Shown here one piece after another: positions 1 to 64,000 of a stretch of 64,000 nucleotides of DNA (position 1 is its first letter; every line of letters starts with the position of its first letter). The position numbers and the translations under genes are program-made. The stretch comes from Amoebophrya sp. A120 (lineage: Eukaryota; Protista; Dinoflagellata): assembly GCA_905178155.1 (NCBI GenBank), contig CAJINV010000001.1, forward strand, positions 9,817,865 through 9,881,864, written 5' to 3'. A model generated the notes under the pieces. That model saw only the letters and a program-made list of their open reading frames with translations. It was not told the origin of the DNA and ran no database searches.

Positions 1-268
1 ATATTTCGCGAAGCGCCGCTCTGCAATGTGGCTCCTATGTACTTAAACTTATTCGCTCATCCAAGCCTGTCAATGTGTCTCCTCTGCCCACAACGCGAAG
101 GCCTACTCTGGGGGAAGCAGGACTTCTTTTCCAAAACAAAGGTTGCGCCGAGTACTCGAAAGAAAACCAGACGAGGACAGAACAATCAGCGCAAAGCCAA
201 TGCTGCGAGGGTGGCAGAGCTGGCGTCTACGTCTGCGAGTTCGAAAAGTTACACAAGCACCAACAATG

Positions 269-610
269 TCTAATGCGTCGCTTCCACTGCGGGGGGGCTT
301 CCACTGCCTGCACTGGCCGCGTGTCCGCTCCGCTCTCTTCCGGCCTCTCGCCCTCGCGCAGGTATTTTCATTGGAACCACGTGGCCCAGGCCTGTGCCTT
401 TTCCCTGTCGGCGCGGAAGACCCCCCCAAGGACCTGCGGCGGCGCCGCGTCTGGTCGCCGCCGCGGTGGCTACCTCCCATCCCCCCGCGCCAGGTAGCGC
501 CAGGGGCTTGAGGCGTTTCCCCTGTGGTCGGCTATGTATCGCCGCCACGAATCGCCTTCGATTTTGCGGCGCAGGACACGCGCCGCCGCCGGGTTGGTTT
601 TTCTATTAGA
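269..610. mobile_element. GC-rich island with TCTA...TAGA ends, possible non-autonomous element
   Basis: Sharp rise in GC/CpG content against the flanks. Begins TCTAATGCG (same 9-mer at 35221) and ends ATTAGA. Contains a direct repeat GCTTCCACTGC x2. No credible ORF. Confidence 0.35.
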
Positions 611-1331
611 ATACTCATGACACGAGCGCGCTTCTTCGCGTTCGAGCTGGCACGGAACAAGTGAACTCACAAAACCGATTGCCCTCGGAAGGACGAGAAG
701 CGCCTTTCCACAGAAGGTTACAACAGATATTCTCAAAAAGGGGGTCGCTTTTCGTTTCGAAGTAGTAGACAAATTCGTTTCTGCTTTCAACTGTGTTCTC
801 AAGGCTACAGAGTCAAGTGGAGTGACATTGCAAAGAAATACTGTTAGTTTTAGTTCGTTCCCGATCAACATAGTGTGCTAGTCCTTAAGTGTAAAAGGCT
901 TTCAAAACTTGAAATCACCTAAGAACTTATAGGGTGCAATCAATAGAGATTCAGTTCTTCCATCTTACTTGGGCTTCCATTTAGAGTATATTGTCAAAAG
1001 TCCCAGATTCTCCAACCTCGCACAAGAAGCCACTAAAAGGGCGCATGCTATTAGTTTGCACGGCCATTTCTTCTCGACTTATATCCGTCACTCTCGGATA
1101 TGCCGCTGAAGAGGTGTCAATGGAGGCTTCAAGACGCCGCTGCTGTATGCAGAGGGTACATGTACAAAACGAGAAACTATAGAAAAGTTTCAGGTAGGGA
1201 GTACTGTTATTGTTAGTGCAGGGCTTCTTGTAGTTGCCTAGTAAGTAAAGAAGTAGACTACATTCATTTTCATTTTGTCGAAAAGCAACTGCTCCAAATC
1301 CAAATGTTCACTTGTACATTTCGACGCTACG

Positions 1332-2039
1332 TCAATGAGGATGCATCGATGACGCCACACTCATGGGCGGTTCTCTGCTCCAGGTATTTGAGCTTCGGGA
1401 AGAATCAAATGTGGTCGAACCCAGTTGCGTTGTGGCGGCACCAAAAGAGTGGCGAGGATCAGTGTTGTGGGTCATCTGCCCTGGTGGTTTGTTGTGTAGC
1501 ACGTTGCCACGCTGACCGTTGCTTGGGTTGTTGTTTCCGTTGAAGTACGGCTTCCATGGTTCCATGTTGTTGCTTCGATACCTGCGGTTCTCCGAGTTGC
1601 TACTGCAGAACGGAGATGAAAACGTGGTCCTGCTCCATCGTCGGTTTGCCGTCGGTGACCGCGACGGCGAGCAAACAGAGGACTCGCTGGAAGAACGCGG
1701 CGTGCTCGAAGAAGAAAAGCGTCTTCGCTGCTCATAAGTGTTCCGCCAATTTTGGTAGCCTCGTTGCATGTTGCGTCCCCGTGGTGGCGGCGCGGCACAG
1801 GGCAGCGGGAGCATGCGGCTGCCGTTTCCCAGCAGACTTCGGGGCATTAATGGCGTGCCGCCGTTCTTGCCGCCTGCGGTCGGGTACGCCCGCATGAATC
1901 CCGGCTTGTGGACCAGCGGTGGTGGGTGGTGATCGTTGTAAGCCGCCGGCTGTCGCCCGGTGGCATTGGAGCCGTAGAAACTCTGGAAAAATCCCTGCGG
2001 AGGGGAGGAAGGAACCTGGATTAATTTCTTTGCATGCAT
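1332..2039 (-). CDS. Hypothetical low-complexity Ser/Arg/Asn/Pro-rich protein
   Basis: 235-aa ORF on the same strand as all neighbouring genes, with no recognisable domain. An upstream exon near 2180-2310 is possible. Confidence 0.5.
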   Translation of the reverse strand: MHAKKLIQVPSSPPQGFFQSFYGSNATGRQPAAYNDHHPPPLVHKPGFMRAYPTAGGKNGGTPLMPRSLLGNGSRMLPLPCAAPPPRGRNMQRGYQNWRNTYEQRRRFSSSSTPRSSSESSVCSPSRSPTANRRWSRTTFSSPFCSSNSENRRYRSNNMEPWKPYFNGNNNPSNGQRGNVLHNKPPGQMTHNTDPRHSFGAATTQLGSTTFDSSRSSNTWSREPPMSVASSMHPH

Positions 2040-2441
2040 CAGCTATTAAAGATGTACGACGTTGCGGCTGAAACTGCACATCAAACAAACATAACCACCA
2101 TCTTCATCATCGTGCTAAGTGATAAAGGAGGACGAAACAAACTAGAAGATCGGAAAATAAATCGCAACTGACAGATACCGCAGGGTCCAATCGAGACTGG
2201 TGCTTCGTGTTCTTTCCCCGTCGCACTGACGACGCATTCGATGAAGCGTCGGTAGATGTATCGGACAGAAATGACTTCTCATCTGAATCTCGCCGACCCC
2301 GGTTTCCCACGTATTGATCGAAATTGTGACCTGAATTTTAGCACCAAAGCTCTATTTCTGGTAAATCGAAATTCTACTCATGGCTGAGCGTTTCATACCA
2401 GAACGGATACGATTACGAAGCAAAAATTCGTCCAAGAAATA

Positions 2442-3530
2442 TTAAGTTGTACGTTTCTTCAGCTTCTCCGCTACTTGTGCCGCTTCTGCAGAGGGTGATC
2501 TCCAGGTTCTGTAGGACAGCAGAACGCCCAGTAATACGAACAGGTTGAAAAGCGACAAAATCCAGCCGTGCGCTGGCGTTGGGTCACCCTTAGAGAAGAC
2601 AAGAAGCCCGACGTCTCGATTCATGATGAACAGCGTCACTTGCCACGTGACAAGGAGGAAAAAGTTCGAAACGATCGCAAAAGAGAGCAGGATCTGTGCG
2701 AGCCTGTTGCGGTAGTTGATTTTGTTGTATGTTATTTTAGAAGGAGAGTGGTGCGCGGTCTCAGGTGGCACAGTGACTTCAACCATGATTTTTTGTTCAC
2801 AATGAAAGAAAGCACCTTCAGCACGACCAAATGCTTGATATACCTTCTCCATTTCTTCTTCCCCCTGTTTTCTGGCTTCAAAGAGTAGCAGTACTGAAAC
2901 AAGTAGCAGCCCGACATGACCAGGAGTACCATGGTCCCAATCAACATCAGCAACGTCAGCGCCCCGCCTGTTTTTGATTTTAAAGTTTTTTCGAAAGAAC
3001 AATACGATGACTCCGAGAACTACGCACGCAAACAAGCAGCACTGCGCCTACCGTAAAACGCCGCCCCCATATTCGTCGCCCCAGCTGTCGGCCCGTTCAG
3101 AGAAGCAAAATTTTCGAAGGCCTGCCAGCTCGTCGCATCGGTGAAGGCATCAAGAGTGGAAATCTTGTAGCAATACTGTGTGTTCGTTTCCCACGGGCAG
3201 GTAATCTGCTTTCCGGAGAAAATACCGTTGGATTCTGATTTGTTTGTGTCGCACTTTATCTGGGACGATGAGTGACCGATGAAAGTCGTTTCGAAATTAC
3301 CTTCTTACTCAAATCAAGAAGCGCAGCAATGAAAAAGTAAAAAAGTTACGCAGTTTTTGCATCAGCTCGATTTTCGGCTCCACGATGATGTACCACAGGT
3401 AGTACTTGGCGTGACTTACGCCGAAGTTGATGCTGGTGACGCTGCCCCATGGCAAAAAGACCGCTAGCAGGTCCAGCAGCACCGATACCGCCAGAGCGAT
3501 CAGCACCACATCGCACGCAAGCTTCCCCAT
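2442..3530 (-). CDS. Multi-pass membrane protein (about 4 TM, claudin/tetraspan-like topology), about 4 exons
   Basis: Hydrophobic segments VVLIALAVSVLLDLLAVFLPW, LLMLIGTMVLLVMSGCYLF, ILLSFAIVSNFFLLVTW and GWILSLFNLFVLLGVLL lie in successive ORF pieces separated by short AT-rich GT-AG introns. A Cys-containing loop follows TM1. Confidence 0.65.
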
Positions 3531-4577
3531 TTCGTCTCCAAGCGCACAAAGCGCGGTCGTGTCTCCCTGGGGATAGAGGAGAACGCGCCGTGGTTACGAC
3601 GACAAGCACCACAAAAAGAAGTTTCAAACTGGAAGACAACTTTCCACGAGCAAAAACCTAGCTGCGGATCGATGCCATTTCTGTTCTTACTTCTCGGATC
3701 TCAAGAGTGGATCGAGTGTTTGACCGATGAGGCGATGCGCGATATCGCAGCTGACTGTGCGAGTTGTGGCCTCTACTTTTTTTCAACGACACTTACCGTT
3801 TTCTGGACCTGACGAGCCACCGACTACCTAGCAACCAGGACCCACACGGAGCTGCATGCCGTATTCTTGACCTGTTCAAGCCGAAATGGGATTCGTTGAA
3901 TCTGAAAAGGAAAATCTCGCCTTGGCTGCGAGAACCAAAAATGACAAAGCCAACACACGACAAGGACGATGTTGGATCTTTGACTGTAGCATAAGGCAAG
4001 TTGGTGGAACACGCAGAGCTGCATCGCGAGCACCACGCACGACAATAAATCTGCCGGGCGTGTTTTTTTTTCTAGCTACAGTTCTAGTCTACGGTAAAAA
4101 ATTCTTTGAGGTTTTTCGCGGGTTCTGAATGATTTGGGAGTAAAGTAGCATGGGTCGTGTCTCCTACTTCTCAGAAAAGAAAATGAAAACGAAAATCGAT
4201 TCTCGCCTCTACTGTATGGGAGATAGGAAAACGCTTGATGTAATTTGACGCTTGAAAAAAAAAGTGTGATGTTAATTATGAATTTTAAACTGTGAACGAC
4301 CTGTACCTGATATCGAAAATTATGATGGGAGGCAAACCCAACCTCTACTGTATGGCCACTCGGTGGTCGCGGTCTTCTATGCTATGCGATACTTCTTATC
4401 GCGGGGCTACGCCTCGTTGATGTTGCTTCGTAAAAGTATGAAAACTGATATAGTGGTATAATTTGGAATTTTTTTTGTATGTTTTTAGTGTGAATGTGTG
4501 AACGTATCTTCAAATCTTCTCTGGAAAAAACTCCTCAACAACGCTCTTCTTCGGGCGCACTACTTCGAAACACGATT

Positions 4578-7500
4578 TTACCTGTACGTTTTGATTGAGT
4601 ACTTGAGTGGCGCGCCCATTGCGCGTGGAGGTCCGCGCAACTGGTCGTCCAGCGCTGGGTGCACCCTGCCGGCCTGCCAGTCGTACCCCTTCCGGAAGTC
4701 AGTTCGTCCAAGTTCCTGCTTTGACAGCGGCTTGCCGAACTTCCTTTCGTTGTACGTGCCCGTCGCCCCGCCGTAGGCGGTGAGGCCGCCCTTCGGGGGT
4801 GGCACCCACTGTGCGGCGCCGCGATGCCCGGCGCCCGGGCCCGCAATGTAGTTGTCGTACTGGTCTGACCAGTGCTTGTTGGAATCCCAGTGCTTGTCGT
4901 AATACCCGGCCCCGTAGTACCCGTAGGGATCGTAGTACCCGTAGTTGCTCGCTTCGCCTTCTGCTTTCGCGCGCTGGTTCTTCTTTTTCGATCTAGACTT
5001 CAGCACTTGGTCGTGTTCATCCTCTCCGGCCACGATGCCGCTGGCGGACAATCGGGCCGACCCCTCGCTACGAACCGACGGGGCGGTTGCAGGTTTTTGG
5101 CTGGTGGTTGCAGCAGCCAGCACTGGATTCGGCTTGGCTTTGCTGTACGTGTCGTTAAAGGGTCTTGCCGCCAGGGGACCCACCAGACTTTCCACCAAGG
5201 CGTATCCGCGATCGATGTCCGCGCGCTGGACCTCCTTTTTGGACTTCATCGCTTCTAGGCGCTGCTGGACAATGCCCTTCTTGGGCTGCGTGCTCCGCTC
5301 CTCTACGGAAACCGATGACGCTTGGGTGGCCGACCGTGCCTGCCCCTGCGCGGGCACACCACCTCCTCCCCCAGCAGGTGCGGCCACGACTGCAGAGGCT
5401 GCAGTAGCCCTGCTTGCTTGTGTCATCTGCGTCGTGGACCTTCTGCCCGGATCCGACGGCTGCCGCTTACTCGATTTCCTAGATTTTTCTCTCGCTTCCT
5501 CCTGCTCCGCCACTTCTTTTTCGCGCAGCGAATCCCGCAGCTGCTTGGTGTCCTCCATGGACAGGGCGGACACGCGATTCAAAATTTCCAATTTCGCCTG
5601 AACCTGGGAGGTGTCGTTGACGGCTTGCTGCATGGTCTCCTTCGTGGCCAGGTCCGCCTGCTCCTGCCACCGCTGGCGCGCGTCCCGGTCGCGATCCAGC
5701 TGTACGTTCAGCATGTCCAATTGCTGCAGGAACTCGCTCTCCGCTCTGGGTAGCAGCGCCCGGTCGGCAAAGCGGTTTGCCGCGAGCTTCTGGACGTTGG
5801 TGTACAGAATGCGGTTGCGCATGCAGAAGTACGCGGGGGGGCGGGAGAGGAAGTCGTCCACCAACTCCGCCTCTTTGCGGTCCATAACGTTGCCCTCGAT
5901 GTCGACTCGCGGCGTCTCGGCGCCCGAGCTCCGGGACCGTGCGCGGTTGGCTTGGAACTCCTGTTCCGGAGGTCCGGTTTCGAAGTTCGACCGCAAGATC
6001 GACGAGCGATGGTGTGAACCCATGGCGTTTGGCGCCAAATCGTAGTTCTGGTCGAAGGTGGCTCCCCGAAGGTCGGCAAGCTCGAAGGGGGCCCGCGGAG
6101 GGTCGCCGAGACTAACGCTGCCCCCGACCTCGAGGGACAGGCCATCTTCTCCGCCGGCGCTGCCCTCCGCGCGTCCGCGACTACGACCCCGCGCTTGTCC
6201 TGCTGGATAGCCCAGCTGCGGTGCGCCGCTCCTTCCGCCAGCGCTGGAAGCTCTCCCGGCTGTAGCCGCGGGGGGAAGTGGACTTTTGCTGCGCGAGTAG
6301 AGAATGTCGCGCACTTGTCCCGCAACCGATTGCGTTCTCGCCAGTGGATCGAACTCTCTGTGGACGGATTCTCCCTCCGATTTCGGACCAAAACGCGCGG
6401 ATTTCCGCTCGCTGGACGGCGGTCTCGATGCTGGCTTGACATCATCAACAACGGTAGCATCCGCCGACGAAATGTACGTGGGCCCGAAGGACATGTCCTG
6501 TCCCACCTTGACCCGCATCTGGATCAAATTGTTCGCCGGGTCGTTGGGGTCGAACGGCTTCAGGTTTCCGGCCGCCCGCATCTCGCCCAGAAGGCCGGAC
6601 ACGCGTGGGTTGGTCAGCAAATCGCTGTCGGCCGCCGGGGGAACCAGCTGCGGGGCCTGGACCGGCGACGGCACCACCGATTGCCGCACGGATAAAGCCT
6701 GCAGGTCCGTGCCCTTCGGAAGCGAGTTTTGCAGCGCGTTGATTTCGCGTTGCTCCTGCTGCTTGGCCGCCAGGTAGCGCAAGCCCTCCATGCGTTCAGG
6801 ATCTGGAACGCCCAAACCAAGCTGCTCGGCGATGTACGCCGGTGGTTCACGGAATTCCAGCCTAGTCTTGCGGCTGACTTGCGGGGGTTGCTGCAGAATT
6901 TGGTCCAGATTCGTCTGGACCTCGGGCGTATTTTCGTGCAGAATCAAGTTTCTTGCGTGGGGTGGAATGTAACCGTGCTGGGCTTCCAATTCTTCCAGAA
7001 TAGCGGCGTTCTGCAGCATTCTCGCCTCTTCCGTTTTCGGCTTGTTCAGCACTTGCGCTGCGTATTTGTCCGTGAACAGGGTGCTCTTCTCCGCTTGCGA
7101 AGTCCGACTAGCGCGAACTTGCGAGGGTCTGGTCAAGACCACTGGCACCCGCAAAATCGACCCCGGTGGCGGAGCGGAGCTGGCGCGCGACGACATGCTC
7201 TTCCGCACCTCCTCCACCACGCTCTTTCGCGGCGCGTCCCCAGGGGCCCCGGGCTTCCGGACCGCGACGGCCTCTATTTTCTGGTCGTCCATCGCGTTTT
7301 TTGGGATCAACTTCCCCGCGCTCGGACTTCTGTCAATGGCGTACGAGCGAACCTGCTTGTCGATATTCGCGATGTGACTCTTCACATAATTCACCTTTTT
7401 GAGCGCCGTAGACACCTTTTTCTTCGGCCCCTGATTTGCCTGCGGGGGCAAGGCATTCTTGACGCCGTACTCCGCCTGAAAAGCGTCTCGCGTGTCTTGG

Positions 7501-8108
7501 TACCGCGGTTTTTGGATGGAGCTAGTACGCGGCCCAGTTTGTTGTTGTCCGCCTACTTGCGAGCCTCGCGGACCACTCCCCGGAGTGCTGTTCCACTGGG
7601 GTGGGTTGGGCGTGTGCGCCAAAACGTCTTGGAACGTGTTGTCCTGCATTTGCCGCAATGTCTCCACTAGCGCCGCCGTCTCCGGGTCCACCGGCTGCTG
7701 GGGCTGAAACTTCACCGATCCGGAACCAATGCGATCTGACACCGTCAGCTGGTTCGCTGTGGCTCGTGACGATTTCACCGACGGCGGTTGGTTTTGGTAC
7801 CGCGCTTTGTATTCGTCCACGTGCGCTTTGGTCTTCCGCCCGTCCGTGGAAGCGAGCACAAAGCCCCCCGGAACGGACACAACTTTGTGATCCTCCATGC
7901 TCATAGGGGAGAAGACGTTGCGCCCCGTGGGTACGACATCCGTTTGCATGGACTGTATGGACGCTTGCGTCGTCTTGCGAGACCCCGCGTACCCGGTCGT
8001 CCGCCGGTTGTTCTCGTTGAGAAGTTGATGCAGGTCGTCCGCCCCGGGCACATATTGCCCTGTGCCGGACGAGCGCGGGCCAGCGAGGGGGAGCATATGA
8101 GAAGCCAT
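4578..8108 (-). CDS. Large intronless low-complexity protein with a coiled-coil segment (1176 aa)
   Basis: Uninterrupted 3.5-kb ORF with GC-rich third positions and an AAAATGG start context. No family recognised. Confidence 0.8.
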   Translation of the reverse strand: MASHMLPLAGPRSSGTGQYVPGADDLHQLLNENNRRTTGYAGSRKTTQASIQSMQTDVVPTGRNVFSPMSMEDHKVVSVPGGFVLASTDGRKTKAHVDEYKARYQNQPPSVKSSRATANQLTVSDRIGSGSVKFQPQQPVDPETAALVETLRQMQDNTFQDVLAHTPNPPQWNSTPGSGPRGSQVGGQQQTGPRTSSIQKPRYQDTRDAFQAEYGVKNALPPQANQGPKKKVSTALKKVNYVKSHIANIDKQVRSYAIDRSPSAGKLIPKNAMDDQKIEAVAVRKPGAPGDAPRKSVVEEVRKSMSSRASSAPPPGSILRVPVVLTRPSQVRASRTSQAEKSTLFTDKYAAQVLNKPKTEEARMLQNAAILEELEAQHGYIPPHARNLILHENTPEVQTNLDQILQQPPQVSRKTRLEFREPPAYIAEQLGLGVPDPERMEGLRYLAAKQQEQREINALQNSLPKGTDLQALSVRQSVVPSPVQAPQLVPPAADSDLLTNPRVSGLLGEMRAAGNLKPFDPNDPANNLIQMRVKVGQDMSFGPTYISSADATVVDDVKPASRPPSSERKSARFGPKSEGESVHREFDPLARTQSVAGQVRDILYSRSKSPLPPAATAGRASSAGGRSGAPQLGYPAGQARGRSRGRAEGSAGGEDGLSLEVGGSVSLGDPPRAPFELADLRGATFDQNYDLAPNAMGSHHRSSILRSNFETGPPEQEFQANRARSRSSGAETPRVDIEGNVMDRKEAELVDDFLSRPPAYFCMRNRILYTNVQKLAANRFADRALLPRAESEFLQQLDMLNVQLDRDRDARQRWQEQADLATKETMQQAVNDTSQVQAKLEILNRVSALSMEDTKQLRDSLREKEVAEQEEAREKSRKSSKRQPSDPGRRSTTQMTQASRATAASAVVAAPAGGGGGVPAQGQARSATQASSVSVEERSTQPKKGIVQQRLEAMKSKKEVQRADIDRGYALVESLVGPLAARPFNDTYSKAKPNPVLAAATTSQKPATAPSVRSEGSARLSASGIVAGEDEHDQVLKSRSKKKNQRAKAEGEASNYGYYDPYGYYGAGYYDKHWDSNKHWSDQYDNYIAGPGAGHRGAAQWVPPPKGGLTAYGGATGTYNERKFGKPLSKQELGRTDFRKGYDWQAGRVHPALDDQLRGPPRAMGAPLKYSIKTYR

Positions 8109-9212
8109 TTTGGCTGTTGACCTTTGTCAAAAAGGAAGAGATGGATTTGGAAAAGTGAACGTGGATTTTTATGAAGTCAAAGACAAAGATCAAGAGGAAT
8201 TGTTCAACATGGATGCTACTGTGAAATAGTAATAGACATAAGGGGGAATATATAAGGGGAAATTGCTTGTGGGGGCGGCAAAAGCCTGTGTGTTTTACTC
8301 GAGGGAAGATGAACGTTGACAACCGTGATGAAACGAACGACAAGCGCTGAAAGCACACAGGAGAACCGATTTCAGGGCTACTAGGCTCTTCCTTTCACCG
8401 ATCAGACGCATGTGCTGGAAGCCAACGACGGCAAGAAACCGATGGATAATTCTGTAGAATAACGGAAAACCGAAACAATGTCTCTGCTTACGATACAGTA
8501 CCGAGATAGATGCTGCTCACGAAACCGACGTGGCGATATACTTTGACTAACCCGATGGTTCACAACAAGAATGCGCGGACGAATTCTAAAGTTGTACTGC
8601 GTCAGGGTCAGCACAATCTCACACTTCACACCAAAACAGCGGCGACACGTGTTGCTGTCAAATGTGGACGCTGCTTCCACGGGCGGTCACGGTTGCCGAG
8701 TGCGTGATTTGCGTAAAGGGCTCAAAAAGGTCGACTCCAACGTTTGTTCGCAATTCAGCTACGTTTTAAGCAAAGCTAAGTACAGGGAAATGCGCAGTAT
8801 ACCGCAGCTCGAAGACTACGAGGTAGCTTCGCTCATATGAGGGGACAAGGCAGGTACACTTTTGTTCACGCCGATAAGATACAGATTTAGATACACAAAA
8901 GAAACGGACTTTGAAAAAACCGAAACAAAAAGAGGTTAATAACGTTAATGTACAAAAAGAAGGGACGCAAATGACAAATGAAAACAGGTGAGCTACTATA
9001 CCAGTATGCGTATTTCCATTCAATCTCTACGATACAGCTCTGTGCAACCAATGTCAAGAAACAAGCAATAGCGAGAACTAGCTTTTTTCGGCATGGGGTT
9101 ATACCGCACCCACCGAAAATAAAGCGAGTTTCAACTACATCTCGGATTTGACGGAATTCATCTTCTATCGCTGTCGCTTTCGGATGTGGAAGTATTACAA
9201 CAGCAATAAATT

Positions 9213-10816
9213 TCAGCTGGAAACCCGCGACTTCGGCTGGAAGCTCATCGAACCGCTACGAGATCCGAGTTGGGAGCCTCGTGTGGACCCGCGAGCTCCA
9301 CCGCTCGCCGGATCGACGGTCGCCTGCGAGGAGTCCACGGAGACCAGTGGTGGTGCGCTTTGAACTCCACCACAAGAATCCTCGTCACCCGACTTTCTTC
9401 GGTGGTGGTGGTCGTCCTGCACGTGGTCTCGGTGAATCAGTTTGCTGAAATCGTGGTACCCGCCCGCAGTGCGGTACGTCGCGTCTGGCCCGCCGTGTCG
9501 GTGCGCACCAGTGAAGGTGCCCTTGTCATAATAGAATCGCTCTGGACCGCGTCCGGGGTCGGTCACTGTTAGAAGTTTTGAGAACATGTTGACAAAGTTG
9601 GTGGTCCCTTCGTACTAGCGGGATTCACTTAAGTACTTCTACGGACAAAATCGAGATTCGAAAAAGTTCTTAAGATGAAGTTTCAAGATTCGAAAAAGTT
9701 TTTTGGTGCACAAGGGAAACTTAGCCTAAGTGTTCGAGATCGAGTACGAGTTCGAAGAGATTTTTTTATACTTCTCTTGACTTCTGGTGGTTTAGGCTCG
9801 TGTCGTGGAAGTGGTCGGTACTTGAGTGCCTTTCCATCTACCGCCTTCGGGCCGCCCTGTTTGTGCGTTCCGGTAAACGTGCTCGGGTCCGCAAACCGCT
9901 CGGGCCCTCGGCTCGCGAGGCTGCGTGGCTTCTTGGTGGACGCCTTGGGATCAAAGGCCTCGACCGCCTTTTTCCTCTGTACGCTGTCATTCTGAATGTG
10001 CTCACGGTGGATCAGCGCCTGGAATCCGTGGAGGTAGCCGTCCGTTGAGTCGATCGCTCGTGGACCGCCCTTGGTGTGACTACCCGTGAAGGTTGCCTTG
10101 TCGTAGAAAAACTTCTCCGGGCCGGTGAGATCTGTAGATTTTTGTGATAAAAATGACTCAACGAGATGAAATAGAGCACGATTTACGAACTCATTCACAT
10201 CACTATGCATATGCAGCATGGCAGAGCAACCGATTCATACATACAATATTGGAAATGCATCTGCAGGTTCTTCTGTCGTTATGAACAAATTGTTTTAAGT
10301 ACCTCCCTCTGCCGTCGACCGCGCCAATCCGGGCTGCACAGACACGTTGTGAAAATCCGGCCCCTCTCCGACTTGATCCAGAATGTGTCCCACTAATGTT
10401 TCCATTTCCACGTCGACCTTACCCGACATCTCGAGCACCATGTACACGAACTCCTCAAAGGTGATCTTCCTGTTCCTTGGTTGCTTGTGCTTCTCGAAGA
10501 GCAGATCGACCGTCACGGATGGCACTTGACTCTTGTCTGGTCCGCAAATGCCCGCATCCTTAAAAAGCTTCATCGCGGATTTCCGAGTCAGGTCGTGGTG
10601 CCCTGGATCACACCAGAGCTCAAAGCACTTCCCAAATCGCTCCTGTTTGTCCTCCGACAGGTTGTACTCCGGGGGCTCCCACTTCTTCTCCTCCTTGGCC
10701 GCCGCTCGCCTCGCGTGGTAAGCCTCCTTCGCCTGGGCAATCTCGCCGTGCGTTCGGACCAGCTTCTCCAGCTGCGGCCCGACGTTTACCCGGGCCTTCG
10801 CCTTCGGGAGCACCAT
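9213..10816 (-). CDS. p25-alpha/TPPP-like microtubule-binding protein with repeated partial p25-alpha motifs, 3 exons
   Basis: Exon 1 has MKLFKDAGI...VDLLFEKHK..RKITFEEF (p25-alpha core). Later exons carry GPEKFFYDKATFTGSHTKGGP, GPERFADPSTFTGTHKQGGP and GPERFYYDKGTFTGAHRHGGP. Two GT-AG introns at about 10132-10300 and 9566-9782. Confidence 0.85.
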
Positions 10817-11987
10817 GGTGTGGAAAGTTTTGTTCTAGTTACTTGTGCTGGATGTGTTTTAAAAAAATCCGGTCAAATAAAAGGTGGAAGGCTACATAGT
10901 AGCTACTGATGTGTGAAGAAATTCAAAATTCAAGCTTTGAGGGAGTGTTGGGGAATCGTATCGGGTTTGTTCCCTGAGGATAATTTATTTTGGATGTTGG
11001 TTTCTAACAGCACAAGACGATGATTCCCAGACGAGTTTTTTCAACGGAAGCAGAAACACGAAGATAGCCGACGCGCATGCTTCATGTCATAGTGAACGAA
11101 ACCGATTGGTGGACTTTTCGTAGCTTATTTTTCAGTTCCGTGGACGAGGATGTTGTACGATAGTGCTCTAGAACTAGATGCACGATTATCGTTTTTTCTT
11201 GAACGATATAATCACCGAGCACATTCATTTCTTCACACGACCGATGGCAATCGATGTCAGTGAAACACCACAATCAGTATCCGCACGGGTGGACGGAATA
11301 AAGCAGCGCACTTTCGAAAGCGGACTTTTTTAACGGTTTTGACTCTACGAACTTTTTTAACACGGAGTGGCAGAAGGTGTAGGTTCATCAGCTCAATTAC
11401 GCACTTTTTGTTTGCTGTGTGCTGTCTACGATACATTTGCAAGAGCACGTAGCTGAAGCTCTACGGGTAATCTCATTTTGATTACGGCATTTTAAGTTTA
11501 CGTGGCGGTATTAATTCTCGGACTAGTCTAGGGTCGGACAGGCGCAATCTGTCCGCGAAAGTTGATGCTAATCTCTAACAATATCATGCAATGCAAGTGC
11601 GCGACTGCATCTCGCTACTGTTGTGTCTGAATGAAGTCAGGAGCGGAGCTGCGCGACACTTTTAATTTTGATTTTCGCTATGTCTGAAGGAAGCTGTTAA
11701 TTTCACGATTTTTCGAGTACCATTTGCCCATACGGAGCTGCTTTGCCATAAGTTTGATTTAGAATTCCGCTAGATATATTTCGCACTTTCAGGCCAACTT
11801 CTGCCCGTGTGCGCACAACTTGGCTTACTAGGTGTACAAATTTTCTACAACTGAATCGTTTCCCAATTCCAAAGTGATAATAAACAATCTGTGTCCTATC
11901 AAACAAAACTGTTTATACTCAAGTGGAATAGTGGTAAAATCGTTTCACCGCGCGAAGTCGCAACCTGCTGCACAAAAACAACAAGTT

Positions 11988-14900
11988 TTACTTGCAGTTG
12001 CTGTGCTGGCTCCGGTTCCAGCGAATGATCTTAAACGCGTTCCCCTTTTCCGAATTTGCATTTCCATTTTCCTCTTTTTTCACGAACAAGCTCATGCTCG
12101 GAAACACCCGACTGGAGACCGCGCAGCTGAAATCTGCGGGTAGCCCGGTGAGCATGTACTCCTGCGGATGCCACCCGAACACGCCTTCTTTCTCCCCCAT
12201 CACCCACGAGAAGGCTTTTGTCCTTCGGATGGAAACAAACTTGTTTTCCAACGCGGTGAAGTAATTTTTCTGGATCGGGAAGAGCAATTCGATCGACTCC
12301 TTTTCCTCGACATTGGCTTCCGCATTTTCGTCTTCCACGTCGAACCGGCCCGCATTCTCTTCGTCGAAGATAAATTTCCCGGACCCGTTCTTCCGATCGA
12401 TCACGTAGGTGAACGGAAAGCCGTACAGGGTGCCATCGGAAGCGCCGACAATGATGAAGTCGCCAATGGCCTTCTTGTCCTTACTTGGCGGTATGGTGCG
12501 GCGTAGACAAATACAACTCCGGAGGTTCCGCATCTCAATGTCCAGGTACTTGCCTGTGGTAGGTAGAGTTTCAAAGTGCGTGATAATCGCAACAGATTGT
12601 TCGCAGACGCAAATAAACATCTCAAAGACAAAGTGGCAAAAAGAAACAGAAACAAACTCAAACAAAGATCAATCAATACAGCCGAGCATGTATTCCAGCT
12701 CAAGGCGCAGCTTCCCCTTCTGCTCAGACACGGTATAGCAGTTTAGCAAGGCGCAACCACCGAGAACCACCATTTTACCGGAGCTGTTGATCAACATTTA
12801 CGTTTTGCTCATTATGACAACAAGCTTCTTGAATTTGGAATGTCGTACTCCGCGCATGGATTTCAGTACTTCCTCATGTTAAAATCGATGAAATACTAGG
12901 TACTTACCACGATGGCGTCAGGAAAGAGAAAATCTCGCTTGTCGCTTTCTCCGGCGCGTTGCTTCGTCTCCGGTCCTTCTCTTTCGCGACAGTTATACTT
13001 CGCAACTTGGCCATGGAGGAGTCCACCAAGTGCGTGTCGTGGACTTTCTGTGGGCGATTTGGACCGCAGGTTTCCAGGAGTTGCAAGAAGAACACCGGTG
13101 AGCCGTCCTCCTCAGCGACCTGTTCGTTGTTTTTTTGTATTTCAAGAAGGAAGTGTGATTTAGTCATTTTCTCGTCCTCGATGCAGATGCACATGGTAAA
13201 AAAAAAGCTCGAAATTTTTCAAACTCACTACCGTTGTCTCCACGAGCGCAACCACGACGTTCCTCTTCGTGATGTCGTAGGGGAGGTAGGCCAAATGCCT
13301 GATCAGCGCCACCTCCTGCAGGAACAGCGGATCTTCGCTTTCCTCCCTCCGACCCCGACCCTTTGTGGACGAGCTGCTCCCGCCCTGTTGCTCCCGCCGC
13401 TGCTCCTTTGCCTTTTCCCGCATCAGCTGCCTCGGCGCCTGGCAGTGCGACATGCCATGGAACACGGATGACACGCTGTACAAAAGCGTGTCCTCGTCCC
13501 GAATTCCGTGCCAATCGATGAACCAAATCCGGCCCTCCACGTCCGCGATGGCAAAGCGGAAAGCGAATTTCGGGTGCTGCGTGACCGCGCAGATATCCGG
13601 AAAGGGTTGCTCGGATTTCTCCCCGGGGGACGCGGGTTGTGGGTGGTAAATCTTTCCCGTTAAGATGTTCACCTGGTAGATCGGCCCCACGGTCCTTTCC
13701 CCATGCACGCAGCAGAAGAGCGACTTCCCATTTGTGAAGATTAAGTTCTCCTTCCCGCCAACCAGCGCTTTGCAGACGAAGGATTTTGGTTTGCTGAAGT
13801 GCAAACCCAGATCGCCGTCTTCCGAGAGCTGTCTCTGCTGTTTTCTCCTCTGCTCCTCGAGGAACCTTCTTCTGATAATCCCGCGAGAGTAGTCCAACCA
13901 CCGGTAGAGCCTGACGGCGATAAAGCAGGCGGACCGGAGACTCTGAACCAACTTGTCACGCCGAATTTGTCGGATGAACTTTGGCATCCAGAGCTGTGCA
14001 GTGTAGTGGGTTGTCACGATGAAAAATTGGGACGGTTGAGGAATGCAACGAAGAACTGAAATTCGTTCAGAGTCATTCACACATACATTTACATGATGGA
14101 TTTTGCGATGTCGACACGATAAAGAGCACAAAAAGCGTCAATACGCAGAGCAGGACGGTGTGTTTGACTCGCTTGATCTTCTTCCTCACAATTTCCCGTC
14201 TCAATCGGCTCAGCACTTCCTGGCTGGCCCCGCTCCCCGACTCCTTCAGACTTTCGAGCGTTCGCAGCTGCCCGGATTTCAGGAACAGCTTGCTCACCCC
14301 GAGTTCCCACTCCCGCGGGTCGATTTCGAACGCCTTCATGATCGACTCCACGAAGGTTCGGCGGTCGTACTGCTGAAAGTCCGCTGGGAGCAACGTCAAG
14401 AACCGGCTGCGCAGCTCGTCAAAGGTCACGCGGTGCGGGAAGCCGTCGTGCATCAAATGGACTAATTCCACCGTCCCTGACTGCTGCACCTGCTCCACGA
14501 CGTACTTCTTCTCGAAGGCCTCCTTTTTCTGCTTGCCGTTGGGGTTAAAGCACCGGATGTAGTGCAGCGTGTTGGCTTCCAGGGTTTTCTTGCACAGCGA
14601 CTCCAGGTTCTCCACGTAGTTTTTTCCCACGGAGACAAACCGGTCGGACTTGTCGGCGAGGTCCTTGACCGCGAGCTCTTGGACGATGGGAACCTGTGAA
14701 ACGCGAATGGGAAACGGAATGTAAAATGCAAATTTTACTGTTTTTTTCACGTGGTGGTGGACAATTGAGCTGTTTCACCATGGGACAGAGAAGTATAAAC
14801 AAATCACTGACTTATACCTTGCTGTCCTTGATCAAAGTTTCGAGTTCATTCGACAGTCTGTCGTTGTTTTTGTCGAACCAGTTTTTTGTCGTGTAGAAGA

Positions 14901-17275
14901 CCTCCCCGGCGTAATGCTTGACAACAAATCCGTCGAGGAGCCGGCCAAGCGTGCCTTTTCTCTGGCCGTGGAGTTTCGGAGCGCGGACCTTTCCGTCGCC
15001 CTGTTGTCCCTTAACGTACTTATCGTGCACGGAACTGGTGAATTTGTCGTCGTTCGTGTCCAGGTTCTTGATCTTTTTGAAACTGTGGTCGTCCAGAATC
15101 GTGAAAATACCCTTGATGGCGTTCACCACCGGCCAGCTGTTCGGGAGAGTCAGCTCGGTCCACGCGAGACCCTCCTTGGAGTAGACGTTTTGCTCTGCGA
15201 GCAGAACCTGACAAAGTATTGCGATCGTTGTGTTTGAAGCAATGCTCTCCATAGAGGCCACTCGCCGTCAACGTCATCAACATGAACATCCTGATGCATT
15301 CAGCGTACAGCCAAGCTACCTGACAAAAAATCGAACAAAAAACTCAACTACGTTTTCTATGAAGAACTGCTGCAGGCGCTCGTTGGCCAAATTTATGCAA
15401 AGCTGTTCGAACGAGTTCACGGTCAGCCTCTCGAACCCGTAGATGTCCAAAATGCCGATGTGATTCACGTTTTGGCTGCTGGCGCAGGAGAGGGCGTTGA
15501 TCTTGGAGATGATGTGCTCGAATAGTCGCTTGTATAGCGTTTTGGTCAAGGCTTGCAGGGTGATTCCGGCCTGCTCAAGCGTTCGGGGGACGCGGTAAAA
15601 GGAGTCGCGGTTTTTCACGATCACCGTTCGCCACTGCAGCACGGAGAGCAGGGAAACCTCGTCGAAACCTGATAGATAGGATCACCTAGAAGCATGCAAA
15701 GTTTGTCTTCAGTATTGATTGTTGCGAGCCTAGCCACTCAGCAGGGAAGTTTTCCACAGCAAAAATTTCGAAGAAACGCAATCCGCTATAGTACCGAGCA
15801 ACTCTGCAGCGATGACTTCGTCGAAGTTCTCGAGCTCAATCTCGGGCGTGTCTCCTTCCACCTCGTCGCCATCTTCGGCGCCCGCGGTTGACTGCTCTGC
15901 GTCGGCCTTTACTTGAAAACGGAACTCGCCGAGATGGATTAACGCAGCGATCACGCGGAAAATCTGCTCGGTTTCCTCCTCTGAGACGCCAACTGTAAAA
16001 AAGCATGAGAAAAATTTCCAACGTTGCAACTGCGAAGATAGCAGCCCAACTAGAACTGCGTCCCCTGTAGCACAACCATCGTACTGCCACGTTGACTCAC
16101 ATACCAAAAAAAAATTCTGTACCAGCTCGAAAAGCGTCTTGTATTTGCTCGAATTTCCTCTTGTCATTCTCGGGACTGTTTTTTGTCGTATCTCCAGCGT
16201 TCAGCATTTTGTAATTGCCGTCCGCACGGAGATCGTAGACACCCAAGTCCGGCGCGCCGTGTAGGAGCTCGTAGAAAATATGGTAGTTCCTCTCTTCCGG
16301 GTTCTGGACGCACACCTGACAAGTCATTTCATTTCTGATGCAACGAAGTGCACGCGTATTCTTTTAGACACAGCTTGTCTACTTGCAGGCGATGTCAGTC
16401 ACTAGGTAGAAGTGACGAAAAACGCAAATTCCTAAACAAAATGTTACCCGACTGCTCTCGAGTAGATACGTAGATATCCCGGATCCGACCAGGGATCCGA
16501 TCGGATTGAAGAACATTTTGTTGTATTTTCCAAACCGCGAACTGTTCACGTTTCGCAGCGTCTGACTGTTCCCAAAGGACTCTAAGATCGGGTTCGCGTT
16601 TATCACTTTTTCCTGAATGTTGCTCGCCGAGCCGGAATCCGTCCTGGACACCACCGTGGCGAGGTAGTGCATGACGATTTTGGCCGTTTCCGTTTTCCCC
16701 GCCCCCGATTCACCCGAGATGATCAGCGACTGGGAATTTTTCTCGCAAATCAGGTTTCGGTACGAAATGTCCGCGACGGCGTAGGGGTGCGGGGGCAGCA
16801 TACCGATATTCTTGCCCCGGTACGCTTGCTTCAGCTCGTCGGTGAACAGATTCAGCTTCTTGTAGGGGTTGACGGCCAGCAACACGTTGCACGTGTAGGT
16901 GTAGATTTGGTCCTGATAAATTCATTGTCAGGCAGAGAAAATCGAATTCCATTTGTGGCGGATAAGGTCTAACTCTTCATACTGATCACAGAGTCTTTTT
17001 TTCTTGCTCGATAATTTTTCAGGAGAAAAACACAGACAGGAACAACTCACCTCGCCATATCGCCTGCTCAGGTTATCGAGGATGTTGGCGTCGTCCAGGT
17101 GTGTTAGCGCTGTGTTGTCGTCGCACGTCACTTCCTCTGCGAAATACGGCCGAATTTTGTCCACCGGTATCTTCTCCCCCGTGGTAGTGATAAAATCTTT
17201 TCCGCGCTCTTGCCCGGTGGCAAGCCGGTACCCGGATTCCGCGCACGGAACCCAAGCCTCAAATTGCGCCGACAT
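11988..17275 (-). CDS. Unconventional myosin heavy chain with a putative beta-propeller (WD40-like) tail, about 11 exons
   Basis: Motifs LLAVNPY, P-loop GESGAGKT, NPILESFGN, switch I NSSRFGK, ERNYHIFY, switch II DIYGFE, FEQLCINLANE, HYAGEV and HYIRCFNPN. Canonical introns include 16913-17050, 16316-16447, 15993-16122, 15669-15794 and 14694-14817. The 3' end is approximate. Confidence 0.95.
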
Positions 17276-18684
17276 GGCGTTCTAGTTTCTGGAGCCGGAT
17301 AGTACCGATCCGATCACCAGCTGACAGGCGCAGAACAGCGGCGTATAGATACTGCGCTGTTACAAAACACAGTGATCGGCCACCTCGGTCACCGGTTGAT
17401 GTAGCGGCCTTTTCCCAACCGCGAGCTTGCGTATCTCCTTCATTTTTCGTGCAGGATTATGGAGGTATTAGCAGACCAGAACCAGAAGTCTTTGAAAATC
17501 TTTTCAACGTATTACTTTAAGAAAACACCAAGAAAGGGAAAAGTAAATTCCGAAATCATACAGCGAAAGGAAACTACGGTTGGTACGTACTTACTTTAGT
17601 TTCAAGAAAGATAGCAGCACCTTTAGGGTGAGCCTCTTCTACTTGAAGAAAAAAAACAAGGTGCAATACCAGTAAGTCCTTCAAACGAGGAGAGGTCTAA
17701 AAAATTTTCGGAATTAGGGCCGTTGAAACGTGCACAACATGAGAACGAAAACATTAGACGGATCAACGTGATCGAAGCCAAACGATCATCCACAAATCAA
17801 CGACAGCTCTTTGCTCTCTCCAGCAACATGCGTGCAACAATTTCGCTCACAAAGCAACGGCCCTAGTGCGAGACACAGCAACGAACGAGGATCTTTTGTT
17901 GAAACACCTCGATGGTGCTTCCGACAGGCACCAGCGATGGCAAGGTCGACGATGAGCCTACAGCTCCCTACCGTCTCAAAGAGTAGAGGGACAAATATTT
18001 CCGTCGTGCTGTAAATAGGTATAAACGATATAATTCCCGAAAATCTGAGTCAACTGTCGTGACCTCATTCTGGATGCTTAAGCCTGGACTTCATACTCGT
18101 ACGGCGCTCGTTTTTGTAAACCCTAAAAGTGTCATCTCTTCTTGTGGCTTGTTACCTCTTATATCCTATTGCTCAACTACCTGGATGCAAATGAATCTGC
18201 ATACAGTGCTTGGGACAGAGCGAAACGTTTTAAAAAAAATCAAGAACTAAGTATTCATCAAACTTTTCTTTGTGTGTGTGCTCTTCGTCCCAAAACCGTC
18301 CCATTCGGTTTTGCGGCGACTACTTGTTCCCAAGAAGGTATGCTGTAATCTTAATCTTTGATCGTGACGACGTAAGCGTTTGTTTGTTCCTTAAAACCTA
18401 GTGAGTACTCACCTTTTCTCCGCAGCTATTGCTATACTTGAAAACAACAGCTTGCAGATGCTGAAAAGTCCGTGAAATGGCGCTGAAATAAATGGCTTTT
18501 GATGCGAGGTAAATGTTCTAAAAACACTTGCTCGATTTTCATCGTGAAAAAAAGTTCATTTCTGCTTCTGCATCGAGGTTCACAGGGGAAAATGGATCTC
18601 GCAGACAGAAGCAGTGTTAAATAAATACTGGTCGCTTTTGTTTTCTTTTTCTCACGAAAATTTGTTTCAATCATTGCAAATTCC

Positions 18685-21600
18685 TTAGATGAGTTCCAAA
18701 TAGCAGTTTTTCCACGTAGGATCGAACACGGTCATCCAACCCCGCTTCGAATCCGAGGCACAGCAGATGGGTGCTCGGACCATGTTGGTGCCGTCCACCA
18801 AATTTGGCAGCCCCGTGATGGCGACCTTTTCGCCAGCCTTGATTCGTCGCAACACCGTGAATTTCTTGTCCTCGGCCTGCGCGATCTCAGACTGCGCGGT
18901 AAGCACGGTGTCCTTCACCACCGTGACGGGCGAAGTAATTCCCGGAATCGCGAAGGGTTTCACATTGCTGCAGTTGTTTGACCTATCGTAGATCGTGACC
19001 CAGCCGTCAGTCGCTTCGTCGGAAGTGGACGCCTCGTCGTCCTCTTCCAGGGGTGCGGCTAACCGAGAGACCACTTTAGCCTTTCTTCTCGAGTTCATAG
19101 TTTCGTTGTCAATAATGCTGTCGCCGGACATCTGGACCTGGGATCGATGTTGGGTTCTTTTCATATGACATGTTTCCGTCATGGTCACCAGCACGGAGCG
19201 ACACAATTTTTTCGGAACTAGTACATACGGTTTGTTTGCAAAAAATGTGGTTCTCAGATTACCTGGCATTGGTCTTTGGTGGGTTTCCTGTCGAGACAAG
19301 GTGGCCCCACCACTCTCACATCTCCGCAGAGATCAAGAAACCAAAAAAAATGTTTTCTTCATACGAACCACGCTATTATCATCAAAATACGCAGAGACTT
19401 ACTTTTTTGCATCAGAACCCACAGAGACAGAAAAAAGAGTTTCTACTATTGTCAATGCCGCCAGCTTTCGCACGATAGCACCGCCGGTGATTGTCTGCGC
19501 ACTGGTCATGGTTACTGGGGTTGTCAGAACGTAGTAGCAGCCACAGAAGAGTTCAAACTGCTCTAACGTCATCGGCTCCAGGTCAAAACTGGTGGCCCAC
19601 TTGCCCTTCAGGGTGCTTGGCTCCAGCAGGACTGGCTTGCCGTCCATGGGGGAATCCTGCGTTTTTGTGAGCTCCTCGAACAGTTTCTTCGCGGTCTGTT
19701 TCTGGGAAACCAGGTACTCCGCGATGGTGCTCTGGTACTTTTCAAAAAGCGTGGACAGCGCCGCCTTCTTGGTTCGGTCCAGTCGCTCTTCGGCAGAAAC
19801 TTCGTCAAAGACGGTCAGGCTGGGGAGCTCGGAGGCGACAGCCTGGTACGTATGATGTGTTTGCAAGATAATTCCCTGACATTCAATGGTGGAAGTTGTG
19901 AATCCAACTCCTAACAATCGGCGCCAAGGACCGGATTTGCAAGAAAAAAGCGAAAAAATCACACTTTCGAGTTGTACTCGAAAAATCCATAACATATATA
20001 CGTTCAATTTGGGCTTCAAAGGAGGGTGTGTAGTCCCCTTCTCGAGGACGAAGTCCTGGCACGCCTTTATTCTCTTGTTGGTTTCGTCTAATGAGTGTTG
20101 GATGTCTCCGATGATGGCGTCCATATCTTTCACATCTGCCGGATCCTCTGACACCTGCTGCTCCGCCGGTTCTTCGGCCTTGTCCAGATTCTGGCCGAGT
20201 TGTTTTGAGAAGACTTTTGCCTGGTCAATCAGGGTGTTCAGCTCGGACATAATGCCGGCCTCTTCCTCGCGGGCTCGCTGCAACTGCTCCTCGTAGATCT
20301 ATAGTAGATTTGTTGGCGAGTGAAATTTTCTTCGCGCCGGTGGCGGTCTTTACTTCAGCACCGCATTAAAGCAACACACTCACAAAATCTTTATCTTCCT
20401 AATCTCACCGCGGCCGCCGTTATAGTACATGAACAAACAAGCGGAAAAAACTACGACCAGAACAGATACTGAACAAAGGACAGCCAATATTCGCGAACTT
20501 CTTCAACTTCGACCAAGTAGTAGAGTGGATTTTTCACCTTCTTGTCAGCGCAGACATTGACCGAGAGACTACAACTGATGTGACTATTCAAATTTGTCTG
20601 ATCCATTCCACGGTCCTCTGATCTACTTTGCACGACCTGCACGACGCAACACTCTGAAAGCTTTTCTGAATCGGGTGATCTCCTCCACTTCACAGCGAAC
20701 CCCACTTTCTGTCTGCCTGATCAAGAATGGTATCACTGCCCACGGTAAAAAGGAACGACCCTCATGGAACATTTCACACAAGTTGCCTTCTCAATTGCGA
20801 AAACCGTGCTTCCTAGGGTCGTCGGCACCGGCTCTCGGAAGCTGAGATGTTGTTGTCCTTTCGTTTTTACTGTGGTAGGATATATTCTCAAACAAACATC
20901 AAAGTGGTGTACAAGTGGATTCGATTGCTCCCGTAATCAAAAAGTTTCCAGAGTGCTGTCCCTTGCACCTGCTCAATTTTTCCATCCACTTATCGCTCCT
21001 TCCCCCTCAAATGGCACTTCGAATTCGGGGGAAGACGATTTATTTTCCGGTGTATACAGCGTAGATTTTCAAATAAACTTCTTGAGTGATCTGTCACATT
21101 TATCAGTCATCTCTTGTCGTGGTCATCTGCACTGACTAGACTACTACAACAAACATCTTTTTCTCTTCACTCCGATGGTTGGAGAAAAAAGTGAAGTAAA
21201 ATTCAAAGTATAGTTCGACTTCTGCGAGTCTCTTGACATTGACTTATGGTTAACCAAAGGAAAAAAAAAGGTAAAAAAAGCGGGGAAAAACGAAACGACG
21301 GGGGCCGCGGGGTCTTTTAAGGCGTGGTAGACCGACTTCTTCTTGTTCGAGACCTTCACTTCTTCAACTTTCATCATCGCATGCATTCTTGTCGAAGATC
21401 ACACGACGCGCTGTGGTCCTGATCGGCACAGATGAAGAGGTGCATTGATCTGTCTTATCCGACAGAAGATCTCTTTGAAGAAGATGATCTGAATAAGCAA
21501 CTTTAGGCTGCTACCTTCTTTTCCTTTTCTTTGAGCTGCTTTTCCAACGCCTCCTGTGCGTTGTCGAGCATATCCTTCGCCTTGAGTCGCACGTTGTTCA

Positions 21601-24600
21601 GGTCGTTCTGCATTCTGTTGAACTCCTCCTGGTGTTCCCGGAACACGCTTGGGTCGCCCAGCACCAGAAACCGGATCTCGCGCTTCTGCAGGTAGCTCTT
21701 ATGGATTGCAAATATGTCTGGGTCTGGAAGGATGCGAACTTGTGATGCGTGTTCCGAATCATACAAGAATCTGTGTTGCGTGACTTGCAATAAAAGTTGC
21801 CCCTTTCTTGCCATGCTGAGAGGGAATTTCTCATGCAGAACAGGCATTACCAAGGGGCATCAGAACCTGTGATGCTAGGGCCTGCATTCCAGAGCTGGCG
21901 GAGCCTGGAAAAACTGCATGACAAATCGTGCTCGGAATCTTCCAGACCCAGACATATTTGCATTTGATAGCTCTTCACGTTGTTCAACGTTTTCTGGCAC
22001 TCCAGGCCCAACTCCAAAGTCTCGTTCGCCAACGCAATGGTTTCCTCGTCACCCAGGCCCTCTGGCGGGAGCTCCGGCACGTCACACGACTCGAGGATCT
22101 CCTTCACGTGGCTGGTGGCGACCTTCTGGAGGTATTCCTTCGTGATGGAGGAAAGCACCACCTTTTTCTTCTGGTCGTAGCTGCACCGGACGTTATCCAA
22201 ATCGACCGTGGCCAACGTTTCGTCCGACTCCCAGGCGACCTTCATCTTCGTGGTGCTCTCCGTGACACCATCCTCCATACCGAGGTCCTGGACCAAGAAC
22301 GCACTTCGCCAGTCCTTGTCGTCGAGCACGAGCACCGCCTCGTACATGGAGACGCGAACCGCACCAAGTACTGGCACGGTCCGGGCGACCTCCTCCTCGG
22401 ACGGTGCCTTTGGAACTTCGGCAGGCTTCAAAAACGTGTTGGCTGCGTTGGAAACGGTCACGAAACCGGCCTTGCCGTCGGAGAGCGCTTGCACGTATAC
22501 TCGGACCTAAGAAGTTGATTTTTGTGAGAAGTGAATCTATCGATCATATGGAAACTCTGCCTCTGTCACGTACGCCAACAGAAGTTTTGGTTTAACAAAC
22601 GCAAACCATCATGCATAGCCGCGATGCAGTCCCTAGTAACCAAGTAAGCTAAGTACCATTGGTCTGCAGTTGACCGGGCTCAAATCCAGCATTCGGAAAA
22701 ATTCGTCCTTTCTTGCCCGTCGCACGGTCTTAATGGCCTTGAGTTCGGCACCGGTGGTGATAACCGTTTCGGAAACGCACTGGAGGGTGGTCACTTCCTG
22801 CAGCTGGCACCGCCCGTTTGTGAAGTACGTCACATGACCAATCTGCTCGGCCCCATTGGCATCAACTAACTTCACCTGTGTTGTTTGTGCGAGTGCCGAA
22901 CAATCGTTTTCTAAAAATTTTTCGGGATGACAAACTCTGGCACCATAGTACTTCTTCTATCTAAACGGCAAAAACAACATCCATTTCACATACGGAGAAC
23001 AACTTTTATGCTAAGTAGAGATCAATGCCGGACACAAAACTTTTCTTCTTCAGCAGATAATATCTTCCTCCAAGGTATTGATTTGTACCGCCATGCGGAC
23101 GCGGGACTTATCGCCGGGGGTGGCGTACTCCAGGGGTCCGTACATCTCCACGATGGTGCGATCCTCCAACGTGGGCCACTTCTGGGGGTCGTCGAGGTCA
23201 CTCGCCTCGGCAGTCAGACACAGGTCGGACAACAAACCCGAGGGTTCGTTGGACGACGCGGCGCCTGCCGAGGAGGACGGATGGCGGTACATAAAAAACT
23301 TTCGGTACGCGGTGGTGAACATCAGTTCGGAAATCTGGCCGCTGCGATTCGCCGAACCGACCGGACCCAGGGGGAGGTCCATCTCCTCGAAGGCCTCCTT
23401 CAAGTGAGATTGCATAATGGACACCTTCGCCGTGCCCGCGTTCGGGTCGGTGGCCGGGGGGAGCTCCACGCCCAGGTGCTTATCCAGATTGTTCTCCCCG
23501 AAGTAATCCGCGCGACGCTTCGTCCACTCGAGGAGCTTGTACCAGGAGACCTGATAATTTGATTTGTGCCATTTTGTTTGGCGTGATTCTTGCTAGGTCG
23601 TGGAGGACCAGATATATAACCATCGAGATCGAAAAAAACCAAATGCCAAGCTGAGTACACTGCAAAAGCAAGATGACGTTCTTACATTGACAAGAAGTAT
23701 CTTACCGTATTTGGCTTCTCCTCTTTGCCTCCGCCCTTAATGTTGACGACTTCTTTCCACAGCTCGTCCCCGGATTTTCCCTCCGCCTCCATGTATTTCA
23801 TCAGAATACCGGCAACACACAAGTTCCCCGGGATCTCCGCGGCGGCTTCGGGGCGCGCCAGGGCGGTTCCCATTTCTTTCTTCAAGATCCCTTCCAATTC
23901 TTCGATGCGCTGCCCCCAGCGATCGATCTCCGCGGACGTCTGCTGAATGGTGTCGCGCTTCTGCTTGAAGTCCTCGAAGGTGCGCTGCGCGCGCTCCAAG
24001 TGCGACTTCAGGGTGTCGAATTCCTCCTTAATGCGCTCCTTCTCCGCGCCCTTCTGGCGGAGTTCCTCGGTGCGCTGCAACACGTCCACGCACAGAGTCA
24101 CCTCAGAACCCAAATCCTGGATCAACTGCTTGTTCCACTTGGCACGACGCTCCTGGCGACGCTTCTGCGCCTCCTTCTGCTCTTGCTTTTTCCTGTATTA
24201 GGTGGTTCGGAAAAGGTTTCATTTCTCTTATGAAGTACAAGTTAGTACCCATGGAGAAGTACTCATGCGTAAGTAAGTCAATCAGGAACATGAACTACTT
24301 GCTCAAAAAAAGCTCAATATCTTTACCGCAAAGCCTCGGCCTGACGCGCCCGGTTTCCAATGTGAACCGCGAGGTTGCGGATCTTTTGCACTTCCGCCAG
24401 CAAGGTTGGGAACTTCGCCAAGCACTCCTCAATGCGTTTCTTCTTGTCCGCGAGGTTCAAAGGATCGGCCTGCTTTTCGTCGGAAACGCCCATGACGGCG
24501 TTGGACTGACGGAAGAAGTTGATCGCGGTCATCACCTCGGTCCGGCGACGGTGCATGGAATCCCGCCCCTCGGTGATTTTCTCCTCCGCCTTGACGGCCG

Positions 24601-26420
24601 CCTCGTGCGACACGTCCGCGGCCTCGATGGCCTCCTGCGGGGACAAGTGCTCGGCGATCTCCGAGGAGAGCAACGCGGACTGGTCTTTCAGGTGCTCCAC
24701 GCCGTTCTCCGCCTCGCCCAGGTCGTCCAACGACTTCTCGACCAGGTCGCCCACCATCTTGGACCACAAGTCGCGCTGGCGCTGGGACACCTTGTCGCTG
24801 AATTCCTGGGTCTCCTTCAACGCGGAGTCAAGCTTGTCCCGGGCCTCCCCAAGTTGCTGCCGCAAGGAATCCACGGTTTTCGAATTCATCTGAAAAATTG
24901 ATGATGTTTCAGATACTTGATCAAGTTCAAGTGTAAGGAGGTACTAGTACTTACAATATGGATGCAATTTCCAATTTCTCTGCAGGTCCAAAATCAACAG
25001 AAGACGATCATGGAACTCGAAATGCATAGGCATAGCGTGAAAATAGTCAATTTTCGTTCATTACACCGAATCCAAAATAATTGCATTTCCATCCATTCAT
25101 ACCAGCGCGCTCTGTTCCAGCTCCTGGATTTTGCGTGTGTGCAGCGTCATAGCGGATCCCAAGGACGCCTGGGCGGCTTTCAACCCCTTTTCGATTTCCG
25201 CAGAGAACCGAGCCAGGTCCGCGGGCTTCATCACGTCCATCGCAAACAACTGCCCGGCGGCCTGCGAGTCCTTGACCCGAATGAAGGACCGTTCCGCGTT
25301 GCTGGCGGCCAGCACCGACCCGTTCACGGACTCAGACAGTTTGCGTTCCTGACGCGTCTGTTCCATAACCTGCTTTCGCTTCTCCTCTTGCTCCAAGCGC
25401 TTCGCCTCGTTCATTTGTCGCTGAGCTTCCATCTGGTCGATGCTTCCAGGAGCGGAGTTGCTCGGGTTCACAATACGCGTCTGCGCCAGCTTCGTGGGTC
25501 CCGCCTGACCAGCCTGTGCCTGAAACCCGGCTCCCACACCTTGGGTTTGCCTGTAGAGTTGTTGTAGTCAAGTGGCATCACTACATGATGTAGTACTATT
25601 TAGTACTTTACTTCCGAAGAAGGTAAATTTGTATCTGGTAAAACGAGACAAGCAGGTCGTGAAAGATGCAGATGAATATACAACAAAAAAACATATATTT
25701 CTTTACTGTGCATTCGTGTAACCGCCTGGCGCGTTCCACGCACCGCCCTGGGCAGGTGGCGATCCCATCGGGGGCTGTGCACCGCCGCACTGCTGCTGCT
25801 GCTGCTGAGCCTGGGCACCGCCGAGGGGCGCCATGTTGGGGTTGTTCGGGTTCTGGTATGCTGGGGTGGTCTTCTGCATCTTGGTTGCGGCACCACCAAC
25901 GGCCTCACCGGGTCGCTTCTCCGCGCCAGTGCACTTGGACAGAGTCACCTGGGGTGATAAGGAAAAGCATGGATCGAAATCGAATCAAGAACGAAACCTA
26001 GTATAGGTACATTATCAATGCACAAGGTCGTGACAATGATTCACGTAGATACGACCAATGGTGGCGAGCAAGTCGCAAGCAACCGCGAGGACTAATACTT
26101 CTATTCAAGAATGAAACACTGCGTACCTTCTTGTTGACATCTCCGTGCCAGGGAACACGCCAGCCGGAATGCGGAGGCATGTTGGATGTGGCCGTGGACA
26201 TGGCCCACACGTTGCTGCCACCGACTTCCGGGGCCACCCACCAACCGCGCAGCTGCACGCCATCACGTTCATCCCAGTAGTAAATCATCACGCTCTGGTT
26301 GCCCGAGTCGATCTTCTTGAAGGTCGGCTTCCCATGGTTCACGCCCGGGGCCCGCATATACGACCCGTTCAAGTCGAGGAGCTCCCCCTCGTACCCTTCG
26401 AATTTAATTTCGCCCGCCAT
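18685..26420 (-). CDS. Large coiled-coil protein with a Trp-rich N-terminal domain and several SH3-like modules, more than 12 exons
   Basis: N-terminal NHGKPTF...YYWDERDG...GWWVAPEVGG..VW...PP.SGWRVPW resembles a domain I recall from dinoflagellate hypothetical proteins. Repeated modules of the form RR.K.GE.V...G.P....VR.....DGK.GW.T. Exons join in frame through GT-AG introns plus the element at 21700-21969. The structure between 20300 and 21500 is unresolved. Confidence 0.8.
21700..21969. mobile_element. Introner-like TIR element, copy 1 (270 bp, TSD GCTCT)
   Basis: Left end TATGGATTGCAAATATGTCTGGGTCTGGAAG; right end CTTCCAGACCCAGACATATTTGCATTTGATA. GCTCT at 21695-21699 and 21970-21974. Removal joins ...LNNVKS|YLQKREIRF in frame. 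Confidence 0.92.
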
Positions 26421-27752
26421 TGTCGTTTAAGTTGACAGTTTTTTGATTTTTCTTGGAAAAAATAGAACAAGAACTCAAGAATGACAGGAGTAAAGAAAGA
26501 GACTTACTACCCAGGTTCAAAAAAAAAAAGATGCAGGAGCAAATTTGACCCTAAAAAATGTTGTTGTGAGAATGAGTTTTTTTGAGCGCGGATCAAGCCC
26601 GTCGCATCAGAAAGGTCACTTCTTTTTTTCAGAATGATCAAAAAACTTTTATAGCAATGGCAAAGGATCGACGTTCGTTAAATTCGGCTGTAAAGTGCAG
26701 GCACTCGACCTGGTAAGGCGTTTTGGGTGGAAAAATTGATCTGAAAAGTCCCAGATCGAAAATAAAAAAATCACGGTAGAATGACGGATCTTGGTTTGTT
26801 ATTCTTAACGACTTTTCTTATAGATACGAAATTGCGCTTCTTTGCGTTCTTGCTTATGCTGTAAACGGAAAGATCTCTTCGTTCGCCTCGTTTTGCTATC
26901 TGCTTGAGGAGCGGAGATAAAAATACTTTCGAAAGCATGTACTTTTGACTCGATCTGTCTGTCTGGACACGAAATTCGCCGGGGGTGCGATGGGGAAAAA
27001 GGCTAGATGAAAAATCAATGGAGCTGTCAATGATTTGAGTTGGATGTTTGTGTTAGTTGCATTGGCAATTCGGATTTTGACGTCACAGAGGAACAAGCGA
27101 TATGATCTACGTATTTGCTGGAGGATCTTCTTCTGTTTCGAAACCAATTTGAAAAAAATGCTCGTTTATTTTGAAGTACCACTTGAAATTCCATGATCTC
27201 AACCAAATGAACGAGGACCGACACTTGATCGCATGAATAATCTCTTGCTGCAGGTGGAACATTTATTCCGGTTTTCTGCTAAGCACCACCACGGCACGGG
27301 CTAGCAGGGCATAGGGGCCTAATTTGTTTACTTTTGCTTTCTGTCTCTGTGCTGGGTTCTACGACTTCTGCTTGAGCACTCAAGAGGGACTAATTTCCAT
27401 GTACGAGGAGCGCAAGCATGGTCGCGCAAGAAGGCACAACACTTGTACACGTTGGCTATTGGGGTTAAGACCTTCTTTTTTTCTTCTGACTGTGTCACTA
27501 GCAAATGAGACTTTGCCAAGAGGAACAGAATGGAGTTGAAATTAGCTCTCGCAATTAAATTTTTGTATCGGGCAGTAGTGCATTCTAACAAGACCTAGAA
27601 CTTGGACAACTTGAACTTCCAGAAGTTTCAAAAGCTGTCGCGAGGACCACAACATCATAGTCAAATGCACGAAACCGTAGATAAAACGAAAGCCACCGTA
27701 GCAGCGGCGCGCCTGCTGTTGAAACACGACTCCAACTTTTGCTGCGCCGGGG

Positions 27753-30054
27753 CTACGCACAGATACTGTTGAAATTCTGCTGTGCGGCGTGCCACTTATT
27801 TTGCGGGGCCACCGCGTAGGGGTGCGCTGGGCCGCAGAGAATCGCGAGCTGGCACTGCGATTTCCGGTACATATTGATGATTTCCGCGTAGCGCGACCCC
27901 GAATTCCGATGGTTTTTCCGCGTCGCCGCGAGCACCGCCGCCCCGTGGGACGAGGCGCCCATGAGCTTCTTATAGTTCGCCGCTTGCTGGATCTGCTTCT
28001 GCAGGTCGTCGGCGAGCTCTTCCAGCCCCCAGGCCCACACGAACGTGGGGCGCGGGTAGACGCGCGCGTGGTACTGGACCTTACGTTGGGCGTGGATCAT
28101 CGCCACGTCGTTGTCCCTCTCCCGGTAGTACTCCCACAGCAAATGGTCGCACACAAACACGCACCAGTGGTTCTCGTGGAAAAAATCCAAACTTGCGTTG
28201 TACACGAGCTCCACGTCGTTCGGGTTGTTTTTGTCCAGCTGCTCGATCCGAGCCACGTACTCCGGCTCTAGGGACAGGCACTGCTCCTTTTCCGCGTCCT
28301 TGCACGCCTCCGCGCACACGTCGCACGCGGTGAGCTGGGGCGTGCTCCCGTTCTCGACGAAGTAGTGCGCCCCGCTGCGGCATTTCAGACACCGGAAGCC
28401 GCGGCACACGTCCACGCGGAGATTGCAGCGGCTGCAGGAACAGCTGTTTTGTTTTAGTGATTCGTGCTTCCGATTCGTTTGATGCTCTTTTGAATTTTAT
28501 TTCCACTTTTTTATTATTTGTTTCGCGAGCGATGTTAACGCTACAAGCCATGAAAATCTAGATGATGATAAACGGAACGAGACTGACTAGGGTGTAAAAA
28601 TGAAAACGGAATCTAGCACGGGATAATTATACCGGAATTTCCAATTTTCCAGTTTCTTCCGTCTGACATTCGTTGACTTCAGCAGGTCTTCGTCCTGTAA
28701 ATACGATATCGTCACTTCCGCTCCTGGCTGGAGTGTGACGCGCGCTCGCAAGACGAACGACTCATCGTCTCCGTAGGTCCAACAGCAGGTGGGATCGCAG
28801 CCGTGCGCGGCCATACTGATCCGGTTGTAGAGCACCAACCCGTCCTCGCTGTGGTGTCCGAAGCTGTTGTACCGCCACGCGTTGACAAGGTTCTGCAGCA
28901 CGCGCCCCGTGAGTTGGGCGCGGCCCGGGGGAAGCGACAAGCTGGGGACGGAGTCGAGCAGTTCCAATATTCGAATCACGTCTCGTGAAGTTTCTTCATT
29001 TTCCCCATCCGGGACAAATTTGTCGAGCACGACCTGTTTTTGAAGAGAGAAGTTGGATGAACCCAATTTCAGTTTCTTCATTATGATTCCAGCAACCCGA
29101 AGATGCGGAGTACCACGATCGCTCAATGCGCAACAAACTGAAGCACTTATTTACAAGTGGTCTTGTCTTTACTACGGAAATGCAAATGCGGCTGGCAGAA
29201 GCAGGGCGCGCGTACGACGTGTACAAAAGCGATGGGCGGCAGCTGCATGCTTCAAGTCTCGCTGTTGTACTGCCCTCACGCAGACGGCGCGGCCCTGACA
29301 CAGTAAGCAGAAGCACAGAATTACGTTTCATAAATCCGCTTCACCATGAATATTTGCACTGTCGTTGGATCAATTTGAGTCCGGCGATGAAGCAGAAACA
29401 CAAGAACAATTTTACTTTCACGTCTGCGTCCTCCAGGGTAAACCAGGTGAGCACGGCTGCGTAGTGAAAGCTGGTGGTTCCTAGCTGGAAGGCTTCTTTC
29501 TCATTTTCCTTCACCAAGGCGTCCCAAAAACCTCGATTTTTCGATGGTATTGCCACGAGTGTGGGCTTCTCGATGAAGAGCACCGATCCAGACTTTACGT
29601 AGTGTCGGGTGAAAAGGCACCTCCCCTTGCCGGGGAGGTCCTCCACGAAGCTCGAATCTTCGATCTGCTGCCAGGACGATGGTCGACTGTCGTCCGTGAC
29701 CTGCGCAATGTGAGGATGCATTCTGCTCCTGTTTGTTCTACTGCTTCGACCAACAAAGGAAAAAAGTATTAAAGTCTGTTCAGTGCAGAATAACATGATC
29801 TTCGCAGAGTGGACTGTACTAAGTTCGACGCCTTCCAGACTGTAATGCTGCTATACCTTGACAACGTCTTTGATATCGACCACTCGGTCGTTCGTGTCAC
29901 CGTCGTCCCATGCGACAGTGACTTTTGTGTCGTCGATTCGTTCCACCACAGCCAGGTACCAGCACCCGTTGCCTGGCCACCTGGCGTGGACACGATCCCC
30001 CATCTGCAGCGCTTTCCGCTGCGAAGAAGACGAAGAGCCGGACATCGGAGACAT
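27753..30054 (-). CDS. Tudor-like + SET domain (SMYD-type) lysine methyltransferase, 4 exons
   Basis: Tudor-like GDRVHARWPGNGCWYLAVV...VAWDDGD. SET motifs GKGRCLF, YNRISMAAHGCDPTC and EVTISYL. Post-SET F.CSCSRC is formed across a GT-AG intron, followed by a helical C-terminal region. Confidence 0.88.
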
Positions 30055-31692
30055 CGAAATAAACTTTCGTCGTCGGCGGTGGTCAACGTCTTCTGTTCAT
30101 CGGTTCAGACAGAAGCAGAACTTTGGTCTTTGCGAGTAGTGCAGTTGTTTGTACTTCTCGGCACAACTCGATGAAGAAATTATAGGTCGTACAAGATCTC
30201 GATATAATTCTAGCACCTTTGCTTCTCGAGCGAGTGCGAGTAGAAGTAGATATCCTCCTCGGTAAAATAAGTAACTAACGAGGTCGGCAAGAAAATGCAC
30301 GGAGCGAGGCAACCGTGCTGGCGTTCCTGCCGATTTGTGTCGTAACAAACGAACTCTTCTGTGCAGCCCCGGGGCGGAAGAAGAGCTCAAAAAGTCGCGA
30401 AAGCGCAATCACCGAAAGTGGCTGTGGCGGTAAGTGCGCAATACTTGGGCGAAGTGGTCATCTCGGAAAGGTTGAAGACGTTGTGTTTGTTCTTCGTGCC
30501 GAGACATGCTACTTTCTAAATCTATGTCCTTGTAGATAGTAGAGATACACATAAATCGCAGATAAATCTGATAGATAATTACACGGACCGGTGAAAAAAC
30601 GAATCCGAACGAGCAAGTCCGCAGCGAATCGAAATCATTTGACGTCGGTACGGAGATGCTGTCTGGAAAGGCTTTCCGTTGCTTCTCCGAATACTTCGAA
30701 AAATCTTCGTGGTTTGCTGTACCAACACACGAGAAGCGGGTGATAGTCTTTCAGAGGACACAACGCAGTACTTGTTAATACTTGTCCAAAGTTGTTTGAT
30801 TCGTATATGCTACTGATATGGCTATTTTGTAGTGAAAATAAAATGCGTCTAAAGACAATAGTGCACGACTCAAGCGGTGTATTTACGTGTGCTGTCTACA
30901 TCCCAAACAGTTTCTGTCGTGCAACGGCAACTCTTGATAGGAGCTACAGTTTCAGAAATTCCGTAAGGATGAGAAGTGTTTTGCGTGTTGAGATAAGATG
31001 AACAAGATGCCACTACGTCTACAAGAAAAATTGGTTCAGAGGTATCCTACGGCTCTAGTCACAGCAAAGGCTCTACGTTCCACTTAGACTATACACACAG
31101 TGCAGCCTAGTGGCTGCACACGTACTCCAGCTGACACGACCTGTCGATGTTTGAGTTTGGCAAAGAGAATTGGATTTTGTTCATGTGATGAATGTTGAAA
31201 ATGACGTAACATGGACAGTACGTTCTCAATGCTGACAACTTCACATGGTGTTGACGATGAAAGTAGCACATCGGACTGCGTTTTGCCTCCACTGCAAGTG
31301 CTTCGGCGCAACGCTAATCAATCGGAAGGTCAATGTGAAGATCGCTAAATACATTATACATAAAGATCCTCACTAAATTAGTTCTAGCCTGAAAATGGAA
31401 CACGCGACGCTGCTGTGACGAAGGAGGAGGTCACACTCTCTGCTCCTGCTCTTTTCTTTCACTGACACATCCATGCGATACAGTACCTGGTCGCATTTAC
31501 TTATTATAGCCACAGTGCGTAAAAGCACAGCTATGGAATCGTTGAAAACTGAGCATGTAATCGATGGTGCTGCTACGGATTTAATCCTTCTGCTGCAGTT
31601 CAGAGGTGCGCTTGCCGACAGAGTACGTACTGTGTGGGAGTTCATTTCGCTTCTGGGCCCTAATTTTCAACATCTCTTTCAAGCAGTACTCA

Positions 31693-33405
31693 CTATCCAG
31701 CTGGCAAGTCGGTCACAGCAAGAGTTTCCTCCAAATTTTCATCCTGGTCCGGTGGTGGAGCTGTCTCGAGATTCTCGGCACCGCTTTCTGCCGCCGGCGG
31801 AGGTTCATTCGGGTTGTCTGCCTGTCCCTGCTCTTGGTCTACTCCTGCGCCAACGTCAATAACGAGCTCACCTTTGTCGGTGGCTGCAACATCAACATCA
31901 TCCCCTGCAGTTGTAGGTGCATCATCTATTCTTGCTATGTCCTCCATCTCTGGGGTTCCATCTGGCTGCAGAGGGTTTGGATCTGGGGGCGGTTCTGCGG
32001 GAGCACCACAGCAGCAGCAGCAGCAGGAACGGCGTCGCCGAGTCGCGGTTGAACTCTTGCCGCGCGAGAACCGCATGGACAACGCCTTGCCCATTCGCCC
32101 CGTCATGGATTTCGCTTTTTTCCTTTCTTTCGCTCGGATGAGCCCGGCCTTAAATTTGTCGCACGCCTCCCGTACGAGATTGTCGATGCGCTCTTGCCGT
32201 TGTCGCTTGCCTTCCTCGATCTGTGCTCGCATCATCTCCAACACCTTAAGCTCTACGTTGAAGAGATACGTCGGCTTCGTCCGGCTCACCAGCGGCATTT
32301 CTTCGCCAGTCCTGCGCTTGCGCCGTTTCCGTCTTTCTAGCAGTATGAGGAATTTCTCCTTCGCCTCCTGCACCTTAATGTCGCGTCTCTCGTTCACACT
32401 TTGCCGCCTGCGCTCAATCCCCTTCGCCAACGCTTCCAGGATCTTTTCCTGCGAGAGTGACAGGTGCGTCGGTCGCGTTTTCTTCACCGGCATTTTCCTT
32501 GACCGCTTCTCGTCCGCTTCCCCAAGCGCGTGCACCTGCACCTCAACTTTCAAGTCCATCACTTCGCCCTCGGCCACTGGCTGCTTCGAGGATTGTTTTT
32601 TGCCTCCAAACATACCACCAAACCGACCCCGCTTCTTTTTCTCTTCTTCTGCTTCTTTCCGACGTCGCTCCTCCTCGCGTTCCCGGGCTCGCTTCTCGGC
32701 CATCAACCTGACGCTCTCTTCGCGCGCGTCGCGCTCCGCTTGAAACGCGGCTTGCTTCGACCGCTCCTGGCGCTGAATCGTCCGCGCCGCAGTGTTGCGC
32801 CGGCGCTCTTCCGCTTTGCCATACCGCACCTGCTGCTGCTGGTTTGCGACCTTTTCGCGCTGCGCCCGTTGAATCGTCCGCGCGGCGTGGTCCTTCTGCA
32901 TATCCTGCGACTTACACAGCCGAAACGCGTAGTCCGCTCGCGCCTGCTCCTCGCGATCGGCAATCCGCTTTTGCTTGTCTCGGTTCGCCTTCTGGATGGT
33001 TCTGGCCGCTTTGTCCTGCCTCAATGCCTCGGCCTTGCGCCGTTGCCCCATCCGCCACTCCACGTCTGCTTTGGTTCTTCCCTGCTTGTCCCGCGCTCCC
33101 CGCTGAATGGTCCGCGCCGCTCGATCCTGCCGGAACGCAATCACCTCGTCTTTCGCGTCGTTTGCGAAACCAAACGGGTCCTCGTCGACGTCCTCCATGA
33201 AGACGACCCCGGGGCTGTACGACAGCGGCATCAACGGATCCTCCCGCCCCGCGGAACGGGGCGTGAAATACCCGTCAAACTCCGACGGCAACGGCAATCG
33301 CGTGGTGTCCGGCTCCGTCGCGCTGTCCAGCGGGAGCCTCGCACTGGAGCACACGCTTCGAGGAGTATCCCCCATCCGGAAATACGAGAACATCGCACCG
33401 AGCAT
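31693..33405 (-). CDS. IQ-like repeat coiled-coil protein (570 aa, intronless)
   Basis: Four AARTIQ(R/K) motifs, a duplicated ~60-aa helical module, a polybasic stretch followed by Cys6, and an acidic tail. Confidence 0.8.
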   Translation of the reverse strand: MLGAMFSYFRMGDTPRSVCSSARLPLDSATEPDTTRLPLPSEFDGYFTPRSAGREDPLMPLSYSPGVVFMEDVDEDPFGFANDAKDEVIAFRQDRAARTIQRGARDKQGRTKADVEWRMGQRRKAEALRQDKAARTIQKANRDKQKRIADREEQARADYAFRLCKSQDMQKDHAARTIQRAQREKVANQQQQVRYGKAEERRRNTAARTIQRQERSKQAAFQAERDAREESVRLMAEKRAREREEERRRKEAEEEKKKRGRFGGMFGGKKQSSKQPVAEGEVMDLKVEVQVHALGEADEKRSRKMPVKKTRPTHLSLSQEKILEALAKGIERRRQSVNERRDIKVQEAKEKFLILLERRKRRKRRTGEEMPLVSRTKPTYLFNVELKVLEMMRAQIEEGKRQRQERIDNLVREACDKFKAGLIRAKERKKAKSMTGRMGKALSMRFSRGKSSTATRRRRSCCCCCCGAPAEPPPDPNPLQPDGTPEMEDIARIDDAPTTAGDDVDVAATDKGELVIDVGAGVDQEQGQADNPNEPPPAAESGAENLETAPPPDQDENLEETLAVTDLPAG

Positions 33406-34408
33406 GGTGGAGGAAAAAGTTCTGAGCCTGCCAGCAAAGAGTCTAGGGAAAGTGTATCAAAGGATTCATTTTCAAAACGTGCACAATGCGCGGAATGAAT
33501 GCTAGTACTAGTTTGAGTTTCGACATCGTCCGCAAATACTTGCGTTACAATCAGAAATAATGTATGTGTGCGCGGTGACTAAGACTTACTAAAAGTGGTA
33601 GCACTAGCATCACATGCTGAGTACAAAAAGTGTTCATATCCTAATAGCGTGCGCGCACGGGCGCAACGACCGCGTAGTGTAGGGGATTTCTATCTGGTTT
33701 CCTGGATTGTAGTTCCAAGGGGTTTTCGCGGGAGGAAACTGTGTTTCAGATGAAATTGAAATCAAATATCTAATTGTTGACGAAATTCCAACTTCATCAT
33801 CGCCGGTGCAACTGCAAAAGCGCTATGAGTCTTACTTTACATACTAGAAGCGCTAGATGAAGGTCCTTGAACGATTTCACGATGTCATAAATTGCACGAC
33901 AACCGAAACAAAGTGCTAGTTCTAGTTGTACTGTTGTTTGCAAAACACAGCCGCGCACCGACTTCACAATCGGCGAACCGATTGTGTTGGGTACGACTTT
34001 CTCACGAACCGATCGATGTTTTGTCATCTCTTTTGTGTGTATTCTTCATCTACCTCCATCTGTAGGTAAGGAAGTGCTAATAAGACGGTGGCAGCAGACC
34101 GATAGAAGATGCCAAAATCCTTCTCTTCTTCATCACCATACAAACTTTCGTTCGCGGCAAGTGGCTAATTGCGTTTTCGCGAAAACGAACACTGTTAGAA
34201 CCTAAAAGTGATGCTTGACGTAGCTAAGTACAGAAGCCATCGGACTGAGAGAGTGCGTTCATTTAACTGGTGGCGACGCCAACCGCCAATCACACTTGTG
34301 GTGCCTTGCCGAAGCATGCACACAAGATACTCGCAGCAGCCGGCCTGCTTAAACGGGGCCATGGGTGAGCCACATCCATCAGCGAAACCGCATCTTCGTC
34401 AATGAACA

Positions 34409-35818
34409 CTATAACACGGCGGTCGGATTAACGGGCACACAGGCCCGGCGCCAGCCGCGGGCGGCCAGGCAACAACAGCAGGGCTGGCAGAACGCCACAA
34501 ACCGCGCGCCCTGCCGAAGACGTGCGCGGCAGGCCCCGGCGGCCCTTGCGCACTACGAAACTCCTGCGCGCGCGCCAGCCTACCAACCACGAGCAGGGGC
34601 GGGGGCCCCACACCCCACGGCGCCGCAGCCCTGTCGCCGCGCGGTGCCCGCCGGGCTGAGCGGGCCGGGCCCCCGGGGCCAGCGCGCCGGCCCCGACGGA
34701 CGCGGACCCGGCGACCGCGCGCAACCTTTCTGGGCAAACCCAACGCGCCACGCTGCGCGTCCCTGCATTGATTCCTTCCTTCGCGAAGGCCCGCGGCGCA
34801 TTCCAGGACACCCACCGGAGTTTTCTCGCGGATCACACGGCCCCGGGAGGGCAGCGATCGCGTTCGCGAGAACACGCGCCACCGCAGAGGTCCCGGGCCC
34901 GTCGGGCGCAGCTACGCTGATGCGGCGCACACGTCCGGAGAACGAGCACGCGCGGGCTTCTTTACGCAACGGGGGCCACGAGGGTGCAGCCACGCAAATA
35001 CAGCATCGCGAGCGCCTCGCTTTTCCGCGGGGGCGCCAGCCGAATTGTGGGCAGGCACCCAATGGATGCTCCCAAGGCCCAACCGGGGCCGGCGCGTTGG
35101 GCGAGTCGCGCCGGCCCGCGTTCGGCACGATTGCCCGGGCGTACCCCCGGCGGGCGACCGGTGGCGCCGAGGTCTCCCTTGGTCTGCGTCTCCAGCTGCG
35201 CCAGGATGAGTGCCGACGGATCTAATGCGCGCACGCTAAAGCCGTGCTGCTCGAGATACGATCTGAACGCCAAGTACCAGCACCATGGTGCGTCGGCCAG
35301 TTCGTAGACTGACCGCCGGCCGGCCCTGCCCTGCCCCTGCCCCGCCGCCGATGGTTCGCACCGGAATAGCCGAGGTCCCCATAGGGGTCGGCCATGGGGA
35401 ACAGCAGCCCTTTCCGGGCGCCCGCAGCCCTAGCGGCCGGGCCGCTGCATGGCCCGCAACGTAGCCAGTCGCGGGGCCTCTCCTCTTTCCTAGAAGGCGG
35501 CCGCTTAGCTACTTCCTGCCGATCCGAGTCGGGCCGGCGCAGCAAGGCCCCCGCCGGGCGGGCAGCGTAAGTACTGCGCGCCCTCAGTTCTGCGCGCCCC
35601 GTGCGGGCAGCGTAAGCACTCGCCAAGGTACGACGCAAACGCGCTGCAAGTCGCCGACAAGCAGCCCACTCCGCGCATCCGTCTCGGCGAGGGCACCAAC
35701 CGCCGGCCCCGCCGAGCGGTAGACGAGCACCGCCAAGCGGCAGAAGCCAAAAACGCCCGGCCCGCGGCGCTTAAGGGCGCCCCGAGGGCGGCGGCGCGTT
35801 CTCGTCTGCACCTATAGA
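34409..35818. mobile_element. GC-rich 1.4-kb island, probable composite non-autonomous element
   Basis: Very GC-rich with abrupt borders. CTATA occurs at both ends (34409-34413 and 35812-35816). Internal TCTAATGCG at 35221 is followed by hairpin GCACG-CTAAAGC-CGTGC. ORFs are only Arg/Pro/Gly/Ala compositional artefacts. Confidence 0.5.
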
Positions 35819-35845
35819 GACGGCCGACGCGAAGAGTTGCGGAGG

Positions 35846-35866
35846 ATCATCATCATCATCATCATC
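35846..35866. repeat. (ATC)7 microsatellite
   Basis: Seven tandem ATC units read directly from the sequence. Confidence 0.9.
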
Positions 35867-36091
35867 TTCAACCAAGAACGACCTAGCTGCCTTCGCAGTT
35901 GATGGAGGAACACATCTGAGCTTGTTGGAGAACCTAACTGACGCCGAGGCAGGTGACGAACTTTAGCTTGCTTGTGTTATATTACGCGACAGCTGTGCTC
36001 AAAACTATGGGCGAATCGACTTACAGTTAATGATCTTGCCAGTTCTTCACACCACTTTCACTTTGCGCACCGTTTTTTTTCACGTGAAAAA

Positions 36092-37327
36092 TCAGCGCAA
36101 AATCGGCGGCAAAGGAGGCGCGTCCTCGTGAGTTTCGACCCTCGGTGATAAGGGTTTGGGTAAAAACTTCTCCGGGTTCATGTTGACATACAGATTATTA
36201 CCTCCGAGACCTGCTTGCGAAATCGGCGTCTCTCTTTGCCAAAAATCTGGATCATGTGCTATGACACTGTCGAACAGTGCTTCCGGTCGCTGTAGTATGA
36301 CGCTCTTCCGCACGATTGGCACGTTGGTCACCTTTTCTGACGAGGCCACCCAGTTGGCTAGTTCGTAGCCCTGCTTCTCATTCCGCGGGTGCTTCACATG
36401 CAACGAGATTTTCACCGGCTGCTGGCCATCTTGCTGTACCAATTGCGTTTTCTGTACCAACTGTCTCTTCGCTACCACTTTCTGCATGGATTTTGTCCCC
36501 ACGCTCGTGACGTCTCCGTGCTGCAGCACTTGGACGTTGATGACCTTTCTCTGGGTTAACTCTGGCGAAGATGACGGAGAGTGTTGAGACTCGCTTTTTT
36601 TATTGTTTGTCATGTCCGTTTCAACCGGCCGCGCTCTGTGAGCTCCACTGTTCTTGTGTACTCCTTCGCTGTTGCTCGGTTCCTCACCCTCGCTCGTTGT
36701 GCCGTCGAGGAGGTGCCGCTTAAAATCCTCCTCGTCCACTCCGACTTTTAGTGTCACCGGCCGCGGCGGCGATGGAGATGCCGACCGGTGTTTTCGCTTT
36801 GGATTATTGGACGGAGTGGTCGCACTCGTTTTTCGCATTCTCTCTTTTTCAACTACACGCTCGCCAGGAACGTTGTCTCGACTGTCTGGTAGATCTTGCA
36901 GGCCTCCTGCTTGCTCCGAACCGACGGTAGTCTTTTCGACAGATTCGATTTCAGCCAGCTTACCGCCCTGATTTGTTCCGGTCCCATCAGCATCTCCGGT
37001 ATTCGACGTGTGCCCCTCCTCAATAACGTGCGTTTTGCGCACCCGGTCCTCCTTGGCGTTGGACACCGTGCTCGCGAAATGCGATGGGTGCTTAAGTAGG
37101 AGCAAGTCGTGTCGTTTGTGGCGGTGGTGCGCCTCTTCGTCGTGGTCTGAGTCCGCACTAAGAACTGTTGCACGGTCTTCATTTTTTTGTTTTATCGCAA
37201 CACTGTTTTCTAAGGTGTGATGCGGCAGAGCTAGGTGTGAGTGACGGACTTTAGCTCTCAACGACATGTCGGGTTGGTTGAGCTGGTCAGGCACACAATC
37301 GAGAAGGGTATGGAGTAGAGTGCGCAC
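36092..37327 (-). CDS. Hypothetical low-complexity protein
   Basis: 411-codon open frame on the common strand. First in-frame ATG is near 37267. No recognisable domain, and the start is uncertain. Confidence 0.55.
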   Translation of the reverse strand: MRTLLHTLLDCVPDQLNQPDMSLRAKVRHSHLALPHHTLENSVAIKQKNEDRATVLSADSDHDEEAHHRHKRHDLLLLKHPSHFASTVSNAKEDRVRKTHVIEEGHTSNTGDADGTGTNQGGKLAEIESVEKTTVGSEQAGGLQDLPDSRDNVPGERVVEKERMRKTSATTPSNNPKRKHRSASPSPPRPVTLKVGVDEEDFKRHLLDGTTSEGEEPSNSEGVHKNSGAHRARPVETDMTNNKKSESQHSPSSSPELTQRKVINVQVLQHGDVTSVGTKSMQKVVAKRQLVQKTQLVQQDGQQPVKISLHVKHPRNEKQGYELANWVASSEKVTNVPIVRKSVILQRPEALFDSVIAHDPDFWQRETPISQAGLGGNNLYVNMNPEKFLPKPLSPRVETHEDAPPLPPILR

Positions 37328-38130
37328 ATCTCATGGATTGGCAAACAAGGACGTAGGTGCCTGGTATCTCGATTTCAAAGACAAGTACTCAAATTTCGTC
37401 ACATAAATAAGATCCCGAACCATACCATAGATAGATACTGCAACCAGGAATCAACGAATTGAACTTGACGACGACGAGAAAACATCAACGCAACAAGGAA
37501 CGATCGAAAACAGGACGAAGACGACGGGACCAACCATGAACGACTAGGACGCGACAACAAAATCGGCGAGAAAACATCTGTCTACGTACGATAAACAACT
37601 ACCCCACCTGCAGCCGTTCTGCGCGACTGACAAACACTTTTAATGCGAGGTCAGAGTTTAGCCTTTGCATGGCTGGTGTGCGCACCATAGCCATACAAAC
37701 AAAGCAGATAGCATAAAACTTTTAGTCCGTAGCACTGAAAATACAGGGTGTTGTTAAACAAGTGTTACAATTGGTATAGCAAGTTTTTTTCGCCGCGCAT
37801 CCGCATGTCCTACGTTGGCTGGGCTTGCGAAACGGGAAACATTTCTTTGCTGAGAGTGAAACAGAAACATGAGTTGTAGTTGTACCATTTGTTCGCATTG
37901 CTAGGTCCCGGTACAACTACGTTTTGGTGTTCATTGGATGAAGAAATAGATGAAACGAGTCACAAAACGAATAGCAAAACGCGCTACTCGCTTATTTTTT
38001 GTCATTAAGCTAAAACTTCAAATTTGTTCATTGAGTTGCTGATCCTATTCCTTAGTTTGAATTTTTCATTTCAATTAATTTCGAACAAAACAACGGGTTC
38101 TCGTAGTCGTTCTGCAGCCACGACTAAACC

Positions 38131-41100
38131 CTACTTGTTTTTGATTTTCAACCACGCATCGCGCGTGATGATTTCCCAGTCTCCGAGCTCGGAATTGAAG
38201 TGGTAGTGCTTCGCGTAGCCCTGTCGGTACTTTCGGCCCTTTCTCTTCGCATACCGCGACGCCCACTGCACTTGGATCAATCTCGCCGCGAGCAAGCGCG
38301 CACGCGCCACGCCGAAGATCGCATACCTGTGAAAAACGAAAACGTGATTGGAAAGCTGAAGTAAGTGATTCCTTCGAACTGGATGCAGATTAAACTTTCC
38401 AGGTACCTCTACACCCAGCAGCAGGAGCAGCAGAACCAGTAGCAGAAGAACAACGCACATTGATTCGCACTATATCAAAAATCAGTACTTGAGTTTGCTT
38501 CTGCGCACCCATCTCTGTATGGTGCACACTGCGTAGGCCTCGACCTCCTGCTTCCACTGGGTGGGCTGCATGAGCTTCTGGAACTCAACGTAGTTCTTGA
38601 AGCGCACGTTCTTTTTGTTGTCGCTGAATCGCAATCGGCTCGAACTTGGAAACCATTTCTCCAAGAAGAACATGGCCATGGCGAAGAGCTTATCCAGAGC
38701 GTGCACGTGGATGGAGCTGGAAGCCTGAAACGTGGTTTCGTCGTCCTCAACCACAGGGAGGGAGAACATCATGACGACAGAGACGACCCCGTGGTAGAGC
38801 AGCGGCCACAGAAAAACTTTGCCCTCGCCGTCCAAGTCCACCCCGTGGTGGAAGCGGCGCCCGCACGTGCGTCGTGGCTTCTCAAACATTTTCCAGTGCT
38901 TTTCCTGCACGCACTCGCCGCAGAGACCGACCATACCTTGAGAGATTTTTTGCAAGATGTTGCCCCTTTTCACGCAGCAAGAGATCACTTTGAAAATGAC
39001 ACCAGCACTGGCGGGCATTTTTGTATTTTCAAATTGGAAAATCACCTTAATCCAAACACAATTACCGAAATCCCTCGTCAGCAACCCGCCGTGCAGATCC
39101 ACGTCTATTCTCTGCAATGACGGCGGTTTGTTTGCGGTTTCGTGGACCAAGACTATCCTGATTTCGTTCGCAGAGAACATCTGCGACATGCGGTCGCGCA
39201 ACACTCGGAACAGGTCCTTTATCGAGTGGCACTTCTGGAACAGGTCTTCCGCTGCTTCCAGCAGGATGTCTTTTCGCAAACTGGTCTGCACGTTCGCCCG
39301 GTGCTTCTGGCACTTGTTGACCACGTCCACCGTGGAGTAGCCGATCACGTGCAACAAAAACTCGTCAAACGGGTCGAAACAGCTGCTCTGCGTGTTGATC
39401 TTGTTGCACGCCTCAATCACGGCCCGGACTTTCCCCTGCGTGCGGATAGGCGCGCAGAGAACCGCTTTGGTTCGGTACCCAGTGACTTTGTCCATCTCGC
39501 GGTTGAACGTTACATCCGCGTACGCGTCGGCGATGTTCACGGACGCTTGTGACTTGAACCTGTGGACGCATAATTCAATCACAATCACGACACCCTCGCT
39601 CAAATTCTAGTAACCACATTGATGCAAAAACAAAGTTTCTGTCCGACAAAACCATAAACGGCAAGAAATCAACAAAAGTTTCAAAAATCAGAGTACGCTC
39701 GCGAGACGTAGCTGCCGTCGTTGAGGTCTTTTATCACCAGTTTCGTTCCGGTTTTCGTCTCGGCGTTCACCCAGGCGGTGTTCTTTGCGTGGTTGATGTA
39801 CCAACACCTGGCAAAGTCGCACTCTAGAACGCGGCAGATCACAAGATTTATCGAGCTCAACGCCACGTCCTGGTCGCGGAACTTGTTCATAGACTGAAGA
39901 TCCTTCATCAGCTGCGTCATCATGCTGCCTTTTCGATGGTGGAGAACGAACTCGCGAGCAAGGTATTTGATCGCGCGGTACCTGTGCAGGTGCGGCGGGG
40001 GCTTGCGAGGACGCATTTTTCTTATTCTACGAATGAAATGCATGACCGCAACGCTGAAACTTGTCAAAGAAAGCAAAGAAAGTCAGGCAGTACTATACCT
40101 TTCCTCACTCTTCTCGTTGAGGTACATCTCGTTGAAGATGTCTACTGGCTCCTTGCCGCAGTTGTGTGTGAGCCTGGTCAAAAACTCGATGGCTTTCTTG
40201 TTCGACTCGTCCGCCGGCTCGGACGCAAGTCGCGCCTCCGTCGAGATTAACCTCCACACCGGGTCGTGGTGCTGTGGGTTGGGCAGCCCGGTCAGCGCCT
40301 GGTCCTCTGCGGTCTCCAGTGCCTCGTACAACGCCGCGGACTCCGCAGCTGACTCCGTGCTGGGCGGTACGCGGTTAGTCCCCGACCGCCAAGTTTTCTG
40401 CGTTTCGAGGTGAAGGGCTTTCCACTTCACCTCGTACAGCTTCTCCTCTTTCAAGGTTGACTCCAACTGCGTTTGGAGCCTGCTCGACTCCTTCGCTAAT
40501 TTGCAAAGCGTGTGCTTCATACTTTGGACCGCGCGCTCCTCCTTACCGAACTTCTGCGGCGGGACGGTGTTCAGGGTTTTCAGAAACTTCGCGACGGTCG
40601 TGTTTACCAGTAAGAACTGCTGCCTTAGTCGTTCACTTGTCACCTTATTTTCCGCGGCGACCTCCTTCTGCTCGATAAGTTCCTCCTCCAAATGCTGCTT
40701 TCCGGAAAGTAAACTTTGGTTCTCACCCGCGGCCGCGCGGATGAGTTTCTCTGACTGTTCGGTCTTTCGAGTTTTCGAGGTGAGGCCCTTGTTCAGCCTG
40801 GCGAGCTCTTTCTGAACCTGAAATTTTTTGTTGTGTGGTGTCTTTTGGCTGTTGAAAAAATGATTCTAAGTAACCTCAGCGAACTTCAAAATCAAACACT
40901 ATCACTACATCCGCTATGTATTCGAAAATACAGAAAATTCCTCCTGCTCCGCCCGATACTGTGGCCTGAGATCCTCTTGTAGCCTTTTCTGCCCCGGGGC
41001 GTCCAAGGTCGGCAGGTAAAACGCGAGCAGCTTCTTTTTCACTATGTCCACCGCGGGCCAGTTTTTTCGCAGCTGCTCCTTGAGTAAGTCTTGGTAATTC

Positions 41101-41659
41101 ACCGGCGGGAGGTCCATCTCCTGGAGGACGGGCAGAAGCTTTTTCGCATGCTGCATACTTGGTGTTCTGGAAGACCGCTCCATGTATTGGAGGACATTTC
41201 GTAATCTCGCTTTCAGCCGGAGATTTTCCTCCACTAACTGATCTCTCTCTACCTCCGCCTGATTCAGCTGTAAATCTTCTTCCGCGTCCTGCTTCAGCTT
41301 CTTCGCTACCTGGATGGATGAAGGTCTTACCCGTTTTACCTTATACCCTCATGTATGATCATGTGTAGTTCACAAGCAAGACAGTCACACTCTGTCCTCC
41401 ATGTACGGTCCACAAAACAAATTCCACCGTTTGCATACAAAAATACCTGCTGATACGCTCCGTCATCCTTCCCTGGCCCCTTTGACGGCGACAAAGTTCC
41501 CTGCGACATTGACCTGGCCACGGAATTCTGCCGGCTCGGGGGCAGCTGCGAGGAAGAGGCGGAGCGGGGCATTTGCGACGTTGTGCTGTCATTAAAGTAG
41601 AGGTGGTGGTGATGGTGCACCGTGTCCCCGCCCGCAGGGGTCGTGGGCGTTTCTGGCAT
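38131..41659 (-). CDS. Coiled-coil + tandem GAF-domain protein with C-terminal IQ-like motifs, 7 exons
   Basis: PDE-type GAF signature VNIADAYADVTFNREMDKVTGYRTKAVLCAPI...VIEACNK...F...DE. A second degenerate GAF follows, then AVCTIQRWVR and AARLIQVQW. All junctions resolve as in-frame GT-AG. Confidence 0.85.
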
Positions 41660-43303
41660 TTGTAGTAAGTTTCGGGGGCCGTGGCGCGCGGAGAATTTAC
41701 AAGAGCATCCGACTCGCACCCAAGGGTTCGTAGCTGCAAGCAAGTGAACGTCAGACACCCAACTCTTCGGGCTGCGGAATCTTCCGAACCTACACGTATA
41801 ACCTCATAGCATCGGGCGAAGAGGTCTTTTGCTTTTCATTTCATCATCGTCCAATTAAACTTGTGACAATCAAACGAAACAACGCTTCGGGGTTGCCTAT
41901 CCTTGCTTCATATCGGAAAATGATTGAAAGCGTGAACAATGGAAATTGTCCCCCGAGCTTTCGACAAAACAACCTTTCAAAACCAATTTCAAGTCAGCGA
42001 GTACCGACATCCACAACATCTCGCCAACTACGCAACGAAATGTCGACTCATTTCTCAGATACGCACAACTCACTCGACACTCATTGCTTCGCGATTTGAA
42101 GCCGTGGCTTGCAAGCCTCTTCTGCACTACCTAGAGCCAGAGCTTACGAAAAAGGCTGCTCGGCTCCGATGAAAATTTGAAACGACAAAGTGGAGCAACC
42201 CTCTCCCTCTGAGAGCTGCACAAATCTTTGCTCACTGAGCTTCAGTCACCGTACGAGCTCCCAGGAATGACATTTTTTGAGTGCTTAATTATGCCTGATC
42301 GTCCTTACAGCCTGTGACTAGCTCCTGTACATTCTTTTTCCATTCACAGCAGCCTTGTTTTTAACCGCCCCGCTCCTGTGAATTTTGTGAAGAGTTATAG
42401 CTTCCTTGTCCTTATGATTGAATTGAGAGAGTTGTGTAGAAATGAGAGTGTAGTGCTAGTTCTAACATTCGATAACCACCTGCGTGCTGTGCAATTGATT
42501 TTCTCGCCAACGCCATCCTTACACTGTATTGCACGACCCTACCTGCACATCAAAAACGACGTGCTGTCGACGAGAATAAGTCGGAAACAAATGGTAGAGC
42601 AGAAGTAGCTGGGGGCGAAACATCATAAAAATGTTAAAAAGTGATATAAATTTGGTTGAGCCGCGTGACCGCGCTCCAAACTACCGCTGCCAGAAAAATT
42701 TAGGTACAAAATTCGCGATTCGAGAAAACGCCACAAAACTGGATACAGGGATTTAGGAGACGGTAGAGAACTATGATGTGTTTGATTTCGAGTGTAGGCG
42801 GGCGGCAGTTTTTGAGTTTACAAGAGTGGCATTGGTGGTATCAATTTCAAAGACGGGGTAGCTGCTCCGTATGAGGAAGTTCATCTGTGTTCGAAAGCCA
42901 AGGAGTATCTATTCGTAGTCGCAGCGCCAGCAGAAAACCAGCAGATAACGCCGGGTTCTATTGTCCGAGTTGAATTCTGTACGACGACCTCCAAGTCGGC
43001 CTCCGTTCGTTCATCACGCAGCTGGAAGATCAGGAAAACGCCATCGAAACGGGTTGTCGAGGAAAGAAGAAATTCCAATATGCACCACCATGCGATGACC
43101 CGTTCCGCAGGCTTTACTCGGGAGCTCGATCATTGTTCGAGAAAAAAAAACTCGCCCGCCTTCTTCTCGTCACTATCTGGTTGTACAGCAAGCTACGGGA
43201 TAACTTTTGTTACACTGCCGCAAGAATGATCCGGGAAAGATTACGATGAACTAGAAACGAAGAACTTCTGAGGAACAGCGACTCCCGTGCTGGTGGTCTA
43301 CTT

Positions 43304-44851
43304 CTACTTGCTCCGATTGCTTTTTTTCGACCCAGACGAAGTGCTCGGAGTAGAAGCGTTTTGCGCCACAGGCTTCGGCGTGGTGGCGTGCACGTCGATG
43401 ATGCTGTGCGTGGAGTCGATCAGCATCCAGTCGTCCTCGACCGTTTGGAACGTGAGGTCCTCTTCCTCCTTGAGTTTCGACTCCCACTGCTTTTTCTCCT
43501 TCAGCAGCTCGCGCTCGAGTTCGTCCTTGACTTGCCGCTCGTAGTCACGCTTCTCCTTGGCCACCTGCTTTTTCAGCTTATTCAGCTCCTCCTCCTTCTT
43601 CAGCTGCAACTCCCGCATCTCGTTTTCCTAAAAGTCATAGGAATGCATTGGACGTACAGAGATAAACGCGTTTTCTCGTCGCATGAGAACAGCAGCTAAA
43701 AACCATACTACACGTATGAAAATTGTATCAAAATCACAATGGGAGCGAAAGAAAACTCGTACTTTTTTGCTGTAGAGTTTCCGCTCCTTTTCCGAAAGTT
43801 TGTCCAGAAACTTTTTCTTTTCTGCTTGCAGCTTCGCCTGTCGCTCCTTTTTGAAGCTGTCCTTTTCCTCTTCGAGCTTCTTTTGCAGTCGCTGCTCTTC
43901 AGTTGCCTTGTACTCTTCTAGGAGCTGATATTTTTTCAGGGAATGAGGTGGAATGGTATGCGTTTACAAATGTCAAATACAACAAAACAACATAAAGTGA
44001 AATGCGAAATCTGCGGACCTTTTCCTGTTTTTTCAACTTTAGGCCCTCGTGATTTTTGATGTTGCAGTATTTCTGAGCGGCGTCATTGCGCTCCTTGGTT
44101 GCCTGCTGCTCCACTTCATCTGCCTTCGCAGCAAGCTCGTCCCGTTCCCTCTCAAGGTTCTCCCGGAGCTAGCGCATCAAATTGAAAACGCCCCAAAAAA
44201 GCTCGGACCACTTTGTTAGAACATGCAAGACTTTGGATGGTCTCCTGTCTAACCTGGGGACCAGTCGTGGGGAGTGATTTCAATAGGATACGCTGCTCCT
44301 GAGTAGTAGTAGAGTCAAGGTTGTAACAAATGCAAAACACAAAAAAATTGTTCAAGGAGATACGATACCTGCCCGAGGCAATCATAGAAAGTTCGGTGAC
44401 AAAGTGTCATACCCTAATTTTTAGCTCCTCCTCATGCTGCTTGATTGCTTCGGCTTGCTGCCTCTCCAGCTCTGACTTTTCTCTATTGATCTGGATTTGC
44501 AGCTCCTGTGTAAGTGATGTGAGAACAAATTTCCACGCGGCTCTCGAACTAGCTAGAAAACCAAAAGCTTACACGTTTTTATTTTGCAAAGAGTTCATCA
44601 TCGGAAGTTAAAAATGAAACCTCTGCGAGCTCCTTCTCCCTTTTTTTCAGAATAGCATCTGCTCTATGATTTCCAAAAATCCTCGCACGTCACACACGAT
44701 ACTGGTAATTATGTGACTACTGCCCGCAAGCGGGAAAAAATTACCAGTTCGAGTTGACATTGACTAAGGATTTTCCATGCATAAATTTCTGCTCTCTCTT
44801 TTTCGAGCAGCTGCTCGTATTTTGTTGCATCCCAAGAGGGGTCCAGGTCAT
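43304..44851 (-). CDS. Lys/Glu-rich coiled-coil protein, several short exons
   Basis: Charged heptad-rich pieces at about 44420-44510, 44020-44150, 43760-43920 and 43304-43630 are separated by AT-rich GT-AG introns. The start is uncertain. Confidence 0.6.
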
Positions 44852-46011
44852 CGTCCTTCTTTTTCCCCTTTTGCTCGAATGAAGGCAAAAAAGTGCATCA
44901 GTGCTGTACGACCGGGCGTAAAGGGGGGCAGTTCCTCTGGAACATCCTCGCGTCACAGTCACAGAGCAGGAAGGACATGCCTACTGACGGTTCCAACTTT
45001 AGCCTCAGCAGTCGTGGCACTGATGCACGTTTTTCCCCCGCCATACCTTCCGAGTCATTGCTACTGTCACCACTCAACTAAACGGTGTGCATTGAACAAA
45101 GTGATCCAGCGTTGCGCATCCGCTCTCCTTTCAAAATTTTGTCGTTGGAGCTTCCACAACAACGAGGAGCTCACACCTGCAGGTAGGAGCTCATAGTACG
45201 TCGCTCCCAGATTCTACAGGTTGTTTTGCTCTCACACTCACGCTCCACTTCTGTGGAATTCCATTTGCTAGTCTATCGCTTTCCTTCAGCACACAGCTCT
45301 CACACTCTTCGCCATTCGAGAGCGCTAGTACGTTATCTGATGAAAGCTTATCCAACACGTCGTAAAGGGCGGAAAAGGGTCAGCGACCGAATGCTCCAGG
45401 AGCAAGTTTTTCCCTAAAAGTTATTATCGTTCTTCGCCGGAACTGTATCAGGTTCTTTCACTCTTGATCATCTTGTTGCTTTCGTTATTGCCGAAACTAT
45501 CCATATTCACGTTTCCGAAGTACCGTAGAATTGCTTAGAGAAACTCACACTCGTGATATTGAGTTGTGTGATTTGCTAGATTCAAGATTTTTCTCGAGAG
45601 AGTTGTGATGAAGAAAGAGAGTAAGATGCCCATGCGAGACTTTGAGGGGTAACTAGTTCGCCGAAGTCTCACAGCACGCAGTAAAAGAACCGTGAAATGA
45701 GTACAAGGGTAACCTAATTCAAAAAGCTCTGCATACAAAAAGAGGTCAAATTGGAAGTACAGCTGAAACGAAAGCTCGGAGAGTGCGATTTATTCTTTGT
45801 GTCTGACCCCCTCATGGAGCAGCACGAGCCAGCCCCACTTGCTGCTAAAATGGAAATTGTCAAATCATCTTTCTTTTGTGGACCACGACCAGGAACACTA
45901 GTCCTGGAACCGTCGTTATTTTTGATTCAAATTTGTCTGACGTAACAAACTGCTTTGGTTCTATTTCTACTTGCTAATGAATTGATTCTAGAAATAAATG
46001 CTGCCGCGCTA

Positions 46012-49000
46012 CTACACTTTGCCGTCTTCGAGAGGCGCGACCTTACCTTCATAGCCGTAATCTTCTATGGCCGCATCCTGGGAGGCCGACGACCCGCTTT
46101 CGCCGTCCTCGATCTGCTCCAGGTTTCGGGAGATCCCGACGTTCTGACTAGCGGCGACCTTGGCCGCCAACGCGGCGCGAGCGGCAGCAGCTGTTGTTGA
46201 TTTTTTTTTTTCGATTGCTCGGAGTCGGAACGCGAATTTTTCAAGCCAGAACAAGAGTACCATACATACTGTTACTGATAAAAGGGAAAACGACCAGAAA
46301 AAAACACAACTACTTAATCTCTCTTTATACCATTCTTCGCTTTCCTCTCGCGCATGTACTTTGCGAGAAAGGAGTTTTTGATCTTCGGCGTGACGTACTT
46401 GGACCAGTACTGAGCGTAGTAGACGTAGGCTAGAATTACGATCGAGAACAAGCCCGCGGCACTGGCCCACCCAGCGGCCTCGTCGCTACCGGCTCCTATG
46501 GTCGTCGGCTTGTCCTGCGTGGCGAAGCTGATCCCGTCCGTGATGCAGCACTCGCACAGCTCCACCGTTTCGACCTGGTTATTCACCGTGTTCAGGTAGT
46601 TCATGCGAATCCACTCCCGCATGGCCACGCCCTCGTTGCAACGGAACTTTATCCTGCCGATGAAGCCCGGGCCGCAGTCGGTCTCGTAGGTCTCAGCGTG
46701 GTTCATCTGTGGGTACGCAATCATCAAGTCTTCCCCCGAACGCAACTCCGAGGGCATGCAATTGCTCGTCCCACAACTCCCCGCCACGATCTTCACAACG
46801 GAATCGTCGCACTGCACGGTGGCGCGCCCGGCGAGATGGCTAGGGCACGCAACCTCCTCGGTTTCGCCGTGTTTCAGGTCTCCGTGGCTGAGAATGATCG
46901 GGTACTTGTACAGGTTGTCCGGGTCCGGCTGTTGTATACTGCCCGCGTAGCAGTTCAGCTTGCAGAAGGAAGCCTGGATTCGCGGGATGCCGTCAAGGCA
47001 CTTCACCTCCGCCGTCCCAGAAGCGACGGTCGCATCGCACTCCGCGTTCCGGATCGTGTCGTGGGTGATCGGAGGTGCCACCCAGGTTACCGCGATTCCT
47101 GTTGGTTCAAATTTGGTGTCGTTTTGCTTTTGGTTTTGGGTCAGAAGCAATCAAAACATACACGATCTAATCACTCTTTTCATCGATCGCTTCGCACCAG
47201 AAAACGAAAAATCAAATACCTCTGGCGTCGATCAGCGTGTCCGGCGGGCAGGTCTGGAAGCATTTGCTGTTGTAAGGGGACGCGATGCCGTCGTTGCACT
47301 GCAACACCAGTTTTCCCGGGCCGGCGCAGTCCACCTGAATCATCGTGCCGTCGATGATCTTCGGATGGCGGAACGTGGTACCAAACAACTTGGTCGGCCC
47401 CAAGCAGTTGCGCATGCAGGTTCCCGTCACGTTCCGCGCCCCGTTCTGCACAGCATACTCCATCGAAACAGCGCCGTCATTGCACGCCAGATTCATCTCG
47501 TGCGCGAAGTCGATGGTTCCGACGTTCGCAAGGGAACAAGTCAAGTTCTTGTTCGTCCCTGATGTTGTGTAGATTTTAATCGTGAGTGCGTGGTGATTTG
47601 ATGTCCAAAGTTTGGTTTTGCGTCTAACTTTCATTTCACAAAAACCTGTAGAACTAGAATTTCAGAAACATGAAGAAGCAAAGTTTGCATTACCGTGCTC
47701 GATTTTTTCGTGCGGTACGGTGGCACCATTTGAGACGACGGAGCCAGGAGCGCAGTGGCGGGAACACCTCCCGGTTTCGTTCACCGCCCCCTGAAAGCAG
47801 AAGATCTTGATCCTCCCGGTGTAGTCTAAATTCCACGATCCGCAATCCGCCTCGTACATCTGGCCGTGCGCGATGCTGGGGTGCCGGAGATTGACGGTGT
47901 TGGACGTAAACTCCCTGGCTGGGCAGTTGGTTAAACACACGCCCCCGGTGCGCTGGTGCGTCCCGTTCACGCAGGTGATATTCACGGTCCCGCCCATCGT
48001 CGTCCCCAGCGGGCAGGGCACGTTCATCGACGTCTCGTCGTGCTCCATGTAGGGCATGGGAATGAGCGCGCCGGTGGGGGTGGTGTACAGGGTCGGCGGG
48101 CACGGGTTGTTGCACCCGCCCGCGACCTGCGTCGGCGTCCCGTCCTTGCACTGAATATCCACCGTGCCCTTCGTGTTCGCCGGGCAGGGGAGCGTCTGGG
48201 TGGTGCTGTGGTCCATCTTGGGGGTGAAAATCCGGACGCCGCCGTAGATCGACAGACCCAGCTCGTTGTTGATGGTGGGTAAAATCGTGCCGTTGATCTG
48301 GCACCGGTCCCCGCAATTGCTGTAGGGGACGGTGATCTCCTGCTTGTTGCAAGCTAAAGTCAAATCGCCGGTCAAAGGTTCGGGGCACTGCATGTGAACC
48401 GAGCCCAAGTGGAAAATCAGCGGGTGCTGCAGCGGCAAAAACCGCGTGGCCGCCTGCTCCACCACACCGGCCTGGCACGGCGAGCTGGCGCACGACCCTT
48501 CCAGTATGGTCAGTTCCTGGTGGAAGCACAGCAGCCTTAGGTACCCGGTATCCAAACCGGCGGCGCACGTGAACATGTCCGTGGTGTTGTGCTTCAAGAA
48601 TTCGATCGCCTGCGGAAAACCACCGCTGTTGATGATCAGCTTGTCGCAGTTCCACCAACACTCACCGGAGTGCTTCGATACTTCACCGTTGTTGCAGTAG
48701 AGGAACATTGTACCTGTTTTTACGTGTAAAAAACTAAGTAAGCGAGGCTTTTTTTACTCTCCTTCACTTGGAGGCGACCACTCTGGTCTGCGTCTGGTGA
48801 AAGGAATGACTACTTCATGTAAAAAAAAAAACGAAGCATAAAAATTTCACATCGTACCTGTGTAGGACAGTGCATCGGTCGCCTCTGGACAGCCCGCTTC
48901 GTAAACCTCACCGTGACCAATCCCCAGCATTCCCACTGCCCTATCCGTCGCTTTCGGAAACGGCATGTTGGTGATACCGCGCACGAGAAAGGTGCTGGCC

Positions 49001-52000
49001 GCGCACATCTGTCCGCAACTCGCCAGCTCCTCAATCTGCTGGTCATTGCACTTCAGCGTCAGTGTGCCGGTCCAGGGACTGGGGCAGGTGTACCCTCGCG
49101 TCTCATCGTGGTCTTGCCGGTATGTGAGCACCATGGCGTCATTACTGACGATCATGGTGGGCGCGCAAAATTGGCCGCACCGCCCGATCACGCTCACTTG
49201 CCCGTTGAAACCTGGTAGTGTTGGCATAGGGAGATTGTGATCAGTGTTTGATGATGTCGACAGGGCATGATACGATTGAAAATTTGCCGCGGGAAATCAC
49301 GACTAAATCAACTTCATGGAATTCAAAAAAAAGCCATCCATCGACATCAAACAAAAAATCGAATAGTACAGACAACTTCCAACTTCCCTGCGAAATTCGG
49401 GTTCCCCCCAGCGGAACAGGTCACATTTGTTCGGCTGTCGTGCTGCAGTTGCGTTCCGAGGTAAATGTTGAGCCCGTTGGAAACGAGGTACTCGACATTG
49501 CAGTGCCGCATGCACACGTCACCGGCTTTCCGAGACAGCACACCGTTACGGCAACTCAGCTCTACGTTGCCGGTCCACTGCCCACTGGGACACTGCACCT
49601 TCACCGAGTGCCAATCATCGAGGTAGCCGTGGTACATCTTCAGCGTGTGCCCTCCCGTGGCAGCCTCGATCGTGCCCGCAGGGCAGTTAAACCTTTTATT
49701 TTGACCAAAGAAATTTCAATACACATGAATCTTCACGTGAAAGTACGTAGAAAGCACCAGCCGAATCTGTCTTGAAGACAACTGACAGCATCCGCAAGAT
49801 GAAAGTGCACAAAGAAACAAGCAAATCAGATTTTAATTAATATTACTTGCAGTTTTCGCTGAGCGCCGCAATAATTCCGTTGTCGCAGCTGACCTTGATG
49901 ACTCCGTAGGTTAATGGAGAGGGCTTACACGGCACATCTAGAATTGTCCCGTGCTTAAAAAACACGCCTTCCATAAACTGGGTCTGCGACGCAAGCACCA
50001 GCGTGTCGTTCATGTAGACCCTGCTCGGATTGGTCAGCCACTGTGGCTCCGACAAGTCAAAGACCGCTTGCAGCTGCACGTCCTGCTGTGTGGTGTTCTG
50101 CGCGGGGCCGGACCGGTCCACGTTCATCGTGTGCTGGCTGGAGCAGTGCAGAAAGCAACCGGTGCCGGGTGTTGGCTGTTCCTGCACCTGGCCGTCGACG
50201 CAGATGAGGTCCAGCTTGCCGACGTACCCAAACGGACAGTCGAACAAGGGCACCTTCTGTCGGTGCTTCATGAAGTTGTACGGCACGATGCCACCACCGA
50301 TGTTCAAGGCGTACATCCCCGGAGCGCAGCTGGCGCCGCAGTTTGGACTCACCACCAGGATCGACCGGTCGGACTGGCAGAGCAGCTCGATGTTCGCTTT
50401 CGGGCAGTTCGGGTCAAAGGGACAAGGGAGCCGTCTCCTCGTCGCGATGGGGGTCACTGGGTACGCGATGGGGCTCAAACCCGGGCGGTAAATCTGATAG
50501 CGAGTGGTTTATTTCAGTTCGACTTCCTGTATGTCTGTGTGCGTCATCTCCCTCGTGCCGCCGAGTCTATTTTCTAATGCTGTTGTTACTCATCTTTATC
50601 AGACTATCGTTCATCTAAACTCGTCGCCTCAGCATGCAAGAAAAACTCAAGTTTACCAGCTGTCCACTAGGACATGGCTCCAGGCACATCCCCTCGACGC
50701 TTTGGCTGTTCGCTCCTGCGCAGGTAATGGTCACCTGTCCAGTGTAGGGCGAGGGGCAGGTCTCCACGAAACTCTGGCCGTACACCATGGTGGTATCCCA
50801 GGTGACGTCTACTCCGCCCGATGCTATTCTCCCCGGTGGACATTCGCCATACGTCACGCGGTAACACTCGGACCCGCAAGCCCCATCGGAGCCGTAGACG
50901 ACGTCCCCCTGCCCCTTGACTATCGCCCAGTTGCTGAGCAGGTGCATACCGTCTTGTTTCAGGTGAATGATGCACCGCTTGGAGCAGTGATAGAAGCTGT
51001 ACCCGAGGCAATTCAGTCCAGCGCCCTGCCAGCAGGAATCACGACACTCAAGGTGAGAGGCAACTTGCTTACCGCGGCCGCGAACGTACCTGTTGTAGTT
51101 GCAATTTTGTTTTTTTCTTTGCCGTCGCCGCTTTGAGTTTCCAAAAAAACTCGAATTTTATGTTCCTAGATAACAGCTGAAGATCGTCATTTCCGTACCT
51201 GAGTGACTTGTCTGTGCATTCACCCTTTTCGCCGATCTTCTCGAAGCGCTCTCGCTTCGGCACATTGGCGTCTGACAATGCCGCGATGTCTACACTGCTC
51301 TTGGACATACAGGGTTGGCAGATTTCTCGCCACAGCTCAGCATGGTTGTTCGGACATTGGGATGACGCCTGAGTTTAATATTTTTTGCCGGATCAGAAAC
51401 AGACAGAAAGGAACAACCAAGCTCGACATTTATCCTCAAAGAACTTTCGCAATTTGAAGACGTCTCTCAAATCAATTACTCCAAATACCTGCCCCGTGGC
51501 GTGCCAGGCTTCGCCCCAGACACAAAGCTCGCAATTACAGCCTGCGTCGGGAGTTGCTACGAGCTGCATCTCTGCGGCAATTCGCGAAGCATACTTGCAA
51601 GCGTCGTCGAGTGTGCAAACGCCCTGCCACGTGGTTCCCATTGCGAAGTGCTTCGTGAGACATTCGCGAAACAGCGGGAGCTGCACCGGAAAGAGATCCA
51701 GCACCGGTTTGAAAATCAGGTTTTCGTGGTAGCACAAACACTGATCCGATTGCCCAGTGAAGGTCTGCTTCAAGTAGGTCTGCAACTTCCTCTGTGTGAC
51801 CAGTCGCGTCGACAGACTTCTCTCGGTCTCCTCCACGGTCAGCGCTGGTGCTTCCGTCCTGACTACCAGCTCGCCGCCGGGACTTGTCAAGGAAGGCGTA
51901 TTGGTTCTGGTTGCACTCCTCTGCAGACTTCGTCGCTTCGCTGAACCGTTGTTTGGGGAAAGTCGCCGCAGGTCTCCTCTTCGATCCGCAGCGATCTGGC

Positions 52001-54488
52001 GCACAAGCCCAGCGAGCACTCCGCGCAGTCTCGGATCGAGGTCCTCCTCGACGCTCTTTTGCAGAACGGCATGAGGACTCGTCTCCGGCACCGGACCCTC
52101 GACTAGTGTTCGCCGGCAACCGGAGGCCGTGGAGTTTGCCGCCGAGTCGTCGATACACTCTTCTGTGAAGCCCATAGACCGCTTCCACGCGTTCACTTGC
52201 GCGCCGGTGAGCTGAAGATTTCGCTTCAGGTATAAAGGCTTGGGTAACGGCTCCGCCTTTATTCTACTCTTTTTCGGTTTTAGGCCTACTTTCTCCAGGA
52301 TCTCCTCATACAGTCTCGGAGTTAGCTTCTTTTTACTTTTCCCGAGTGCTTCCAGTTCCCGGTCTAATCGTGACCGCACGTCTTGCTCAAACTTCACGAC
52401 CGCGCCAGGATCTGCGCTAGTCAAAGCTGGTGGTAGGTCCAGCGCGAGGGCCCCGGTCTCAGTGTAGGCTTGTTTTTCTTTCTTGCCTATACCGAGAAGT
52501 CGCTGCTTCGCAAAGTTTCGCTTCGACTGCCTCCTGGCCTTGTCTCGCTCCTGTTCTAGATTGCGGTTCCAAATCTCGACCTCTTGCTCCGTTGGAGGTC
52601 TGTGGCTGCTCGAAAAAGCGGCCCGGCGGAGTGAATCAAGAAAGTCCGCGCCTATTCTTCTCCAAGATTTGAGACTCTCCAGCATGCTGGCGTCCTCAGG
52701 CGGCGCTGGGTGGTCGCGATCTGTTCTCCCTCCGCTGTTCGCCGCAACTGAAGCGGTGAAATCAGAATGGTCCTCGACGTCGCTTGATGATCTAGTACTT
52801 TCTCTCATTAGCGGCGTCTGCTTGTGCCACGACTGCCACCTCGCCATCGCGTCATGCGCATTTGCTGCGGAAGACCGAGGCATGCGAAAGTAGGAATCCA
52901 AAGACTCCGCCGCGCACTGTTCAGGGTTAGTGCACGTCGAACTTTCTGGACGTTCTTTTATCAGATTCTGCTCCCCCGCGGCGTCTATGTAGTAGTCCGC
53001 TAAATTCAGTTGGTTGCGACTCAGACAATCCGACCGGCCGCTGCATTCGCTGCACACTGTCTTCCCGTAGAAACAGTCGGACCGGTCGTGGTCGGAGGAA
53101 GATGGAGGAGACGAGCCCCTTGATGGGCCCTCGGGTTTATTTTCCGAGGAGATCATACTAGTAGTCGATATTGTTGATACCACTACGCTGCCACTCCCAG
53201 GTCCATCCGGTGGCTCGCCTGCGAGCACAGTCGTCTGTTCTCGAATAGTGGTCCAGATGTCGCCAGGTTTGTTTCCTGACACCAGCCGTGTAGTTTCTGT
53301 TATGGTCGTGGTCTTCGCGGCATTTGCTGCTGTAGGCGTCCCGCCCTCGGGTGTATCGGCCGTGGCGAGCGAGTATTCGAGCAGCTTTTGTACGCGCTTT
53401 TTGTCCTTCGCTAACGCACTCTCGCGATCGAGCACGAAGACTCCCGGCTCGACCTGCCGAACCGCTATGTCGGGCGGTAGTCCGTGGTGAAACGCAGAAC
53501 GGTAGATCTCCGTGTTTATCTTACTTGCGTGAACAGGATCAGAATGATCCTTTTTGCTTGCTGTAATAGCACTGCGATCCTGTTCTTTCGTCAACGTTGA
53601 AGTCGAAACCGAGACGGGAGGAAGAGGGAGCCCAAGGTTCGGAGAGGAGGACGCTGGTCCGAACAGAGCTGCCGGCGAAAACAGATCTCTGTCCTCTAAG
53701 ATCCTGGTGTCCTGATCTCGCTCGTTCGACGACGCCATGAACTTGATGTCCACCGACTTTTGTGTGGTTGGCCGCCCGTCGGTGCCGTATACCGCCGCTT
53801 CGCCGTTGCGCTCCAGGATCTCGTCCCCGTCGCCGAACTCCTCGCCGGGCTTGAAGCTGGTAACGGTCTCGGAGAACTTTTCCTCCCGTGGTCGAGTTAA
53901 TGTGCTGTATTCGACTTTGTCCTCCGCATTTTCCAACACACGTGGCGCCTCTCTTCCCTCGTGCGACCGCTCCAGTCTGGTTACGTCCTCCACGATGTAT
54001 TCCACCCCCTTTTCGTCGAACAACCGATTCAGTTTTTTCGTCCGCGGGTTGTACAAGGCGAGCAATTTCCCCGTCTTCACATCCCGCGCCAACTCCTTCC
54101 CGCTTTCGTCGAACACCCGGGGCGGCGGGGGCCTGGCCGGTGGGTACGTGAAGGTTTTGGTCGACGTGGTCGGCGGCGGGACATCTTCGCGCTCTTCCTC
54201 GGGCGGCGCCGGGTTCAGCCGTCGTGCGTACTTCACGCCATTTATCCCCGTGGGCTTCGGATCCGGAGCTCGAGAAGGATTTGTACTGATCTTTTTGGTA
54301 TTCGCTGGGTTTATCCCTTTGGGGCGCGGCTCCCCCAACGACGAGGCAGTCCATCCTCGCTGCTGCGAAGATGTTGCTCCTGCTTCGGCTTGCGATTTGT
54401 AATCGGTGTGCTCCCTCTTCCCAGCTGAAGACGAGGAAGCCGAGCTCGCGCCCACAACCACTCCAGCGATTATCACCGACTTCTTCAT
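46012..54488 (-). CDS. Giant type I membrane/surface protein with many ~55-aa Cys-rich repeats
   Basis: Signal-like MKKSVIIAGVVVGA and a ~1000-aa low-complexity first exon. Then repeated C..G...H......C.....G.....C.(D/N)G......G.C units, a TM segment WASAAGLFSIVILAYVYY and a basic cytoplasmic tail. Introns checked are GT-AG. Confidence 0.8.
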
Positions 54489-55251
54489 CCAAGACCTTCT
54501 TGAGCCTGGACTTGAAGATCAGTTCTGCTCATCGCCGAGTCGACGACAATGAATCGTGCAACTTGTTTTCCAAACGTGCTCAATGGGCATGCAATTATGA
54601 AAAAAAACACGTAATACTGGATGGGGTAGTGCCTATCGGGGAAGCAAGAGGTGGGGGAGGGGAACTAGTACAAGAACTTAAGCAGTTCCTAAAACTAGAG
54701 TAGGTCGTCATGGGTGTAGGAGGGAAATGATCCTGCAAAATCTACGAAAGTATTGACGATGTCTACGGAATGCTTCTGGCTTTAAGATTGCAAGCGCTCT
54801 CTACTGCGAATACTCCTCTCATGATGTCTCGCTGTCGCTCTCTTAAGACACATTGGAACGCTATAAAGACCGAATCCAAAGCTCTTTACTTTTTTCCACA
54901 CTCTAATTCTTTGCCTCTCGAAGTTGCTATCTAGCTCTATCGACAGCGCTCCGCGAAGCGCAATCAGCGACAACTCACTCTCATAACGGAATGTCGAGAA
55001 TGTCGAGCTGTGCGACAGCACGACCGCTACTGCAATAGCGAATACTTTCTACGGGTTGCGAACTCAATACACTTTGCTTTTCTTCGAAATAACCGCTGCG
55101 ATTGTTCGAGTATGTTGAATCTATGTCGTAATTGGGATGTCTCGTTGTGTGGTTCGGTGGAAATGCGGGTGCGTATAATTCTGATTCTCGAATCTTCCAT
55201 GATGCTAGTTTACACATTGATGGCCCAATGATCTTGCAAGCACGAGGATTC

Positions 55252-58200
55252 TTAATCCGCGTGTGGCCGTCGGTATCCGGAGGCGCCCGTACCGTGCACG
55301 CGCCTCCTCTCCCCGCCCCCGGCAAGGCGCTCTTGCTCCTTGTTCACCACATATGTGACGCCACCAACGACCGCGCCGCCCAGGAGCCCAAGGTATCAAA
55401 TGTAAAAATGTCTGGGGCTGGAAACTTGTGATGCTGGGTGGCGTCTCATGATGAGGCAACAAATGCTGGCTCAGCATGACAAGTTTCTGAGCTTCTAGGT
55501 GTTGCCTATTCTGCATGACAAACTGCGTTTCTGCATCACAGAAAAATGGAGGTCTTGGGTAACGTGCATGACAGATTTAAGAATCATGCCAGACAAGCAT
55601 GACAAACATGCATTCTTCCAGACCCAGACACTTTTGCACTTGATACAAGGTAGGTTGTGACGACACTGATGCAGGAAACAGCGACCTGTTGAAGATTTAT
55701 TCGAAAAAAACTTATATGACAAAACAATCAGGAAGAAGCACAAGGACAAGCATCTTCAATGTGGAAAGTGGAAAGTACCAATCCAAAAAAGGCGGTGCCA
55801 CTGACGAAGTTCTCGCCGTAGTTGTATCTAGCGCGGGCGGTCGCTCCGCGACCGCCGGAAAGGTATGGAGTAGGCAAGAAAACGATGGGCCCGATTTCCT
55901 ACTAGGAAGGTTGCAGTCCTCGCGGGGAAGGGGAGGGGATTCTCCTGGGGGCGAAAACTCTACAGGCGCAGGGCTTCTCCGTCCGCCTGAGCCCCCTAGA
56001 GAAAGACAAAGGCGTGGCAGCAGCCCGCCGCAGGCCCCAGGAGCAGGAGAAGCGCCGGGAAACAGAAAGAACACCCGGGGCGAGCCCAACGTGGGAGGGA
56101 ACGAGCCCTCCAGGGTGTTCCCAATTTGCGAGCATCCCCCCAAGGTGCGAGCCTTAAGGGCGGCTGCTCGTCATTCTAGCTACGCCCCGCTCTATTTCTA
56201 GTTACGCCTCCAAGGCGGTGGGGCTGCTTTCGACGAAGCCCACAGGGCCGCAGCTGCGGAAGCTGCGCGACAAAAAACCTGGCCAGCCAGGCAGGTGCAG
56301 CCAGCACAGGGAGACTGGGCGCGCTGTGTGTGGTAACCATTTAGGGCAACGAGAGAAGGCGCCGCTTCTCTGTGCAGGGCGGCGGGGCCATCCGCACGAA
56401 GAGGGGCCTCCCCCGCGAGGCAAAGCCACGGGGTAGCCTAAACAAAGCGCAAAACCATCGTCCGCGGCACCGTGGCAAGGCCGAAGGCAATTCGCCTGCA
56501 CCTGCGGGCTCAGCAGCACGCGCCGCGCCACCCGTCCTCAGTACTGATTCGCCATCCTACGGCTGCGCCCCCTTTTCCCGGGAACGAGCGCCACGCCTCG
56601 CGCTACCACACAGGCATGGGTTGCTCGGCGCTAGTTTCTCCACAGGGGGCAAGGGAACCAAGCAACGCGGGCAGGCTGTTTGGCGCAAGCTCGGGGCGAA
56701 CCGGCCCGCGAGGCAGTTTTCTTTTTCTACTAGTGAGCTTTCTCCTAGTAAACTCTCTACTAGTAGCCTTACTAGTAGTTTTTTTGCTTGCTTGTCACGA
56801 TAAGATTACTAGCAGCGCAGCCTACTAGTAAAATTTTCGAATTTTCCTTACTAGTATAGATACCAATCCAAAAAAGGCGGTGCCACTGACGAAGTTCTCG
56901 CCGTAGTTGTAGACAAGGGCACCGTATCAAGTGCAAAAATGTCTGGGTCTGGAAGAATGCGCGATTTGTCATGCTGCTTTTCTATGACCCATGAGGTCGG
57001 GAATGCAGGACCTAGCATGAGAGATTCTGTGCGATCTTTCTCATGCCTATCCTGCATGAGAAACTCCCTCCCGACTTGGTCAAAACTGGACGACTTTTGG
57101 TAATCATGCAATACAGATTTTTGCATGCTTCAGGTTTAGCATGACAAGTTGCAATCTTCCAGACCCAGACACTTTTACATTTCTTACACCGACTTGCCAC
57201 AGAAAAATGAACATCGCGGACATCATCCCGACGGTGAGATTCGTAAGGTACCTGCAAGTAATTTTTTTCACGGTAAAGTGAATCTGTCAAAAAGCTGCAG
57301 TGGCAAACCGATTTAGCCTCGATATCGATTCGACAAAAAATGCCGAAACTTGAACTTGTGAAATGTGTCGAAAAAAATTCTGTACTGAAAGATCAGCTGG
57401 AGGATGACTTGCACGAATGTTCTTTCCCTGTCGCCCGGCAACGCCATGAACAATGCGTCCATCATGGTCCACCGTTTTGCGGTCTCCTTCCCTTGCTCCC
57501 ATGCGTGCCAAAATCGTTCGCGCACTTCCTGGACTCCGATGGTCGACCATATCCCGACCGTTTGCCTGGCTTCGCGAATCAGGCCGTCGCGTTTTGTCTC
57601 TACCTGTTTTGACGGCACGCCAACACATATCAAGAAGAACGTTGTAGAAATGAAATGGAGAGTGTAACCTAACGTGCTTTGTTAGGTCATCGTATTCGGT
57701 CTCCAGAAATCGAAACAGTGTAGAAGATTTCTCAAAAATATACCTCGTAGAGCTGCGCCTGTGCTAAATCTCTCTTCGTCAACATCTTTTGGCAGGTTGC
57801 GTCGCACGACCAGAACCAGCCCTTCGCGTTATAATATCGCTGGTCGGCCTCGCGGAATAGTCGTCTTGCCTGACTTATGGATTGCAAAAATGTCTGGGTC
57901 TGGAAGATTGCAACTTGTCATGCTAATTCCGAATAATGCAAAAATCTGTGTTGCATGAGTGCCAAAAGCTGTCCACTTTCGACCAAGTTGGGAGGGAGTT
58001 TCTCATGCAGGATAGGCATAGCAGAGACCTCACAGACTCTGTCATGCTAGGTCCCGCATTCCAGACCTCAGGGGTCATGGAAAACCTGCATGACAAGTTT
58101 GGCATTCTTCCAGACCCAGACATTTTTACATTTGATATGACTTAACTCCCGGTCGGTTACGTGGTGGGCGTGCGACATGGCTTCCTGGTAAGTTTCCATT

Positions 58201-58388
58201 TGCTGCATCGTCACTGAAAACCCATTTCCCATAGCTGCCACCAAGAGCCCTATTGCCCACAGAGACGTAGTCACCGGTCGATTCTTCGCGAAGCCAGCGG
58301 CAGCGGCGACAATCGCGGTTGCAGGGGAGGAAGAGCTGGATCCTCCTGCGTTCTGCCGCTGCGCCGACTGGACCTCGAACGACTGCAT
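55252..58388 (-). CDS. Hypothetical membrane protein, 7 exons, interrupted by three introner-like elements
   Basis: Reconstructed as MQSFEVQ...DRELS|QARRLFREADQRYYNAKGWFWSCDATCQK...LYE|VETKRDGLIRE...IFQ|YLTNLTVGMMSAMFIFLWQVG|ALVYNYGENFVSGTAFFGL|VAVSCISVVTTYL|GLLGGAVVGG...PHAD*. The frame is continuous only after removing the three TIR elements and three GT-AG introns. Confidence 0.85.
55394..55645. mobile_element. Introner-like TIR element, copy 2 (252 bp, TSD CAAGG)
   Basis: TATCAAATGTAAAAATGTCTGGGGCTGGAAA ... CTTCCAGACCCAGACACTTTTGCACTTGATA. CAAGG at 55389-55393 and 55646-55650. Removal gives TTYL|GLLGG in frame. Confidence 0.9.
55776..55826. repeat. 51-bp perfect direct repeat, intronic duplicate of an exon end
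   Basis: TACCAATCCAAAAAAGGCGGTGCCACTGACGAAGTTCTCGCCGTAGTTGTA, identical to 56861-56911. Confidence 0.95.
55827..56860 (-). mobile_element. Helitron-like non-autonomous insert (1034 bp)
   Basis: On the minus strand the 5' end reads A|TCTATACTAG. The 3' end has a perfect hairpin GGCGGTCGC-GGA-GCGACCGCC followed by CGCG CTAG. A second hairpin+CTAG lies internally at 56198-56217. The insert is bounded exactly by the 51-bp repeats. Confidence 0.65.
56861..56911. repeat. 51-bp perfect direct repeat, exonic copy
   Basis: Identical to 55776-55826. Encodes YNYGENFVSGTAFFGL plus the GT donor on the minus strand. Confidence 0.95.
56925..57186. mobile_element. Introner-like TIR element, copy 3 (262 bp, TSD CACCG)
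   Basis: TATCAAGTGCAAAAATGTCTGGGTCTGGAAG ... CTTCCAGACCCAGACACTTTTACATTTCTTA. CACCG at 56920-56924 and 57187-57191. Removal gives WQVG|ALVYNY in frame. Confidence 0.92.
57876..58137. mobile_element. Introner-like TIR element, copy 4 (262 bp, TSD TGACT)
   Basis: TATGGATTGCAAAAATGTCTGGGTCTGGAAG ... CTTCCAGACCCAGACATTTTTACATTTGATA. TGACT at 57871-57875 and 58138-58142. Removal gives DRELS|QARRLF in frame. Confidence 0.92.
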
Positions 58389-58896
58389 TCTGTATATACT
58401 TCTACTTCTTGATGGATTTAGGTAGTTCACAAACACAAACTGGCAAGGGGCGCCAGGAAATAAGGAGCAAAAACCGCAGCGGTCGTGGAGTATTAATCTT
58501 ATGAGGTTCCGTTCCAAAATCAAACTTTTTTTTTGGGTGCAGGTTGTTGCTGTAGAGACCGTCGGTGGAGATGGGAAACAAGAACTCGAATTCCATAAAC
58601 GGCCGTACGTACGTTTCCAATAAATTTTCGTCCAGTACAACTGGATTGCAAATTCCAGCTCGGCCTTGATCAACATGAATACATTTGGAGAAAATTGCAC
58701 ATCAAAACTTGAACTTCTTTGGGCTGCAGATCGCTTTTGCCTTACGAGTCGTTCCACAATGAGAACATTCCCCTGCTCCGCCAAGTTGCTGGCAATCATC
58801 GTCGCCACGGCGACACGAATGAGCCGCAAAAGCGTTGGGTTGCGCTCTTCATGCGACTATCTTTTCTTGCTTGCGATTGTGATTCTATCTTCTTGC

Positions 58897-59839
58897 TCAG
58901 GTCGCTTTTTTCTTCTTTTCCGCTTCCATAAAGACCTGCGTGTTCTTCCAAAAATACAGAATTTGAAGCACTAGTATTGCGTTCATGGTTAGTGCTAGTG
59001 TGTGCCCCGTCATGGCCACCATGTCGCCGCCCAGCAGCGCCAGCGTCGTCACTACCCGCATCGCGCACCCGCCGAAAGAGAGAAACCTTTTTTTGGTTAG
59101 TGTTTGTGTACTTGACACACATACACCTATACTGCGAGCCACCAGGGACGCTTCCGCAACAAAAAATACACGACGTAAATCAAAATCTACAATAAACGTA
59201 GAATTTGAATAAGTACCATGTGATGATGGACAACGTGCCGGTATGCTTTTGCCTGGCGTTCTTTATTATCTGTGGTAGCCTGCTCGCGGTACCGAGCACC
59301 GCCGGAATCGTTCCAATCGCGTTGAGAGTGACGTCGTTCAGCAGGATCTCTCCGTGCAGCAGCAGCACCGCGGTTGCCATCGCGTATACGATGGAGAGAA
59401 GAAACCGCGGAAACTTGTCCACTTTGGGATTCGCTAACTGCCAAAACTGCATCACTTGGATCGTACTCTGCACCCAGAGAAACATCGCCTCGCCCCACGT
59501 AGCGAACGGAAATCCCTTGATCACGTTGTAAATCACACTGCAGGCGCAACCTGGAGAATATCGATGCATGCAGTTTTTTTCAAATCAGACCCAGGCAGTC
59601 GAGAAATCGCATTGATTTTGACACTCGCATGCATGGACAAATAAAACGCAAAAGAACGCAGAGACAAACATAGTCGTACTCAGAACTTCGCCAACGACCA
59701 TCTGCTCGGAGATCCCAGCCACCGATTGAGCCCGGTGTATCTGCAAAAGTTGGGGCGCCTTTACAAACACGGCACCCAGCAGGGTGATGCCGTTCATGGC
59801 CTGCAAGGCCAAAGCAAATAAACTGTCTAACGTCGCCAT
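58897..59839 (-). CDS. MPDU1: Mannose-P-dolichol utilization defect 1 homolog (PQ-loop protein), 3 exons
   Basis: GAVFVKAPQLLQIHRAQSVAGIS, YNVIKGFPFATWGE, SRLPQIIKNARQKHTGTLS and GGCAMRVVTTL give two PQ loops in the MPDU1 arrangement. Terminal KKKKAT is consistent with a dilysine ER-retrieval signal. Confidence 0.9.
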
Positions 59840-60849
59840 CGTTCTTCCGTTGGCCCGCCGAGCAATCCGCACCCGCTCCTCTCTGAGATGACGTCAAGAA
59901 ACCTCCCCGTAGAAAAGTAGCAAGCAGAGACCAGCGTACGCTTGGACGTCGTACGATAAATCAATACCAATCGCTGGAGCTAAGCTGCACAGAAGTACGA
60001 AATCCGTTCCCTCGCCATCTTTGCACGTTATTTCATGTCATGATTCATTTGTCTAGGCGTCAAGCTGATCACATGTAGAAAGGCTGCACACGACAAAATC
60101 AAAAAGTCTTATCGAACAAAAATGAACCTACCATGCGCATGCCCACCACGCACCTTCGCTCAAAATAGCATGAAATGGAAAACACGAGAGAGACCCAGAC
60201 CCACTGACTTCTTACAGAGTAATTTTCACTGGTATCACAAAAATCCCATGCGTGAGTTGCAGATCTCAAAAAGCTTGATCCTGTGTGTGCTAAAACGGAA
60301 TCCTCAGGCTCGGAGGTATCGTTTTGTTCTGGATCGAATTCTTCGTTTCATTTTCGTAACTCGTCCATTCGAAAAGAAAACCGATACCCGAACACCTGGA
60401 GACGTACCCATACCATGAATGCAGCTCGCGAAAACAATTCACTAGGATTTTTCTACTTCTAGTGCGTCATTCTGTTTTGATATTTGGAATAGAGTGGAAT
60501 GAGTTCGTACGTACATATTATGTGACCTTACGCTTACGTTTTTGGAATTTATTTCAGCTTCATGCCTGAACATGATAAAGGTGGATTGATTGAGTGTCGC
60601 TTCTTGTTGTGGAATAGATTGATGAGACAAGTATAACGCCTCCGAAAATAAAGACTCTAATTCGGAGTGTGGAAAGAGAATCGGCGCTAATGCATGGAAC
60701 GAGTATCTTCTCACTGGATTGAATCAAACATTTTTTGCACGTTCGTTTCCGAGAAAAAAGAAAAAGCGCCTGTGTGTAAGTGTATGTCGTACTCTTGGAG
60801 TACTTGAGAATGCCGTGGCATCATAACATTTTCGATAACCATTACTCGC

Positions 60850-61797
60850 TTAGTTTTGTGGAATAGAATGATCAACGCTCGCAGTCAGCGGCCCCGCGTC
60901 GACCGTCGCTGCCTCGCTCTCGGCTTGCGTAATCATCTGTAGAATCTCTGCGCAAGAATCGCGCGCACCAGGATCCCCCGCGCCTATACAACGCGCCCGC
61001 AATTCGACCCAGTCCCGCGGGGTTCTGCCGACATTAAGGAGAGGCTCGCCCCGCAAAAAATCCGCAGCTCCGCCACCGAGATCTTGTGCTAATCTCGCAA
61101 GCAGCTTTGCGTTGCTGTCAGCAATGGCGGATCTGTCCCGCTCTCGCAACATCTGGCAGCGTCCGATTTCATCCTGCGCAAACTCGTCCATACGCCATTG
61201 CCCCTTAATGACCCAGCTGAAGACGTCTGCGCGCCCGAGCAAGGCCGCGTAGTGGAAAAAATTGGCGCCGTGGTGGGCCCAAAATTCTCGCTCAGCGAGG
61301 ACCTCCTGGAGGTGCTTCGGTAGGGCGGGATAGGCTTGCAACACAAGTCCTACGGCTGCAAGTTCCGGTCCCTGGTGCCTGGAGCGGAGGTCTTGAAATG
61401 CCACCCCGGCAAAGTCGGCGGCTTCCTGACTGGCGGCAGGCGAGCGGTGCGCCAGCGCCTGGCAACGGAGAAGAGTAAGGAACTCGGCGAAAGTGCGGCG
61501 CCCTACATCAGGCGGCCAAGAACGTTTTTCGGCCTCGTAGGTCTTCCTTCTATCGTGTAGGAGTGTCGCAATCTCCCCGTTTGCCCACCACTCTTTGTAG
61601 CGTTGGTCATATTTTTCGAGCAGAAGCACGTAGGTCCCGTCGTTCCGCAGTGCTACCGGGTGGCGATCAAGAACTTCTAGGACGAAAAGCGCATTGCTCT
61701 TCGAAGCTTTACTGTCTGGATCTGGATCAAGCGTTCCAGGACGCAAGATTCGGGTGGCGGGCCGCCGGTTACAGCCCGAAGAAATTGCGTTCCCCAT
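60850..61797 (-). CDS. Hypothetical protein with an N-myristoylation motif and a split ankyrin-like repeat; paralog of 62468-63967
   Basis: 315-aa intronless ORF starting MGNAISSGC, with HGANFFHYAALLGR and GRTPRDW. Confidence 0.75.
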   Translation of the reverse strand: MGNAISSGCNRRPATRILRPGTLDPDPDSKASKSNALFVLEVLDRHPVALRNDGTYVLLLEKYDQRYKEWWANGEIATLLHDRRKTYEAEKRSWPPDVGRRTFAEFLTLLRCQALAHRSPAASQEAADFAGVAFQDLRSRHQGPELAAVGLVLQAYPALPKHLQEVLAEREFWAHHGANFFHYAALLGRADVFSWVIKGQWRMDEFAQDEIGRCQMLRERDRSAIADSNAKLLARLAQDLGGGAADFLRGEPLLNVGRTPRDWVELRARCIGAGDPGARDSCAEILQMITQAESEAATVDAGPLTASVDHSIPQN

Positions 61798-62467
61798 ATT
61801 GCGAGTGCAACTACCTTACTGTAGGTTGGTTTCTTCGAAGAGCACCAGGCAGATGGAGTGTGAATGTGATATATTTGTGCTGTCTATGCGACACGAAGGT
61901 CGCCGTGATGCTACTCAGGGTAGTTGTAACAAGCAATAATGTTCGAAAAAGATTTCATGTAGAAGCTAAACACTTTTTCAACAAACAGAAAAACTGCACA
62001 ACGTAGCACGAGTCTGACTCAAGCAAATTCTCGCTGAAATTTGATGTCAAGAAAGGCGAATCGGTTCAGTGGTTTCTTAACTACCCGTCATCTTCTCAAT
62101 GCAAACATGAAATTGCGGTGATGACTTTTTTTTTAAGACTCATGCCTGACTTTAACGAAGGAATGCGCCATCCTCTCACTAGCACGCGGATCTTGGACGT
62201 GTCCATAGGACAGTAGCATGGAACAAAACAAATGTATGCGGTTGCAGTGCATGACAACCTAGAAGTCAATTCCTCAACCTCGGACACACGTACATTTCTG
62301 GTTCCATTAAGAAAAACACGACAATTTTCTTTTTCGGCTCGAGATTCATGATCAGAGGTGGGGGGGATGATAAATATGGACGGAGATCAAACTGATAAAC
62401 TTTTTCGCGTACGTTTGGAATATCGAGAAAGCGCTTTGAGTGAGACAGCAGGCCGTCACACTTTTTT

Positions 62468-63967
62468 TTAGGCTTTTTCTGGGGACAAACTTGCCGACCG
62501 TTGTGCTCTCTCTTCCTGGTCTAGGTTCTCCCTTTTGCGCAGTACTTCTTCCATCTGTTTCTGCAATGCCCACAACTGCTCGTCTAGCTCCTCCTTTGTT
62601 TCCTTGTGCTCCTTCTCGTCCGGCAGCAGCGTGTGTCCGTCGTCGGGGCTGTGCGTGTTCTCTTTCGAGCCTTTGCCAGGTGTTGTTGTTTTCTTCGGGG
62701 TTTTTAGAGGAGACTTGACGGATGTCAGTCTTGCGGCTTTTTGCTCGACGGCGGCCTTAGCCTGCTCTGCCTCGGCATCTTTCAGAAACCACATTATCCA
62801 GTCCATGTTTTCTATCTTTTGTGCAAGCTCCTTTGCTTCTGTAACTGACAGTGACTCCGTCGGCTCTTCTTTCAAACACTTCATTCGCAACTCTGCCCAT
62901 TGTCTAGGAGTTCTGCCCTTGTCTTTCTCCTGCTGCACATCCACATCGCTCTTTTCCACACAGGAAAACCTGCGGGCAAACTCGCCCATCGTCGCTGCCT
63001 CGCCGCATTTGTTCGCTGGCAGTTCGTCATCCCAGAGCGCCAGAATCTTCTTCATAGTCCGTGGATCTCCGGAGTAGTCCCTTTGGCCCATGAGTCGGCC
63101 AATCTTCGCAATGTTGTTACCCATGCCCTGGAAGACCTTCCTCGCAAAATGGGAATCCCCGTCGAAGCAGGCTAGATGGAGGTCGTTAAACCCGAACTCG
63201 CCGATGAATTTCCGCCGCTCCTCGTTTACGTCCCGCAGGTGGTGGTGCAGGTTCGGAAAGGCGGAGCACATAAACGCGACGCAAGCGCCCTGGTACCCTT
63301 TCGTACTACTTTCCAGCGGCCGATTGTCTCCGTTTGTCCACCGGGCTGCGAGAAAATCCTGCGCGGCCTCCGAGATATGCTCCACGCCCTGAATGCGCAA
63401 CACACGAAGAAGCTGCGCAAACCCGCGATACCTCTCCTGAGGAGGCCAGTGGTGGTTGTAGGCCTCGGCATCCTGGCGCGCAGCGTCGAGCAGGATTTCG
63501 ATATCGGGATTGTCCCACCACTGCTTGTAATCATCGTGGTTATCATACTTTTGCAAGCACTTCCCGTAGACGCCGTTGTATCTCCAGGAAAATGGAAAGC
63601 GGTGGAGGTGCTTCTGACAATACTGGACTTGCTCGAATAATTCTCGCGGAAGTCTGAAGCCATAGGAGCTATCCGTGCCCAGGGACCCGGCTGCGTCCTG
63701 GCTGTTTGTCTCGGGACTAAACGCAGTACCGTTCTCTGTCTTTGCGTTTCGTTGCTCCGCATCTGCGCTCTCGAAAAGTTTGCGCACGTCTGGACAGCCG
63801 TCGGGCACGAGGTCTACTGCCCTCTTGTTCTCTTCATCGGACCAGTGCCGTAATTTCGGCCATTCCGCCAAAAGCCGACGCACCTCGGCCTCATCTCCGT
63901 GCATCGCAGCGCGATGGAAATCCGTCTGACCGGGCACCGTATCGCTGCTCTTGTTCCGCATCAACAT
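62468..63967 (-). CDS. Ankyrin-repeat-containing hypothetical protein; paralog of 60850-61797
   Basis: 499-aa ORF with GQTDFHRAAMHGDEAEVRRLL, FGFNDLHLACFDGD, GRTPRQW and a C-terminal coiled coil. The start could lie beyond the window edge. Confidence 0.8.
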   Translation of the reverse strand: MLMRNKSSDTVPGQTDFHRAAMHGDEAEVRRLLAEWPKLRHWSDEENKRAVDLVPDGCPDVRKLFESADAEQRNAKTENGTAFSPETNSQDAAGSLGTDSSYGFRLPRELFEQVQYCQKHLHRFPFSWRYNGVYGKCLQKYDNHDDYKQWWDNPDIEILLDAARQDAEAYNHHWPPQERYRGFAQLLRVLRIQGVEHISEAAQDFLAARWTNGDNRPLESSTKGYQGACVAFMCSAFPNLHHHLRDVNEERRKFIGEFGFNDLHLACFDGDSHFARKVFQGMGNNIAKIGRLMGQRDYSGDPRTMKKILALWDDELPANKCGEAATMGEFARRFSCVEKSDVDVQQEKDKGRTPRQWAELRMKCLKEEPTESLSVTEAKELAQKIENMDWIMWFLKDAEAEQAKAAVEQKAARLTSVKSPLKTPKKTTTPGKGSKENTHSPDDGHTLLPDEKEHKETKEELDEQLWALQKQMEEVLRKRENLDQEERAQRSASLSPEKA

Positions 63968-64000
63968 GGCAAGAAGCTCCCTGCGCGAGCGCGTGTCGCC

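Follow-up and report, generated by a model that had tools for sequence, protein, structure and literature searches.

We identified four related inverted-repeat elements that interrupt coding exons in a stretch of 64 kb of the Amoebophrya sp. A120 genome (hereafter, the window). They are almost certainly introners of the type known in this strain, taken out at the RNA level. Farhat et al. (2021) have already described introns of this kind in Amoebophrya sp. A120. Beyond what was published, the family described here has a target-site duplication (TSD) fixed at 5 bp, 83 different duplication sequences and both orientations, with no GT or AG bias and no signature of pairing. The first-pass annotation had read the elements as a MITE-derived intron family that is removed precisely, and our results support this reading. 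All four are copies of one small element with inverted repeats, which is probably a non-autonomous DNA transposon.

Four elements in the exons of two genes

The features are as follows (no strand is assigned to the elements and duplications):

Host gene A: 18685..26420, minus strand; 12 exons, 1525 aa, 10 GT-AG introns plus copy 1
Copy 1: 21700..21969; 270 bp, terminal inverted repeats (TIRs) of about 31 bp; in an exon of gene A, after codon 1084
TSD of copy 1: 21695..21699; repeated at 21970-21974
Host gene B: 55252..58388, minus strand; 7 exons, 297 aa, 3 GT-AG introns plus copies 2-4
Copy 2: 55394..55645; 252 bp, divergent subfamily; in gene B, codon 253
TSD of copy 2: 55389..55393; repeated at 55646-55650
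Copy 3: 56925..57186; 262 bp; in gene B, codon 221
TSD of copy 3: 56920..56924; repeated at 57187-57191
Copy 4: 57876..58137; 262 bp; in gene B, codon 84
TSD of copy 4: 57871..57875; repeated at 58138-58142

The first-pass annotation had given these positions, the lengths (270, 252, 262 and 262 bp), TA...TA ends, TIRs of about 31 bp and four exact 5-bp flanking repeats. All were found again, and the two TIRs of an element agree at 25-27 of their 30 outermost positions. All four elements lie in coding exons, as claimed, and both host genes are on the minus strand. Copies 2 and 3 are oriented opposite to copies 1 and 4 (2:2 in the window). The earlier statement that no intergenic or intronic copies were seen also stands: an nhmmer search of the 64 kb with a profile of the four copies found none beyond these. 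A generic scan for segments of 80-1500 bp that are flanked by a 5-bp repeat and whose ends match in inverted orientation at no fewer than 15/20 positions returned exactly these four elements, and 10 block shuffles gave 0-1 matches each (2 in total). In fold predictions the TIRs pair in copies 4 and 2 (z of -8.3 and -6.2), and the outermost bases of copy 4 are left unpaired. An Rfam search of positions 54800-58700 gave 0 matches.

The spliced models of genes A and B are letter-for-letter identical to the proteins CAD7926308.1 and CAD7926316.1 of Amoebophrya sp. A120, and the public gene models of A120 are already without the four element segments. The orthologues in A25 (81% and 57% identity for the two host genes) are ungapped at all four element positions, bearing out the empty sites expected from the first reading. 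The three sites of gene B are ungapped in seven homologues, and that of gene A in its A25 orthologue. A Pfam search matched neither gene B nor its A25 orthologue, and the ESM Atlas yielded no more than a lead that fell short of its bar.

The segments taken out, i.e., the element and one TSD, measure 275, 257, 267 and 267 nt for copies 1-4. If kept, copies 1 and 2 would shift the reading frame and copies 3 and 4 would introduce in-frame stops. Exact excision gives neither GT-AG nor GC-AG borders at any of the 31 possible cut placements, so that the elements lack the GT/GC...AG ends of canonical U2 introns. The other introns that we traced are canonical, with GT-AG in 15/15 (10 in gene A, 3 in gene B and 2 in a neighbouring gene). 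These observations leave the corresponding claims of the first-pass annotation unchanged. Adjoining bases match and extend the junction repeats beyond the TSD (8, 7, 5 and 7 nt for copies 1-4, counting these matches), and the cut position is therefore ambiguous over more than 5 nt. Copies 2 and 3 have no AG available at any cut placement, yet they are removed exactly.

Joints in transcripts and filled sites in DNA-like contigs

The transcript evidence consists of cDNA-derived contigs from two runs of one sample (X3 and X5), whose RNA status is guessed and not on record. Such contigs lose minor isoforms, and an exact joint represents the main assembled product. Transcripts of both genes exist and are without the elements. 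Copy 1 is skipped by a joint from 21692 to 21968 (275 nt; depth of 107 in X3 and 62.4 in X5), copy 3 by a joint from 56919 to 57187 and copy 4 by a joint from 57870 to 58138 (267 nt each, in both X3 and X5). For copy 2, we infer the removal of 257 nt from the pieces of X3 contig 9 (157 = 61+58+38), and this removal also fits the identity of the gene B model with the public A120 protein. The exon pieces of the X3 and X5 contigs differ from the window by 0 letters, and the same contigs contain ordinary GT-AG joints. Two raw RNA runs carrying the same species label (X10 and X11) had no coverage of the host exons.

The joints correspond to the element and one TSD, not to nearby GT-AG sites. Removal through such ordinary sites, at the loss of a few codons, would have been feasible on paper: in-frame GT/GC-AG alternatives occur near all four elements (42 listed), and in copies 1 and 4 one of them would take just 6 nt more. 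Against it, the observed joints are exact and the homologues are ungapped. This route is refuted as the main one as far as contigs can tell, which leaves room for minor use, and we give it next to no probability.

Reverse transcriptase jumping across hairpins between direct repeats is a known artefact of cDNA. Joints made in this way, over mRNAs that in reality retain the elements, would be favoured by the geometry of the copies (hairpin z of -6 to -8, junction repeats of 5-8 nt), and all our transcript data are cDNA-derived contigs. However, retention would introduce frameshifts or stops in intact conserved genes, with three breaks in one gene of 297 aa, and the joined form is the sole full-length contig, at a depth equal to that of the entire mRNA. 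Moreover, the copies are 5-15% diverged from the nearest relatives found, and the genes have thus been intact with the elements for some time. We consider such an artefact very unlikely.

The elements might also be excised at the DNA level for part of the life cycle, or another allele might lack them, with transcripts coming from empty templates. Exact removal leaving one duplication has the look of an empty site, contigs lose rare variants, and the DNA-like run X1 comes from a different sample than X3 and X5. Yet X1 has a depth of 0 at the displayed joints of copies 3 and 4, and its long unbroken contigs run into the element ends at a single-copy depth of around 26; the first X1 record would begin at 21944, within copy 1. 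Transcription from empty templates would further require that all four sites, spread over two genes, be empty while the templates matched the window everywhere else (0 differences), which makes it highly improbable. The X1 data also indicate that the family is repeated in the genome: 13,964 X1 contigs were placed on a 6-kb stretch, and the summed depth per bin, which is not a copy number, reached 3.4e5 over the elements vs around 26 beside them.

Features of the family and published introners

We found 113 further paired copies with a TIR pattern among the matches listed, a number that is not a genome-wide count. The family is thus multi-copy, as first proposed, and among these matches it also occurs in coding frames elsewhere. 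An exact, flush 5-bp duplication borders 93 of the 113 listed copies (chance expectation: 29 in 20000), with 83 different sequences among these 93; in the other listed copies the duplication has one mismatch (8/113) or is of another kind (12/113). Most listed copies (107/113) are 251-283 bp long. The traits of MITEs are present: the elements are short and non-coding, with TIRs, a fixed 5-bp TSD and many dispersed copies. The longest stop-free frames of the six listed copies above 300 bp span 82-151 aa, and no transposase was found among the matches listed.

A codon model was callable for just 28 or 22 of the 93 copies, and gave the wrong strand for copy 2 of the window. With this model, the frames of the two flanks agreed after taking out the element and one TSD in 24 of the 28 callable copies. 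A weak test based on stop-free length in the 93 copies had precise removal as best in 27, tied in 28 and worse in 38. Both orientations relative to the exon occur (11:9 in 20 confident cases of the codon model). On the coding strand of 43 cases, neither possible AG (17 vs 15) nor possible GT (21 vs 21) was in excess.

The ends of the elements are near-invariant at positions outside the search pattern (T1 in 186, A2 in 185 and T3 in 184 of 186), and position 6 is likewise. A preference for TA beside the duplication, suggested by three of the four window copies, was dropped because only 4/186 sides had it in the larger set. The TIRs bear no trace of selection to pair as RNA: G-U and A-C mismatches on the transcribed strand were equally frequent (45:45 in 47 copies), and the likeness of the TIRs within a copy (27.43/31) was close to that of shuffled partners (27.25/31), being reached by 192/2000 shuffles.

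The accessible text of Farhat et al. 2021 (PMC7789003) describes the A120 introner elements as non-canonical introns that carry inverted as well as direct repeats. Their ends carry the motif TAT-N7-AAA (TAT, 7 nt and at least 3 A), their direct repeats of 3-5 nt overlap the exon/intron boundaries, and these introns have a mean length of 240 nt, a hairpin, RNA support and no transposase. The end motif is present in 7/8 window ends and in 203/226 other ends among the matches listed; its AAA part was in our search pattern, whereas its TAT part was not. The window elements share with these introners the organism (by protein identity), the end motif, the direct repeats, the RNA support and the non-GT-AG sites. 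They differ in having TIRs of about 31 bp and a fixed 5-bp duplication, where that text gives 8-20 nt for the inverted-repeat motifs and direct repeats that vary. It counts 1,954 introner families in A120 and presents families as strain-specific (A25 vs A120), whereas the family of the window is also present in a second assembly. Of two proteins of this second assembly that were searched, both matched themselves and one also an A25 protein; neither matched an A120 protein. Neither viral contigs nor prokaryote genomes matched the TIR pattern (0 matches each).

Gozashti et al. 2025 (PMC12130899) report 58 introner families in A120 and class A120 families as TIR DNA transposons. Within the 32 of these 58 rows that we could consult, fam12, fam100, fam124 and fam293 resemble the window family in length (250-280 bp) and TIRs (27-72 bp); they are of "unknown" superfamily and have many non-canonical sites. 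The automatic TSD calls given there range from 2 to 6, compared with 5 in the window family. The TIR core was not found in 12 of the 14 supplement files of that study, in which family rows carry no sequences, nor in the supplement text of PMC7789003, which gives no family sequences (the logos are pictures).

Possible routes of removal

The removed piece always includes 5 nt of host sequence. At least one cut would therefore fall in sequence that the element does not supply and be found by its distance from the TIR, which we regard as quite probable. In the mechanism that we propose, the elements, which sit in exons between 5-bp duplications, would have spread with the help of a transposase supplied in trans. 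The cut sites would be measured from the element's own ends. By analogy only, TIRs pairing in the RNA could attract an enzyme that cuts it, together with an RNA ligase, for which we see about even chances. The element and exactly one duplication would then be cut out by a nuclease-and-ligase step, not by the GT-AG chemistry of the spliceosome. The whole chain, from TIR element to exact loss with one TSD, end-measured cuts, nuclease and ligase, may equally well be right or wrong.

The analogy is with SOS splicing in C. elegans and human cells, where, according to the main text of PMC12779559, TIRs in the mRNA trigger transposon removal dependent on RTCB. That process requires TIR base pairing, AKAP17A, CAAP1 and RTCB, and it shares with the window elements inverted terminal repeats in mRNA and removal without GT-AG. 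In contrast, it uses many sites and leaves indels, whereas the assembled product of the window family is scarless. The terms dinoflagellate, euglen- and introner occur 0 times in the same main text. The imprecision of SOS splicing in animals speaks against an SOS-like route for removal that is exact in the assembled product, and guidance by RNA pairing is opposed by the negative pairing tests and the unpaired outermost bases predicted for copy 4. We only tentatively suggest a second, non-spliceosomal system of mRNA splicing in Amoebophrya. It would resemble SOS splicing but leave no scar: it would read transposon ends, measure one 5-nt duplication off in arbitrary sequence, cut and religate.

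A changed spliceosome of the U2 type, freed from the need for GT and AG, reading TIR signals and possibly aided by the hairpin, would produce the same exact removal, and is a serious possibility that we place somewhat below even. The accessible text of PMC7789003 reports nearly all spliceosomal proteins and the U2, U4, U5 and U6 snRNAs in A120, with U1 undetected. Farhat et al. and, in its available passages, a 2024 review (PMC11282704) favour a changed spliceosome for Amoebophrya, and the review reads Fritillaria in the same way. The near-invariant terminal TAT and position 6 resemble a sequence signal, and an RNA-pairing signature is lacking. Independence from orientation fits this explanation equally well because the element ends are symmetric. 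On the other hand, at least one boundary lies in arbitrary host sequence (83 duplications in 93 listed copies), there is no preference for AG or GT on the coding strand, copies 2 and 3 are exactly removed without AG at any placement, and the other introns of the same transcripts are strictly GT-AG.

The same passages of PMC11282704 allow comparison with other non-canonical introns. Those of euglenids and Fritillaria resemble the window family in their TIRs, TSD-like junction repeats and probable MITE origin. However, the junctions of euglenid introns follow a pyrimidine|purine consensus, and the introns of Fritillaria, which use the spliceosome, end in AG-AC or AG-AT, whereas the window family has no junction consensus. 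Euglenid TIR introns are released as circles, not lariats. In the open-access literature, judged by title and the start of the abstract, we found no paper settling the mechanism of removal in Amoebophrya.

These results raise the question of how tens of thousands of non-GT-AG introns are removed exactly. The family provides a clean test case, with its fixed 5-bp duplication, arbitrary junctions, both orientations and ordinary introns alongside in the same transcripts. The cut site, which the 2021 paper did not fix, can be mapped with copies that have a one-base difference between their two duplications (8/113 listed). If a second splicing system exists, it could allow a MITE family to fill exons regardless of orientation, and in several Amoebophrya-like genomes. 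If the catalyst is a nuclease and a ligase, nuclear mRNA would have a second splicing route, linking the introners of protists to SOS splicing.

Exact removal of four exonic elements

The first-pass annotation had proposed that four terminal-inverted-repeat (TIR) elements lie in coding exons, each between 5-bp target duplications, and are removed precisely as introns; this observation is real and was correctly read.

Window 18685-26420, minus strand: gene A, host of copy 1
Window 55252-58388, minus strand: gene B, host of copies 2-4
Window 21700-21969: copy 1, 270 bp
Window 55394-55645: copy 2, 252 bp
Window 56925-57186: copy 3, 262 bp
Window 57876-58137: copy 4, 262 bp

Coordinates and duplications were given correctly (the repeats are exact), as were the inverted ends, which match at 25-27 of 30 positions. 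The interiors are 68-86% alike, and copies 2 and 3 are oriented opposite to copies 1 and 4. A generic scan of the window for TIRs with 5-bp repeats returned precisely these four (10 shuffles gave two hits in all), and a profile search of the window found no fifth copy.

Spliced transcript contigs from one sample (X3 and X5) join the exons after removal of exactly the element plus one repeat. At copy 1 the joint (21692 to 21968) skips 275 nt, with contig depths of 107 and 62.4 in X3 and X5, respectively. At copies 3 and 4 the joints (56919 to 57187 and 57870 to 58138) skip 267 nt each in X3 and X5. In the exon pieces listed, zero other letters differ. The removal of copy 2 was obtained by arithmetic: outside its listed pieces X3 contig 9 has 157 letters, and for these to be the sum 61+58+38 exactly 257 nt must be removed. 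The RNA nature of X3 and X5 is only a guess, yet they skip ordinary introns exactly, and the precision of removal is known at contig level. The raw RNA runs X10 and X11 give no coverage of the host exons. Jumps of the reverse transcriptase are a familiar artefact, and are unlikely to have produced these joints, since an mRNA keeping the elements would break the frames of two conserved genes. Loss of the elements from the DNA is also an improbable origin: in the DNA-like run X1, depth is 0 at the two element joints displayed, long single-copy contigs continue into the element ends, and the start of a 33,472-nt contig would fall inside copy 1.

Chance matches stretch the junction repeats of copies 1-4 to 8, 7, 5 and 7 nt, and the cuts can be placed in 31 equivalent ways. 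Not one of these is GT-AG or GC-AG, in agreement with the non-canonical ends claimed earlier, and copies 2 and 3 lack AG at any placement. Splicing at nearby GT-AG sites, the alternative raised by the annotation, is unlikely: there are at least 42 in-frame canonical choices and none coincides with the joints seen. The other traced introns are canonical as described (15 of 15 GT-AG). Non-canonical introns thus make up 4 of the 19 traced in the window, below the 65% of RNA-supported introns given genome-wide for A120 (averaging 240 nt) in the available part of Farhat et al. 2021 (PMC7789003). Copies 1 and 2 lie 33 kb apart (window 21970-55388), a distance bridged by a single continuous X1 contig; this continuity and the low share make the region look poor in introners.

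Host genes and an insertion in gene B

Genes A and B are both encoded on the minus strand. Removing the elements with one repeat restores the frame, as proposed, to 297 aa (gene B) and 1525 aa (gene A), and their retention has the expected effects, i.e., frameshifts in copies 1 and 2, stops in copies 3 and 4. The spliced models equal, letter for letter, CAD7926316.1 (gene B) and CAD7926308.1 (gene A) of Amoebophrya sp. A120; hence, the public gene models already count all four segments as introns. Orthologues show empty sites: in the related strain A25, the gene B orthologue (81% identical) is ungapped at three sites and that of gene A (57% identical) has no gap at the site of copy 1. Six further gene B homologues (39-57% identical) are also ungapped across all three sites (8 of 9 protein matches were aligned, a 155-aa fragment being left out).

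The gene B product is a conserved protein of 297 aa with hydrophobic stretches and homologues 39-81% identical; it matched no Pfam family. Gene A has two 3' forms at window 20299-21514. Contigs of both X3 and X5 have this GT-AG intron of 1216 nt spliced out, but an X5 contig of similar depth is unspliced over 20655-21544, with a stop a few codons past the donor; this form would encode a protein about 380 aa shorter.

Other features of the window are:

Window 55827-56860: insertion, 1034 bp, 61% GC, 4-bp inverted ends
Window 55776-55826 and 56861-56911: identical 51-nt repeats either side of the insertion
Window 38482-39606, minus strand: open frame whose match to a GAF domain exceeds the Pfam cut-off

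Each 51-nt repeat reproduces the final 48 nt of an exon of gene B together with the donor. The insertion falls within the GT-AG intron 55686-56863, so the gene B protein is unaffected. Its X1 depth (130-610 vs 26) suggests several copies, and the insertion may be a mobile element whose target duplication is unusually long; it matched nothing in Rfam or in the fetched metagenome loci.

The family outside the window

In X1, summed contig depth is about ten thousand times higher over the elements than over their flanks, a sum of depths and not a copy number, which we read only as a sign of a large family. The TIR pattern matched at least 161 stretches in metagenome contigs, and all 77 locus names among the matches listed carry the prefix of a second assembly, JACKZZ01. 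It had no matches in viral and prokaryote collections. From 158 loci we obtained 113 distinct paired copies whose flanks were long enough; the length is 251-283 bp in 107 of them. The 5-bp duplication is exact and flush in 93 (29 in 20000 by chance), has one mismatch in eight and is neither in 12. The 93 exact duplications comprise 83 different sequences, without strong base preference.

With a codon model trained on genes A and B, both flanks were callable in 28 (60 nt) or 22 (90 nt) of these 93. Flank frames agree after removal of the element and one duplication in 24 of 28 and 20 of 22, respectively, and a same-strand shifted frame occurred in 0 and 1 cases. A cruder and weak stop-free test gave 27 better, 28 tied and 38 worse. 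At locus L020, a copy interrupts a gene, and the break corresponds exactly to residue 312 of the A25 homologue. Exonic orientation of the further copies is 11:9. Among 43 called copies there is no coding-strand excess of possible AG (17 vs 15) or GT (21 vs 21), and GT-AG is possible at one cut in 5 vs 2. Six copies exceed 300 bp; their longest frame is at most 151 aa.

Identity between the window copies and the copies nearest to them in the metagenome loci is 85-95%, and those copies are similarly alike among themselves (median 88%). JACKZZ01 has up to seven matches per 8 kb, and elements account for about 11% of the DNA fetched there, a sample selected for their presence. Two JACKZZ01 proteins had no A120 counterpart in our searches. 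JACKZZ01 may represent a different species that has the family too, contrary to published strain specificity. Element-like contigs with varied flanks also occur in an estuary metagenome (X9). X10 reads match an element-like end at window 57886-57960 (90-95% identity, different interior). Almost all of these reads are unspliced and derive from a single locus, and it seems that another strain with the same species label carries the family or a relative.

Cutting, joining and published systems

Exonic insertion with a 5-bp duplication and exact loss in transcript contigs occur in either orientation and at any target sequence. Because 5 nt of the host always leave with the element, one cut or both must fall in consensus-free sequence from outside the element. 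Such a cut is likely placed by its distance from the TIR; the element ends would guide cutting, with ligation to follow. We give roughly even chances to such end-guided cutting and ligation by a putative catalyst. The closest chemistry described, in the accessible part of PMC12779559, is SOS splicing, but it is imprecise. A changed spliceosome as the putative catalyst is a possibility we hold at somewhat below even. For A120, the available part of PMC7789003 has U1 snRNA not found and leaves the intron border position undefined. Its introner end motif (TAT, seven variable bases, at least three A) fits 7 of the 8 ends in the window and 203 of the 226 ends elsewhere. Although our search pattern did not include the terminal TAT, these three bases hardly vary, which fits a transposase or a splicing signal alike. 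In folds of two copies the TIRs pair (z of -8.3 and -6.2), as expected of any TIR element. Selection on RNA pairing was detected neither by mismatches (G-U vs A-C, 45:45) nor by within-copy TIR likeness (equalled by 192 of 2000 shuffles).

The part of PMC7789003 at hand counts 29,850 repeated non-canonical introns in A120, in 1,954 families with direct repeats of 3-5 nt. A120 TIR DNA transposon families of this size, of unknown superfamily, appear in Gozashti et al. 2025 (PMC12130899), compared here by description only through 32 of the 58 rows on A120 in supplement file 8. Introns are mostly canonical in strains Kv and AT5 (PMC12005148, in part), and those of euglenids and Fritillaria are summarised in section 6 of PMC11282704.

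The phenomenon is therefore already known as a kind, and as individual introns through the public gene models. Our additions are incremental: the fixed 5-bp duplication, the independence of target and orientation, the family's occurrence in a second assembly, and a means of locating the cut. In eight copies (L152, L074, L037, L049, L064, L001, L020 and L026) the two duplications are not identical but differ at a single base, and matching RNA would show which base is kept and thus the position of the cut. The identity of the catalyst of removal is the point that could raise the significance of the finding.
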